A stretch of DNA of 64,000 nucleotides from Protoeuglena noctilucae (GCA_958009085.1 OY253678.1:1-64000); one strand, 5' to 3'; positions 1 to 64,000 are shown, counted from the first letter of the stretch. A program made the numbers and translations. The notes: generated by a model from the letters alone, not told the origin.

Positions 1-251
1 ACCCTAACCCTAACCCTAACCCTACCCTAACCCTAACCCTAACCCTAACCCTAACCCTAACCCTAACCCTAACCCTAACCCTAACCCTAACCCTAACCCT
101 AACCCTAACCCTAACCCTAACCCTAACCCTAACCCTAACCCTAACCCTAACCCTAACCCTACCCTAACCCTAACCCTCACCCTGCCTACCTAACCTAACT
201 AACCCTAACCTAACCCCAAGAAAACCCTAACCTAACCCTAACCCTAACCCT
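1..251. repeat. Telomeric repeat array (CCCTAA)n, i.e. TTAGGG-type chromosome end
   Basis: Near-perfect CCCTAA tandem array from base 1. Variant units (CCTAA, CCCTA, CCCTCA) accumulate from ~160 to 250, as expected for the proximal part of a telomere. Confidence 0.98.
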
Positions 252-837
252 GCGGCCACCTCGTGCCGCATCCCACGCGGCACCTGCTCCCTCTCCCGTC
301 TGTATCTGACGCTGCATGACCCCTCCACTCCTCCCCTCCCCTGGGGGGATGTGCTTTTACAGTCCCTCAGGGGGCTTTTCCTCTCCAGGGCCCCTCGCCC
401 TGCTCAGTAACTTCCCAAGGGACCCCTCCCTTGACCGGCTCGCCGGGTCCAGGGCCTCGCCCTGTTTTTTGCTAGGCGGTGGTGATGTATGCTACACCGT
501 TGATGCGACCTTCCCTAGTGTTGGTAGCTGCTGGCCCTGGCGCTGCCAAAGCAGCTGAAGCCACTGCTCGAGGGCCCCGGGCGAGAGTGGCAAGAGATAG
601 GTCAGCGACCTTAGCTGTGAGCCTTGTTGAAGGAAAGTCAGTCAGTCATGCCACGCCGGGGCCGCCACTCGCAGTCAGGGCGCGCAACAGCACGTGGGGA
701 GCCAGATTGACGTGAAAAAACCGGGCGCGCCGCGGGGTTTCCGCCGAAAGGGCGAGACCATGGCCAGGAGGTCGGGGCGGGGTACCCCAGGGCCGCAGCA
801 GAGACCCTGGGGCAGTACCTCGGGCCGTCGATTCCCG

Positions 838-846
838 GTTTATATA
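838..846 (+). promoter_or_regulatory. TATA-like element upstream of the tRNA gene
   Basis: TTTATATA in a very GC-rich context ~40 nt upstream of the mature tRNA, plus CAA at about -4. This resembles plant/algal Pol III tRNA flanks. Confidence 0.55.
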
Positions 847-880
847 CGGGAGGTCAAACCCAGATTGAGTTTGACCCAAC

Positions 881-954
881 GTCCGCATAGCTCAGATGGT
901 TAGAGCAACGGTCTTATGAGCCGTGGGTCCTGGGTTCGAGCCCCAGTGCGGACA
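881..954 (+). tRNA. tRNA-Ile, anticodon UAU, intronless
   Basis: Acceptor stem GTCCGCA/TGCGGAC plus discriminator A; D-arm GCTC-AGATGGTTA-GAGC; anticodon arm ACGGT-CTTATGA-GCCGT; T-arm CTGGG-TTCGAGC-CCCAG; T-runs at ~974 and ~986. Confidence 0.95.
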
Positions 955-1244
955 CTTTACGCTGCTCGCCGCCTTTTACATTGTTGTTTTCCCCCTCGAC
1001 TCCTTTATCGCGTCTTGCGTCTGAATCACGCGGTCATCATCGCGCGCGGCGCGATTTCCGCCGCTGCCCTCCTCGGTTTGCCCTCCCATCTGTCGCGCTC
1101 AACATACCACGCCAGGGCCGCTGCAGCCCGCTCCAGACCGCAGCAAGCCGACTCGCGCAAGACTCCATCGCGCCTGGCCGTCCATCCTATCCCCTCGACT
1201 CGCCCTATTCCCGTGCCTAGCATAAGCCGCTTGCATCCGCGGCC

Positions 1245-3162
1245 ATGGCGCTCCCCAGCGGGCCCTACGCAGTGGGATTCGTTGATGTGGACGCCTTCCT
1301 CCGCGGGGCGACCAAGGCTCGCACGGGCGTGTCCAGGCGAGTCGAGGCGCCCCCCGTTTCGCCCTGTGCACGCGTGCGGCTGCAATAGGGACGCGATCCC
1401 CCGCTCGCCCCGTCCTCTCCGCAGTCTCGGGATGCGCGTGTACTACCCAGCGAGGGTCTCGGATGTTACCCTCGTCACGCGCGCCAGGTAAGCAGCGGGG
1501 CAGCCCCGGCGCGGGTGGCCCTCGCCGCAGCAGCGCCCTGGCTCGAGGGCTCGCCGCCCCGGTCGCGCGCAGGGACGCCCTCTCGTCCTTCTGGCTCCCG
1601 ACGTGGGAGTACGCCCGGTCGCTCCCCCACTACGCCTTCTCCTTCGCGCGCCCCGGCTGGCGTACGGCCCTGACGCGGGCGGTGGCCGAGGTGGCGGCGG
1701 GGGTGGTGGCCGTGTCGCAGTTCGAGGACGCGCACCCCGCGGCCCCCTTCGCGGTGCCTGACCCCGCCGATGCCGGTGCCGGTGCCGGTGCGGCGCTCGA
1801 GGCCCCCGGGGGTGCCCCCCGCCCCGTGGTGGTCTTCTCGCACGGGGCCGCGGGCAACCGCACCATGTACTCGAAGCTGCTCTGCGACCTGGCCTCGCAC
1901 GGGGCGGTCGTGCTGGCCTTAGAGCACCAGGACGGCACGGCGGGGGTGGCGCAGGTGCCGCTGTGGGAGGACGCCGCTGCCCAGGCCGAGGCGCGCGTGC
2001 GGGCGGGGACCGAGGGGGGACAGGGCTCGGCGGGGAATGGGGTCGCTGCCAGCGACGACCCAGGGAGCGAGGCGGCAGGCGCGTGCCGCCCGGGGGACGC
2101 GTGGCTGGACGTGGCGCCGTCGTCCCGTCGGGAGTTCCAGTGGTTCGAGGGGCTGGGGGGGGACGAGGGTTGCTGGGCCAAGCAGAGGGCGCGCACGGCG
2201 GAGTTCCTGGCGGCGGGGGCGGTGGCGGGGGCGCTGGCGCACGGGGAGTGCGGGGAGGAGGGGGCGGCGCGGCGCGAGGTGCGGCTGCGGGTGCACGGGG
2301 CGCGGGGGCTGGGGCCGCTGCAGGCGATGGCGGGGCGCATCCGGGGGGAGGGGCTGCTGGCCGCCGGGCACTCGTTCGGCGGGGTGACAGCGGCGCTGGC
2401 GGCGCACCGTGGCGCGCCCTTCTGCGGGGCCGCGGCCCTGGACCCCTGGTGGGGCAGCCTTCCCCCCGAGGACGCGGCGGGGAGGGAGCCGTGGGGGAAG
2501 GGGTCGGCGCCGCTGATGGTGCTGGCGAGCGGGGCGTGGCACGAGAGGTGAGGGGCGGTGGGCTGGGAGTGTCGTGACGAGGGATCGGATGCATCACTCA
2601 GCATCAACACTCGCACCGGCTGCTGTCCCTGCAGGGCTGCGGAGAACCCCAAGTGGGGGTACAACCGCACAGCCATGGAGCCCTTCCTGAGTGCGTGCGG
2701 CAGCCCCAGTGGCCCCGGAGCCTTCTTCACGGCCGCCCGCCACGTGGGACACATCGACTACGGCGACATCCTCATCCGACGTGAGCGCTGCTGCTGGGGC
2801 GAGTGAGTGCGTGCACATGCTTCTGCCGCAGCTGCGTGAGAGCGTTCACCCCCCATGCCCCCGCAGTATGGTCCAACCCCCTTCTGCGCATGGCGGCACA
2901 GCTCTCCGGGTTCCGATCTGCCGAGGACCCCGCCACGGTGCTGCGTCGCCTGGCTGCGGCCACGCGTGCCTTCCTTGCCGCGCAGCTGGAGGGGCGAGGG
3001 CTGTCCGATGCCACGCTGGGCCAAGTGGTGGCGGCGCTGGAGGGCACGGCCGTGGACCCTCGGCTGTACGCAGCGGGGGCGGTGGAGGAGGTGCGGGCGG
3101 GGCAGAGGGGCCAGGTCGAGGCCGCGGGGGAGACGGCCGCTGCCGCGAACACGGCGGGGTGA
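1245..3162 (+). CDS. Platelet-activating factor acetylhydrolase-like alpha/beta hydrolase (about 5 exons)
   Basis: MALPSGPYAVG start, MRVYYP, PVVVFSHG..GNRTMYS...DLASHG.VV.ALEHQDG, nucleophile motif GHSFGG, ALDPW, H.DYGD. First intron is GC-AG (1337-1424) and keeps frame. Confidence 0.88.
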
Positions 3163-3350
3163 TTGTACATGTGCAGCGTGGCTGGGTTGTGCATGCTGGG
3201 ACGGTGACCGCGTCTGCATGCCTGGACCGGGTGCTTTTTGAAATTCTACGATTGGTGTTCAACGGTTCCTAAGCTCGCCCCAGCCGGTCGCTGTTATAAG
3301 CCATATTGCTTCGCCAGGCTCGACCCCGCTCCCTCTCCCTCCCCGCTACG

Positions 3351-5362
3351 TCACATGACGGAGCAGCGGTCCGCCGCCTGCGGCAGAGGCCAGGCCCTGG
3401 GGCCGCCTGCCCCCGTGGCCCCGGGCGTGATGCCCTTGATCTGGATGTCGGCACCCGCGCGCCCCGACGCGAACTGGCTGTTGAGGGGCCTGCTGGCGCC
3501 GATGAGTCGCTCCACCTGCTCCGTGATGGCCTCGGCTGCAAGGGGGTCGGTGTCCGCGGCCGTAGTCAGGCGAACCAGGGCCTCCGCTGTGGGGGTGCAG
3601 GGGACACGCGTCTTGGTGAACACCCATGGCTGCCACGTGGTCAGCACTGCTCACGTTGCTTGCTTGCTGCTCACCCGTGTTCTTCTGCAGCTCCGGGTGC
3701 ACCAGCAGGTCCCTGGCACGGGGACGCTTCTCGGGGTCTGCATGGGACGGGCCGTAATGCGCATGGTCACAGCTTGGCACACCGTCATCAGAGATGGCAT
3801 CTCATGTGCAGCATGGCTCACTGCGTCACTTGACATGCAGAGGCACTGGTACTCACCCGGGTGCAGCATGGCGGCCACCGTCTTGCGCAGGAACCCCGAG
3901 TAACCGGACGGGGGCTGGCTGTACGCCCCCCGCTCGTACTTGGCGTGCAGGTCCTCGAGGCTGTGGGCCTGCAAGGAGGAGATCACAACAGAAGCTCACA
4001 TCACACCCATTAATACCCCTCGTTTACCTAGCAACGCTCATCATGCACGCCCCTCCTCTGCTCACCTCCCACGCGTACTTGTTGGCCATCATTTCGCACA
4101 GCACGCATCCCAGCGCCCATATGTCCGCCTTGCTGCTGTAGGGCTGGTGGCGGTGCTGCTCCGGCGCCATGTACAGCGGCGTCCCCGTCTTGGTCGTGGC
4201 CAGCGCCGTCTTGCCCGCCATCACCGACCGGGGGTCCACGGCCTTGGACACGCCGAAGTCCGCCAGCAGCACGTGCTCGATGGGGCCGGCCTCGGGGTCG
4301 CAGGCCAGCAGGATGTTCTCCGTCTTGATGTCCCTGCGAGCGGGCGGCAGAGAAGGTGCATGCGTGCATGGCGACGCAGAAGTGGTGGGCAGTGGTGCCC
4401 AGGCCAGGTGCAGGTAACATCACGTCGCCGCACTGCGTGTCTGCATGTCTCACCTATGAAGGATCTTGTTGTGGTGGAGGTACTCGACGGCCAGGAGCAG
4501 CTGCACGAAGATGGTGCGGCAGACGTGCTCGTCCAGGTGCAGGCCCAGCTGGTCCAGGGTGAGCACGATGTCGCGCTGGGAGAGGAAGAGAGGAGCGGAG
4601 AAGTGAGGGACAGGGTGCAGAGGACTGCTGGTAAATGTCGAGGCGTCACGCAGCAGTGCGCATCTGCCGCCCACTCACCAGTGACCCGCCGGGCGCGTAC
4701 TGCAGCACCATCCACTGCGAGCGAGGTTTCAGTGGCGGATTGGCACCCGACACCCCGGCAGTGCGTCACACCTGGCAGCATCCACAGCTCAACACCTGCG
4801 CGAACGTCACCCCTGTCGTTGACAGCGACTCACCAGGATCTTCTCCCGCCTGTCGACCGTCCAATCGCGCACTCCCACGATGTACGGGTGCTTGAGCCTC
4901 ATGTGGATCGTCACCTCGTTGTAGAGCATCTCCTGCTCCTGGGCATCACGCGACACGGGCACCTCCTTCACCACCCTGAGGGAGAGAGGGGCGAGGAGTG
5001 GGGTGAAGTCAATACTTTGGACATAAACAAGCGCAGGGTAGAGAGAATGGCAAAGGCGCGAGCTTCTCTGAGCGCGATGCGAGGGCGGAGTGCGTGAGCC
5101 TGCGTCGGGCCCCACTCCGCCGCGGGACCTTTTTGGGGCCCATGCAAGATATCAGTGACGCTTCGAACGTTGCTGTAGTAATGTCTGTCTGCCATTTTCA
5201 ACGGCATGCCCTGAATCGTCCCGCTCACCACTCTTTGCCCGTGACCCTGTCATAAGCCAATATCGCCCGCCCGAAAGACCCTTCGCCCAATAGCTGGTTC
5301 GTGAGCGTGAACTTGGAGCGGAGGGGCCACTCGTGGCCCTTCACGAGGAGTTTGTTCGCCAT
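3351..5362 (-). CDS. NIMA-related (NEK-like) Ser/Thr protein kinase
   Basis: Spliced exons give LLGEGSFGRA, VVKEV, NEV..HPYIV, LQYAPGGSL, HNKILHR|DIKTENILL, LADFGVSK, GTPLYMAPE, YSSKADIWALGC, HPDPEKRP. Confidence 0.9.
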
Positions 5363-5886
5363 GGGAGGGGCGGGACGGCTGGGCCCCCGAACCGTTGGGC
5401 CCCCGAACAGTCGCGCGGATCGCGAGGCGTCGCAAGGCGCTTAAGCGTCGGGACAGCTACGGGTGATGACTTGAACTGCTCAAAATCACGCGGGAATGGT
5501 GGTGCGCGCGCCGCAAGAGTGGCGACGAGTCCGGGGGCGGTCCGCTGGGTCAGGCCCTGGGGCAGGCCCGCAAGAGGGCCCTGCCAGAACCTCGCCCGCC
5601 GCCAGAGCTGACCAACACGCTGCCTATCCTGCTCTACCGATCCCGTAGAAGCGCCTGCCGACGCCATCACGCGAGTGCTGCCCCGTTGAGCCGGCTCTCG
5701 CTGCGTCGGTACTGCTCCCCCGCCCCCTGGGCCATCCATGCGAGGTAGGTGGCGAGGGAGAGGGCGACGGCGCTCATCGACATGGCCACCATGACCCAGA
5801 AGTGCTGCGGGGATCGAGGGAGGCATGGGCACGGGCATCAACAAGGGCGTCCGTGTGTGCAACCCATCGCGTGTCACTAGCCGCTC

Positions 5887-8551
5887 TCAGCCCCGCCAGT
5901 CCCGTCCCCGCCCCTCGCCCCTCGCCTCTACGTCCGTGAGCATGACTGCCACGCCCATCATGACGAGCTCAGTGAGGGAGCACAGCGCCGCCTCCACGGT
6001 CGACACGCTCCCCGCCACACGGGGCTTCACCATCGTCTGGAACACCTGGGGTGATGTGAGAGGCAGAGGGAGCGTGTGAATGAGGGGCAATGCGATCGAC
6101 CATCGTCTGGATTACCTGGGGGAGAGACGACAGGGAGAGGGAGTGTGTGAATGAGCGAATATGCGGCAAACCATTGTCTGGAACACCTGGGGGTAGAGAT
6201 GGGGGAGAGAGAGTGTGTGATTGAGAGAACTAAGCAAGCGGCTATGGTCAGTGAGTGCTCCACCTGGGGGGACAGATGGGGGGATAGACAATGTGGACTG
6301 CGAGCGCTCATGCAGTTAGGGAAGCGAGCACAGCGCAGGCAGGGCCAGCATCCCAACAGAGGCGTGGACGCGGTCAAGAGGTGAGCGGCAGCGCAACCGT
6401 GTCTCTCCCCACCTGCGCGTCCACCATGTCGTACATCCACAGCCCGATGCGGGAGAGGGCCACGAAGACGCAGAAGAGCAGCAGCGGGGCGGGGAGACCA
6501 GTGGCGGCGGCGGACCACCCCGCTTGTGAAGACGACTGCCCCGCCGCGGTGTAGCCCAGGAAGAGCGCGGCAGCCACGGCGCACATGGCTGCCTGGGAGA
6601 GGAGGGCCAGGGCGCCGGCGGAGATGATGCCCGCGCGCTTGATGACCTGGGGGGGGGAGAGAGAGAGAGGGGTGCGCGTGAGTGGCGGGGTGGCTGAGCG
6701 GGGGCGTGTCGCAGTGTGCATTTGCATATCTACTGGGGTAGCAGACACACGGTGGCATGGGGCATGGGTACAATGACATGCACGGCGTCACCCGTGCTCA
6801 CCCGCGTTCCTACCCAAATCCCCACGAGCCCCGCCCCCGCGCAGAGGGACCGAAACGCGGCTGCGGCGGTGCCGGTCATGCCCTGCGCGATCAGGTAGGC
6901 GGTGAGGATGCCCGAGGGCGCCATGGCGGTGTTGAAGAAGAGCGCCACGAGGGCGAGGGAGGGGAGGAGGGAAGGCTGGCGGAAGAAGAGGCGCCAGGAG
7001 TCGAGGAGAGAGCTTGTGACGGAGCGGAGGGCGCCCTGGGGGTGGGGGGGAGTGGGGGGTGTGGCACGAGATGGCACCGCCAAGCAAGGGGTGCGAATGG
7101 TGGGGAGAGGGCGTGACATAAGATGGCAGGGCTGAGCAACAGGCGCGTGTGATCGACGATGTGCAAACGGGGTAAGGCATCGTGTCGAGTGCATGCAGAT
7201 CGTGTCGAGTGCTTGCAGCGCCGCGACTGCCCATGTGCCCCATTCTCTTACCATGGCCCCCAGCGCGGCTGCCCCCGTGCCCGCCGCCTCCCTGGCGTCG
7301 CGGTGCGGCGGCTTGTCGAGAGCAGTGCCGCAGATGCGCGCGACGCCGTTGATGGCAAGCACCTGGGCGGGGGTGAGCAAGGCAGCACAGGCGGCCGCGC
7401 TCGCCAGCGCCCCCCCCACCCCCACCCGCGAGAGCGCGAGGCCGAACGCAAAGGTGGCAGATATCTCCGCGACCTGGTCCACGCGGCGGATATGGGCGTT
7501 GCCCTCGGCGAGGAGGGCGGGGCGCCGCTGGGTGAGCACGACCACCCAGTCCCTCTCGATGGCCACATCCGACAGGGCATTCGCCACGCGCTGCAGGACC
7601 TGGAGAGCGCCCAAAGCGCAGAGGTGGAGGGGCTGGAGGAGGAAGGCGGGGTCCGCGGCCGCGCCCCACATGACGTAGAGGGCGGTGACGAGCACCAACG
7701 CGTTCTGGCCCACGAGGATGGCGGTGAGGGCGGGGACGCGGGGGGAGCGGTCGAGGAGGGCGCCGGCCGCGGGCGCCAGCGCCATGGCGGCCAGGTGCTG
7801 CAGGAAGCCGCACACGGCAATGGCGTGGAATCCGCCCTCCATGAGGCCCAGCGTGATGCCGAAGCCGAAGCGCCAGCCGCGCTGAGGGGGTTGGGGGGGG
7901 CGGGGGTGAGAGGGTGTAGACAGGGGTGAGTGGGCGCAGGCAGGGGTGGGAAGTGACGAGTGGCCAGCAAGGGCAGGGTGTCAGCAAGGGCGCAATGGTG
8001 GCTGGGCGACAGTGGCTGGGTGTTAGTGGCAGCAGTTGCAGAGCGGCGCCCACCTCCACGAAGCAGCAGATGGCCCAGGTGACCCAAAGATGGTCCAGGG
8101 CAGGGCCGGGGGGGAAGGCATCAACGTCAGGGGTGGGCGCGCGGGGGCGGCGGGGGGGAGGGGAGCGGGGGAGAGGGTCGGGGTTGGGGCCGTGGGCGCC
8201 GTCGATGGCGAGCCACGCGCCGCGGTCGTCCCCCTGCGCATCGCCGTCCGCATTCGCACGCGGCGCCGGGCCCTCCCCCGCGCCCTCTCCCGCCCCATCC
8301 GCCCCGTCTGCCTCGTCCGCTGACGTCGTGGCAGTGCCCGCCTCGCGGGTGCGGGCGCGCGGGCGGCGGTGAGGGGAGCGGCCGCGAGGTGGGCGAGGGC
8401 ACGGAGGGTCCGCGAGGGGTCGCCGCGGCGCGGGGAGGGGCGCAGGGGTCGCGGACAACTGGGGCCGCAGTGTGCCCCTCATGACCCCGGGATGCGGCGC
8501 CGTGGCGGCCGCGCCGGGCCCCGTCACTGGGAGAGCGCGTATCAAAGACAT
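5887..8551 (-). CDS. Ferroportin / IREG (SLC40) family transporter with a probable organelle transit peptide
   Basis: GALLDRSPR, VAIERDWVV, NAHIRRVDQ, LFFNTAMAPSGILTAYL, ALSRIGLWMYD....Q|VFQTMV. Ala/Pro/Arg-rich N-terminus. Confidence 0.9.
6029..6270 (-). repeat. ~70-bp tandem repeat (3-4 degenerate units), each containing the last ferroportin 3' splice junction
   Basis: ACCATCGTCTGGAACACCTGGGG at 6029, ACCATCGTCTGGATTACCTGGGG at 6099, ACCATTGTCTGGAACACCTGGGG at 6170 and a decayed copy at ~6241-6270. Confidence 0.85.
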
Positions 8552-9382
8552 GCTGGAGAGGTTCTGAGGGGACGGCGGGGCGCGCGGTAGCGGCAGGGGC
8601 CCGAGCGGGCGACCTAGGCTGGGGAGCCAGACGGCGCCCCCGCGCGGCCGAAAGCGGCGAGAGTCTCTTGATCTGCGCCAAAAAGCTAGCAAATCCCTGG
8701 GAATCGGGCGTCTGACCGCGCGCACAAGCGCTGGGCCCGCGGAGGACGCTGTGTGGAGAGGTGGCCAGGCAAGGCCGCCCGCGACGCACGGCTCCAACGC
8801 GCATGGGGCTCTCGGCCGCGCGATGGAAAGTTATGAGCAACTCCAAGCAGAAGCGCCATCCGCGCCCGTCGCTGGTGCGCGGTGGCTCCGCAGGGAGCGG
8901 GCGAGTTGCATGGCAGGCTCCCGCGAGCGCGGGCCGTGAAAGCGCAAGGAGAGACCGCACTATCCATGCAGCATCCGCAGACATTGCGACTGACCTCGAG
9001 CTATGGATGACAGGGTCCGGGAAGCGCTGTCGCCGCGCGCGGAGGCGCGGCTTTGCGAGCGGGCGAGTCGCACCCGCCCGGCGCTGCATGCGGGGTTCTC
9101 GGCAGCGTCCGCCCCCACTGACCGCTCTAATCGCAAGTCAAGAAGTCACCGACACTCCCGGCTTCCTGCGCATTGATCGCGCGGCTAAACGTCGCGGGCT
9201 TAAGGCTAGCTGCGCTCTCTCGCGAGCATCTTCAAGTGCTTGTCTCTGCGCAGGAGTCAGTCGAGGACAGCGCGAGACGAGGAATGACGCAAGCGAGGCG
9301 GTCGACGACGATGGCGAGCCCGGGCAGCACACACGCGCGTTTCAACTGGCGCTGGCAACTGACAGGCCACTACCGCGTGGCG

Positions 9383-12300
9383 TCACTCGGCGTGGACCGC
9401 CGCAGCTGCCGCCATCCATAGACGCCGGACAGCCTCCGCGTCTCCCGCCTCCACAGCTGCCACCACCTTCCCCGCAAAGGCCGCTGCCCCGGCCCCCGCC
9501 TCCGCCTCTGCCACCGCTGCTGCTGCGCCCGCCAGCCCGTGCGCCTCGGCGGCAGCGGCGCGGGCGGCGGCGCGGTTGACGACGGAGGTGGGCAGCCCCG
9601 CGAGCCTCGCGACGTGCGTGCCGTATGACCTGGGGCACGGCCCTTCCGTGAGGCGGTAGAGGAACGTGACGGCGTCGGGGCCGGGTGCGGCGCCCCCCTC
9701 TGCGCGGCACGCCATGTGCATGGTGCGGACGCGGCCCTGGGGGGAGGGGGGCAGGCGGGGAAGAGTGAAGGGGACAGTGGGGGCAGGCAGCGGCAGCGGG
9801 GCAGAGCGACAGACGGTGGCAGACAGCATGAGTGGCTGGGCATTGTTAGGCATGTCCCATCCCTTTGCCATGGCCGCCCCCTTGCTCGCCTGGTGCCTGG
9901 CCTGCGCCTCCTCCGCCAACGCGTGGTAGTGCGTGGCGAAGAGCCCCCTGCACCGCGTGACGTGGGCGATGTGGCCGAGCACAGCGGATGCGATGGCGGC
10001 ACCGTCCAGTGTGGATGTGCCCCTGCCCAGCTCATCCACGGCCACGAGGGACGCCTCGGATGCGCGTGACAGCACCGCCGCCGTCTCCGCCAGTTCCACG
10101 TAGAAGGTGCTCTGCCCAGCCACGATGCGGTCGCGGGCACCCATGCGCACAAACACGGCGTCGCAGGGGGTCTGAAGGGGGGGGTGGGGGTCAGGGTTTG
10201 CAGTCGTGACACACGTGCGATGAGAGAGATGTGTGAGCGGCGAGAGTGATGTATGTGCGATGAGATGGCGCAAGTGACGCTCATGCCAATGCCGCGACTC
10301 GCCATCTCGAGGGACGTGGCCGGCACCCAGGCCCCCGCCTGCGCCATCACCGCGGCCAGGCAGACCTGCCGCAGCAAGGTGCTTTTGCCGCCCATGTTGG
10401 GACCCGTGAGCAGCGTCAATGGGGGGCAGTCACCCCCGAGGTGGATGTCGTTGGGCACGAAGGGGGCGCCTGCCTGGGTGCGCACGCTGGCGGGGTGGGA
10501 GAGGCCCCTTGCGATGAAGACGGGGCCGCGATCGGAGTCAGAGAGGATGACGGGGCGCACCATGGAGGGGCCGCCCACCTGGGAGGGCGTATACGGGTGA
10601 GCATGGGTGTGCGATGGTGCATGTGCGCATGAATGTGCAGTCTCCAGTCACACCTGCATGACACATGGCAAATGTCTAGCATATGTCTAGTCTTCTCACT
10701 CACCTGTGCGTGCACGGCAAGGCTCATCAGGGCGTCCAGGTGGGCGCAGGCGCGGACGGCCGACCGCCACGTGGCCCCTTCCGCCCCGAAGCGCCTCAGC
10801 AGCGCGGCCAGCGACGCCGACAGCGCCGCCTCCCTCGCCCGCCGCGCGGCGTCGAGCGCCTTCACCAGATCTGCCAGGTCCGGGCACGTATATCTGCGGA
10901 ACCCCTTGCGTGTGCCTGCCAGCTCCCAGTCTTTGGGCACACGCCCCGTGTCGCTGTCCGGCACCTCTACCAGATGCGACTGGCTGCCCACGGAGACGAA
11001 GCGCGCGTGGCGACACACGCCCCTCTGCGTTTCTTGCAAAAAGGACTCCAGAGCACCCTCGGCCTCCTCCACCGCTTGTGCCGCCTCATCACACGCCGCG
11101 TCCACCCCCGCCGCCGGCACCACGCGACCCTCCTTCTCCGCTGTCTCCCAGTCCGCCGCCTGCCGCAGCGCCGCCAGCCGCGGCGCCAGGTCTGGGAATC
11201 CCTGCCCCGGCGTCACCAGGCGTCGGAGGAGGGGGGACGACAGCGAGCCACGCACGCCTGGGGAGAGAGGGGGGGGGAGAGGGGGTGGTGAGTGCAGTGG
11301 GAGTGCAATGCAGTGACGGTGATATGCTGAGGTCAAGAGGGGTTCGAGAGCGGCAAGCATAGTGCAGCATCCACTCCCGTCGCCATCGCACAGTCGCACG
11401 CAGCTGCACGTGTGCACCCATTGCCATCCCCATTCATCCCCATCCCCTGTTGCGAATCACACTCACCGTCGAATGCCGCCACTGCCTTGGCCAGGTCTTC
11501 GAGTCCCCTCAGCGCCGCCGCTGCCATCCCCACCCTGCGCCTGGCCGCGTCCTCGTACAGCACCACCCCCGCGGCATCCCTGCCCGTGCCGCCACCCTCC
11601 ACCGCCGCGGCCAGGCGGGCAAGGGTGCGGTCCAGGTCTGGGTGTGAGAGAGGGATGGGATGGGGTGTGGTCATCTCACGAGTGCCATTGCAGTGCCGCA
11701 CCGCGGCAGTGGACAGGTGCAGTTGCGGTAACAGCAATCGCTGATGACTCCACACCTGCGACCCTTCTCTAGCACCTTCCCCATCACCCATCCACCCCCC
11801 CACCCTCATCTACTCTCACCCGGCACCTTCCCCATGACCCATCCACTCTCCCCATCACCCATCCAACCATTCACCCACCCCCATCTACTCTCACCCGGCA
11901 CCTTCCCCATGACCCTCCGCGCCTGCACCATGGCTTCCCCCCCCTCCCCGCAGAGAGCAGCAACGGCGTCCTGCCTGGCGCGGATGTCTGACACGCGCGT
12001 CAGGGGCCGCAGCAGCCACTCCCGCAGCAGCCGCCTCCCCGCGGCCGTGGCGCAGTGGTCGAGTCTCTCCAGCAGCGTGCCATGCGTGGTGCCCTCCGCA
12101 TTCGACACCAACTGGGAGGGGAGGGGGGGCACAAGGGGGGTGACTAAATATGAAAAGCAGAGAGCACAAGTGACATGTTGATGACCCATGCGCATTCGAC
12201 ACCAACTGGGGGGGGGGGGAAGAGGGGAGGCACAAGTGACATGTCAATCAACCATCCGCATTCGGCACCCAACCACTGCAGACGCACATGTACACACCAC

Positions 12301-15300
12301 CATTGCACATCCACTCCCACCCACCACCACCGCACACTCAGCTTTCCCGTCTAATTACCCATCTCCCCTCCCATTCAAACTCACCTCTAGGTTCTCCAGC
12401 GCCGCCCCATCCAGCGCCATGTGACACGGCACGCCCTCTCCCTCTCCCTCCCCCTCCCCCTCATCTCCCTCCCCCCCCAGTCCCCCCGCGTTCCCCATCG
12501 CCAGCACTGCTCTGTCCAGCAATGCCTCTCTCAGGTGCGCATGGGCCAGCCCCACTGCACACATCGCCACCTCCCTCCCCCTCTCCACCAGAGCTGCCAA
12601 AGGGGGTGGCAGGGCGTTGTCTGCAAAGTACCCCCCCCTCCCGCAGCGCAGTCACCGCCTCCCCCGCCCCCACCCCCCCCCGCTCCTCCCACCTCACGCC
12701 CCCCACCGCCGCCCGCACCGTCGCTCTCGTCTCAGCCACCAGTGCCCCCTCCCCTCTTGCCACCACCACCTCCCCCACTTGCCTCGCTGCCAGGTGCGCA
12801 CGCAGCGTCGTCCGCAGCTCGTCGTCCTCCCATTCCCCCGACAGCAGGCGGCCCGTCGACACGTCCACGAAACACGCGCCTGGGGGATGAGAAAAGAGAG
12901 AGTGGGAAATTGAAATGCGGAAATGCACATTCCCCCCTTTTGTCTAGTTTTAAGCGTTGTTGAACATGCGGGGTGTGTTGCTCTGTGTCCCCAGTCGCGC
13001 CTGCATGTGCACGTGCATACATGCATACACCCCCCCATATAACTGCCCCCACTCTCACCGATGCGCGTCCGCCCCTCCGCCCCCTTCCCCGGCATCTCCG
13101 CCAGCGCTGCCAGGTACACCGCATCCGTGGAGCCGTGGAGCATCTCGGGGTCGTGGAGCGTGGCAAGCGTAAGGATGGCAACCACCTGAAGGAGGTGAGC
13201 GTAGGGGTGGGTGAGTGTGACATGGTGAGTGACTGTGGTGCCCATTTACCTCTCTGTACCACTGCGCATGCCCCTCGCTACTCCCCTCACCACCCTCCTC
13301 ACTGCCCCCCTCACTATCCCCTCATTACCCCCCTCACTACCCCCTCATAACCCCCCCCCCCCCCCCTCACACCCCCACAACCCCCCTCACCTCCCTCCGC
13401 ACCACCTTGTCCGCCGTCAACCCCTTTGCTCTCCTCTCCCGGTTCCTCTCCGCCAATCCCTCGGGGGTCTCCGTCTGCTCCACCACCACCACCCGGTGCC
13501 CCGCACGCGCCAGCCTCTCTGCGTGCCTGTGGTAGTTGTTCTCCGGGAACCCCGCATGTGGCTGGTCGCCCCTCATGTACTGCAGCCCCAGCACCTCCAC
13601 CCCCACGTGCGCGTCCATCTCAAACATCTCATAGAAGCGACCCATCTTGAACAGCAGGACTGTTGGGGGTGGGGGGGGGGTTGATTAGATAGTACTATAA
13701 CATTGGATGTGAAGACATAGAGGGGGTGGGAGTAGCACACAAGCACACACAGTCGCAGTGTTAAGAGAGGGTGGGTGCGAGGGTGTTGGGCGCCCCAGTC
13801 TTCTCCCTCACCCGAGTCGAAGTGCTTTGATTTGAACTCCCACCACTGCCGCTGCCCGTCCGCCACCTTGTGCTCCTTGAACCAACCAGCCGGGATGGCC
13901 AGCGTGCGTGGGTCATAAGCAGGGTCGCTGGGGCGGCGACCGTGGGCGTCGCGGATCTGAGAGAGAGAGGGAGTGGGGTGTGCGTGAATGAGAGTGTAAG
14001 GTGGGTTGTATGATGCTGAGCGAGAGGTGGGGTTGGCAGAGAGAGGGTGACAGCAAGCACCCCGCCCACCCCACAACCGGCGCCGCTCATTGATTGTCCC
14101 AACCCCCACCCCCCCCAAAATCCTCCACCCACTCGCCTTGTCCGGCCGCAGGAATGCAAATTTGGGGTCCGCAGCCCTCGCCGCGAACTGCGCGCTCTCC
14201 CCCCCCAGCCCCACCGCCAGCGACCCCTCCACCGCACCCCCCGCCACCCCCAGCGCCTGGTGCATGCGCGAGGCGGCGCCGGGGAGAGGGGTGCGCGCGG
14301 GCAACGCCGCTGGTAAAGCCGCAGACGTAGTGGCAGCCGGGACAGCCGTTGTCCCCATCCCCTCTGTCGGGTTAGGGGCTGACGGGGAGGTCACCCCATC
14401 ACCCCCGCTTGCACCCCCGCTTGCACCCGCACCCCCGCCCCCGCCTTTGCCCTTGCCCCGCCCCGCCGCTTTGCGAGCAGGGCCTGACTTGCTCCCCCCC
14501 TTGGCTGCATTCCCCTTCGCCGCCGCCCTCGCCGCCCCCACCGCGCGGCGCTTGGGGGCAGGGGCCGCGTCACTCCCACTGTCGCTGTCTGCACCATCGC
14601 TGCCACCGTCGCTGTCATCTGGGGGGTGAGAGAGAGAGCTGCACGTCGCGCTTATTGCCTCTCATCAATCCATAAACCCTGAGAGCTTTTAAACACAAAC
14701 GTGGTTCATCGCTACCCATCCAGTAGTAGTACAATGAACAACCCCCCCCCCCCCCTCACCGCTGCTCTCCTCCACCACCCCCTCCATGGACGCCTCTTCA
14801 TCGCTGGATGACCCATCGCTGGCAGCGAAGTCAGAGTCGCCGCTGTCGTCGTTGTCAGAGGGACTCTCCTCGTCCGACGATGACTGGGGGGGGAGAAGGG
14901 AGAGGTGGGATGGGAGATGAGGGGACAGACAGAGTGACGCGTGCCATCCCTCACTCCCTTGGTCACCCGCAATGACCAGTCCATGTGCACCCAATGCACT
15001 CCATGCATGACCATGCACCCCATGCACTCTCAATGCACCCTAGCTGCACCCCCAATGCACCCTTATTGCACCCTTCCTGCACCCCCCCATGCACCCCCCC
15101 CACGCACCTCCACCACCGCCCGGCGCTGGGCAGCGCGGCGAGGGGCAGGGCGCTTGGCGGGCCCCGCGGGTTCCTTCGCATTGGCACCTCCACTCGCACC
15201 GCCCCTTGCTTTGCCAGCCCCCGGTGCTTTGCCAGCCCCCTGTGCCTTGGCACCCCCCGCCCGAGGTCGCTTGGCGGGGGGGGAAGGCGACGGTGCAGCA

Positions 15301-15799
15301 GCGGGGGCGGGGACGTCCCGCGCGTTGTTATCCGGCGACTCGGCGCGGTCGTCGGTCCCCGGCCGCAGCGGTGTGGGGACCCGGACGGGGGTGGCGCGCG
15401 CGGTGCCGGTGGCGGGGGGGTTGGCATCCGAGGGGGCGGTGTCCGGAGTCTCGTCGGGGCGCTTGGAGGGGGCCTGAATGGAAGCGGATGAAAGATATTG
15501 TTACAAAGATTCTGTGACGCGAGGAGAAAAGGGCGGGCGGGCAGCGGCGGGCGCGCGGGAGCGGGGCTGCGCGAAGGGAGCGCCTTCAGCCCGAGCACGA
15601 TCCCCGGCGAGGCGCGATGGACGGCGATGGGCTTTGTAGGCGAATGTATTGCAGAGAATGTGCGAGGCGCGGGGTGCCGCAATGCCCGTAGGGCCTGGAG
15701 TGGGCTGCGCAAGCGTGTCGCCTTGGCGCCCGGAGTGAAGAAGGACGAAATGGACCGCTGCCCCGCGGCGGGGGTGGCGGCGGCTTTCTTGGGAGCCAT
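9383..15799 (-). CDS. MSH6: DNA mismatch repair protein MSH6
   Basis: N-terminal PIP box QRSISSFF, YDPRTL..P, QWWEFKSKHFD, FKMGRFYE, EQTETPE, ALENLE, Walker A LLTGPNMGGKSTLLRQ, DELGRGTST, LFATHYH, GPCPRSYG. The clamp domain is present, which argues for MSH6 rather than MSH7. Confidence 0.96.
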
Positions 15800-16327
15800 C
15801 GCTGGCGCAGGCGGGGAGGAAGCTCGCCAAAAGCGGAGAGCGCGGCGCGGGGAGCGCGGCGTGCGAGGGGCAAAGCGGATGCGCGCGCGTCGGGGCGCGG
15901 ATGGGTGCTAAGATCAGAGGGAGAGATTCTTAGAAGCTACGAGCGTCGCGCGGCCGAGCGTCGCCCCTCGGCGGGCCCCGGGGGGGAACGCGCGGGGATT
16001 CGAGCGTGGTGCGGCGGGAAGGGCGCCCGGGGTCGCGCGGAGCTGCCGAGGCGGGGCCGGAGTTTGTCCGGAGATAGTCGCACAAGTGATTGTTCAGAAA
16101 CGCCGCTTGGGCAGCCAATCGGGTCAAGACCGGGCCTGTTCAGGTGCCGTCAGACAGCCGGAGCGGCATGACGCGCGGGCGCCGGGCACAGACACCGGCC
16201 CATGCGTGCCATGATCCAAACCGACACCCACACATAAATTCAAACTAAATGAAGCGCCAGCTGTGACAGCAATCGTTCAGTCAGGCTGCCCCTGCTAGCT
16301 ACCCCACTCACTACCCCCACTCCCCCC

Positions 16328-19300
16328 TCACTCCCCCCCCCCCATGATGTCGTGTTCTCGGAACCTCTCCCGCAGCGCCTCCGCGGCCCTCTCCTCCCCC
16401 TCCCTCCCCACCTCGCAGGCCTTCCAGTCTGCCCGGTCCGGGCGCCCCGCCAGTGCCGCCGCCACCTCCCGCGCAAACGTCATGGGGTGCCTGGGGGGGG
16501 GAGGATGGGTGCATATGGGTGACTGGGAAGCAAACGGTGGATGGATAGGGACTGGGTGACAGAGGACCCATCGATAGCGACGCCACGATCACAATGACCA
16601 ATAGTGTTGACCAGTCTGGCACGCAATCAGCCACCCTCCCCCACCCCCCCACCTCTCCCCCTGCCTTATGACGTGCACCATCCTCGTGCCGTCCGGCAGC
16701 GTGAATGCCAGGTACTCCATGTCGCCCACGTAGTCGCGCATCCGGTCGCGGCCACGCTCGCCCGCCTCCGCGGGGAACACCTGGGGGGGATGAGGGGGGG
16801 AGAGATGGGAATGAGATGGGGTTGGGAAAAGATGGGGCCATCGGAGGTGAGTGTGAGGGATGAGATGGGGGGAGACGTGGGGTGAAGAGATGAGGCATGG
16901 AGAAGTTAGATGTGAGAATCAATCAGAAGGGGGCATGCGAGGGTGAGATGTGAGGGGTGAGATCAGGCATGGGGGGATGAGCCGTGGGGTTAAAGATTAT
17001 AAATATGACGCCCCCCACCGCTCCACTCCCCTCGCCTCCCATCACCCTCGCACACCGCAACGTGGCACAGTCATCCCCCCCTGACTTGCCCCCCCCATCC
17101 CCATCCATCCCCACACAGTCACACAGTCACAGTATCGCACTCCCCCACTCTCACCTCGAATGCTTTAATGCCCGCCTCCGCCCCCATCTTTGCGATGAAC
17201 TCCTTCGCCCGTGCAGCCACCTGGGGCGACACGGGCACCAGGTTGACCTGCATGTGGTTGCCGCCCTTCTTGCGCAACGTGAGGTGTCGCTCGAACATCA
17301 GGGGCTGGCGGCCGGCGGAGGCGTACATGGCACGCACGGCACTGCGGTGGGGGAGGGGGAGAGGGTAAGAGAGGTGCATGGCAATGAGTGGGAGAGGCGT
17401 ACATGGCACGCACGGCAGAGAGGGAGAGGGAGAGGGAGAGGGAGAGGGAGAGGGAGAGGGAGAGGGAGAGGGAGAGGGAGAGGGAGAGGGAGAGGGAGAG
17501 GGAGAGGGAGAGCGGAGCATGGCAGTGCAATAAAAGGGAACAGAGGCGCACACACAATGACCCTATGTCTACAAAGCATTGCACCTGCCCCACTCACATC
17601 ACTCACCCGTAGTGCCTCTCCCTCTCCCTCTACTTCACCTTCACTACACCTCTCCATCTCATCTACCACCTCACTCACCCGTAGTACCTCTCCATCTCTT
17701 CCATCACTGCTCACCCGCATCACTTCACTCACCCGTAGTACCTCTCCATTTCGTGGTGCGCCGACTCTGGCAGTGCCAGCGAGGACGGGAAGTGCTCGAT
17801 GGGGATGACCTGGACGTGCATGTCATCGATGGGGGCCTTGTCCATGCACACGTAACTCTCCTGGGGAGACGAAGTAATAGAGAGAGATGGCAAGCGGTAA
17901 CTCTGTCTCTTATGCACAATCCAAGTGGTAGGCACCATACAGTGGCACGAGCTGTGTGCGAGTGTCACACAGCGCAAGCCATCGCATACCGAGTGCGTGT
18001 GCGACAACTCCCACCACCACCCCCACCACCCCTCTCTCTCTCCCTCGCCTGTCCGATGGATACGACGAGCCAGCTGGAGCAGTTGGGATTCGACAGGCAG
18101 AACCAGCACCCGTCGACGGGCTTCACGTCACGCGACCCCGCCCCCCCCTTCGCCATGTCCACCCCCACGTCGCGGCCCATCAGCTTCATGCCATTCATCT
18201 GACACGCCTGCGTGGGTGGATGAGAGAGAGTGTGTTTGAACAGGGTTCGTGGGGCAAGTAAAGATGCTTGGTTACGCTGTACGATTGGAGGGACCGCAAC
18301 ACGCATGGATTGGCACCCCCACTGCCTCTCATCCCCCGTCGTCATTGCCATCTTAATCATTCTCTCATATCTCCTGCCATTGCCATCCCCATGTCATTCT
18401 CTCCCCCTGCCCCACCCCTCGCCTTCTCCGCCGCCGCCACATCCGCAAACTGCATCAGCCCCCACGAGTGCAGCTTCCCCTCGGGAGTGGCCCCGCGTCG
18501 GTAATCCTCGACCACGCCACAGCCGCGGAAGAAGTCCACCACGTCCGCCTCGGATGCCTGCGTGAGATGTGGGGGTATGAGATGGCTTAGTGATAGAGCA
18601 ATAAACAAACCACGTCCGCCTCGGATGCCTGGGATGGGAGAAGGGAGATGAGTGCAAGCATGATAATAGCGCTCAGTAATTAAGAATGAAGGACAGGTAC
18701 AGCGCGACTGGGTGAACACAACAGACACAACGGGGGGATTGGACTTCTAATATGAGCCCACACTCCCCCTCCCCCCTCCCCCTCTCACCGCGTAGGGCAG
18801 GTTCCTGAGGAACACCGTGCACCTGTGGTCGCGGATGACGCCCGCCTTGCCACGCGATGGCTCTGCCTGGGCCACCTTGGCGCGCTTGCCCTGCCAACGC
18901 CAGGTGTGGTCACCCAGGTGCTCCGACTCGTCATCTGGGGGGGAGACATGAAGCGGGAGAGGGATGGTATGTGTGGTGGCAAGTGCGATCGACGCTTGAC
19001 ACGTGCGGGGGCATGCTTGGGAGGTTGTGAGCCTTATTGTGTGTGACGTGGTGCCCTGCCTCACCTGCCTCCCTCTCCCGTGACTGTCTGCCTCACCTGC
19101 CTCCCTCTTCAGTGCCCCCTCGTAGGGACTGGCCGTAGTGTCGGGGGGGCGGGCGGCAATCGCATCGGGGCCCATCTGGGACGCAGGGACCACCTGGGTG
19201 GGAGACACACGAACGACAAAATATAATACTGTTTGTATTGTGTATATGATAGAGCACCAGTGGCATCGGCTGAGTCACTTGGAGATGCACAGTGGTCGTG

Positions 19301-20661
19301 GCAGCAGCCGTGTGACCCATGGCGCGTGTCAGCTATGCAATCAACCCCGCACCTGCAGTGCGTGAAGGCTCTTCAGTTTGGCGTCATTGCCCACGGATGC
19401 GAGGGAGATGAAGCGCGTCACGTGAGACCCGGTGCCCACATCCCTGGGAAAGACGCGTGAGAGAGAGAGCTTGGTAGCAACAAAACGATTGGTTTACTGC
19501 ACTTGCACTGACACAGCGGCATAAGGCGTGCTTGGCAACCGCGCTTCTCCCATTCGCACTCACCGGTTCAGGTAGGGCTGTCGCTGCCAGAACACGCCCT
19601 GCCCCCCCGCCACGTGATACCTCGGCCGCAGCACCCTCGCCAGCTCAGCCAAAATCGGGGACCCCGCTGCCGATGCCTGGGATGCGCCATCGGGGAGGGA
19701 TGCAGCAAGCACGCCCTTGGCCACCCCCCTTGGCCACTCGCATGTGAGGAAAAAGTCGACGTCGGTGGCGGCAGCAGCGAGGGACTGCGAGAGAGGGAGG
19801 GGTGGGTGAGGGTGTGAGGTGCGTGGGAGCAGGAGCGCATGCACGGGGAGGAGAGACGGTGCGTGACGGTGAGGGAGTGCGGGAGCAACACTCCTCCCAG
19901 AAACGTATGCGCAAGTGTCAGCCACCGCACTGTTTGGTGTGCACGAGCATGGGTCCTCAGTGCAACAAGACTGTCTCGACTCTAAACAACCCCCTCACCT
20001 GCAGTGCGTCGAGGTCGGTGCGTGTGTAGTGCGCGGGGGGAGGGGCGGCACCCGCAGGCGCAGGCTGCGTGGAGGCGAGGCCGTCGTAGGTGCCATCCAG
20101 GAAGGCCACGCGCAGGCCAGCCACCTCGGCCACGCCATGTCGGCCCAGGTAATGCACATTCCCAAAAGACGAGGCGCAGGCCTGCACGCGAGGGAGCTTC
20201 GACAGGTGTGGGCGATGGATGTGGCGTGGGGCAGATGGGTGCAGCGAGGCGCCTGCGCTGCGAGGTGGCGATCGTCGCAACGGGCAACCCGCACCTGAAT
20301 GCCCGCCACGCATCCCTTGCCGAAGCCGCCGAGGAAGTAGGTGGGGACGGGGGCGCGCTTCTCGCCCGTCAAGTACGGCAGCAGCTCTCCCAGATCGTCG
20401 CTCTCCTCCTCTGCGGAGACATTCCGCGAACTTTCATATATCGCATCTCGTCATCGGCGCCCTCTGCGGGCCGCTATGGCAGAGCGCAGCGCGCCTGGGC
20501 TGCCGCTCACCGGTTGGACCAGCGCTTGGCTCAAAGAAGGGGCCCACACAGAGCAGCACGTCGAACGGCCCGCTCTTCGCATTCACGGCTGCCACCCGCT
20601 GGCAGAGCTGGTCCATCCGACCGCCCACATCCCCCGTAATAAGCACGCGTTTGGCTGCCAT
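16328..20661 (-). CDS. CWF19L1: CWF19-like protein 1 (Drn1-type) with an internal RRM
   Basis: N-terminal metallophosphoesterase-like domain (VLITGDVGG..NAKSGPFDVLLCVGPFF, DFFLTCEWP, LRPRYHVAG, HVTRFISL); RRM (TVFLRNLPY..GLMQFAD); CwfJ C-terminus (CWFCLSNP, HVQVIPIEH, HMQVNLVP, FAREV, RADWKAC). Confidence 0.93.
17418..17512. repeat. (GAGAGG)n microsatellite, ~16 units, intronic
   Basis: Perfect hexamer array inside a CWF19L1 intron; it is a pure pyrimidine tract on the sense strand. Confidence 0.95.
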
Positions 20662-20954
20662 CCCGCCCTCACGGCGGGCAGCCCAGGGCCGCTGCCGGGC
20701 TCCTCGCTAGGCCCCTCCCCGTCGCGGTGAAAAGCAACCTTAAAACTCGGGAAACTTGCGAGCGATGCGGGTGAGCCGGGGCGGTGCAATGCGCTGTCAA
20801 CGCGCTGTCAGCGTTGCGCGACAGCACAGCGTCGCGATCTAGCCTCCGGACGACGGATGGCTCCGGATTAAGCGTCAGAGTTACACAATGATGTCGCGGA
20901 AAGACCATAAGCGCCCAAACAGGCGTCATCGGGAAAACCGCGAGTCTGGCGTCA

Positions 20955-21090
20955 GTAGGATCATCCCCGTGATACCCAGGAATCGTGGGGATCATCCCGC
21001 TGATCCCGGGGTATCAGAGGGATCATCCCAGTGATCCCACTGACGACACAGACTGTAATGTAAACCCTCATTGAGCCCAGTGATTCCAGC
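20955..21090. repeat. Left subterminal repeats of the transposon (GGATCATCCC, GTGATCCC-like units)
   Basis: Three GGATCATCCC copies ~31 bp apart, interleaved with TGAT(A/C/T)CC units. Confidence 0.8.
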
Positions 21091-22303
21091 CGCGCGCCCG
21101 ATCTCCCTGGGGAGGCCGTTTTACGCGGCGCGGTTACGGCCACGGCGCACCCGGGATGCGAGAGGCCGCTGGGAGCAGTTTCGCGGCATTTCGTCGTGGT
21201 CGGGGATCGCGGGGAGCGGGGCCCACTCGGGAGCGCAGCGGCGCCGGAAGCGTTAGCCGAGGCTATCCCGCCGCCTATCTTCCTTCTCGGCCGCGATCAG
21301 ACCTATCTTGATCGCGATCGGACGCATCTTTTGCGCACGCGCGCTCCGGGGCCCGCGCGGCCCGGGGGGCTCCGTTCGGCCCGTAATCGCTCCCTAGCGT
21401 AGCTATTGGTATTTCAATCCCTACGCCGAGGTTACATGACCATCCGTGACGCTCTAGGCAACGCACTCATGCACGCACATGCAGCCGGACTCGGGCGGCC
21501 GCAGGCGCGACGGGAGCGCGCAGCGACCACCGCCAGAGGCACCGACCGCTTGTTCCGGACGCTGCCGCTCCATCGGGGAGCGGCGCTCCGGCACTCGGGC
21601 CAGGCACTCGGGAGATGGTGGCGTGCGCGACTCCGCCGTGCCGACGTCCGCCCCAGGAGTCGATGACCACCGCTGCGGGGCGCCGCGGACGCCAGACGAC
21701 AGACAAGGGGCATGGGTCGGCGGACGAGCCATGGCGGGCCCGGCCAGCACCCGACCAGCGCCGGAACTTGGGACGAGGTGGCACGTGCGCCTGCGTGCTT
21801 GTTAGGCGAAGTTAGAGTCAGTCTCGGGGTGAGAGAGTGCAGGCACGGTGCCAGGTACAGTAAGCAAGTACAGAGATACCACGCTGGCGGACCAGCCCTT
21901 CGTCCCTCCCAGCCAACCAACCCCCCCTTGCACACCTGACCGTGTCGCAGACCCCACCGGTAGCGCAGCAGACCAACCGCGCACCTCGGGGACAGCGACA
22001 ATGTCCGACCTGATCTAGTCATGCGTATGCTGCATCTCACCTCACGGGAGCTGGCCCCTCCCCTCCCCAGCCACGTCAGCACACCTCGCAGATGGCTCAG
22101 CAGCAGGCTGCACTCTCACCCTAGAGAGGGACGATGATCCAGCGCTGTTCGCACCAGCAGCGCCGAGCCTCGCCTGTGCGCGGTGCTGTCGCTGCAGCCC
22201 TGCAATCCACCCCCGCTTGCCTGGAGGACTGACGACCCCTGAGCCTGCCTGACCCACAGAGCGCGCGCTGGACTTTCCTCACCTCCGCTTCCACGCCCTC
22301 ACC

Positions 22304-25300
22304 ATGCCCGCCTTGAACCCTGCATCGCAACCTGCGCTGCAGCTCACCATGCTCGAATGCGACGCGTGTGGAACGCAATTCGATACCCCGGCCAAGCTCG
22401 CCCGGCATCAGCAAAGATGCCCTGCGCTGTGGGGCTGGAGATATGGCGAGGAGAGCCGCCAGGAAGCACCCCGCCCCGCCGCCCCACACGAACACTATGT
22501 CTCTCCGTCTCTGCGAGGCTCGGACGGGCTGGCACGCGACAGCGCCAGCGCGGGACCAGACCAAGAACTGCGGGAGGAAGACGGGACGGCGGACGTTGCT
22601 GCGGGCAGTGATGGCGAGAGCGAAGATGTAGGACTCGCGTGGCTCCACTACGCCGACACGGACGTGGACATGGACGTGGACATTGACTCGGAGAGGGGTG
22701 AACCGCCCGAGAGCGCCGGAGCGCATGATGCGCCCCAAGAGGACGCTCCTGGAGTCTCCTACCTTCCTGCGCCCGGGGAGTACGAACCGCTGAAGCTGCC
22801 GGAGGACCTGGAGGCATGGCGGGCCAGGAGCAGGGACAGTGACGATGAGTACCTGAGCCAACTTGAAGCAGGGGCGCAGTTCATGGCATCGCTGACGGCA
22901 GCGCATTTCGATTGCTTCGTGAAGCTGCGCCCCGACATCCGCGACGACCTTCTCGACCTCGGGCGCTCCCACCGCACGTTCCACACCTCACTCAACAGCA
23001 TCCATGGCCAGTACGAGGTGCGTCACGCCGCGGTGCCGCTTGTGTCGAGGGCCTCGGACGCGGCCGAGGGGGCTGACGCCAACCAGTGCACGCACGGCCT
23101 GCAGGTTTTGCAAGAGGAGGGCAGCACAACCATCATCTACCAAACGATAACGGTGCTGAGGGACATGCTGGTGCACGCGGAGCAGATCAAGCCCAAGACG
23201 CTCGTAAAGTTGATGCGAGACTTCAGCGAGGCACGGGAACGGTCACGCCAGGCGCGGGCGAGACCACATGAGACGCATCCCAGCATCCACGAGAAGCTCA
23301 CCTTCTCCCGGGCGAAGGGGTAAAGCGACATAGCCGAGGCTGTCGCTGGCAAAGTCCGCCCCGAGCTGCACGCCCGGCTGCTCCTCGTGCCCGTCGCGTA
23401 CAGCATCGACGGGGTGGAGATGACCAAGGGCGCATCGACGACGCCCATCCACATGCACCTCCTGTCGCCTTGCAAGGCCGTGAGGACAGGGACGCCGCGA
23501 ACCGTGGCCACCGTCGAGTCCATGAAGGCGAGAGGAGGATTGCCGGCGTTGCAGCCCACACGTCCACCACCACGCCGCGTGTATGAGTTGTCGCTCGAGG
23601 CCCCCGCAGGTGTCCGGGATCACTCCGGGGTCACAGGCAGACCTGAACAACAGAGAGGCCATCCAGCGGCGGCTGGCTGCCGTGGACCGGCAGCTGATTG
23701 GCGTGGCGAGGTCCGGTGGGGTGTGGATGACCCTCCCCGACGTCGGGAGAGTCATCGTCTTTCCCGTCTTGGCGGCGCAGCTGAACGACATGATGGCCAA
23801 CTCGTCCACGCTGGCCGTCAGGTCGTGCCCGCTGTGCCTCCAGGATGACTGCCGCACGCCTCGCACCGTCGCGCTGCATCGCCTCCAGGTGCAGCACATC
23901 CTGCGCTTGAGGAGGGACGTGGGGACGGCCAGGGCCAACGAACAAGCCAGGGAGAGCAAAATTCATCCTGTGGTTCCTGCCCTGTCGTACTGGGACGAGT
24001 TCGGGTCGGACTTGTATCAGGGCCAAGCACCTGACCCCATGCACACCGTGGAACTGGGAATGTTGGGCAAGACTGTTCCCTTCTGCATACTGACCGTCCT
24101 CTACAACAACGCGGCAGGGGGAGAGTCTGCGACAAAGGCAAACGCCCTCTTGGCTGCGTTCGCATCGATCATTGCGGATGCCAAGGTGAGCTGCAGGTCA
24201 GGCAATGGCGTGCGTTGCCTGCAGTGGCGCCGCAGCTGCTCGGTATTCACCTGGCATGTCCATCGTCGTGTGGGTGGAGCGCAGGCCCCGGCATGGATCC
24301 ACGCCCGTCCGTGGGGCGAGACCTTCCAGATCGTGCTGAGCCTCGTGGACCCGTTTGGGAAGATAAAGGCGTACGAGGCGAGGTTCTTGATCCAAGCTCT
24401 GCCTTTCGCCCTCGTCGAGCTCTTCTCTCGAGGCGAGGCCGACAGTCAGCGCTGCGAGGGCATCGGGAGGAGCTGCGGGTATCGCGATGCGGGCCGGGGA
24501 ACCCCGGGAGTGTTTCCCCACCACCACATCCCTTGCAGAGCCTACGGGCAGCAAAGACGTGCACGACGAGAGGGTTGGGCTCGTGGCCGTAGCCCTGGCA
24601 TGCCTTCAGCTCTATGCCGAATGGTCCCTGGAGAGCGCCACCATCGCAGGGGCGCAGGCGGCGGACGCGCAGCTGAATAAGGTCCTCCACGTGAGGCCTT
24701 CTCCAACACCAGCCCCATCGTTCGCTGCCCCTTACTCACTCTGGAAGCCTTGTCGCTGCCGTGTCGCCGCAGGTCGTGCTCAAGACGCTGCTGCGTGGCC
24801 ACGAAATCGTCCGCACGGAGAAGCCCCTCTTCAGCAAGATCGAGAACAGCCAGAAGTGCCACGCGCTTTCGCATTTCCCTGCAGTGGTGGCGAGGAACGG
24901 CTCCATCATGTTGGGCAGCATGAACGACGCCGAGCGCATGCACAAGCCCATTGCCAACGCGCGCACGAACGGCAAGGGCGACGTGCAGGTACAGGCAAGA
25001 AGCGCCGCCCAGCGTAGGCGACGCGGGGAAGCCCACGCAGGACGCGTTTCTTGCGACTCACACGTCTCGATGCGGTCGCACGGCGCTCGACCCGCGTGCC
25101 ATGCTGAGCCGCGCTGGACTGACCCCCGAGCCCTGTCGCAGGCGAGCACCAGCGTCATCTCTCAGAGGGCGGCCTCCGTCATCAAGAGCCGGGCGAGGGC
25201 GGAGCAGCCGGTCCCGTCCCAGCCCGAGGACCAAGTGAAGGGCGTGAAGACCGTCCTGAAGAAGAACGACCTGTGCAGCGAGGGACGCGCGGAAGACTTC

Positions 25301-25807
25301 GTTTCTAAGGCGGACCTCCTGAACGCCCTCAAGGGCGCGGGGCTTCCCTGCCACGTCTTGGGCGAGGTCGCGCTGACCTCCACGGTCGAGATCGGGACGG
25401 CCAGCGGGGACCGGGCCAGGATCGTCGCCACCGACGAGACCCTGTCCTTCGTCGAGTACCTCCCGGACAGGGGCACGCTGCAGACGGGCAGGGTCGTGTG
25501 CGGGGTTGAGGCGAAGACCAGCTCCGGTGCCGGGACCTTCCTCTGCGCCCTGGTGGCCCCGGTGCACAGGGCCCCATGCGACCTGAGGTACCTGTCCAAC
25601 CAGTGCTTGTCGTTCTACACCAACCTGGGAGCGCTGCAGCCTCCCCAGCTGTCGCTCCTGGAGCCTGCGGAGGGCGAGGCTCTGAAGTGCGTGCCCCTCC
25701 GCAACCTTCGGCGGCAGCTTCACGCCGTGAAAGTTGCTGGGAAGCTTCTTCACTGCGGCCACGTGCAGCAGGTCTGGGAGCACCACGCCAGCGGCGGCGA
25801 GGAGTAG
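22304..25807 (+). CDS. Plavaka-family transposase (spliced; apparent in-frame TAA at 23321; true start may lie further upstream)
   Basis: Zn finger CDACGTQFDTPAKLARHQQRC; LVPVAYSIDG (first Asp); VFPVLAAQLND (second Asp) followed by CPLC; APDPMHTVELG (DxxH); QKCHALSHFP....NGS...NDAERMHK (Glu); C-terminal CVPLRNLRRQLHAV. The motif order matches Plavaka transposases as I recall them. Confidence 0.8.
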
Positions 25808-26349
25808 GTGACCCCAGGAGCTCCCCGATGCTCGCGGTGCCAGGTCCCCGACGCCGGCGATGTCATCTGTATCGAGATAATTCTCCGAAGCCAGCCCCGC
25901 GCCCCCATCCGCAGCGCCATGACGGCGGGGACGGCTCACCTCCCATGCAGCAGCCACCTCCGTGCGGCGTAGCCGGCAAAGGCGCCGCAGCTAGCGAGAT
26001 TTAGGTCACCTCAATCCATAGGCCAAGCGCTGCGTGCCCGATCGCGGCCGCGGCGGCGGTAGGCCTGGTCGAGCACGGGGACCTCCCCGGCGCCCCCGGG
26101 GGCCCGGCGAGCCCGCGAGCTCCCGCTCATCGCATAGATATGGACATCTCACGTTGAACAGCGGCGGCGCAGGGGAAGCGGACCCCGGATGCGTCGACGG
26201 CCCCCGTCTGCATGCTGGAGCAAGCTTTAGGACGCGAGAGGGGCCTCCGAGGCAGTCATTAGCACCAACTAGCAAATGTGCGGTCTCTCCGCCTCCTCTC
26301 GAGCCCCCTGAGCAAACGCGGGGGCGCGCACGCGCGTCAGGGCCGCGGC

Positions 26350-26470
26350 CCGGGATCGCTGGGATCACTGCGGCAGTGGCGGGGATCGCCGGGATCACGG
26401 GGATGATCCCGGCGATTCCCGGGGATCACTGGGATGAATCCAGTGATTCCCGCGATCCTTCTGATCCGAG
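26350..26470. repeat. Right subterminal repeats of the transposon (GGGATC units)
   Basis: Multiple GGGATCGC/GGGATCAC/GGGATGATCC units, in inverted orientation relative to the left-end repeats. Confidence 0.8.
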
Positions 26471-26685
26471 TGACGTCAAATCGCCGGGTTTTCCCGATGG
26501 TCGTCGGGAGCTCCAGCCTTGCAGCACTGGCGCCCGGCAGCTGGCAAGGGTGGCGCGGGACCAATTGGCTGCGCGAGGAACCCTGCCAGATAGACCAGCG
26601 AGCTGCCGGTACACGTAACAAGCTCTGTTGTCGCGAAGCCTGGCGCAGGGGTGCGGCAGCTGAGGGGACGCTGGGCAGGGCTGCC

Positions 26686-29195
26686 ATGGCGGAGGAGAAA
26701 GCCCCTGAGCCGCCCGTGGAGGAGCAGGAGCAAGAGGAGCCAGAGGTCAAGGTGCAAATCAGCTTCATGTCGGTGCCCTTTTCGGCTCTCCCGGGGTCGC
26801 CACGAGTAGATGTTCTCGGTCGTGCGGCCCATCGCGCTCGCCCGGCCTCAGGGGCGCAGAGGCCCCACAGCATGCTATTTTATCTTTGTTATCACCTCCC
26901 AAAACTGCGCGGGAGCTGTTTGCGTGCCCATGGTTGCCTCGTGGGGTGACTCGCAAATGTCTCCCTCGTTTGGCCTGGTTTTTGCGCGCAACACACTCTG
27001 CCGCGCGGTTTTTAGAGTGGAGAAAGTGTTGCCGTAGGCGCAATCCAGTGCCGGGGTCCTGGCTGACCCGCACAGAGGGGCATGCGTGGAGGTGACAAAG
27101 AGACCGCCCGCCGCGCGCACCCTTCGCTCGCAGGAGGAGGCTCCTCCCGCCGACGAGGAAGCGGATGTGCGAGCTTCCGTAGGGAAAGATGAGGAGGGGG
27201 AGCCCGGACCCGACGTGGGGGACGGCGGGGAGAGTCCGTCGGGGATGCGGGGGGCGCCAGGGGAAACGAGCGGCACCTCGGAGCGCGCGGCGGAGATGGA
27301 CAAGGCTGAGCTATCGCAGAAGATGCGGAAGGCGCGGACGCTGTACGGGCAGCAGGCGGAGGGAGCGCTGGCGAAGCACCGAGACAAGGAGGGCTACATC
27401 AAGGCGAGGGGCCCTCCCGCCGCATGCACCGGCGACGCCGCGCTGTGCATGTGCATAATAGCGAGCGAGCAATCGCCTCCCGCACGCGCACGGCTGCCGC
27501 TGGCCCCCCGCGCCGGCAGCAGCGTCGGCATGCTGCGCCGTGGTCACGGCCCCCCCGCGCGGCCCCCGCAGTTCTCCGCCGTTCCCAATGTGATCAAGGA
27601 ACTGGGAATTAAGACTCAAGAGTTCTGGGAGCCCCACGCCGCGGCGGTCGCGTCCCGCGAGGGCCTCCTCAGCTCGACTGAGTTCTTCCAAGTGCTGGGG
27701 TGCCTGATGCCGTCGCCGCAGCCGCTCCCGGGGGTCATGGTGAGACGCGCGGGACAGAATTCGGCACCGGCTACGCTCGCGTACCTTGTTTCTTCAGAGC
27801 AGCCACTTGGCACCGATTGCGACCCTCGTGTTGCTCCTGCTCTGCCGTTCTGGCACTACCTTCCCTCTCTCCCCCTTGCAGAGCACGCGTAGTGTCTCGA
27901 GCCGTTGTTCGTACCTGGACACGGGGGTGCTTACCGCGGACGAGGCGGTTCTGGAGTTCATGCGGTCCCTGCAGCTGCAGCAGCAGGCGGCCGAGAGGGA
28001 GGGGCGGTAGAAGGAGGCAAAGGAGTGCGCGCTGAAGCTGCGGCAGCTGAAGGTCAAGGAGGTGGAGAGGCTGCAGGAGGAGATCCGGCAGAGACACGAG
28101 GAGGAGTGGGTGAGGCGGGATTGATTTGCTGGGAGAGAGAGCGGGGGTGGACGTGAGAGCAGCAGTGGGGCAGAGAGGGGGAGCAGTGGGACGGGGAGGG
28201 GCAGCTGCCATGCCCTGCCACTGTGTGATAGTTGGAGCTGGAGCGTTGCGTAGCTTGCCATGCAACGACATGCGTATGCATCATCCTTTGTCACCCCAGG
28301 TGGAGGCGGAGAAGGCGTTCCACCAGGACCAGCTGATGGCGGAGCGGCAGTGGGAGGACAAGATGCGTGCGTTCGAGGAGGCGCTGCAGGCGCAGATGGG
28401 GGAGCTGGCGGCGCGGCACGGGGAGCAGCTGGGGCAGCTGCGGGAGGGGGAGATGGCGCGGCGTCCGGAGCGGGCGCGGCGCAGCAAGCAGCTCCTGCAG
28501 CAGCGGGAGATCGAGAAGCGCCTGGCCCGGAGCGGCGACTACGACAAGGCCCTCCGCATCAAGCGGTCGGCCGACGCCTTGGAGAGGAGCGAGTACGAGG
28601 CGACGGTTCAGGCGTTTGAGCAGGAGCTGGCTCTGAAGGAGAGCAAGGTGCTGCAGCGGCAGAGGCAGGAGGTGGAGGCGCTGGAGCAGAGGGGGGCGAG
28701 GGGGAGGCAGGAGCTCGTCAGCGCACGGCAGCTCGACAAGGGTGAGGGGCAGGGGCGGGGGCAGGGGTAGAAAGGGGTTAGGTATGCAGGGGGGGGACTG
28801 GTACGGGTGTGCTGGGGAATGACATACGGCTTCCATCTTTCGTCACTTGTGTTTCACCCGTCATCTGCAGAGAAGCGCGAGCGCCGTTACCGCAACATCC
28901 GTGCGGAGCTGACCAACCTTCAGCGGCTGGAGGTGGTGCAGCTGGAGACCTTCCTGGAGCAGCAGGCGCTTGCGGGGAAGCGCGACCTGCCCAGCAAGAT
29001 GAGCCGGACGATGCGGGGGGGCGTGGCGGGGGAGGGCACCCCCAAGCAGACGTTGCGGTGAGGGGGGCGGTGGGCGTGGCAGCAGCCAGTGACGATGTGG
29101 CATGCGAGGGGTGCGGTGACAGAGGCGCCAATTGTGGCTGCAGGGCAAGCACGGCGAGCCTCAAGACGCTCAAGGTGTCGGCGGGGGGCAAGTGA
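26686..29195 (+). CDS. Coiled-coil protein with a degenerate EF-hand-like N-terminal part; in-frame TAG at 28008-28010 (possible pseudogene)
   Basis: Frame-consistent exons: MAEEKAPE..., DKEGYIK|FSAVP, LEFMRSLQ..EREGR*KEAKEC, QWEDKMRAFEE, SKQLLQQREIEKRLARSGDYDKA..IK, KRERRYRNIRAEL. Resembles a coiled-coil family found in flagellated protists (from memory). Confidence 0.7.
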
Positions 29196-29559
29196 AGCCA
29201 AGTGCTCAAGCAACGCCGCACTGCATGCCGCATGGATGTCCTGCTCGTCCGCTGGTCTTTGATCCACATGGGACGCTTGCGACGCTCGGTGTCCCGTGTC
29301 CGCCGCTTTTCTGTCAGTGATCGATCGTGATGGTGTTGAATGAAACTGATCTGGTCTGGGAGGTACAAACGGTGTTGGAACGGCTGTGCCGGGGCCCCGC
29401 CTCGCTCTGAAGGGCAGGTGACCGCGGCATCGGACGCTCATTGCCTGCTTGCGAGTACTACCTGCGTCGAGACGGACTTGGGACAAGCGCAAAGGAGGCG
29501 CGGGGTGACTGTATCAAGCACTGGCCCGTTGGGCGCGGCGTGGGGGCGAGAGGGCAGCT

Positions 29560-31321
29560 ATGGCGGAGGTCGCAGGGATGCAATCCCTAGCAGAGCTCCG
29601 ACAGCAGCTGTTAGGGTACCAGGAGCAGCTCAAGGAGATCCAGGCGCAGCTGAGGGTGGACCCCAGCAACGCCGAACTCATCGGGGCGCGCGATGGCTTG
29701 CAGGCAAGCTTATACGGAGCAGCACGACCTTGCGTAGGTCTGATGCATGATTCGTGCACAGGGATGGGGCGCTGAGGCCTCATCGTCTTGCCGCTTGGCT
29801 GTGAATGCTGCGAGCGCTGCAACCGCCGTTTGCTGCGAGCGGAGGCATCCAGGAGCGCCATCGACCGCATGATACGAGCGCTATTCTTCTTGTACGCTCA
29901 TTGACTAGCCGCGGGGCCACCTTCGGCACGCTTCAGGCTTCCGGTGCGCCCACGCGTTCCGTCCCGCTTTCCCACGCAGGAGCTGGTGCAGCTGACGCAG
30001 GAACTCATCGACGCGGATGTCGCGGCGCATCCAGAAGTGGCCGAGGCTGTCGCAGCGGTCGCGGCGGAGGGGACAAAGATCGTGACGGCAGGTGGGCATC
30101 ATCGTTTGGACGGACGTGCGTTGATTTCACGCTTTCTGCGCCGCGCTTGGCCAGTCGCGTTGCCCCTCAATGCAGTGAAAGCAATACATGCGCTTTGACG
30201 TGTCGGAGGCATGGTGGCCCACCCTTGCTGCTCAATCGAACCTCGTCCTGCTACGCTGTGCCTGGCACAGCCGTCCCTGCCGAGCCTCTGCGCAGGTGGC
30301 GCGTTGGCGATCTCCCAGCCTCTCCCGGAGGGCACCGAGTACACGACGACGAACCCCGGGGTGTCGAGCACGCTGCCGCCGAGTGTGCAAAAGCAGATGC
30401 GGCTGCGGAGGGTGGAGCAGGCGCTTGCGGCGGAGGACGGGGCGAACCCCGCGTGGGTCATTGGGGAGAAGATCGACGCCATCTACTCTCAGGACGGGCA
30501 GTGGTACCCCGCCAAGGTGGTGGGTGCCACGCCCACGGCTTTCGTGGTGCTGTTCGAGGGGTGAGGGGCTGGGCATGCGATGACCAGGCAACGGTGGGGC
30601 TGTCTGAGGTATGCATAGTTAGAAGTTGATGCCGACTCCTCAGCTGCTTGCCACCTTCATATCTCATCTATCATATCTGCAGGTATGACGATTACTTGGA
30701 GCTCATCAAGCCCGGGGGTGTCCGGCCACGGAAGGAGTTGGAGACGGGGTATGTGCCCCTTGCGCCACCCAAGCGGAGGACGGTCGTGAAGGACGAGAAG
30801 GCGCTGCAGGTGAGAGGAGCATGGAATGGGACAGGTGTTTTGCTAGGTGGATGCAGGCTTGCCAAGCTGTGTGCATCGCCTGGTGTGCGCAGGAGGCACT
30901 GAAGACGAAGGAGATACCGGAGAAGTATCAAATTAAAGACGGAGACGACGAGGAGACGAAGGAGAAGAAGCGGAAGGCGATCCGGGCCATTAAGGCGAGA
31001 GCGATGGGCTGCGGAGATTGAGTGCTGCTGTGCCCTCTCAGGGTTTGACGAGACATGCACCGCGCTTGCTTTTGATTGCAGAAGGAGCAGCGGTTCGTGG
31101 AGATGGACATGGCTGCGAAGGAGAAGGCGGACGCGTGGAAGCAGTTCCAGAACACCAAGGGCGCCAAGCGGGCCAAGGGGTTCATCACGGGCGTCAAGCG
31201 GAGCTCCATCTTCCAGACGAACGACACGGGCAAGGTCGGCGTGACGGGCTCTGGGAAGGGCGTCACGGAGAACCGGAAGAGGGCCAAGCACGGGTTTGAC
31301 ACCATTGCGCAGGACGAGTGA
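29560..31321 (+). CDS. SMNDC1: Survival of motor neuron-related splicing factor 30 (Tudor domain)
   Basis: YQEQLKEIQAQLRVDPSNAEL...LQ|ELVQLT; Tudor WVIGEKIDAIYSQDGQWYPAKV..VLFEG|Y; C-terminal AWKQFQ..KRSSIFQT...GKVGVTGSGKG. Confidence 0.92.
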
Positions 31322-31676
31322 AGCTTCGGGCCGGCGCCTCCTCTGCGCGATTGAATTCCACCTGCGCGAAGTTGCTGCTGTATGCGCTCGGCAGGCGCGA
31401 CCGGGCGCGGGTCGGCTGCAGCGAGAATGCCCCGGGTGCGTCGCGTTTGTCAGTGCAGCTGCCCTCGGCCGCGTCGAAAGGCAATGAGGTCGACGGAAGC
31501 AGCGAACGTTGAACTGAAAGCGCTGATCTGTCCACATATCGCGAGCGAGGGGCAGGCAGGGAGCGGCCCTGGCCAACCTTTGCTGCGGGAGTGGCTGTCG
31601 TCGTGCGACGGTGGGGATCGAGGAGGGCTCTGGGATCCCATCCTCGGTACATCATTGACGTAGGAACTAGGACGCG

Positions 31677-34326
31677 ATGTCAGACCCCGAGGATGGCAAG
31701 GAGGTGTTCGGCGGGCTGCCGACGATTCGGGGGACGATGGACGAGGTGCGACGTCCGATGTCGGGCGTGGTTTCCCAGTCTGCGTAGCCCTTGTGCATAT
31801 GTATGCTTACATGCATATGATAAGCTCCTATTGACTGCTTCGTAGACCCTGCGGCGTCAGTTCGTGGCTCACTGCCCTGCTCTTGCCTCGCAGGGGCAGA
31901 GATGGTGGGCGCAGGCTTTCCGGGTCGCGGCTATGATTCAGTCTGGCCTCGGTGGCATTCTCCTACTCATCGCGAGGGCACACCTGGTCGGGTTCCTCTC
32001 GTCGGCCCTCTGCACGGGAGGCGCTGTCGCAGGTGCGAGGATCGTCTCCGCAGCGCGATCTCAGCCGCTCGCACATCGCAATGCACACTCTTTGTTTTCT
32101 TGCGAGCCGGCGCTGCCGCGCTGAGCAGAGGATCGCGTCTCAAGGGTCGGTGCTGCTGCCCGCTGGCGCACGGCAGGGCTCATAGCCACGCCCAGCCGCG
32201 CTCCTTCCCACCGCAGGGCTTTTGGGCCTTCAGAAGAGGGGTCCGCGACTGCTGGGTCTGTCGCTGGTGTGCACGGTGGTCGCCTTCGTGCTCGCGTTCC
32301 GCCATGCCACGACCGTGGACCGGCTGGCGCGCTGGGACTGTGCGCTGGCGCAGCTGTCGCTGGCGGAGGATCAGATGGCCAATGACATCAAGGACATGCA
32401 CGTCAAGGCGAGAGATGGCTCAGTCGGCCACAGTGAGTGTCGGGTCCGCCGTCACCGCGAACAACGTAACAAATGTGCGTCTTCCTTTCTCCGCAGAGCC
32501 AGCTGGCCCTGAACGGCGTCAACCTCCGCCTCGGCACCCTCGACCACTATTTGACGGATCTCTTTGACACCATGCACCGGAACGTCACGGAGCTCAAGGC
32601 ACGGGACGCAAAGGTCGAGTTCTTCCGGAGGTGCGGATGGAATGCGAGGGGAGGGTTAGGTGCTTGGTTGACACGCCATGTAACTCGCTTACTTGCCAAC
32701 ACGATGCCATGCCTGCGTGCACCGTCCCACCGTCCTACCATGCCCCCCTTCCCTTCCCATCAACATGCCATGCTCGCATGCGCCGATTCATCTCCCCCAC
32801 TTGCAGGCTCTGGAAGAACGCAGACGCGGCGTACATCACCGACCGCCTGTCCCGGCTGGCCACGGTGGCCCACGAGCTGGCCAACAAGGCGGTGCTTGAC
32901 AGGGACTTCAAAGCAAAGCTCGAGGAGCTGACGCAGGGGGTGGGGAAGGCGCTGAGCGAGGGGTCGCGGCGGGAGCTGGAGGGGCAATTCGAGGGGATGA
33001 CCACGGCTGCGGCGCGGCTGGCCACGCGGCTGCAGCAGGCGGAGAGGCGGGGGTGGGCCATGTCAGGTGAGGGTGGGTGCGTGCGTGAGTGATGGCCACG
33101 GTTGCAGCCAGCGCATGCCATGACTCTGCTGAAGTGCCTTGGTCGTGTCATGCATGTGCTGCAGTGACTGGCACCCCGGGCAGCTTGACAAACTATCAGC
33201 CCACATGCAACAACATGCTCAGCATTGCACCCTGCCCCCCAATCCACCGTCATCCCCCGCAGCGGAGGACTACGAGGTGCTGACGCGTGAGCTGGACCAG
33301 GCGGTCCGCGCCGTGGTGGGGTACCTGGACTCTGTGGAGGGCCTGCCTGGGACAGCGGGGGCGGCTGCAGATCTGAAGAAGGCGATCAAGGAGACGGCGC
33401 CCATGCACACGGTCATGCACGACGTGGCGGTGATGAAGGACGCCCTCAGCCGTGCGGCCAGGCGAGGGGGGTGGGGGGTGGGAATGGAAGAGGGAGAGAG
33501 CACATAGCTAGGCAACAACAAATAGCTGGGGGTTTGTATAGGGGCTTCTATGCGATGGGATGGCGTGGGATGCGCTACGCGTGTGGATTGGCGAGAGTGG
33601 GTCACGGTGCCTGTGCATAGGGCGATGGCAATTGCGTTGCCCCCTCCCCGCAGTGGCGATGCCTTCTATGCCACGATGGAGATTGGCCCCGTGGATCGTG
33701 TGCGGGAAGGGTGGAACAAACGGTTCGAGAGCGCAGCGGGTGAGAGGGGCGGGGTGGGGAGGTGTCGACTAGTGTGCATTGGTCAAGAAGCGGGGTGGCA
33801 GTGAGGGTGGCAAGGAGGGTGGCAAGTGGATTGCCCCTGTAGCCACGTATATGTCTCTGCTTGCGTTGCCTGGATCAAATGCATCGACTCTGTCACATGT
33901 CACCATCCCCACAGACATGTCGGTGGACAGCGACAAGGCCCTGGGCCATCGGTACCCGGGTCTGTTGGGGGACCTGCCCCAGAAGTGCATCCAGCTGGCG
34001 AGGGAAGACATGGCACTCAGGTGAGAGATATATGCACATGCGCATATAGACACAGGCAAGTTAGGGCGTGTGCATGCGGGTGTGCATAACACACGATAGG
34101 CACGCCACGCAGCTCTCTGTGAGAAGGTGAGGATGCCCCGTCGTCTGTGTTTTACCACACCGCTCCCTACACCAGCCTCTGTCCAACTCACATCGCTCCC
34201 TGCACCGTTCCCTGCACCGGCCCTGTCCATCCCACACCGCACCACTCTCTCTGCAGGTGGCTCATGGTCCCTCTAGTGGGTGTCATGGCATTCGGCATCT
34301 ACGCGGCTTCCGCTGCACTCTTCTGA
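31677..34326 (+). CDS. Uncharacterised membrane protein with a predicted 3+1 TM layout and a large helical loop
   Basis: Frame-consistent exons from MSDPEDGKE to WLMVPLVGVMAFGIYAASAALF*. Three N-terminal hydrophobic segments, an amphipathic/coiled-coil middle and one C-terminal hydrophobic segment. Confidence 0.7.
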
Positions 34327-34741
34327 GATCCACAGGGGCGCTGGCGGTGCGACAGTGTTAACTGTGCTTGTTGGGTCTGGCTGCGGGCGAGGTGCACGGT
34401 GCGCATGCCGGCGGCCATTTCAACGACCGTTGCAACTCGAATGCGCGGAATGTGCAAGTCATTTGCATGAAACGGCGGGGCAGAGTAGACAGGGTGATAT
34501 TCATGGCACCCTTACGCAAAAGGCAGCAGCAGCTGAGACGGAACTCACACGCCGTCCTTATGACTCAGAAGCAACTAGGACGCGACTGACCGTCCTGATG
34601 ACTAGACCGTGCAGGTCGAGACCAGCTAAGGCCGCTAAGTGGACTCCACTCCCTTATTCGACATTTCAATTCCACATTCCATTCATGCCATATACCATTC
34701 CCCCTCAGCTGCCCCCCCTTCCCACCATACTCCCCTGCCCT

Positions 34742-37334
34742 TCACGCCTCCTTGCGCCGTGGGATGAGTCGCACCGGCATGCGGTGTCGCATGTGGATCC
34801 AGGGGCTGGCACCCCACACCAGGCGCTCGTCCTCGAGAACCACATCGTAATTGTCCAGCAACTCCGCCATCATCTGTTGGGGGGGGGATAGGCGGGGTGG
34901 TGGGTGTGGCTGGGTGCAGATGTGAGAGTGGGTGGGTGCAGATGGAGTGGACGGAGGCAGACATTGGTTGGTAACTCGAGGTACACGACATCTATCCATG
35001 CATGCCACCTGTGCCACCCATGCCATGTCTAATGCCACTCCTGCCGTGTCTCACCACGCGCGACTCGAGGAACACAACACTCACTCATGCCATGTCTCAT
35101 TCCACCCCTGCCACCCCCGCCGCGTCTCACCACGCGCGACTCCAGGTACACCACCTCGGTCCCCCCGCACATGCGCGACCCGGTGGAGAAGGGCATGTAG
35201 TGCTGGGGACGCGTCTTGTCATCCAGCCAACGCTGCAGGGTGCGAGGGGGGCGAGGGGGCATCTCACATCTCACACACTCCGCCAATAGGAAAGATACGA
35301 ATAGAGTGGTAGACAATCAAATACACAGGTGCCAATCACAGCAGTGCGACCCTCGTCACCCACACGTCTCTCTTACCTTGGGGTTGAATCCCTCCATGGG
35401 CGACATGCCCCTGGGCAGCGCCTTGCCCCCGTTGCCCTCCCCCACCACCAGCTCTCTGTCCGACGCAGTGAGAGCCGGGTCGGTGAGGTGCGCCACGTTG
35501 AGTCCCACCACGATGGCCATGCCCTTGGGGATGTCGTAGCCGTCCACCTGCACGTCCTCGGTCGCGTGGTAAAGCGCCGCCTGGGCAGTGGGGCGGATCC
35601 TGGGAGGGGGTGGGGTGGGGTGAGATGAGGGAAGGGCGGGAGGTCGGCTGGGAAGTACAAAGACTAAAGAATAGCTATCGACACCCACTGGTAGTACATA
35701 GACTAAAGAATAGCTATCGACTCTCTACTCTTGGCTGAGAATGTCCACATCAATATCCACTCTCACCTGAGGATCTCCACATGTAACATCCACATCATCT
35801 CTCACCTCAAAATCTCCTTCAGAAACGCCTCCATCAGCGGCAGGTGCTTCTGCCCCTCCCGGCTGAAGAGCGCGTGGGGGTCCGCCCGCAGTGCCTCGGC
35901 CATCGCCGACCGGGCAGCCGCCAACTCCGCGCGCATCTCCTCCGTCAGGTCGGGGAAGCGGGCCAGCATGAACGCTGCGGGTGGCAGACATATCGACGTC
36001 ATGTCAGATGGAAGGCCCACCAATCCGTTCCATCCATTCTCAGCAGCACTGAGGGACCAGCCTCGACACAGAAAGGGGTGGGCTCGTCACTCACACCCCG
36101 CGCCCCACCCCCACCCCCACCGCCCACTCACCACAGAGGCAGAGGTGGCCGACGGTGGTGTGCGTGGCGCCGTGGATGATGCCTAAGGAGTTGTCCACGA
36201 AGGACTGCCACGTGAGGCCCTTGGGGCCCTCCCCGTTCGCGGCCAGCTCGGCCGCAAAGCACTCCGCCACGCTGCGCCAGGTTCCTGGGCTGTCCGGGCC
36301 CCTCGCGCGCGCCTCCTCAACCAGTCGCTTCAGGTGCGGCGTCACGGCCTCCTGAAAGCGCGCCCGCGCCTGCCGCGAGCGGTAGTGCAGCGTGCCGGGC
36401 ACGTAGGGCAGGGGCTCGACGGTCGGCATCACCATGGCCTCCTGCTGCAACAGCACGATGCGCTCAACCTCCGCACGATCCAGGTGCCGCGCCACGTCGC
36501 CCAATGAGACGTGCAGCGCCACGTCCATGGCGATAGAGTGAGCGACGTCCTGGAAGTGCACCGATCGATTCGAAGCGTCTGCCAGGCGACGCCCGATCAT
36601 ATCCACGAAGGCGCCCGCGGATCCCAGCACCGCCGACCCCAGCGCGCGCATGATGATGGTGCGCTGCTGCATGTGCACCGGCTCCCCGTGCATGCCCATG
36701 CCCTCGTGCCCGGTCACGTGCTTCAGCCACGAGGGGAAGCGGTGCTCCACGCCATTGCCCTCCCGCGCGACGAGCTTGCGGGCAAAGTCACCCGAAACCA
36801 CCACCGCCGGGGTGAAGAAGAGGTGGCAGTAGAAGATGGGGCCGTACTTGGCCAGATGATCGTACCAAAAGGTCATAGGGTTTCTGTTGTGGCTCTCGCC
36901 GAACTCGGCCGTCTCCCCGATGATGGGCAGGACGCCGATGTAGCGGCCCGGCGGCAGTCGCTTGTAGCGGAGGCGCAGGTACGCGTAGCGGATGGTCTGG
37001 GCGACCAGCAGCGCCACGTATCCGCCGATCAGGGCGCTTCCCAGGGCGATGGCACCGCGCGCAACGACGAAGATCAGATAGAGGAGCCTGCGAGGGAGGA
37101 ATGGGCAACTCACGTATGCATGGTGGCGTCGATCGTGGAGGTGAGCTCGCCGCCCGCGGGCCGCTCTCGGTGTCGGGGGTAGGGCCGCCCGCGAGATCGA
37201 CAAACGAACACGCCTCCGCAAAGCAAAGGCCGTCACCATCCGGAGGTGGTCCCCGTCGCCATGATCCGCGTCCAGCTGTCCACGACGGCGGACGCGGCCT
37301 GGAGGGCGGTGGAGCGGGCGATCGTGGGCGCCAT
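34742..37334 (-). CDS. Cytochrome P450 (CYP85-clan/CYP120-like)
   Basis: N-terminal anchor, LPPG..GVLPIIGETAEF, KYGPIFYCHLF, I-helix IIHGATHTT, ExxR (KEILR), VDGYDIPKG, FNPK|RW, heme motif YMPFSTGSRMCGG. Confidence 0.93.
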
Positions 37335-37558
37335 CGCGACGCTTGGCCCGTGTCCACGCCGCGTCACGGCCACAAGCGCGATGGATGTATCGCGCAAGGA
37401 TCGGCTTAACCCGTGTCAGAAGTTACAAAGATGCGAGTTTGTGGGGAAAAAGCGGTCTTGCAGCCGGAAATAAAGCACGGATTTGTCAGCCAGTCGTCAT
37501 CAGTGCCAGACGACGCGATTTCAATGCGCTCAGCAACGATCAGCTGTCGGGAATTCAT

Positions 37559-39360
37559 TCACGATACGTTCACGACGCCCGGCTCCCGCCCCGCGAGCGC
37601 TCTGTAGGTGACGAAGGGCAGCGTGTCGACTGCGCGCTGCAGCACGAACACGGCCGCCTGGAACGCCACATGGACGGCGATGGGGAGCTCGGGGACGCCG
37701 CGCTCGACGGCGAAGACGAGGTTTTGCTGCGGGGGCGGGGTTAAGGGGGTTGACGCGGGCTGGCGGCACAGGGGAGCGCACCGGCCAGTGTGACTGCCGC
37801 GTCACGCAACCACCCAGCGCTAGCTCGGCCCCTGCCGCATTCGGCACCTGCAGGAGGCGGTTGGCGCCTTCCAGGAGCCTTGCGGTTACCAGGCACAGAA
37901 CCACGGGCAGGATGACGCCCCACCGTCGCCCCCGCACGACCTCCGTCGACCTCTTCAGCGCTGCCCTCCCCTCTGCGCCCTCCAGCACCGCGACCTGCGA
38001 ATGTGGGGCATGGAGGGGTATGTATGTGAGACACACCCTCACTGTTACAGCAAGGAAGGGTCTCAGGTGATTAGCAAAGGCGCAAACACAGGAGAGACGG
38101 TGGGCATCCACGCATAGCACGTTGCACAGCGCATCACACACCTGCTGGCTGAGCTGGATGTCAGCCATGCGGGGGAGGGTCCACGGCGCTGTGACAACGA
38201 GGAGCGACAGTGCTTGGAGCGGCAGCATGTGGAGTGTAAATAGGGCCTCCACCACCGCCACGCGACGCCACAGGGGCAGCGCTGACGGCCACTGGGCTGA
38301 GACTGCCGACACCGATGCCTGAGGGGATGGGAGGAATGGGAAGGGCTTGCATGGAGACGAGGGTGGGCACGGCGAGGAGGCGACTTGCAATGCGGGAGTG
38401 GCACGGCTGCAAACATCGTCAGCACTGCTGCGCGACCAGCCCTCACCCGCACCGCCGCCACCCATCCCTTGCCGCTCCCATCCTTCACATCTCCGCTCCC
38501 CTCGCTTTGTCCCTCTCCCTTACCCCCATCCTGTCCCTCCTTTTCCCCCTTCTGCCCCTCCCCTGCCCCCTGCGCATCAACATCCACCCCCACCGCCTGC
38601 GTCCCACCCTGGGGTGCCCTGGGCCACACCATGAGCGAGCCGCCCTCTTCGATTCGCCTGTCCGCCTCCTGCCGCAGCGTCAGGGTCGCGAGGGCACCGG
38701 CGAGGGACCTCACGGCAAAGACGGCGGGGAGGGAAAGGGCGAAGAATGCGAGCATGGTGAGGTTGTAGGGGGAGAGGAATGCGTTCACGGTGTAGTCCGC
38801 CACGGCCCACCAGGGATTGAAGATGAGATCAGAGGGAACGCCGAGGAAGGCGACGGCGACGGCATTGGTCAGCCTGTGGGGGGAATGGCGGGAGTGTGTA
38901 CATATGACGGGGGATGGTTGATCGCAGGGGTGCCGTTGCCACCGTGTGAATGACACCATGCGAAGTGATGTCATTTGCTGCGAATGACTCGCCTGTGGGA
39001 GATGCGGTGGATGAGGAAGACGAGGCCCTCGCCCACGATCGCGCATACCGCGAGAGGGCCGAAGCACTGGCGCAGGCAGGAGGACGCGCCCGCCAGGAGC
39101 TGCAGCCACAGGCGGCCGCGGAGGAAACGAGGGAACCAGGGAGGCTCGAAGGCCGCGCAATCCGCGGGCGGTGAGAGGGGGCCGGGCTCGTCGGACCCTG
39201 CCGCGACGGGCGGTGCGCGCCGCGATGGCTCGAGGAGATGCGGGCGGGAGACACCTCCACGCAGTACGGAAGGTGATGAACTCGAGATCGCGCAGGCCGC
39301 ACCGACGCTGCGGCGCTGACGTGCGCTGGGCGCCCGCGCCACGATGCGGGCCCCCTGCAT
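37559..39360 (-). CDS. Integral membrane protein, DUF975/GPDPase-membrane-domain-like, probable plastid transit peptide
   Basis: Several hydrophobic helices and the motif VAVLEGAEGRAALKRSTEVVRGRRW; Ser/Arg/Ala-rich N-terminus; ends VVNVS*. Confidence 0.6.
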
Positions 39361-39815
39361 CAGCGCCCCGCGTCGTGATCCTGCGCGCACGCGGGTCCGC
39401 GAGGTAAGGACGACAACTTGGCAAGACTACAAGGCCGCTTGAGGCAAAAGGGGGCGCATCGCGTACGAGAGGAACGAACGCGGGCGCTCCGTATCCCCGC
39501 ATCCCTGCAAAGCATCTGGTGGCGCACCCGACTCTCCCTTGGCTGCATGAGCCCCGATTCTTTGACCATGTATGTCCATCGTCACGCCGACGTCGCCATG
39601 CGACGGTCAGGGACCCGAGGAGGGCAGCTGCACTTTACCGGTACCAGGCGAAGTGACTTTGCCGTCCACCGCTGGCTCTTTTTCGCTTGTTTCGGACAAC
39701 CTAGCTTACTCTCGTGACTGGATGCATTCAAATCTATTCCTACGCGTGGAATCCGTCACATGAGTCAGAACATCCCGCCAGTCTCGCAGCGAAGCGTCAG
39801 TGGCCACACAGCGCC

Positions 39816-42800
39816 CTATCGGCGGTACGGCGTGCCGTTGGCGTCGTAGTAGTTCTGCCCGCTCGCGTCGTAATAGCCCCCGTCGTACGCCCCATAGCCC
39901 GACGCATTGGCATACGCAGCAGGGTCGCCCTCCTGAGGACTTCCGAAATACTCCCCAGGGGTGTAGTTGCCACCCTGGTCATAGTACCCACCCTGCGCGT
40001 CGTAGTACCCACCCTGGGCGTCGTAGTAACCCCCTTGAGCATCATAGTAACCCCCCTGCTCGTCGTAATACCCTCCCTGCTCATCGTAGTACCCCTGCCC
40101 CTCGTACCCCTGTCCCTGGTCATACCCCGTCTGCACCTGCCCCTCCCGGCCATCGTACCCCGCATCGTAGTAACCCCCCTGCGCCCCCGACTGGTCGTAG
40201 TAACCGCCCTGGTAGGCAGGGTCCTCGTAAGCATCCGCCGTGCGACCCCCGTAGCCACGCTTGTCGCGCGTGTACGGCGCACCGGCCGGCGTAGCGTACG
40301 CCTCCGCCCCGGCGGCGCCCATTCCGGCGCGGGGGTCGTCGCGGCGGGCAGCTGCCCCCGCGCCCCACCCGTCCCTCTGCTCCGCCTCGTAGCCGTACGT
40401 GCGCTGGGGGTCGGGGGCCGGGCCGCGCTGCGAGAGGGTCTGCGCCAGGCGACGGGCGCCCTGCGGGGATGCGAGTGCAGGGGAGACTGAGCGGGGATGA
40501 AGCTGGGCTGCTTTGCAAAGGGCGGCAGTTAGGGCGGGCGAGTGGCACTAAGCCATGCGAGAAGGTGGGACAGGTGCATGGAGCGGGAGAGCAGAACAGT
40601 CGACAATGCGTCGCAAGCTGCCATCGCCCCTCGCCTCGGTGGCAGCGGCCAGCCCCTGGGCGCCTGCCGCGGCGGCGTAGCGTGCGGCCGATGTCGCCTG
40701 CTCCGCCAGGGAAGCAAAGACGCTGGGTCCCTGGGGAGCCTGGTCCTGGCGGGGCGGTAGAGGAGCCGGGGCGCGGGGCGGGAGGGGCGCGGGCAGCTGG
40801 CGGGGTGCCGGCTGCCACGCCTGCCCCCTCACGCCCGCGGCCAGGTTGAGCACGGACTGTGCTACGCCCTGGAGGGCGCTGGCGAGGGCGGGTGCGGCCC
40901 GGGCGGCTGCGTTCCACGCGGTTAAACCGAGGTTCTGGATCTGGTGGAACTGGGCGGGGGCGGTGAGGGTGGCGGCGGCCGCGGCGGGCGTGATGTCGGT
41001 GAGGGAGATCCACTCGGGGTCGATCATGCGCAGGCCCTGGGGATGGAAGGGAGGGGAAGGGAGGTGACTGGTTGCTGATGGTGAGAGGTGGTTATTAATG
41101 GTGCAGGAAGGGGCAAGGTCTGGTGCAGGGTGGGAAGGAGTGATGGGTAGGGTGGGAGTGAGCGATGGGCGAGGCGCATGTGGTGGTATGGTGGTGTCGA
41201 TAACCACAGCTCGCACGCCCCTCGCCTCGTCGATGCGCAGGGGCAGGTGGATGCGCCTGTCCTCCTCAATGTGCCTCGCGCGCGCGTCTGCCACCTCCGC
41301 CACCAGGTCCACCCCGTCCAACCCCAGGCCCCGCTGCAGCCGCGCCCGCACGAGGCCCTGCGCCATGTCCAGGTCCCAGGGGGTGAGGTTCTCGCCCAAC
41401 GCCTCCAGGAGCACCTGGGGTGAGGTGGAAAGGGTCAAGGTGTCAGTTCTTGGATGCACGGGGGTGGCTGGGTGCCTGCGAGATGTGCCAGATGTGTACC
41501 GCATCACGCCGTGCCTTGCAATGCAACCGTGCGCAACGCCGTACGCATTCCGACACCAAGCAACATGACTCGTCACAATCATCACCCCTCCCCCGCCCCC
41601 TCACCTCGTCGACCTCGTCCACCTCCCGCTCCTCCGCCCGGCTTCGATCGCCCTTGTCCGCCATCCCCAGCCCCGGCTTCGGCAGCGCCGCGATGCGCCG
41701 CAGCCGCGACGACGCCAGCACCCGAGCCACAACCGGGTCCGAGGGCATCGACCCCGACTCAGCGGGGAGGTTGGCGTCCACCGCGGGCATCAGCCGGCCG
41801 TGCCGACTGCGCCGCGCCCACTCCCGCGCCAGGTACAGCGGTTCGTCGGTCAAGGCGTACGACAGCGGGCCACGCACCACCCCGGCCAGCAGCGCCTCGG
41901 GCCACGACATCCGCGCGCCACGCGACCCCCTCCGTGCGCCGGCCGAGTCCCACCGCCCCGACGACCCCCCCGACCGCATGTCCTGCCACCCCGCCCCAGC
42001 TTGCCCCGCCTGCATCGGGACCGGCCCCATCGTGGGGGCGCGGCCCAGCGGGGCCCGGGGCCGCTCCAGCGCCTCTGCGACCGGGCGGGCGCGCGCCCCC
42101 TGCATCGCTGCCACCTCCTGCGTCGCCGTGGAGTCCGCCGCTGGGTCCTTGCCGTGACCCCCGGGGTGGTCCCTGGCGGGGTGACCCGTGCTGGCATTGG
42201 CACTAGCATTGGCAGTGGGGTTGTGGACACCGGGGTTGGCCGCTCCTGCTCCTGCTGAGGGGGCACCGGGGGCGCCCTGCCCAGCACCGGCCGCTGCCCC
42301 GGGTCCGCGGGGAGCAGCAGTAGAGCCGGGCGTGCGTGCCGGTTGCCGTGGGACGTGCTTGCGCTTGTAAGCCCTCTCTGCCCACGCCACAAAAGCGGAG
42401 GTGCCCCGGAACGCGCGGAATGCGATGAGGGTGACCTCGACGGCGAACATGGCGAGGCACAGGAGGAGTGCCCCGAAGGCGTCTGCCTGGAAGTATCGGG
42501 TGCCGCTGAAGCGGGCGGAGCGGTCGTAGTTGGAGGCGGGCTGGACCTGAAGGGGTGGGGTGTGAGAGGGGTTGAGGTGAGAGGGGTAGGTGTGGGAGGG
42601 GTGGGCATGAGGGGGGTGAATTCTGAGAGGGGGTTGCGCATTGGTAATCAGGTGACAGTACGAGAGGTGCAGTGGTGGAGAGTCGATGTGTGAGTGGGGT
42701 GCGACGGAGATGGGAAGGTGTGGGTCCGTGACACGCGGTGGCTGGACAGGCACAGCGCATTGACAGCAGCGACAGCTGTGATGAAAGTGCGAGAGACGAT

Positions 42801-45800
42801 TGCTCACCGCTGGTTTGGTGCCCGTCTTCTGTTCCACGGAGGGGGTGACGAAGTAGCTGAGCTGCCAGAAGGCCACGATGCTGCGGGGGAGGGGGGGCTT
42901 GTGACGATGAACGGTGAGGGGAGGGGGCGAGGGTGACTATGGTGGGGACTAGCATAGTGGGGATGACGTGACAAGCATGGGTTGTGCATGCGTGAACACA
43001 TGCGTTGCGTCGCTCCCATGCACAGGCAGGCAGCCACCTGCATCAACGCCACTCACATCGCCCTTACTCATGCACATGCCAACACTCCCCCTCCCATCGC
43101 TCACCAGTGCAGGAAGAGCCCCAGCCGCAGCAGCCCCGCGGCCGCCATGGCCACCGTCGCCCCCAGGTGCGCGTGCTTGCGGGTGCGCCGGAGCAGCACG
43201 TCCCGGTCCCACAGCAGCTGGGCCAGCACACGCAGGGTGGCGATGAGGAGCAGGAAGGGGTAGCCGGCGCCGTAGGTGAGGGCCACGAGGACCACAGCGA
43301 GCAGATTGCCCCACTCGAGGCCGGCGGCGAAGTGGGGGCCGGCAAAGGCGGCGTTGAGCTCCAGCTGCGTCAAGGCGTGGGACAGGCCGCGCTGGGGGGG
43401 CGAGAGGGAGGGGGGTGGGTTTTTGTACTTTATTGAGCCATCATCGTCTCAAGACAAGCACCGGTGGATGTTTGAATGAACGAGTGGGGACATCCGTCAT
43501 TGCACAGCGCAAGGTGTGAGTGCAGCATGGGCAAGGAAGCGTGACGTAGCGTGCGCGTGTTGCAGTCTCGCCAAGCCAACCCCTTTAACAAAACCCAGCC
43601 CCGTGCCCTCACCGCCCTGTGGCTGGTGTAGAAGAGCCGGGTGAAGAGCGGCACGGCCGCGACCCCCGCGAGAGTGAGGCTGAGGGGCCCCCCCACCGTC
43701 TGATACCACGACGTGCTCAGATCCGCCACGCTCCCCGACCCAAACCACCCCTTGGTTCCCTGGCTGAGCCAGTGGATGCGCAAATCAGCAAAGGAGTCGG
43801 CGCCAACGACCAGGAATGCCTGGGCTAATGCCACCTTGAGCATGACCCCTCGCGTGGCTTCGTCGGCGGTGGGGGCGGACTCTCCGGTGCTGAGGGAGCA
43901 AAGGAGGGGCTGGAGGAGGAAGGAGAGGACGGCGACGCAGGCGGAGGAGGAGTAGCGGACCAACTGGCGCACGGACGACGAGCTCTGGCCTGCAGAGGGG
44001 GTGGGGATGTTGGTGGGGGGTGGTGGGAGGTGAGGGTGTGTGGTGGGGTGATGTGGGGGTGTGGCTCGGGTGTTGTGATGGAACACCCGCATGCTGCCGA
44101 CGTGATAGCAAACACCAGAGTGCGTTTCAAGTTATCGTGTGCACCCCTGCGCCCCCTCTCACCCGTCTCCTCCATCTGTCGGTACTTGCGCCTCAGGGCA
44201 GCGCACATGAACCAGCCGCCGATGCACTGCAGGGGGTGGGGAGAGAGATGTTAGATCTTTTTTACACACAAAGCTGGGGTGAGGTGAGAGGTGGCAGTGA
44301 CTGGGGTGGCAGTGACTGAGGTGGCAGTGACTGGGGTGGCAGTGACGGAGGCCCATGCCACGCTCACCAGCACGAAGGCGAGGACCCAGGTGAATGCGGA
44401 GAGGAACCACGTGGACCCGGCGAACATACGGGCGCGGAGGTACGCGCGGGGACTGCGGGGGGAGATGGGAAGGGGTTGTTGTGGTCGCGGTTGACACGAT
44501 GCGATGCGATGCGGGTGCCTCGGTTGCCCTGACGCCACACCATGGCATGCGACACGCAACTAGCCACGTTCCCCTAGACAACCAGCCACGTTCCCCTGCA
44601 CATTTAGCCAGCCTTGCTGGCCCCTGCACAAACAGCCCCAACCACCGCCCCCCTCGCCTGGCGGCCGGTGCCAAGCGGACGCGCGCGCGGCGGAAGGCGA
44701 GTCCCCCCCTCTCCCCCACTGCCAGGAAGGCGTCGCGGTCCGCCTCCCACGCGAATGTGACCAGCGCACCGAGGCACGCGGGGTCGCTGCGGCTTTTGAG
44801 TTTGTCGATGGCGGCGTCGAGCCTCCCCATGGCCTGCCCCAGCTCCTTCACGTGCCCCGCCCGGCCCTGACGGCGCATGGCGGCCGCGCGGGCGCGCCCC
44901 AGCACGCCCTCCAGCCACTGGCGCTCCCGCAGAGCCCACATCAGCTCCCTGCATGCGGCGAAGGACACAGGGGAGTATACTACAAGCGACCGTACCGCAT
45001 GTGCAAGCGTGGGTATGCCTCAGCCCATGCCGGCAACGGGCACGCTATCATCCATTTCCAACCCGTTATTGTAACACCCCCCATTTGCCAGTCTGACATC
45101 CCCCATCTGCTTCGCCAGTCACCCCTTGCAATGGTCACCTGTCGTCGAGCAGCAGGTGGCACTCCACTACCATGGCCCCCCCCGCGGCCTTTCCGGCCCA
45201 GTCGGCGACCTCAGCGGCGGTCATCTGGCGGCGGGGCAGCCTCTGGACCAGGGCCGTGAAGCGCGACACCTCGTAGGGGGACTTGAGGGAGGCGCGCTCG
45301 GCATCGACACGACGGGCGGCGGCCACGGCGGCAAAGGCGTAGACGCACGCGGCGAACACCAGGGCACTGGGGGTGGGGGTGGGGATGGGGGTGGGTGGGG
45401 GTTGGGTGGCAGGGTCGTGAGAGAAGGGGAGCGGTGGTAAAGGCGGCTTGTGGGGTGTGTTGATGGTGCCAAGCGAATGCGAGACTGCATGCCCATAGCT
45501 CACCCCAACCGAGCAAATGCATGACTGCACGCTTACAGCTCACCCCAGTCGAGTTAATGCATGTAAGGTGCACGCTCACAGCTCACCCGAACAGCACAAA
45601 CCCCTGCACGATGTAGAGGAAATTCTCGATGGGGATTGTGGTCTTCGCTCCCGCGCCGAACATGTCGATGCGTCGCTGGAAGTTCTCTTGCGCAGACAGC
45701 GTGGTGTCCCAGAGGAGGGCGCCGAGGCTGGCGCCGGCGGGCTGGGGGGGCGCGCGCGTGAACTTGAACACGCCCACGTCACTGACGGCCGCACCCGTCG

Positions 45801-47614
45801 CGTCTGGGGGTGGAGGACGGTGATGAGGGTATGGATATTGATAATGAGGGCACTAGTATTGGTGACGAGGGTGGCTGTGATGGTGGCACACACTTGTAGT
45901 ATCTGTCTATGCGCGGGAGCCCTCCCTCACCGGTATAGCTGCCCAGGTTGAGTGCCAGGAGCCAGAAGAGCGAGGGAGCCCACATGGCGGTGAGGGCGCC
46001 GACCAGCAGACCCAGAGACGCCAGGTACAAAGCTGCGCCGGGGCCGTGCGCCGCCGTAAGCGCCGCCCGCGTCGCCCGCCTAGGCTCCACCGCCACCGCC
46101 ACCATAGCACCCGCACCGGCACCGGCACCCGCACCCGGGCGTGCCCCCGCGGCCCCCGTCTCCTTTCGCTCCATCACCACCTCGGACGCGTGCACTGCCC
46201 TCCGGTATGCCATGGCCTCCGGGATCGAAGGGGCCGTGTACCGTGCCGCCTCCTCCGCCACCGTCGGCTGACGCGCCGCGCGGGTGCCCTGCTGCGCCGC
46301 CACGCCCCACTTGGGCGTCGGCGCGCTGGGCCACGCACCCCCCGCGTCCTGCCCACTCACACGCACGCCCAGCTCCCCCGCGGCGTGAGGGTCGCTGTCG
46401 TCCCACGAGGCGCCCCCCGCCTTCGATGGGTCCCCGCGGCCCTGGGCGGCGCCGGGCAGCGACTCGGCGATGGGGCCGGCGAAGCCCTGGGGCACCAGGC
46501 GCTGCGGCGTCGCTGCGGGGGTGGCGAGGCACGCAACGTGGGGTGAGACGCTCTGCAACACGCAACGCTTTCTAAGACAGCGTCGCTGAGTAGCCATTGC
46601 GTCTCAATGCCTCACCCGCGATGCCGTCCTGCAGGGACACCCTCGCTGGCTCCAGCTCCCCATGCGTGCCCTGTGCGTGACCGGGCGCGTGGCTGCGGCC
46701 GTCCCGCGCCGTCACGCCCAGCTCCGCCGCGCCGTCCTCCGCCCCCGCCGCCGCCGTCGGCTTCGCCGTTGCAGCGGTGGTCGCGGTGGTCGTTTGCGCC
46801 GCGCCCTTGGCCCCTGCCGTGGTCCCCGCAGTTTGGGCGGAGGGCGCAGATGGGCGGGACGGGGGGTCCCAGGGGTCCTTCCGTGGCAGCGCCTGGGTGG
46901 CATGGCCGAGGCGGAAGCCCCGCACGCGCGCTTCCTTCGCTGCCGCGGTCACCGTCGCATCCAACGCACTGCGGGCGCACGGAGGGACGCAATGCAAGGT
47001 GCGGTGCGCATGGGCGGGCGCATGCCGGCAAGCAAGGGCGGCGGGGCGCGGGAGTCACCCGAGTGACCACGACGCCGGCGCCGCGTGGCCCGCCACGGCA
47101 AGCGTCTCCAAGGCAGCCTCCACGCTCCCCTTCGCGTCGTCCGCGTGGCGCAGGCCGCTGCTCGCCAGCGCGCGGCTAGCGGCTTCGAGGCGCGTGAGCT
47201 GGAATTTCACGTCCCGATACACGCGCGAGTGCCTGCGGGGGCGAGGGCGGCGGCGGGCGTCGGGGGAGGCCGTTGTTGCCGGCGCATTTCAAATGCGCGC
47301 GGCCGCAGGGGCCACGACCGGCGAGGGCGCCGAGCCTCCGTAATGGACAGTCGACACATGCGATGTTGCGCGGCGCGAGAGGTGACGCAGAGCGCGGCCG
47401 GGGACGGGAGGCACCTTCGATGCGGGTTGACGTCCATGGGATCCCGCTTCCGGAACGACGTGGCCGACGCGAACCTCTCCGGTCCCGTGAGCTCCTCAAT
47501 TTCGTCGCGGCGGGGGGCGGCTGCATAGGCGCCGCGCCCGGGGGCCCCACCGTAGGGCTGCCCAACCCCATACCCCATGCCGCGCTCAGGGGCCCTGTCG
47601 GGAGCCCAGCTCAT
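39816..47614 (-). CDS. Divergent OSCA/TMEM63/CSC1-like multi-pass channel with long N- and C-terminal extensions
   Basis: VSRFTALVQRLP, cytosolic GALVTF, DLSTSWYQTVG, TQLELNAAFAGPHF...WGNLLAVVLVALTYGAGYP..LLWDRDVLLR; about 10 hydrophobic segments; Tyr/Gly-rich repeat tail. Confidence 0.7.
39846..40230 (-). repeat. Coding 21-nt repeat encoding (G)GYYD(A/E)Q units
   Basis: ORF 39816..40322 reads GYYDEQG-GYYDEQG-GYYDAQG-GYYDAQG-GYYDAQG-GYYDQ, with scattered additional YYD copies. Confidence 0.9.
44291..44346. repeat. 15-bp intronic tandem repeat (GTGGCAGTGACTGRG) x ~3.7
   Basis: Direct repeats shortly after the GTGAGC donor of an intron in the OSCA-like gene. Confidence 0.85.
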
Positions 47615-48208
47615 GGCCACCGATGACACCTATGTCCCACCGCGGCCGCGGCTGCACGCGCCCGCGCCTGCGGGGAGGACAAGGCTCGCGGCTGCGGTGC
47701 ATGTGCGGGTGACGTCACCCGGGATGCTCGCAAATGCTGGCCCCGAGACGCCCAAACCCAACCAGCAAGCACGTACACAAAGAGTACGTCCCGCAGGTCT
47801 GCAGAACGCTCTCTGGAGGGGCGCCCTGATGGCCAGGCAAGTCGTTACATTTGCCTAGCGCTCGCCTCGACAGCCTGCCCCTGCCCAGCTATGTGTGTGA
47901 CACTCACCCTTTTCACGAAGCGGGCGCGTTCGATTTGGTCCAAAGGACGCGGCTACCGGCGCACTCCAGCTTGGAAGCGCGGGATTCGGGAACAGAGGGC
48001 GACAATGCGGACCAGCACGGCACCGCTGGCGATGAATCGCCTGCATGGACACGCGACACGACCCGGACGGGCCAATCAGCAGCTGCCGTGGGTCGGTCCG
48101 ACGGGCCAGACTGACGTCGGGCGTGGGCGCTCTCTCCACTGCCAAGCAACGTAACGGCACCAGAGCAGCGAATGCGGTTCCCCGCTGCCCCCTCGTGCCG
48201 TCGTTAGC

Positions 48209-49295
48209 ATGAGGCGGGCACTCCAGGCTCTGGGAACGGGCCTCTCCCGCCAGGCCGCGCGGGAGGAGGCGCTCGCGGGGGCGTCGTCTCGCTGCTCGTC
48301 TTCTGCGCCGGACTTCGCGCACGCGAGCGGGGCCCCGCTGCAATACTACACGCGGAAGGCCATCATCTCCTCTCCCTCGCGCAACGCGATGCAGAGCGGC
48401 AAGGGGAACACGGCTTTCGGCGTCTCGCCGACATGGAAGATCGATTTCGAGCAGAAGGTGACGCTGGTAGTCTCCTGGTCGCTTGAGATGCGCCCGCGTG
48501 GGCCCTTGCGCGCGTCCCCAGCGGTGGGCGTGTGCATCGAGGGCTCCCCGCTCTCCCTGCGGCACGGTCGACACCCGGCAGGTCCCCAGATCAAGTGACC
48601 TCTCTTCTGCCTGCAGTCGGCCTGGGCGAACCCGCTGATGGGCTGGACATCCACGGCGGACGCCCTCGAGCAGCTGCGGGTGGAAAACGTGAGCGTCGCG
48701 CCCGGGCCCGCGCATCCCGCGCCGCGCGTATCTGCGCACGTGTCCATGCGATGATTTGTTAGTCGCTCCCGCGGCTCTCGCCCGCCTACGCCGCCCCAGC
48801 GTCGTGCTCCTGTCGCTGCTTTTTGGAAGCCCCTGGCCCGCCTCCCGGCCTCCGCAGGGCATGTCCTTTTACACCAAGGAGGAGGCGGTTGCTTATTGCA
48901 AGAAGTTTGGGTGGGACTTTGAGGTCCGCGAGCCCCAGGAGACCCGGAGGATCGGCACGGTGCACTACCGCAACCCCCGCTACGCCCAGTACGCGGATAA
49001 CTTCTCCGTGAAGGTGTGAGACGGAAGGGGGGGTGATACGAACAGCCGTATCTGGCAATGTTTGGTGTTATTCTGGGCCCAGCTGGGCCTGGGTCGCGCT
49101 TTGTGTTGGTCGAACGCTGCGCTCGTGTGCCCTGTGTTGCAGCGTGCTGGCATGCCCTTGGGTGGCAAGCGCTCGGAGTCGGTGTCCGCGGGGCCTGCGC
49201 CATCGTCATCCGCTCCGGCGAAGGAGGAGCCCAAGAAGGCTACAGCCAAGACGACGAAGGCTGCGGCGGGGGCCGCGCAAGACAAGGCGCAGTGA
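48209..49295 (+). CDS. NDUFS4: Mitochondrial complex I subunit NDUFS4 (18 kDa)
   Basis: Mitochondrial presequence, RKAIISSPSRNAMQSG, WKIDF, WANPLMGWTSTAD, FYTKEEAVAYCKKFGW, YADNFS. Confidence 0.95.
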
Positions 49296-49651
49296 GCATG
49301 GGCGGAGAGGGGAGGGACGAGGAGTGACAGCGGGCCTGCATAGAGTCGGAGGTCATGCGATCGCTCCTGGCCGCTGGATGGGGTGCCCGACACCTGCGGC
49401 AGATGTGGCTGGCGACGGCGCCAGACAAGCGGGACGACCTCGCCATGTGCCGGCGCCGGGCGCATCTCGACTTCACTACCGGGAGCGCTGAGCGCTGGTC
49501 TCTGCTAGCAGGTCGCCTGCCCTTGCATGTAGCATAGCGTGGTGGTGTTTAGCGCGCCCTTTCAGCCCTACTGGGCGTGCGCGTGGTCGGCCGCCAACAC
49601 TATTGAATCGTAGGGAGTCCCCCGCTCTTGCTATTGCTTGCATCGCCGGCC

Positions 49652-51393
49652 ATGTCGCAGGGCTCGCCCCTGTTCGGGGTCCAGACGCCGCCCCCGCAGC
49701 CCCAGCGGCCCCCTGTTTCGCTGCCGGACTGGATCGCAGCGCCCGAGGTAACAACAGGGTCGTATGCATGGTCGATGAGCTATTCCACCCATCGCAGCGT
49801 GTGTGGGATGGCACCGGAATGGCGCGCTCTCTTGCCCTCGCAGCCAGCGACGCCTGCCCAGAACATTGACGCGCTGCTGGCGGGCATTTCTAGCGACGAC
49901 AGCGATGGCCCAGTCGTCGTGCGGCGCCAGCAGAAGGTGCGCGCGCGCGAGGCAGCCCCAGGAGCGGGGCCTGTGATGCCGCGCGTTGCGGCGTCCCTTT
50001 CCAATTGTGGCTCATCTCATCGCAATATGCATCGTCACAGAGCGCCATGGCGCGCAAGGCGGTGCTGGAGAGCGAGGAGGACTCCCCAGTGAAGCCCGCA
50101 CGGACTGGCCGAGGGAACCCCGGGAAGAGCCCGCTGGGCAAGCGCGACGCCGGATCACAACTTCGTGACGAGGAAGAGGCACCAAATGCATCGGCAATGG
50201 ACATCGCCCCGCAAGGGGACTCGGGACGCGGCGCGGACGGCCCTGCGCAGACGGCCTCTGCTCCCGCTCCCGCGCTGCCGCCCGTGAGCGTCCTGGGCAT
50301 AGCGGCGGCATCTCCTGCAGTGAAAGGGGCCGCGGCCAAGGCGCAGCGGCAGGCGGCCGCGCGGGCGCAGGGCGTGGGCGGCACGGAGCTGCCTTTGGTG
50401 ATTCCTGAGGCGCTCCCAAGGGGGAAGGTGCTGGTGGAGGCGCCGGAGGACGAACTGGGCCTGACGGACCTCAGCGGGGACGCGGGGGCGGTGGGGCGGC
50501 TCGTGGTGGTGGAAGTGGACGGGCAGAAGGCGAGCGGGGGTGGCGGGCGAGCGAACAGCTGATGGTGATTGCTGGGCGTGACCACCGTGCTCTTTGCACG
50601 ACGCCGTGGCTCGTTCTGCACCCCCAGGAGGTGCATTTGGATCTGAAGGGCGCCCTGTACCACGCCACCATCTGCCCGCTCCCCTCGACCGCACTCGTGG
50701 TGCACGTGGGGGCGGACGAGGCGAGGGTCGAGTGCGTGCTGTCAGATTTCCTGCAGCTGCGCGAGCAGGGGAACATCTACGGGAATCAGGTGGGTGGCGC
50801 TGTCTGTGAGGGGGGTTGCGCTGTGACGGGGGTCGTTACTGGTTTAAGGAAAGCGTGGCGATCTAATCCTGTTTGTTGATATATATGATGCATCACACAA
50901 CAGTCTTAGCTGCTACCTGTGTCGATGGCGTGCAGGAGAACGAGGGGTACGGCTCAGGCTGGGAGGACGGGGGCGACGACGGATGGTATCGGTGTGGTGG
51001 CGATTAGAGTGGGATTGCCATTGTAGTATTAATGAGAGCAGTGCGTTTCATGTCAGTGATGTGGCACGCTGGTCACGTGCGTCGCAGGCCAGCGGGGAAC
51101 GCGGGGGAGGGAGCTGAGGGGGCAGAGGCGGGGACGACGGAGGGAGGGGTGGGCAAGGGGAAGCGAGGTGAGTTGCGCTGCGATGTGATGGCGCCCGCCT
51201 CGTTTGCAACGTGACCAGGCAACGTGCATCTGACTGCGCATACACAGGGTCGGGCAAGGGCGGGAAGGGGAAGCGGGACGCGGGGGTCGTGGCGGCGCTG
51301 GGGGGCGTGCGGAAGAAGTCGAAACCGAAGACCAAAGCGAAGGGTTCGGGGAAACCGGCTGGCAAGAAAACGAAGGCGAAGAAGAAGGGGTGA
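49652..51393 (+). CDS. BIN4: BIN4/MIDGET-like topoisomerase VI accessory DNA-binding protein
   Basis: N-terminal PDW; LPLVIPE..RGKVLVE, DLSGDAGAVGRLVV, LDLKGALYHATI.P, EARVECVLSDFLQL; Lys-rich tail. Confidence 0.9.
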
Positions 51394-51629
51394 TGGCAGG
51401 GGCTGGCTGTGTATTTACCGGCCGCTGAGAGGGGGGCAACCCTGGGCGTCAGATTTGCTGTCGCATGCGCGCTGAGCACTTGCTCATTATCCAGTGCCTG
51501 TTCCTCGGCACATTTGCGGAAGCTGAAGTCGTCGTTTCTCTGCACGCGCATGCTTGCTGCGGCCTTGTTTCCACTCATTGTCATTCTCTTGTTTTGAATG
51601 CTGTTGGACGCGACTGGCCGGCTGTTTCG

Positions 51630-53005
51630 ATGGCATGGATGGCATGGACCGTGAACGTTGCCGTGTTTGTTCCGGCTGTAGTGCTATTTCACGCATCGGA
51701 GCCCCTGCTGCATCGCTGGCTGCACCCTCGCGACACAGACTGGGACTGTGAGCGTGGCGGGAATTTCGCAGGCCGCGTGCCGCGATCGTGCCTCTGCTGT
51801 CTATGAGAAACCACGGAAGACAATGCGCGACCTCCGCAGCGCCTCACGAGCGACGAATTCCTGTCCCACTCGACATGCCCGCAGCGGCCCTCCTCTCCCG
51901 CAACTACGTGCTCGCGCAGTCGCTGGGACTGCTGGAATTCGTTACCGAGAACTGGCTTTTCGGATCTTCAAGTTTCAAGCACCACTGGTGCGCCTGGCGG
52001 TCGACCAGGCGCCCAAGTGTTTCCCCATGAGAGTGCGTAGCAACTTTTGCCCCCCTCGCGACCCCCGCAGGACCATCGCAGCTTCCGGAGCTATCCTCAT
52101 CGTGGCCGGAGAGCTCCTGCGCAAGGCAAGTCCCGCTGCCTGCTTTCCAGCCATCTGCCTGCTCACGGATGGTGAGGGCGCCCCACACACCTGACGAGAA
52201 GGCATTCAAACTCACCGCTTCTCTCCCCCCAGGCGGCCATCCTCACGGCTGGCAAGTCCTTTCACCACGTCATCGCGCGACGGCGGGCTCCCCACCACCG
52301 CCTCGTCACCACCGGGTGCGTCTGTGTGCATGGGCACTGACTGTTACTCTGACTGCCAATGTTGTGCGACACCTTTGTGCACCTGTGTGCCAACGTCGCA
52401 GCAAAGCCGTGTTACCGCCGTCGGGTCCCCCTGCCACCGCCCCCGCCCATCATCCGCCACCCGCCCTAACCTTCGCTCCCTGGCCACCCCCCGTTCCCCA
52501 CAACCACCCTGCCTTTCCGCCTTCCCCAGTGTCTATGCCATCGTCAGGCACCCAGCTTACCTCGGATTCCTCGTCTGGGCCATCGGGACACAAGTGGCAC
52601 TGGGCAACCCCCTCTGCACCGTCGCCTTTGCATGCGTGCTGGTGAGAGTGGGGCGAATGCACTTGGCGATGCATGCGGCATGCCGTGTGTGCGTGGTGAT
52701 AGTTGGTGATAGAGCAAGCGCTTGGCGATGCATGCGATGGCGATGGGCTGGCACTTGCATGCTATCGGGTCACCACCACCACGCATGCTGCAGCCAGTCG
52801 CACTTAATCGCACACCCGCCTCCCTTTCCCTCAGATCCCCTGGTTTCATAGCCGCATTGCCTACGAGGAGAGCCTGCTGATGTCGCCACGCTTCTTTGGC
52901 GATGACTACGCCGCCTATCAACGCACCGTCCCCGCGCTGCTGCCCTTCCCACGGCCGACAGCGCCGGTGTTATCCAGAAGGGGGGCAGATGGGCGGTCGG
53001 ACTAA
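51630..53005 (+). CDS. ICMT: Isoprenylcysteine carboxyl methyltransferase (STE14)
   Basis: FHASE, GELLRK|AAILTAGKSFHH, HRLVTTG|VYAIVRHPAYLGF, GTQVALGNP, RIAYEESLL..FFGDDY..Y. Confidence 0.93.
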
Positions 53006-53251
53006 GCGAGGGTGGATTTGTTGCACAAGGGCACGCGCAAGGGGTTTAGGGGCACGAGGGGAGGAGCGTGTGTTAGTGTCCTGAACGTGGTGCCTGAGAC
53101 TGTGTGCGACTATGTTGAGAGAGATGGGCGTGTGACTGGGTGTCTTGGTGAGAGGTTGAACCCCACTTGCAGTGGGCTAGAGTAAAAGGGCGCTCATTGC
53201 TTGCTTGCCAACAGCCACATCGACAGCCACGGCCATGCTGACCCATGCACC

Positions 53252-55315
53252 TCACAGCTTGACCAGCCACAGCCATCCCGAGAAGGCCCCCAGGGTGAGC
53301 CCAGCGAGGAGGAAGAAGACCAGCAGCGTGCCCGCCCGCTCGGCATTTGCGGGGGACAGACACACGGGTCCCTTCATGAGTGCAAGCGAGGACAGGTAAC
53401 CATTGGAGCTGCCTAGCAGGAAGGTGAGTACAAACAGCGACGCCGCGGGTGCCCCCGTGGCCGCCGCTGCCCAGAAGAGGGGCAGGAACAGGGCACGCAG
53501 CAGGGAGGCGGCGAGGGCGGTGGTTGGGGACCCGACGGCGATGACGGCGGGGAGCATCTTGCCGATGAGATCAGCCAGGTTGAAGAAGCCGATGAGAAGG
53601 ACGGGGAGCCAGTCGCCCCAGGCATCTGCGGGGAGGGGACGTGCAGGGTGCGTGTGTGTGCGTGTGTGGGGTGGGTGGGTGCGAGCGCAGGCACTTGCGC
53701 GTGTGTATGCTTGAGCGTGCAGGCACCCATAAGAGTGTATGCTTACGCACGCATGCGCTCGTGCATGCGTCAGGCTGTGATGGCCGGGTTGTCACCTGAC
53801 CGCACGTCCTCTGCCAAAAACCCCGGGAAGATGGCCAGGGTGACCCAGTAGATGGGGAGCAATGACCAGGCCCAGGGCCACACCGCAGCGTATACCGACA
53901 TGCCTTGCCCGGCCTTGGCGACGCGTGGGTCACTGCCAGACCCATGGGATGGCCCGGCCAATGGAGCTGTAGTGGTTGTATCCGATAGAGCACTTGCATG
54001 ACTCAACAACCGCTCCTCGTCCCCCTCATACACACCACCATCCACGCCACCACCGTCGCTTGCACCGTGACCGCCCTCTGCCAGCCACGGGTGCGCATGG
54101 GACGAGGCGTGGGCGTCCAGGCTGCCGGATGCGCGAGGGAGGCGAGGAGGGGGGCTCCTGCAGGGAAGAGTGCGGAGGGGGAGTATGCAGCAGTGCGGGG
54201 GTGTGTGGCGGAGCACACAACATCGCCACCGCTGCCGTCCCCGCCCAGTGTGCCACCCTCCCTTCCCCCAACCCTCACCGTGACCGCGCCAACGTCAGGT
54301 GCGGGGCAGGCACCGCCCCCGCCTCCGCCCCGCCGTCCTCCGCGCCCCCGCCCTCGTGCAAGGGCAGCCGATGGTGGGAGTGAGAACCACTCGCGACCCC
54401 CATCCTGTCAGCCTCCCACTGACTTTGCCCCTTCATCGCCGGCAGCTGCGGCATGACGAGGAGGAAGCAAGCGAGGCAGGCGGCCTGGATGACAACGGCG
54501 ATGGCGAAGTACACCATTGTGCTGGCACGTAGGCCGGCAGCTGTGGCGGGGAGCGCGGCCTTGGTCGCCACCCGCAGCGCAGAGACCAGCAGACCCGCGC
54601 CGGCCGTCCATCCCACCGCGGCCTGCATGAAACGGGGACTGGTGGCACCCGCGAGGCCCAGCAAGGAGCCCTGGGCCACGCCGTCGCAGATGCCCGTGGC
54701 TGCGACCGACAGCAGCGTCAGCGCCAAGGTGCCTGCGGGTGGGAAAGAGGTGTGTCTGTGTGTGAGAGAGACGCAGCTGAGCCCGCTGCGTGCATGGGCT
54801 GCGTCTCTTGGGCACAGTCCAAGCCAGCTGCAGGCGGGGGCTAGCGGGCCGCCTTGCCTGTGGTGCCTCGCCCGCCGCTGCCGATGAACGCGACGTCGGT
54901 GAGCGGGACGAGCAGGGCGCAGGCGAGGAAGCCCGCGTAGCCCTGGACGATGCGGGCGCGGGTGTGGGTGGGCAGGCCGAAGCGCACGACCGCGGCCAGC
55001 GACGCGATGTTGGGGAGCAGGTAGAAGACCGTGAAGAGCCGCTCGACGTGCCGGCCGGGGTACAGCGACGCAAAGTAGTCGGTCGCGGTGATGAGACTGC
55101 GGGCGCGCGCGGCGGAGAGGCGCGGTGGGCGGGCCGCGTCGCCCGTGCGGCTTTTGGCCAGGTCAAGTGCGCTCGCTGCGGCCCCTGCGCGCGTGTCACC
55201 TGTTCCATAGCGAGAGCAAGCCCACTCCCATCAGAAACCAGCAGAAATATGACAGGTCGAAGCGAGGTCCGTCGCCTTCGCCCTCGTTTGCGCTTGCCAG
55301 CTGTGCGGCCACCAT
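53252..55315 (-). CDS. Equilibrative nucleoside transporter (ENT/SLC29)
   Basis: GVGLLSLWN|SLITATDYF, GICDGVAQGSL, VSALRVATKA, VTLAIFPGF, FFNLADLIGK, LGSSNGYL, GLTLGAFSGWLW. Confidence 0.94.
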
Positions 55316-56053
55316 CGCCGCGACGCGCGGGCCGCGCGAAGGCGGCGACAGGGCAGAGATGCCCTCTGTCGTGCGACATTGGCAAGATAGGGCAAGATAG
55401 CGCCACTCCGTGCCACCCTGGCTGGGTAGGTTTAGGGTACGGCACAACGGCCGTCGCTTTGAAGCAAAGCGCGGCTCGGTGAACTGCCAATCGAGGCTCT
55501 CCTTCAATGGCTGGCAAACCGTCGCAACAGCAACCAGAGACAACTGCTCGTTGAGATAGCATGCACGCATATGCGAACGACAGTGCTGCTGATGGTCAGA
55601 ATGGCAGTGGTATCAAAGCCTGAGGGACGAGGTCCTGTGGTACGAGCCGACTGAGATGGAGCAGACCTACTGGAAGATCTGGGGCACGAGGCCCCTGACA
55701 GAGATGCTGGGCTGAGACGGACGAGTTGACGGTCAAGTCTGAGGGGCGCCATCGAGCAACGTCTCTCGATCGACAAATGCGTGCATACCCACTGCGGGCG
55801 CGGGTTTTGAGGCCGCAACACGTCACAAGCACCGCGTGACTGGCAAGTGCTATGTAGGTGAAATCCCCTCCTGGGCCACGCCTCTGGCCGCGTAACCGGC
55901 GCGTCACGCGTCGTTGGCTTCATTACCGTGGCATGCGTCGACTGACATAGACCAAATCAAGCGGGATTATAATCGGCGCAATGCAGCAAACAACTGGCAA
56001 CTCGTCTCACATATTAACAAACTCGCCGCTCCCATCCCATCACCCCCTCCCGC

Positions 56054-59000
56054 TCATCGCCCCGTGGCGAAGGCGTGGGTGCGCGGCGGGTCGGGCGACG
56101 CGCACAGCGTGACCTCGTGACTCAGCACCGCCACCGGCGTCCCATCCTCCACCGCCCGTGCGTGACCCACCCCCCCGAACCCCAGCGCCACGTGCTGCGC
56201 CACTGACGGTTTCACGGCCGCCAGAATGAGCGTGCCGGCAACGGACGCCGCCACGAGGCCCATGGACAGGGAGAGGGTAGGGTGGCCGGTGGAGGCGGCC
56301 GCGTGGGCGCGTGTCAGGGCGCCTGACAGCACCTGCGCCAGCTCTGGGCCGAGGAGAGACCAGTGCCTGGGAGGAGGGAGAGGAGTGGTTGTGGGGGAGT
56401 GATGGGATGGGAAGGGGCGGATGGGTGGGTGTGAGGGGAAGGTGCTCGACCGCACACGCAACAGGTCTGCTGCCTGCCTTGCTCCCCTCACAACTCTTAC
56501 TGACCCGCATCTCTGTTCTCTATAACTTCCACTGCACCCACACTTATCCCTGCCCACCACAGCCACATCACCCACCCACCCACTCCCCCTCGCCTGGCCT
56601 CCATCACTGCCCCCACCAGCACCTCCAGCAGCTCTGCCGGCCCCAGCCTCGTCATGGCCTCTGCTCTGCGCGCCTGCAGCCTCAGACGACTCAATTCACT
56701 CGAACAGAGACGAAGCATCAAACGACGGGGGGCGGGGGTGGCGGCGGTGGTGGTAGCAGGTTGGTTAGCAGTGGGGTGGGCGGTGGTGGTGGTGGGGTGC
56801 GGTTGGGTAGCAGTGGGTTGGGTGGGGTGGCGAGTGTCAGTAGGGTGGCGATTGTTGGCGTTGTTGGGCAGGCGAGGGTCGGTGGGGTGTCGAGGAGTTG
56901 CGATGGCTTCGACGAAGGTCCCGACGGATGCCAGGGGTCCCACGTTGCTGAGGCATGCGCTGACGAGGGAGTGGAGGCGGGCGTGGGCGGCGGCGGGGTC
57001 GGGGGGCTGGGGGGGGGGGGAGGGGGGGTGGGGTCGGTGAGGAAGGGATGGGGTTTAATGTGATGAGGGGGATAAAGGGTAGAAGTGAGTGATGACATCA
57101 CTAACCTCAGTATCATTAGCCTCAATCACAGTTACTTGGTGCCACACCATCCATCCACCACCACCTGTCCATCAGTCGTCATCCCTCATCTAATCACCCC
57201 CTTATATACAACCCACCCACCCCCCACCCCTCGCCTGCTTTTCGTCACCTCTCATCCCATCTACCCCCCATATACCACCCACCCCTCTCCCTCGCCTGCT
57301 TCCCCGGCGTCATCGCGGGCATGGCTGCCGCCAGTGCCTGCGCCAGTGCCTCGGGAATGACCTCCATGTGCGCCTGGAAGCGGTGCACGCGGGTGCGGAG
57401 GAGGTGGCCAGCTGTGTAGGGGGGGGGAAGAGGGGAGGGTGGTGGTGCATGTGAAGATGCGTGTTGATGTCTGTGTGTGTGAGAAAGAATGGCAGTGACT
57501 ACATCACCCTCACACTTCCCCCCCCATTCACTCTCCCACTCTCCCACCACTGCCACCCCCCCCCCCCCCCCCCTCACCTGTCACGTACGCCTCCCTCCTC
57601 TCCATCCCCGACAGGTCCGGCACGTACAGGTCGTGCTGAAACACCTCGTCACTGCCAGACACGAGGCCAATGGGGGCACAGGCGTCCACGGGGCCGGCAT
57701 ACACCACGTCGTCCACCGAAGCTGGGGGGAGTAAATGAGGGATAGTGAGTCAAATGCAACAGTATCTATGCTTTTGCCATCTAGTTTATATTCCCTCACC
57801 CACTCCCGCACACACTCACGCACCCCCCCCGCCCCCCCCCCCCCCCCTCACCCGCCATGCCCTCCCCATCCCCACCAATTCCCACCTCCTCACCAGCAAC
57901 GCCCTCTATCCCCCACCCCCCACCCCTCACTCACCCGCCATCCCCTCCCCGTCCGCCCTGGCGTGCACGGTGGCCGCTGCCCGGTCAAATCCCTTCTGAA
58001 AGGCACCCAATCGCGACGCCCACGCCACGTACCAGTTGCGGAGGGCAGAGGCGTGGCGCGGGGGGGGCTGGCCGGGGGTAGAGGGGCAGAGCACTTGCAT
58101 CTGGGGGAAGGGGGGGTGGTGAGGGGGTAATTGGGCATGGCACTTGCATTTGGGGGGGGGGGGGGTTGATGAGGGGGTGATGGGGCAAGGCATGTTTGAT
58201 ACAAGGGGTGGGGAATGTGAGAAGGAGTTTGGCACAACACGTGTCATGATGCAATGCGATGCTATGCGGTGACTCCATCTCTGCCACCACCCCTTTTACA
58301 ACCTCTCTCCACCCCCACACCACCCCTTCACCACACCCTCCCCACCCCTTTCACCCCCAACCCCCCACCAACCCCACACCCCCCCCCCCCTCACCAGTCC
58401 CTGCAGCGCGTTGCTCGTCCTCAGCCCCGCCCCCACATCCTCTGCCATGCGTCTCAGAAACCCATGCGACTGCCTCAGGGCTTCCCCCAGGTCCACCTCC
58501 ACCCCCGCCTCATCCACACGCACGTGCAGCCGAGCGCGTTTGCACATCAGAGCGGAGAGATGAGGGGCCAGGCGACGGGAAAGGGCAGCCGCGGTCACTG
58601 CCCCACCCGCACTACCACTGCCACCCGCACTGCCACTCCCACTGCCACCCGCACTGCCACTCCCACTGCCACCCGCACTACCACCCCCACCGCTACCACC
58701 CCCACTCCCACCACCCCCACCCACGGTATTCGCGCCATCGATGGCCATCATGGCTTCCCACGCAGCGCACAGCGCACTCATCGCCGCCCCCCACACCCTG
58801 CTCCCATGGGGGTGGTATCGCGCATGCATAGCACACAAGTCATCGACACACGCCCCCTTGCCACCGCTCCCCGCCATCCCCGCAATGCCCAAGAACGCCA
58901 TCGCGCGCGCCAGGCACCGCGCCTCGACGGCACTCAGTCCCAGCAGTGCCGCGGCTCTGTCGCTGCTTGTGCGTGGGGTGGCGTGGGGCGCGTGCGATGC

Positions 59001-62000
59001 GGTGGCCAGATCCGCAGCTGTGATGTCCGGGGGAGGGGTGGAGAGAGACCAGGAGCCGCGGAGTGAGAGTGGCGGGGTGGCGTGGGACGAGGTGGGGTTG
59101 GTGCTTGGGTGAGTATGCGAGTGTGCGGCGTGGGTGGTGAGGGCGTCGGCAAAGGCGTCCGGGAAGAGGTCGTCCCTCCTTGGGCCGAAGGAGGAGGCGC
59201 GGAGGAGATACTCACTGAGGGGGACGGGGGGGAGAGGGTGATTGAGTGAGGGAGTGAGGGCGTGAGAGGGGGGATAGGGATCGAAGTGGTGAATTCGCGT
59301 TTATCCCATCCCTGCCCCCCCCCCCCCCCTCACCCCAGTACCGCGGGCAGCGCGGCGACCATGGCCTTGACGACGATGCGCGGCACGAGGGCGTTGAGCA
59401 CCACCTTGACTAAGGCCGTGGGGACGGGGAGGGAGGCGCCGGTGAGGGACTTGGAGAGGTCGACGATGGAGAACTGGGCACCACTGAATGGGGGGAGAGG
59501 GGTGGGGGTGAGTGAGTGAGTCAGTGGGTGAGTGAGGGAGTGAGTGAGTGAGTCAGGGAGGGAGGGAGAGACTGTGTGTGTGAGTGAGAGTCTAGGAGAG
59601 TCTAGTCTAGGAGTCAGTAGGTGATAGAGAGAGAGGAAGGGACTTAAAGAGATTGACAATGGCGAGCTGGGTAACGCTTAAGTACACACCCATGCACTGC
59701 CACCCCCACTCCCTCTGCTCACCATCGCTTACACAAACACCCCCAACCCCATCCCATCTCACCCCGGACACTGCCACCCCGTGGCCGTGGTGTATTCCGC
59801 CGTGACTGCCAGCGTCACGATCGCCCTCAACGTCAGCTCCTGCGCCTGCAGGCTGGGCACCTTGGACCCGGAGTCCCCACGCAGGCGAAGGCCGTGGATG
59901 CGGATGTCGAGGAGGAGGCCCCTGTGTGGGGGAGTAATTGAATGATTGAGTGATATAGTGGTTGAGTGATTGAGTGAGTGGTGAGAGGGTGTGCGTGGAT
60001 GCGGATGTCCGACCGGAGGAACATGGGTGTGGGAGTGGTTGTGTTGGCGAGTGTTGCACACGGGCAGAGTAGCAGAGATGCTGGGCTACACACGCTGCAC
60101 GCAGCACGTTCCCAGCATCGTAATGCAGCACGTGACTTTCGCACCCCCCATTACCCACTCTTACCTGGGATCCCCCTCCGCCCCCTCCGCGTCCCCCCAC
60201 GACGCCGACCCGCCTGGCAACGACCCTGCTGCCCCACTCTCTGCTTTGCCACTCCCCATTCCCCCAGTCGCTGCTCTGGCACTCTGGTTAATACCAGGCA
60301 ACGACCCTGCTCCCTCAGTCTGCTCTTTGCCACTCGGAGCATGGGCATTTGGTTGAGCGCCCGATGCCGCACCGCCACTCCCCGTTGCCCCAGTAGCTGC
60401 TTTGGAACTCCGGTCCCCTCCCACACTTACACCGCCACTCCCGCCGCCACTCCTCACTCCCCCCATCTCTGCGCTGGCAGCACTGCTACCCCTGGCATGC
60501 ACATGCGCGCCTGCATTACCACTGCCCTCCCTCGCACCCGCACCCGCACCCGCCTCCCCACCACCCCCACTACCACTCACGCCTCTCCCATCGCTCGCCA
60601 CCTCATGCCCCCCCCCTGCCCCACCGCAGCTCTCCTTCATCGCCACCTCCACCCCCTCCACACCCACTCCCCGCATCTCTGGCATTGTCAACGACACCGC
60701 TTCCCCATGATTCTTGGTAGGGGCACTCATCGCAACCCCACCGTCACCCGCCACCCCCAACCCATCATGCCCATCCCTCGCACCCTCCCCTTCCCCATCC
60801 ACCCCCACCCCGCCACTCCCACCACCCCTCTCCATACCACCCTCACCGCCACCCCCACTGCCACCCCCCATACCACCACCCCCCACATGCCCCCCCCCGT
60901 GCACAGACTCCCCACTTACGCCTTCCCCCACCCCAGCCCCCACCCACGAGGCGTGTCGTGACGGCTGGCCTTCCTCCCCACTCGCATTCACCGCGAACCC
61001 CGTCAGGTCTTGGGACGGCACGCGGGGGAGGGGGTGGCCATGAGCGGTGGCAGTGGCAGTGGCATGGGTGGAGTCGATGTGAGGGGGGCGGGGGCGGTGG
61101 AGCATTGCGAAGAGCTTCTGGGGATGAGAGGGAAAGGGATGAGACATAAAAGATATGATATATAGTACACTTGATATTGGCCAATATCTAGCAACACGTC
61201 AGCACTCCTGCATGCAGCTCTGCCATTCCCCCACCCACCCCTCCCCCTCACCTCCCCCATCCCCACTTTGGCCCCACCCCCCGTCGACGCCGCCTGACTC
61301 TCCGCATCCCCATCCCCGCGCGTACCCCCACCCGTCACCGCAGCGCCCAGCTTGCTGCCCATGCGGCTGATGGCGCCGCGCATGCGCTCACGCAAACGCC
61401 CACCGCTCTCGGGGGAACCCTCGTGGACACTGCCATTGCCACTGACACCCATACCAACACTTCCAACCAAATTACCACCACTGCCACCCATACCACCACC
61501 ACCCATATTCGCTGCCACTCCCAGGTGCCCCGGCGCCCCCCCCGGCAGCCCCCGCCTCCGCGCCAAGCTCAGCGGCGCACCCACGCCCACGCCCGCCACC
61601 CCCCCGCCCTCACTCGCATCGCCTGCACTCGACAGCATGTGATACCTCGTGCCCCCCTCCTCTCCACCCCCACCCTCCTCCACCCCATCTCCCACCGCAG
61701 TCTCCACCTCCCCCATCACCCCACCCCCTGTCTCCCACACCACCCCCCCACTCCCCCCCCCGTCTCCCGACGGTTCCCTCATGTCCCCCTCATTTAGGGG
61801 CTCTAACCCCATTCCCTCCCCTTCCCCCTCCGATCGCTTCGCCAGTTTCGCCATCGTGCTCCGGAGCTTGTCCCTCGCACTCAACAAACTCCCACGCAAC
61901 CCCGCCCCCTTCGCCCCACTTTTCGACGCGCTCCCACCGCCCGCCTCTTGCCCCGGCGATGCCTGCGCGCTCGACGCTGGGCTGGAAAAGGGGTACTTTG

Positions 62001-64000
62001 GGGGAGTAGACGTGTTTGCCGGTTCCCGTGCCTCTGCGACGGGACCGGCGGGGCGCGTGGCGGGGTGGCCGCGGGCGGGGGTAGGCAGGTCACTAGGTGC
62101 GGGGCCTGGGGGGCCAGAGTGCTCCCGGCGGGGTGGATGGCGAGCGGGGTGGCTCGCGGTGACTGCGGGGGGCGTGCGGCCCGCGAGGGAGAGGGAGAGG
62201 CGGGCGGTGGGGTGGGCGGGGGGTGCGGCGGGGGCGGTGTGGGCGCGGATGTCAAAGGAGCCGGCGAGAGTGGTGACGGAGAGGTCCTCCATTCCCACGT
62301 ACACGCCGTTGCCGCTGCGATGAGGGGTGGGGGATGGTAGAGGTGGGGGTGGGGGTGGGGGGGTGGAGAGCGGTGGGATGGGTAGTGGTAAGGGAAGCGT
62401 GTCGTTGCTGAGTGATGTGGGTGCAAGTGCCCCACGTCACATCTCTCACATACACCTGCATCACTGCAACCCCTGGCTCCATCCCCCTCCCTCACCCGAA
62501 GCAGAACCGGAACCCCTCCGCTGCCGGGCAGTGCATCTCCAGTCGCATGGCGTCGACCTTCTGGGACGTGCGCAGGGCCTCGTCCTTCAGTCGGGCCAGC
62601 TGACGAAGGCCGGCGTCCTCCACCACTGCGGGGAAAAGGAGAGGAAGACGAGGGGATCGAACCCGCAACCGCTTGGTGGTCGATCGACTACGGCACCAGT
62701 GGGGGTGCAGTGAGATTAGTGATGGGGACTGGCGATGTCCCTGTCTCAGTACACAGTACCCTCACCCCATCGCCTCAGCAAACACACACCCCTGTCACTA
62801 TCCCAGCTCCAGCGCACCCCCCCACCACCCCAGCACCCACAACACACGACACGCCCACCCTCCAACCCCCCCCCTTGCCTGCCGTGGCATTGGCGTCCTC
62901 CGCTGCGTCCGCCAATGCCTCCATCTCCGCCGCCTCCTCTCTCAGCAGCCGGACGTTGTCGCGACACGCCGACAGCTGCGCCTCCCACATGCGACGTTGG
63001 GCGGGGGAGGGGGCGGACGAGAGCATCTGCGCCGCCACCGCCGCCTGGGTCTCGTTCGCGGCGAGCTTTTCCTGCGATGAAAGAGCGAAACGATGAATGG
63101 AATGGGAGAGATATGACTGTGTGGGCACAGCAGGCCAGGTGACGGGGCAAGGCGCTGCGCATATCAGGTGCTCTCTGCGACCCTGGCTCTCACTCGCAGC
63201 GCTGCCACGTCTCTGCGGAGGTCCTCGATCCCCATATCGTTCTCACCGTCGTCCGCCTCCATCGCCGGAGCCTGCGCGGAGCATCGAAAACGAACGATAC
63301 TAAAAACCAGTCCGCGAAAGCTCTCCAAGACGCAGGCAGGCACATGCCAGCGCCTGGGGCTCACTTCGCGAGTGAATATCTCGACCGCTGCGTCTCCCGC
63401 CAGCTCCTGCCGCTTCCGGGCGCGGCGCGTGAGCACGCCCTGCAGCACCGCTTTGCCCAGGCGCCCGCCGCCCGATGCGGCAGGCGCAGGGGCCGAGGAT
63501 CCCGCAGAGCCGTTGGAGTAAAAGTCCAAAAACGACTGGAGCGACCGCTGCGCCTGCTTCACTTGAGACTGCGTGCCGGTTGGGAGCGGAGCGGTTAAGG
63601 AAACTCGTGACGTGGTGGGGAGCGAAAGGCGGGACGGGGCCGCAGATGCATCGCACACAAATGTCAGGGACTACAAATTACACGTGCTGAATGGGAAGAA
63701 GTTTGCTTTAAAAGCCCAGCATCGCGCAACGGGCATAGGGAGTTGTGTCACGCCCTTTCCGAGCCCCACGCTCCGCGCGCGTGCGCTCAGCCTCTCACCT
63801 CAAGGCCTTCTCGAACCTTGGCCAATTGCGTGACGGTCTCCTTGAGCATGGCGCGCTCCTCGGCCGACTCGGCGCGGCGGGCCGTGTCCAGGTCCGCTGC
63901 GGTGGCCTGCAGCGACAGCATCTGAGCCCGGGCGGTCTGTAGCGCTTCCCGGGCGGCTAAGGACCTCGACGCGAGGTCTGCGTATCGCTCGTCCATCCTC
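56054..64000 (-). CDS. Large uncharacterised protein, 5' end at or beyond the window edge: N-terminal coiled coil, long Gly-rich inserts, possible TULIP/BPI-like lipid-binding segment
   Basis: Series of frame-compatible exons with canonical splice sites: ..QTARAQMLSLQ.., VVEDAGLRQLARLK..FRFCFG|GNGVYVGMEDL, LLLDIRIHGLRL..ELTLRAIVTL, LPVPTALVKVVLNALVPRIV, final exon ending AFATGR*. It could be more than one gene. Confidence 0.6.
58600..58720 (-). repeat. Coding 24-nt repeat encoding Gly/Ser linker (GSGSGSAG)n
   Basis: GCCACCCGCACTGCCACTCCCACT repeated in tandem within ORF 58296..58901. Confidence 0.8.

Follow-up and report, generated by a model that had tools for sequence, protein, structure and literature searches.

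Splice-junction echoes in Protoeuglena noctilucae introns: probable local duplications tolerated through use of the outermost splice site

How introns of the alga Protoeuglena noctilucae came to contain copies of their own splice sites, and why these copies leave the messenger apparently unaffected, is the question raised by a stretch of 64,000 nucleotides of its genome (GCA_958009085.1 OY253678.1:1-64000), hereafter the window. In an echo, the own splice site of an intron and a few adjoining exon bases are found re-copied nearby within the same intron. The initial annotation had listed 13 groups of echoes, denoted here A1–A6 (acceptor side) and D1–D7 (donor side), and 13/13 were located in the window sequence where it had placed them. 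All 13 lie in minus-strand genes, namely ferroportin, MSH6, a CwfJ/RRM gene, a P450 gene and an unannotated gene; the number of unrelated genes, given as five, may be four to six depending on the gene model, as the ab initio model makes a single gene of the RRM and CwfJ parts but two of the gene at 56–60 kb. Ten groups (A1, A2, A3, A4, A5, D1, D2, D3, D4 and D7) are robust, A6 is a decayed and weaker echo, and D5 and D6 are marginal, the donor consensus supplying most of their likeness.

The first group, A1, is an acceptor-side array (6029..6304; minus strand, as are all features below) in ferroportin intron 6046-6412, with a period of 70–71 and about 3–4 units, the first three of which each contain an intact CAG next to 17 exon-derived nt; its real junction lies at 6045|6046. 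In MSH6, the donor-side duplication D1 (11778..11915; intron 11638-11894, period 75) has a unit of 21 exon nt and an identical donor, and its real junction, 11894|11895, is supported by MSH6 tblastn HSPs terminating at 11884-11899. The acceptor-side array A2 (12095..12272; intron 12112-12384, spacings 94 and 66), whose junction was also placed by MSH6 tblastn, has an exon part of 15–17 nt, and its CAG is kept in the first echo and gone in the second. A region at 13186-13390 is a possible further case of low complexity.

Opposite ends of intron 17342-17732 are occupied by A3 and D2. The acceptor-side echo A3 (17318..17417) lies 76 nt upstream and matches 24/24 exon nt, a (GAGAGG)n microsatellite at 17418-17517 having taken the place of its AG, and the two donor-side copies of D2 (17594..17752), 54 and 126 nt downstream, carry 15–17 exon nt and identical donors. 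The acceptor-side patch A4 (18538..18633; 23/23 nt, 71 nt upstream of junction 18557|18558, where a Pfam RRM match starts at 18557) consists of 20 exon nt and CAG between unrelated flanks; its decoy outscores the real site, and the echo is predicted as an 18-nt micro-exon by the ab initio gene finder. The donor-side patch D3 (19056..19110; 21/21 nt, 32 nt downstream of junction 19096|19097) consists of 12 exon nt and 9 nt of intron 18935-19096. In the P450 gene, the donor-side duplication D4 (35015..35154; intron 34874-35130, period 76) has a unit of 21–24 exon nt and an identical donor, with P450 tblastn HSPs stopping at 35131, and the donor-side echo D5 (35760..35820) retains 9/12 exon nt at a distance of 39 nt, the HSPs stopping at 35805.

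The junctions of the remaining groups come from the ab initio model only. The donor-side D6 (57204..57301) duplicates 61 nt (65 nt at 74%) next to a GC-type donor and takes in no more than 6 exon nt; the donor-side duplication D7 (57826..57954; spacing 83, TRF period 42) has 18/20 exon nt and an intact donor; the acceptor-side array A5 (58074..58192; period 49, 2.4 units) has 10 exact exon nt, the echo AG being now AA; and A6 (59893..60009; 101 nt apart) can be read as a 16-nt exact block or as 43 nt at 77% extending 29 nt into the exon. Two cases beyond the 13 were found, likewise with ab initio junctions only: three 40-nt units starting from the donor of intron 45367-45586 (45472..45592), each with an intact GGTGAGC and with an exon overhang of 2–3 nt by sequence reading or 14 nt by BLAST alignment, and an old acceptor echo (59450..59680; intron 59484-59762), in which the exon start (exon 59334-59483) recurs as 34 nt at 79% about 193 nt upstream.

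Head-to-tail arrays of whole units with periods of 49–94 nt were found by TRF and BLAST in A1, A2, A5, D1, D2, D4 and D7. In A3, A4, D3 and perhaps A6 the echo is a short perfect patch of 16–24 nt placed 32–101 nt away, with unrelated or overwritten flanks, and simple duplication of a whole unit does not describe A4 and D3. Arrays that TRF identified at periods of 71, 75, 49 and 42 cross junctions, and gapped unit alignments showed sharp unit boundaries. In the ten robust groups the exon-derived part amounts to 10–24 nt plus the splice motif, and echo and exon are identical at 216/226 positions (about 96%; a hand sum of alignment counts in which A5 is entered over its first 10 exact bases only), compared with 62–78% identity, or no relation, in the intron-derived flanks of the cores.

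Chance is excluded as the source of the echoes. The exon 12-mer abutting the junction (at most one mismatch) recurred in its own intron at 8/220 junctions against 0.22 expected from non-cognate junction/intron pairs (24/23,980), a Poisson tail of 1e-10. Junction cores of 16–30 nt gave 12 copies in their own 10 introns versus 2 hits when each core was searched against about 17.6 kb of other introns.

In the four groups with RNA joints, metatranscriptome contigs join at the outermost copy, namely in A1 (joint 6042->6410, cut +3) and D3 (18934->19097), both from runs X9 and X11, and in A3 and D2 (17341->17733); this RNA evidence consists of contigs, in which rare isoforms or low-level decoy use are hidden. 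The donor echoes have a PWM score equal to that of the real donor in 10/10 scored (8 groups), and 4/7 acceptor echoes keep sites as strong as the real ones, with three lacking AG. Such PWM-intact sites agree with the claim that the spliceosome must ignore intact decoys. The further claim that the reading frame requires the outermost copy holds for 11/12 intact or near-intact decoys, the use of which is predicted to give a frameshift or a premature stop, and fails for D1, the sole frame-safe decoy, the use of which (+75 nt) is predicted to insert 25 codons in frame without a stop.

We consider it probable that the echoes are local DNA duplications of junction-proximal intron and a short piece of exon, tolerated through the use of the outer site, and not a special element. 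A piece comprising the splice site, junction-proximal intron (mostly 37–79 nt) and 6–34 nt of exon would be copied once or twice beside itself. The spliceosome would then pair the outermost donor or acceptor and, because the outermost copy is spliced, the extra copies would be discarded with the intron, leaving the mRNA unchanged and the intron longer. Duplications inside exons, or those moving splicing to an inner copy, would be purged by selection, because 11/12 decoys give a frameshift or stop. In 28 kb of exons one strong repeat locus was found, an in-frame 21-nt coding repeat, and in 17.7 kb of intron 18–19 strong loci (9 at junctions, 9 internal and 1 'mixed' exon/intron). What the data show is the repeats themselves, their copies in independent DNA, outer-site use at four junctions, the intact decoys and the frame consequences; the selective filter is what we infer.

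Since introns are short in the window gene models (median 157 nt), many tolerated duplications of 50–100 nt must cross a junction, and for such periods the geometry predicts that 40–70% of tolerated duplications do so. In agreement with this, two k-mer-defined sets of loci fit a uniform null, with 9/18 at junctions (7.4 expected, P = 0.28) and 11/24 at junctions (10.6 expected, P = 0.52), so that targeting to junctions need not be invoked for them. Uniform placement does not account for everything. A junction excess appears post hoc among long duplications (9/10 loci of period >=45, P = 0.025) and among BLAST-significant ones (12/14 versus 6.6 expected, P = 0.003, one locus being of low complexity), all placement tests resting on 14–24 loci within one window. 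The initial annotation had left the choice between a general process of short duplication, whose products survive when spliced out, and a mechanism targeted to junctions; the former is the best fit, and the latter is not required for the k-mer-defined sets.

A duplication process anchored at junctions, in which exon/intron borders would act as hot spots of short duplication or templated-insertion repair and junction units would be copied more often than the rest of the intron, is the strongest competitor and still an unlikely one. One possible reason for such a hot spot is the abrupt switch to G-rich sequence past donors and to C-rich sequence ahead of acceptors: the strand-composition switch is strong at both intron ends. 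Both excesses among the long and BLAST-significant duplications speak for it, as do the longer periods of junction loci (median 75 versus 30 for internal ones, Mann–Whitney P = 0.0008), the A4 and D3 patches with perfect cores and unrelated flanks, and the invariably short exon overhang, the exon part being at most 38% of the unit in 14/14 loci (KS P = 3e-8, with the BLAST value of 14 nt taken for locus 45472-45592). Nevertheless, these post hoc tests come from few loci, and the agreement of the k-mer-defined sets with uniform placement counts against a hot spot. Moreover, a frozen exon copy keeps junction events detectable longer, and if junction copies stayed detectable two to three times as long, the P of 0.003 would become about 0.08 by hand calculation. 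Clustering of periods at 70–76 nt was not significant (scan P = 0.11), and we know of no mechanism with such a footprint.

Under general local duplication, the short overhang needs an extra assumption. The outer site may have to retain its own contiguous intronic module alongside, that is, the G-rich stretch past donors or the branch/pyrimidine region preceding acceptors, and a tolerated unit would therefore be mostly intron with little exon. Of 85 introns, 63 are G-rich in the 5′ third and C-rich in the 3′ third. Two further observations fit local duplication less well: the divergence of echo cores and that of their flanks differ by more than the two-fold expected under neutrality, and A4 and D3 depart from the whole-unit form.

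That the decoys are kept for a function, either as extra U1/U2AF landing sites defining short GC-rich introns or as unproductive sites tuning expression through NMD, appears improbable. The intact donor echoes and the strong acceptor echoes described above would suit such a role, as would a predicted accessibility of the decoys above that of the real sites in 10/12 comparisons. The cores are also far better preserved than their flanks. However, intact sites are explicable by young age alone (D1 is 98% identical over 42 nt), AG is gone from the three acceptor echoes, and the outer form is the only one in the RNA contigs.

Birth of the introns themselves, whether from an exonic AGGT proto-splice site duplicated in tandem or as introner-type elements with long target-site duplications, is very unlikely to explain the echoes. 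Besides the work cited next, other studies reportedly describe tandem duplication as a route of intron gain. It is a documented route to new introns in Drosophila cases involving an AGGT proto-splice site (the Rogers model; PMC2891723), where, as in the alga, a short tandem duplication meets splice signals and splicing removes the extra copy. As far as that model is described in PMC2891723, the duplication lies within an exon and the new intron has the size of the duplication, whereas in the alga an existing intron is lengthened by an echo that stays at the intron end it was copied from, downstream of that donor or upstream of that acceptor. The model predicts mirroring of the opposite exon, which the observed geometry contradicts, and the exon parts code for conserved residues of MSH6 and P450. 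AGGT-type intron gain was rejected on the same-side position of the echoes and on intron lengths of 162–391 nt, which exceed the periods of 32–101 nt.

Introner elements are present in Micromonas. The window resembles the setting of algal introners (Micromonas, Aureococcus and other algae) in belonging to a marine alga with GC-rich sequence and short introns of repetitive content, but its repeats copy the own junction of each gene and no intron family is shared within it. Introners were rejected by an all-against-all BLAST of the 110 window introns, which returned 8 weak hits (the strongest, 44 nt at 82%), and this lack of family similarity also speaks against mobile introns. In Pelagomonas, an intron-length peak has been described (PMC9481584).

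An assembly or gene-model artefact, to which breaks of short-read metagenome contigs within some repeats (e.g., at 11836 and 17410) and four junctions known from ab initio models only might point, is hardly credible, as five groups (A1, A3, D2, A4 and D3) match independent metagenome DNA contigs of one further population, from another study, with 0 differences (X5 contigs cover 3600-7059, 16340-17410 and 17573-20953) and junctions were placed by RNA joints, tblastn or Pfam ends in 9/13 groups. The same-species locus was not found in further metagenome scans. The four ab initio junctions (D6, D7, A5 and A6) reproduce those of the initial annotation, and 99 of the 110 intron models are ab initio, from a finder trained on the 11 RNA-supported introns, its recovery of 9/11 of these being circular.

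The statement that junction echoes had not been described at such density holds only in part: a literature search gave no genome-scale description, but the kind itself is amply documented in individual human genes (PMC1557585, PMC2630376). Minisatellites that begin with a monomer lying across an exon/intron border are described in human F7 IVS7 (37 bp), IFI6 (6-16) and CBS IVS13, and, in the same class, LMNB2 (100 bp) and PDGF (81 bp) (PMC1557585). According to that account, their unit, too, combines the last exon bases with the donor, the real donor precedes pseudo-donors identical to it, the most upstream donor is used only or mainly, and unit sizes are similar. In contrast, the alga has 2–4 copies versus 5–25 in the human genes, an exon part of 6–34 nt versus 4 nt in F7, and about a dozen loci in 64 kb versus isolated genes (PMC1557585), and its echoes occur on both donor and acceptor sides.

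The acceptor side has its counterpart in CBS 844ins68, a human polymorphism consisting of a 68-bp junction duplication, in which, as described in PMC2630376, the duplication is likewise of about 70 bp, the distal (outer) of two close sites is strongly preferred, and the duplicated exon piece is spliced away to leave a normal mRNA. Whereas 844ins68 is one polymorphism (PMC2630376), the alga has A1–A6 and the echo of intron 59484-59762, with decoys intact in 4/7 scored. The echoes probably belong to the type of junction duplication represented by human F7 IVS7 and CBS 844ins68, and the window shows in a dense natural setting what had been known as a repeat of a few human genes.

The 13 groups of echoes reported by the initial annotation, i.e., extra copies of an intron's own splice site with adjoining exon bases inside that same intron, were all recovered where it had placed them. 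They lie in minus-strand genes, six on the acceptor side (A1–A6) and seven on the donor side (D1–D7): A1 in a ferroportin gene (5.7–8 kb), A2 and D1 in MSH6 (9.4–14.6 kb), A3, D2, A4 and D3 in a CwfJ-domain gene with an RRM (16.3–20.6 kb), D4 and D5 in a divergent P450 gene (34.7–37.1 kb), and D6, D7, A5 and A6 in a gene at 56–60 kb. The first four genes were identified with Pfam, and the same search gave no family match for the gene at 56–60 kb. Two or three further echo cases were found beyond these 13. In addition, 42 nt of the predicted first exon 60165–60259 recur 81 nt upstream in unannotated sequence (60213–60335); this repeat may be either an in-frame coding duplication or an acceptor-side echo with a longer exon part.

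The echoes are real and RNA-supported. The alignment over 3600–23599 took in contigs of three metatranscriptomes and of an independent DNA metagenome, and at least 11 introns could be read from the RNA joints after small adjustments of the cuts (15 of the 39 joints are listed). Four groups sit in three of the RNA-supported introns, namely 6046–6412 (A1), 17342–17732 (A3 at one end and D2 at the other) and 18935–19096 (D3), and at all four the RNA contig joints showed the outermost copy to be the spliced one. Parts of the aligned region had no RNA cover, e.g., the MSH6 region 11.6–12.9 kb in the metatranscriptome runs X9 and X11, which are uninformative there. Contigs of X5, a metagenome DNA run from another study, spanned 3600–7059, 16340–17410 and 17573–20953 with zero differences from the window; thus, A1, A3, D2, A4 and D3 are not assembly artefacts. 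The junction of A4 was placed by an RRM match starting at 18557, and for A2 and D1 the tblastn matches with MSH6 relatives ended within a few codons of the junction. D4 and D5 were placed by tblastn with distant P450s, with ends at 35131 and 35805, these relatives (obtained by HMMER search) serving solely for placing exon ends; the junctions of D6, D7, A5 and A6 come from the ab initio model only.

This model was a Viterbi gene finder written for the window and trained on the RNA-supported introns and homology-supported coding pieces. It reproduced every junction named by the initial annotation and recovered 9 of the 11 RNA-supported introns, a circular figure since the same introns were used in training. 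The intron set comprised 110 introns once antisense predictions were dropped, and 109 after merging of an artefactual micro-exon at A4. The A4 echo at 18611–18628 is preceded by a strong CAG and followed by GT, and the gene finder chose the micro-exon form; on this model the echo may form an in-frame micro-exon of 18 nt, with a mini-intron of 53 nt after it.

At seven loci the whole unit is repeated in a true tandem array: A1 (three or four units of period 70–71), A2 (spacings 94 and 66), A5 (period 49), D1 (period 75), D2 (spacings 54 and 72), D4 (period 76) and D7 (spacing 83, or period 42). A3, A4, D3 and A6 are perfect blocks of 24, 23, 21 and 16 nt, respectively, with flanks unrelated or overwritten, and D5 and D6 are marginal, most of their similarity being splice consensus. 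Unit boundaries are sharp and the exon-derived part measures 6–34 nt. The exon share of the unit was at most 38% in 14 of 14 loci (KS against uniform, P = 3 × 10−8), and this short exon overhang is the one robust regularity. A preferred period of 70–76 nt was not significant (scan P = 0.11).

Recurrence within the own intron was far above chance. At 8 of 220 junctions the intron contained its 12 abutting exon bases again, with no more than one mismatch; 0.22 such junctions were expected from a control of mismatched junction/intron pairs, of which 24 of 23,980 gave a 12-mer match (Poisson tail 1 × 10−10). Likewise, junction cores of 16–30 nt gave 12 copies in their own 10 introns versus two hits in other introns.

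The splice sites in the echoes (decoys) are intact in part, as the initial annotation had noticed: the ten donor echoes scored, from eight groups, all keep a donor with the same score as the real site, while acceptor echoes keep a strong CAG in four of seven cases and have lost AG in three. The A4 decoy outscores the real site. Use of the decoy would lead to a stop or a frameshift in 11 of 12 cases, so that the claim that the reading frame requires the outermost copy held for these but not for D1, whose decoy alone stays open in frame. Concealment of the decoys by RNA structure was ruled out, since the predicted stability of intron RNA was no greater than that of dinucleotide shuffles (mean z −0.43, 85 introns) and in 10 of 12 comparisons the predicted accessibility was higher for the decoy than for the real site. 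The ferroportin intron 7036–7251 has a length of 216 nt, divisible by three, and contains no stop in frame; its retention would preserve the reading frame.

Local duplication is commonest in the introns of this window: 3.9% of complex intronic 12-mers had a copy 20–150 nt away, as against 1.2% of exonic and 1.1% of unannotated ones. An objective repeat rule (minimum 16 nt and 88% identity, low complexity excluded) gave nine junction, nine purely intronic, four unannotated and one exonic locus, and two mixed ones (exon/intron and exon/unannotated). The predicted minus-strand exon at 39841–40211 holds the sole strong exonic tandem repeat, about 16 in-frame coding units of 21 nt.

Whether junctions are favoured over the intron interior, the refutation test named by the initial annotation, was judged against uniform placement, using the period of each locus and the real intron lengths, and the outcome was mixed. 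The k-mer-defined sets fit uniform placement, with 9 of 18 loci at junctions in the strict set (7.4 expected, P = 0.28) and 11 of 24 when low-complexity loci were added (10.6 expected, P = 0.52). A junction excess appeared among loci with periods of at least 45 nt (9 of 10, 5.6 expected, P = 0.025) and among loci BLAST-significant per intron (12 of 14, 6.6 expected, P = 0.003), but these two tests were post hoc, small and helped by one copy of the junction repeat being frozen by selection, and targeting to junctions is therefore not regarded as shown. Junction loci had a median period of 75 as compared with 30 for internal loci (P = 0.0008).

The most likely origin of the echoes is local duplication combined with an outer-site filter. 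Local duplication in introns is common here and would be removed from exons, and junction-crossing copies would survive only while the outer site stays in use. We infer that the outer site must retain its own contiguous intronic module alongside; a unit with too little intron would part the real site from its module, to the advantage of the decoy, and acceptor-side units would have to carry their own putative branch site. The need for such a module would explain the mostly-intron units with a short exon overhang, the length of junction units, and the restriction of short duplications to intron interiors. Between the two explanations offered by the initial annotation, a general duplication process filtered by splicing is favoured, and a mechanism targeted to junctions is not needed.

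A junction-anchored mutational process is a live alternative, to which the excess in the long-period and BLAST-significant sets would point and against which the uniform placement of the k-mer-defined sets argues. In its fullest form, which we consider rather improbable, introns would grow mainly from their ends, a splice site with an intronic module of about 50 nt and a short exon overhang being re-copied by junction-anchored duplication or templated repair, so that perhaps one in ten introns genome-wide would carry intact decoys on either side, overridden by a strict outermost-site rule; the genome would then offer, as a natural library, hundreds of donors and acceptors in competition with identical copies. 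Selection keeping the decoys is also a live alternative. For plain neutrality of the echoes there is an awkward fact, in that the echo cores match the exon at about 96% identity (hand sum of alignment counts) while the intron-derived flanks are 62–78% identical or unrelated. Introner elements were ruled out because the introns of the window share no family, and an AGGT pattern of intron birth was ruled out by geometry, each echo being found on the side it was copied from, and by exon parts that encode conserved residues.

GC content is 60–73% across the window, and short introns are numerous. On the sense strand, introns of at least 100 nt are G-rich in the 5′ third (mean GC skew +0.32) and C-rich in the 3′ third (−0.50), and this two-part pattern was present in 63 of 85 introns. 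Branch-point mapping found CTRAY at −48 to −8 in only 7 of 90 introns. GC donors occur in 2 of the 11 RNA-supported introns (5805–5925 and 17861–18048, in the form GCGAGG) and in 31 of the 110 predicted ones, unlike in Emiliania, for which a passage of PMC4028052 gives about 60%. The organism is also set apart from Pelagomonas, with 0.45 introns per gene in a passage of PMC9481584, and from Chloropicon, with a TTTAGG-type telomere and less than one intron per gene in a passage of PMC12301720.

About 43 CCCTAA-type telomere units at 1–251, the start of the window, identify it as a chromosome end; a tRNA gene at 881–954, the sole Rfam match, lies 630 nt inward of the repeat. Sampled words of 9500–19400 were present at 92–94% in two metagenome DNA runs of another study and at about a quarter in metatranscriptomes, and by its presence in public runs the organism is marine. 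The MSH6 protein has its best relatives in green algae, with identities of 49% at most. No relative came up in a metagenome scan with an MSH6 exon, and a scan with the best homolog, P0001, gave 19 loci, none of them used further. The P0001 locus itself matches the protein without a break (1,287 residues over 3,861 nt), and its gene appears intronless from this alignment; the other 18 loci have 38–51% identity. In two X5 DNA contigs, 12681 is linked to 13349 by one or two C, and 667 nt including MSH6 coding sequence are left out; either a genuine deletion variant or a de Bruijn join formed at a C-rich repeat may account for this. The P450 at 36133–37086 is very divergent, the best of 1.84 billion representatives being 30% identical (E = 1 × 10−10) when its own ORF P0121 is set aside, and a word-based search for relatives returned the window's own ORF alone. 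Depth jumps abruptly about 25-fold over the neighbours across at least 20926–23599 in DNA and RNA contigs of all four runs; different loose contig ends come together at 20926/20927, and the site resembles the boundary of a multi-copy element. ORFs of this high-depth block (20.7–25.8 kb) gave no Pfam match, and an RNA joint in it corresponds to a minus-strand intron, 23099–23301, where the gene finder predicts a plus-strand gene.

This kind of repeat is already described, e.g., in human F7 and CBS. Borensztajn et al. list human minisatellites starting across an exon/intron border in F7, IFI6, CBS IVS13, LMNB2 and PDGF, and show that the F7 pseudo-donors are functional yet lose to the most upstream site (PMC1557585); in CBS 844ins68, 68 bp spanning an intron/exon junction are duplicated, with a strong preference for the distal site (PMC2630376). 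The suggestion that such repeats had not been described at this density stood only in part: the kind is known in human genes, but a search of open-access full text found no report of this density on both intron sides in one genome.

The way in which a spliceosome selects one of several identical neighbouring sites is still debated, with scanning, proximity and exon context as the candidates, and most studies of it have used artificial constructs and a few human minisatellites. The window offers about a dozen natural cases, on both donor and acceptor sides, with several decoys as strong as the real site. If their density were confined to this subtelomeric window, they would be an ordinary outcome of tandem duplication in short introns. 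The data show a concrete route by which short introns lengthen with the protein untouched, and the short exon overhang is a measurable regularity for which any model of splice-site context must account. Should similar cases recur across the genome, hundreds of loci would be open to a test of the outermost-site rule by ordinary RNA-seq.
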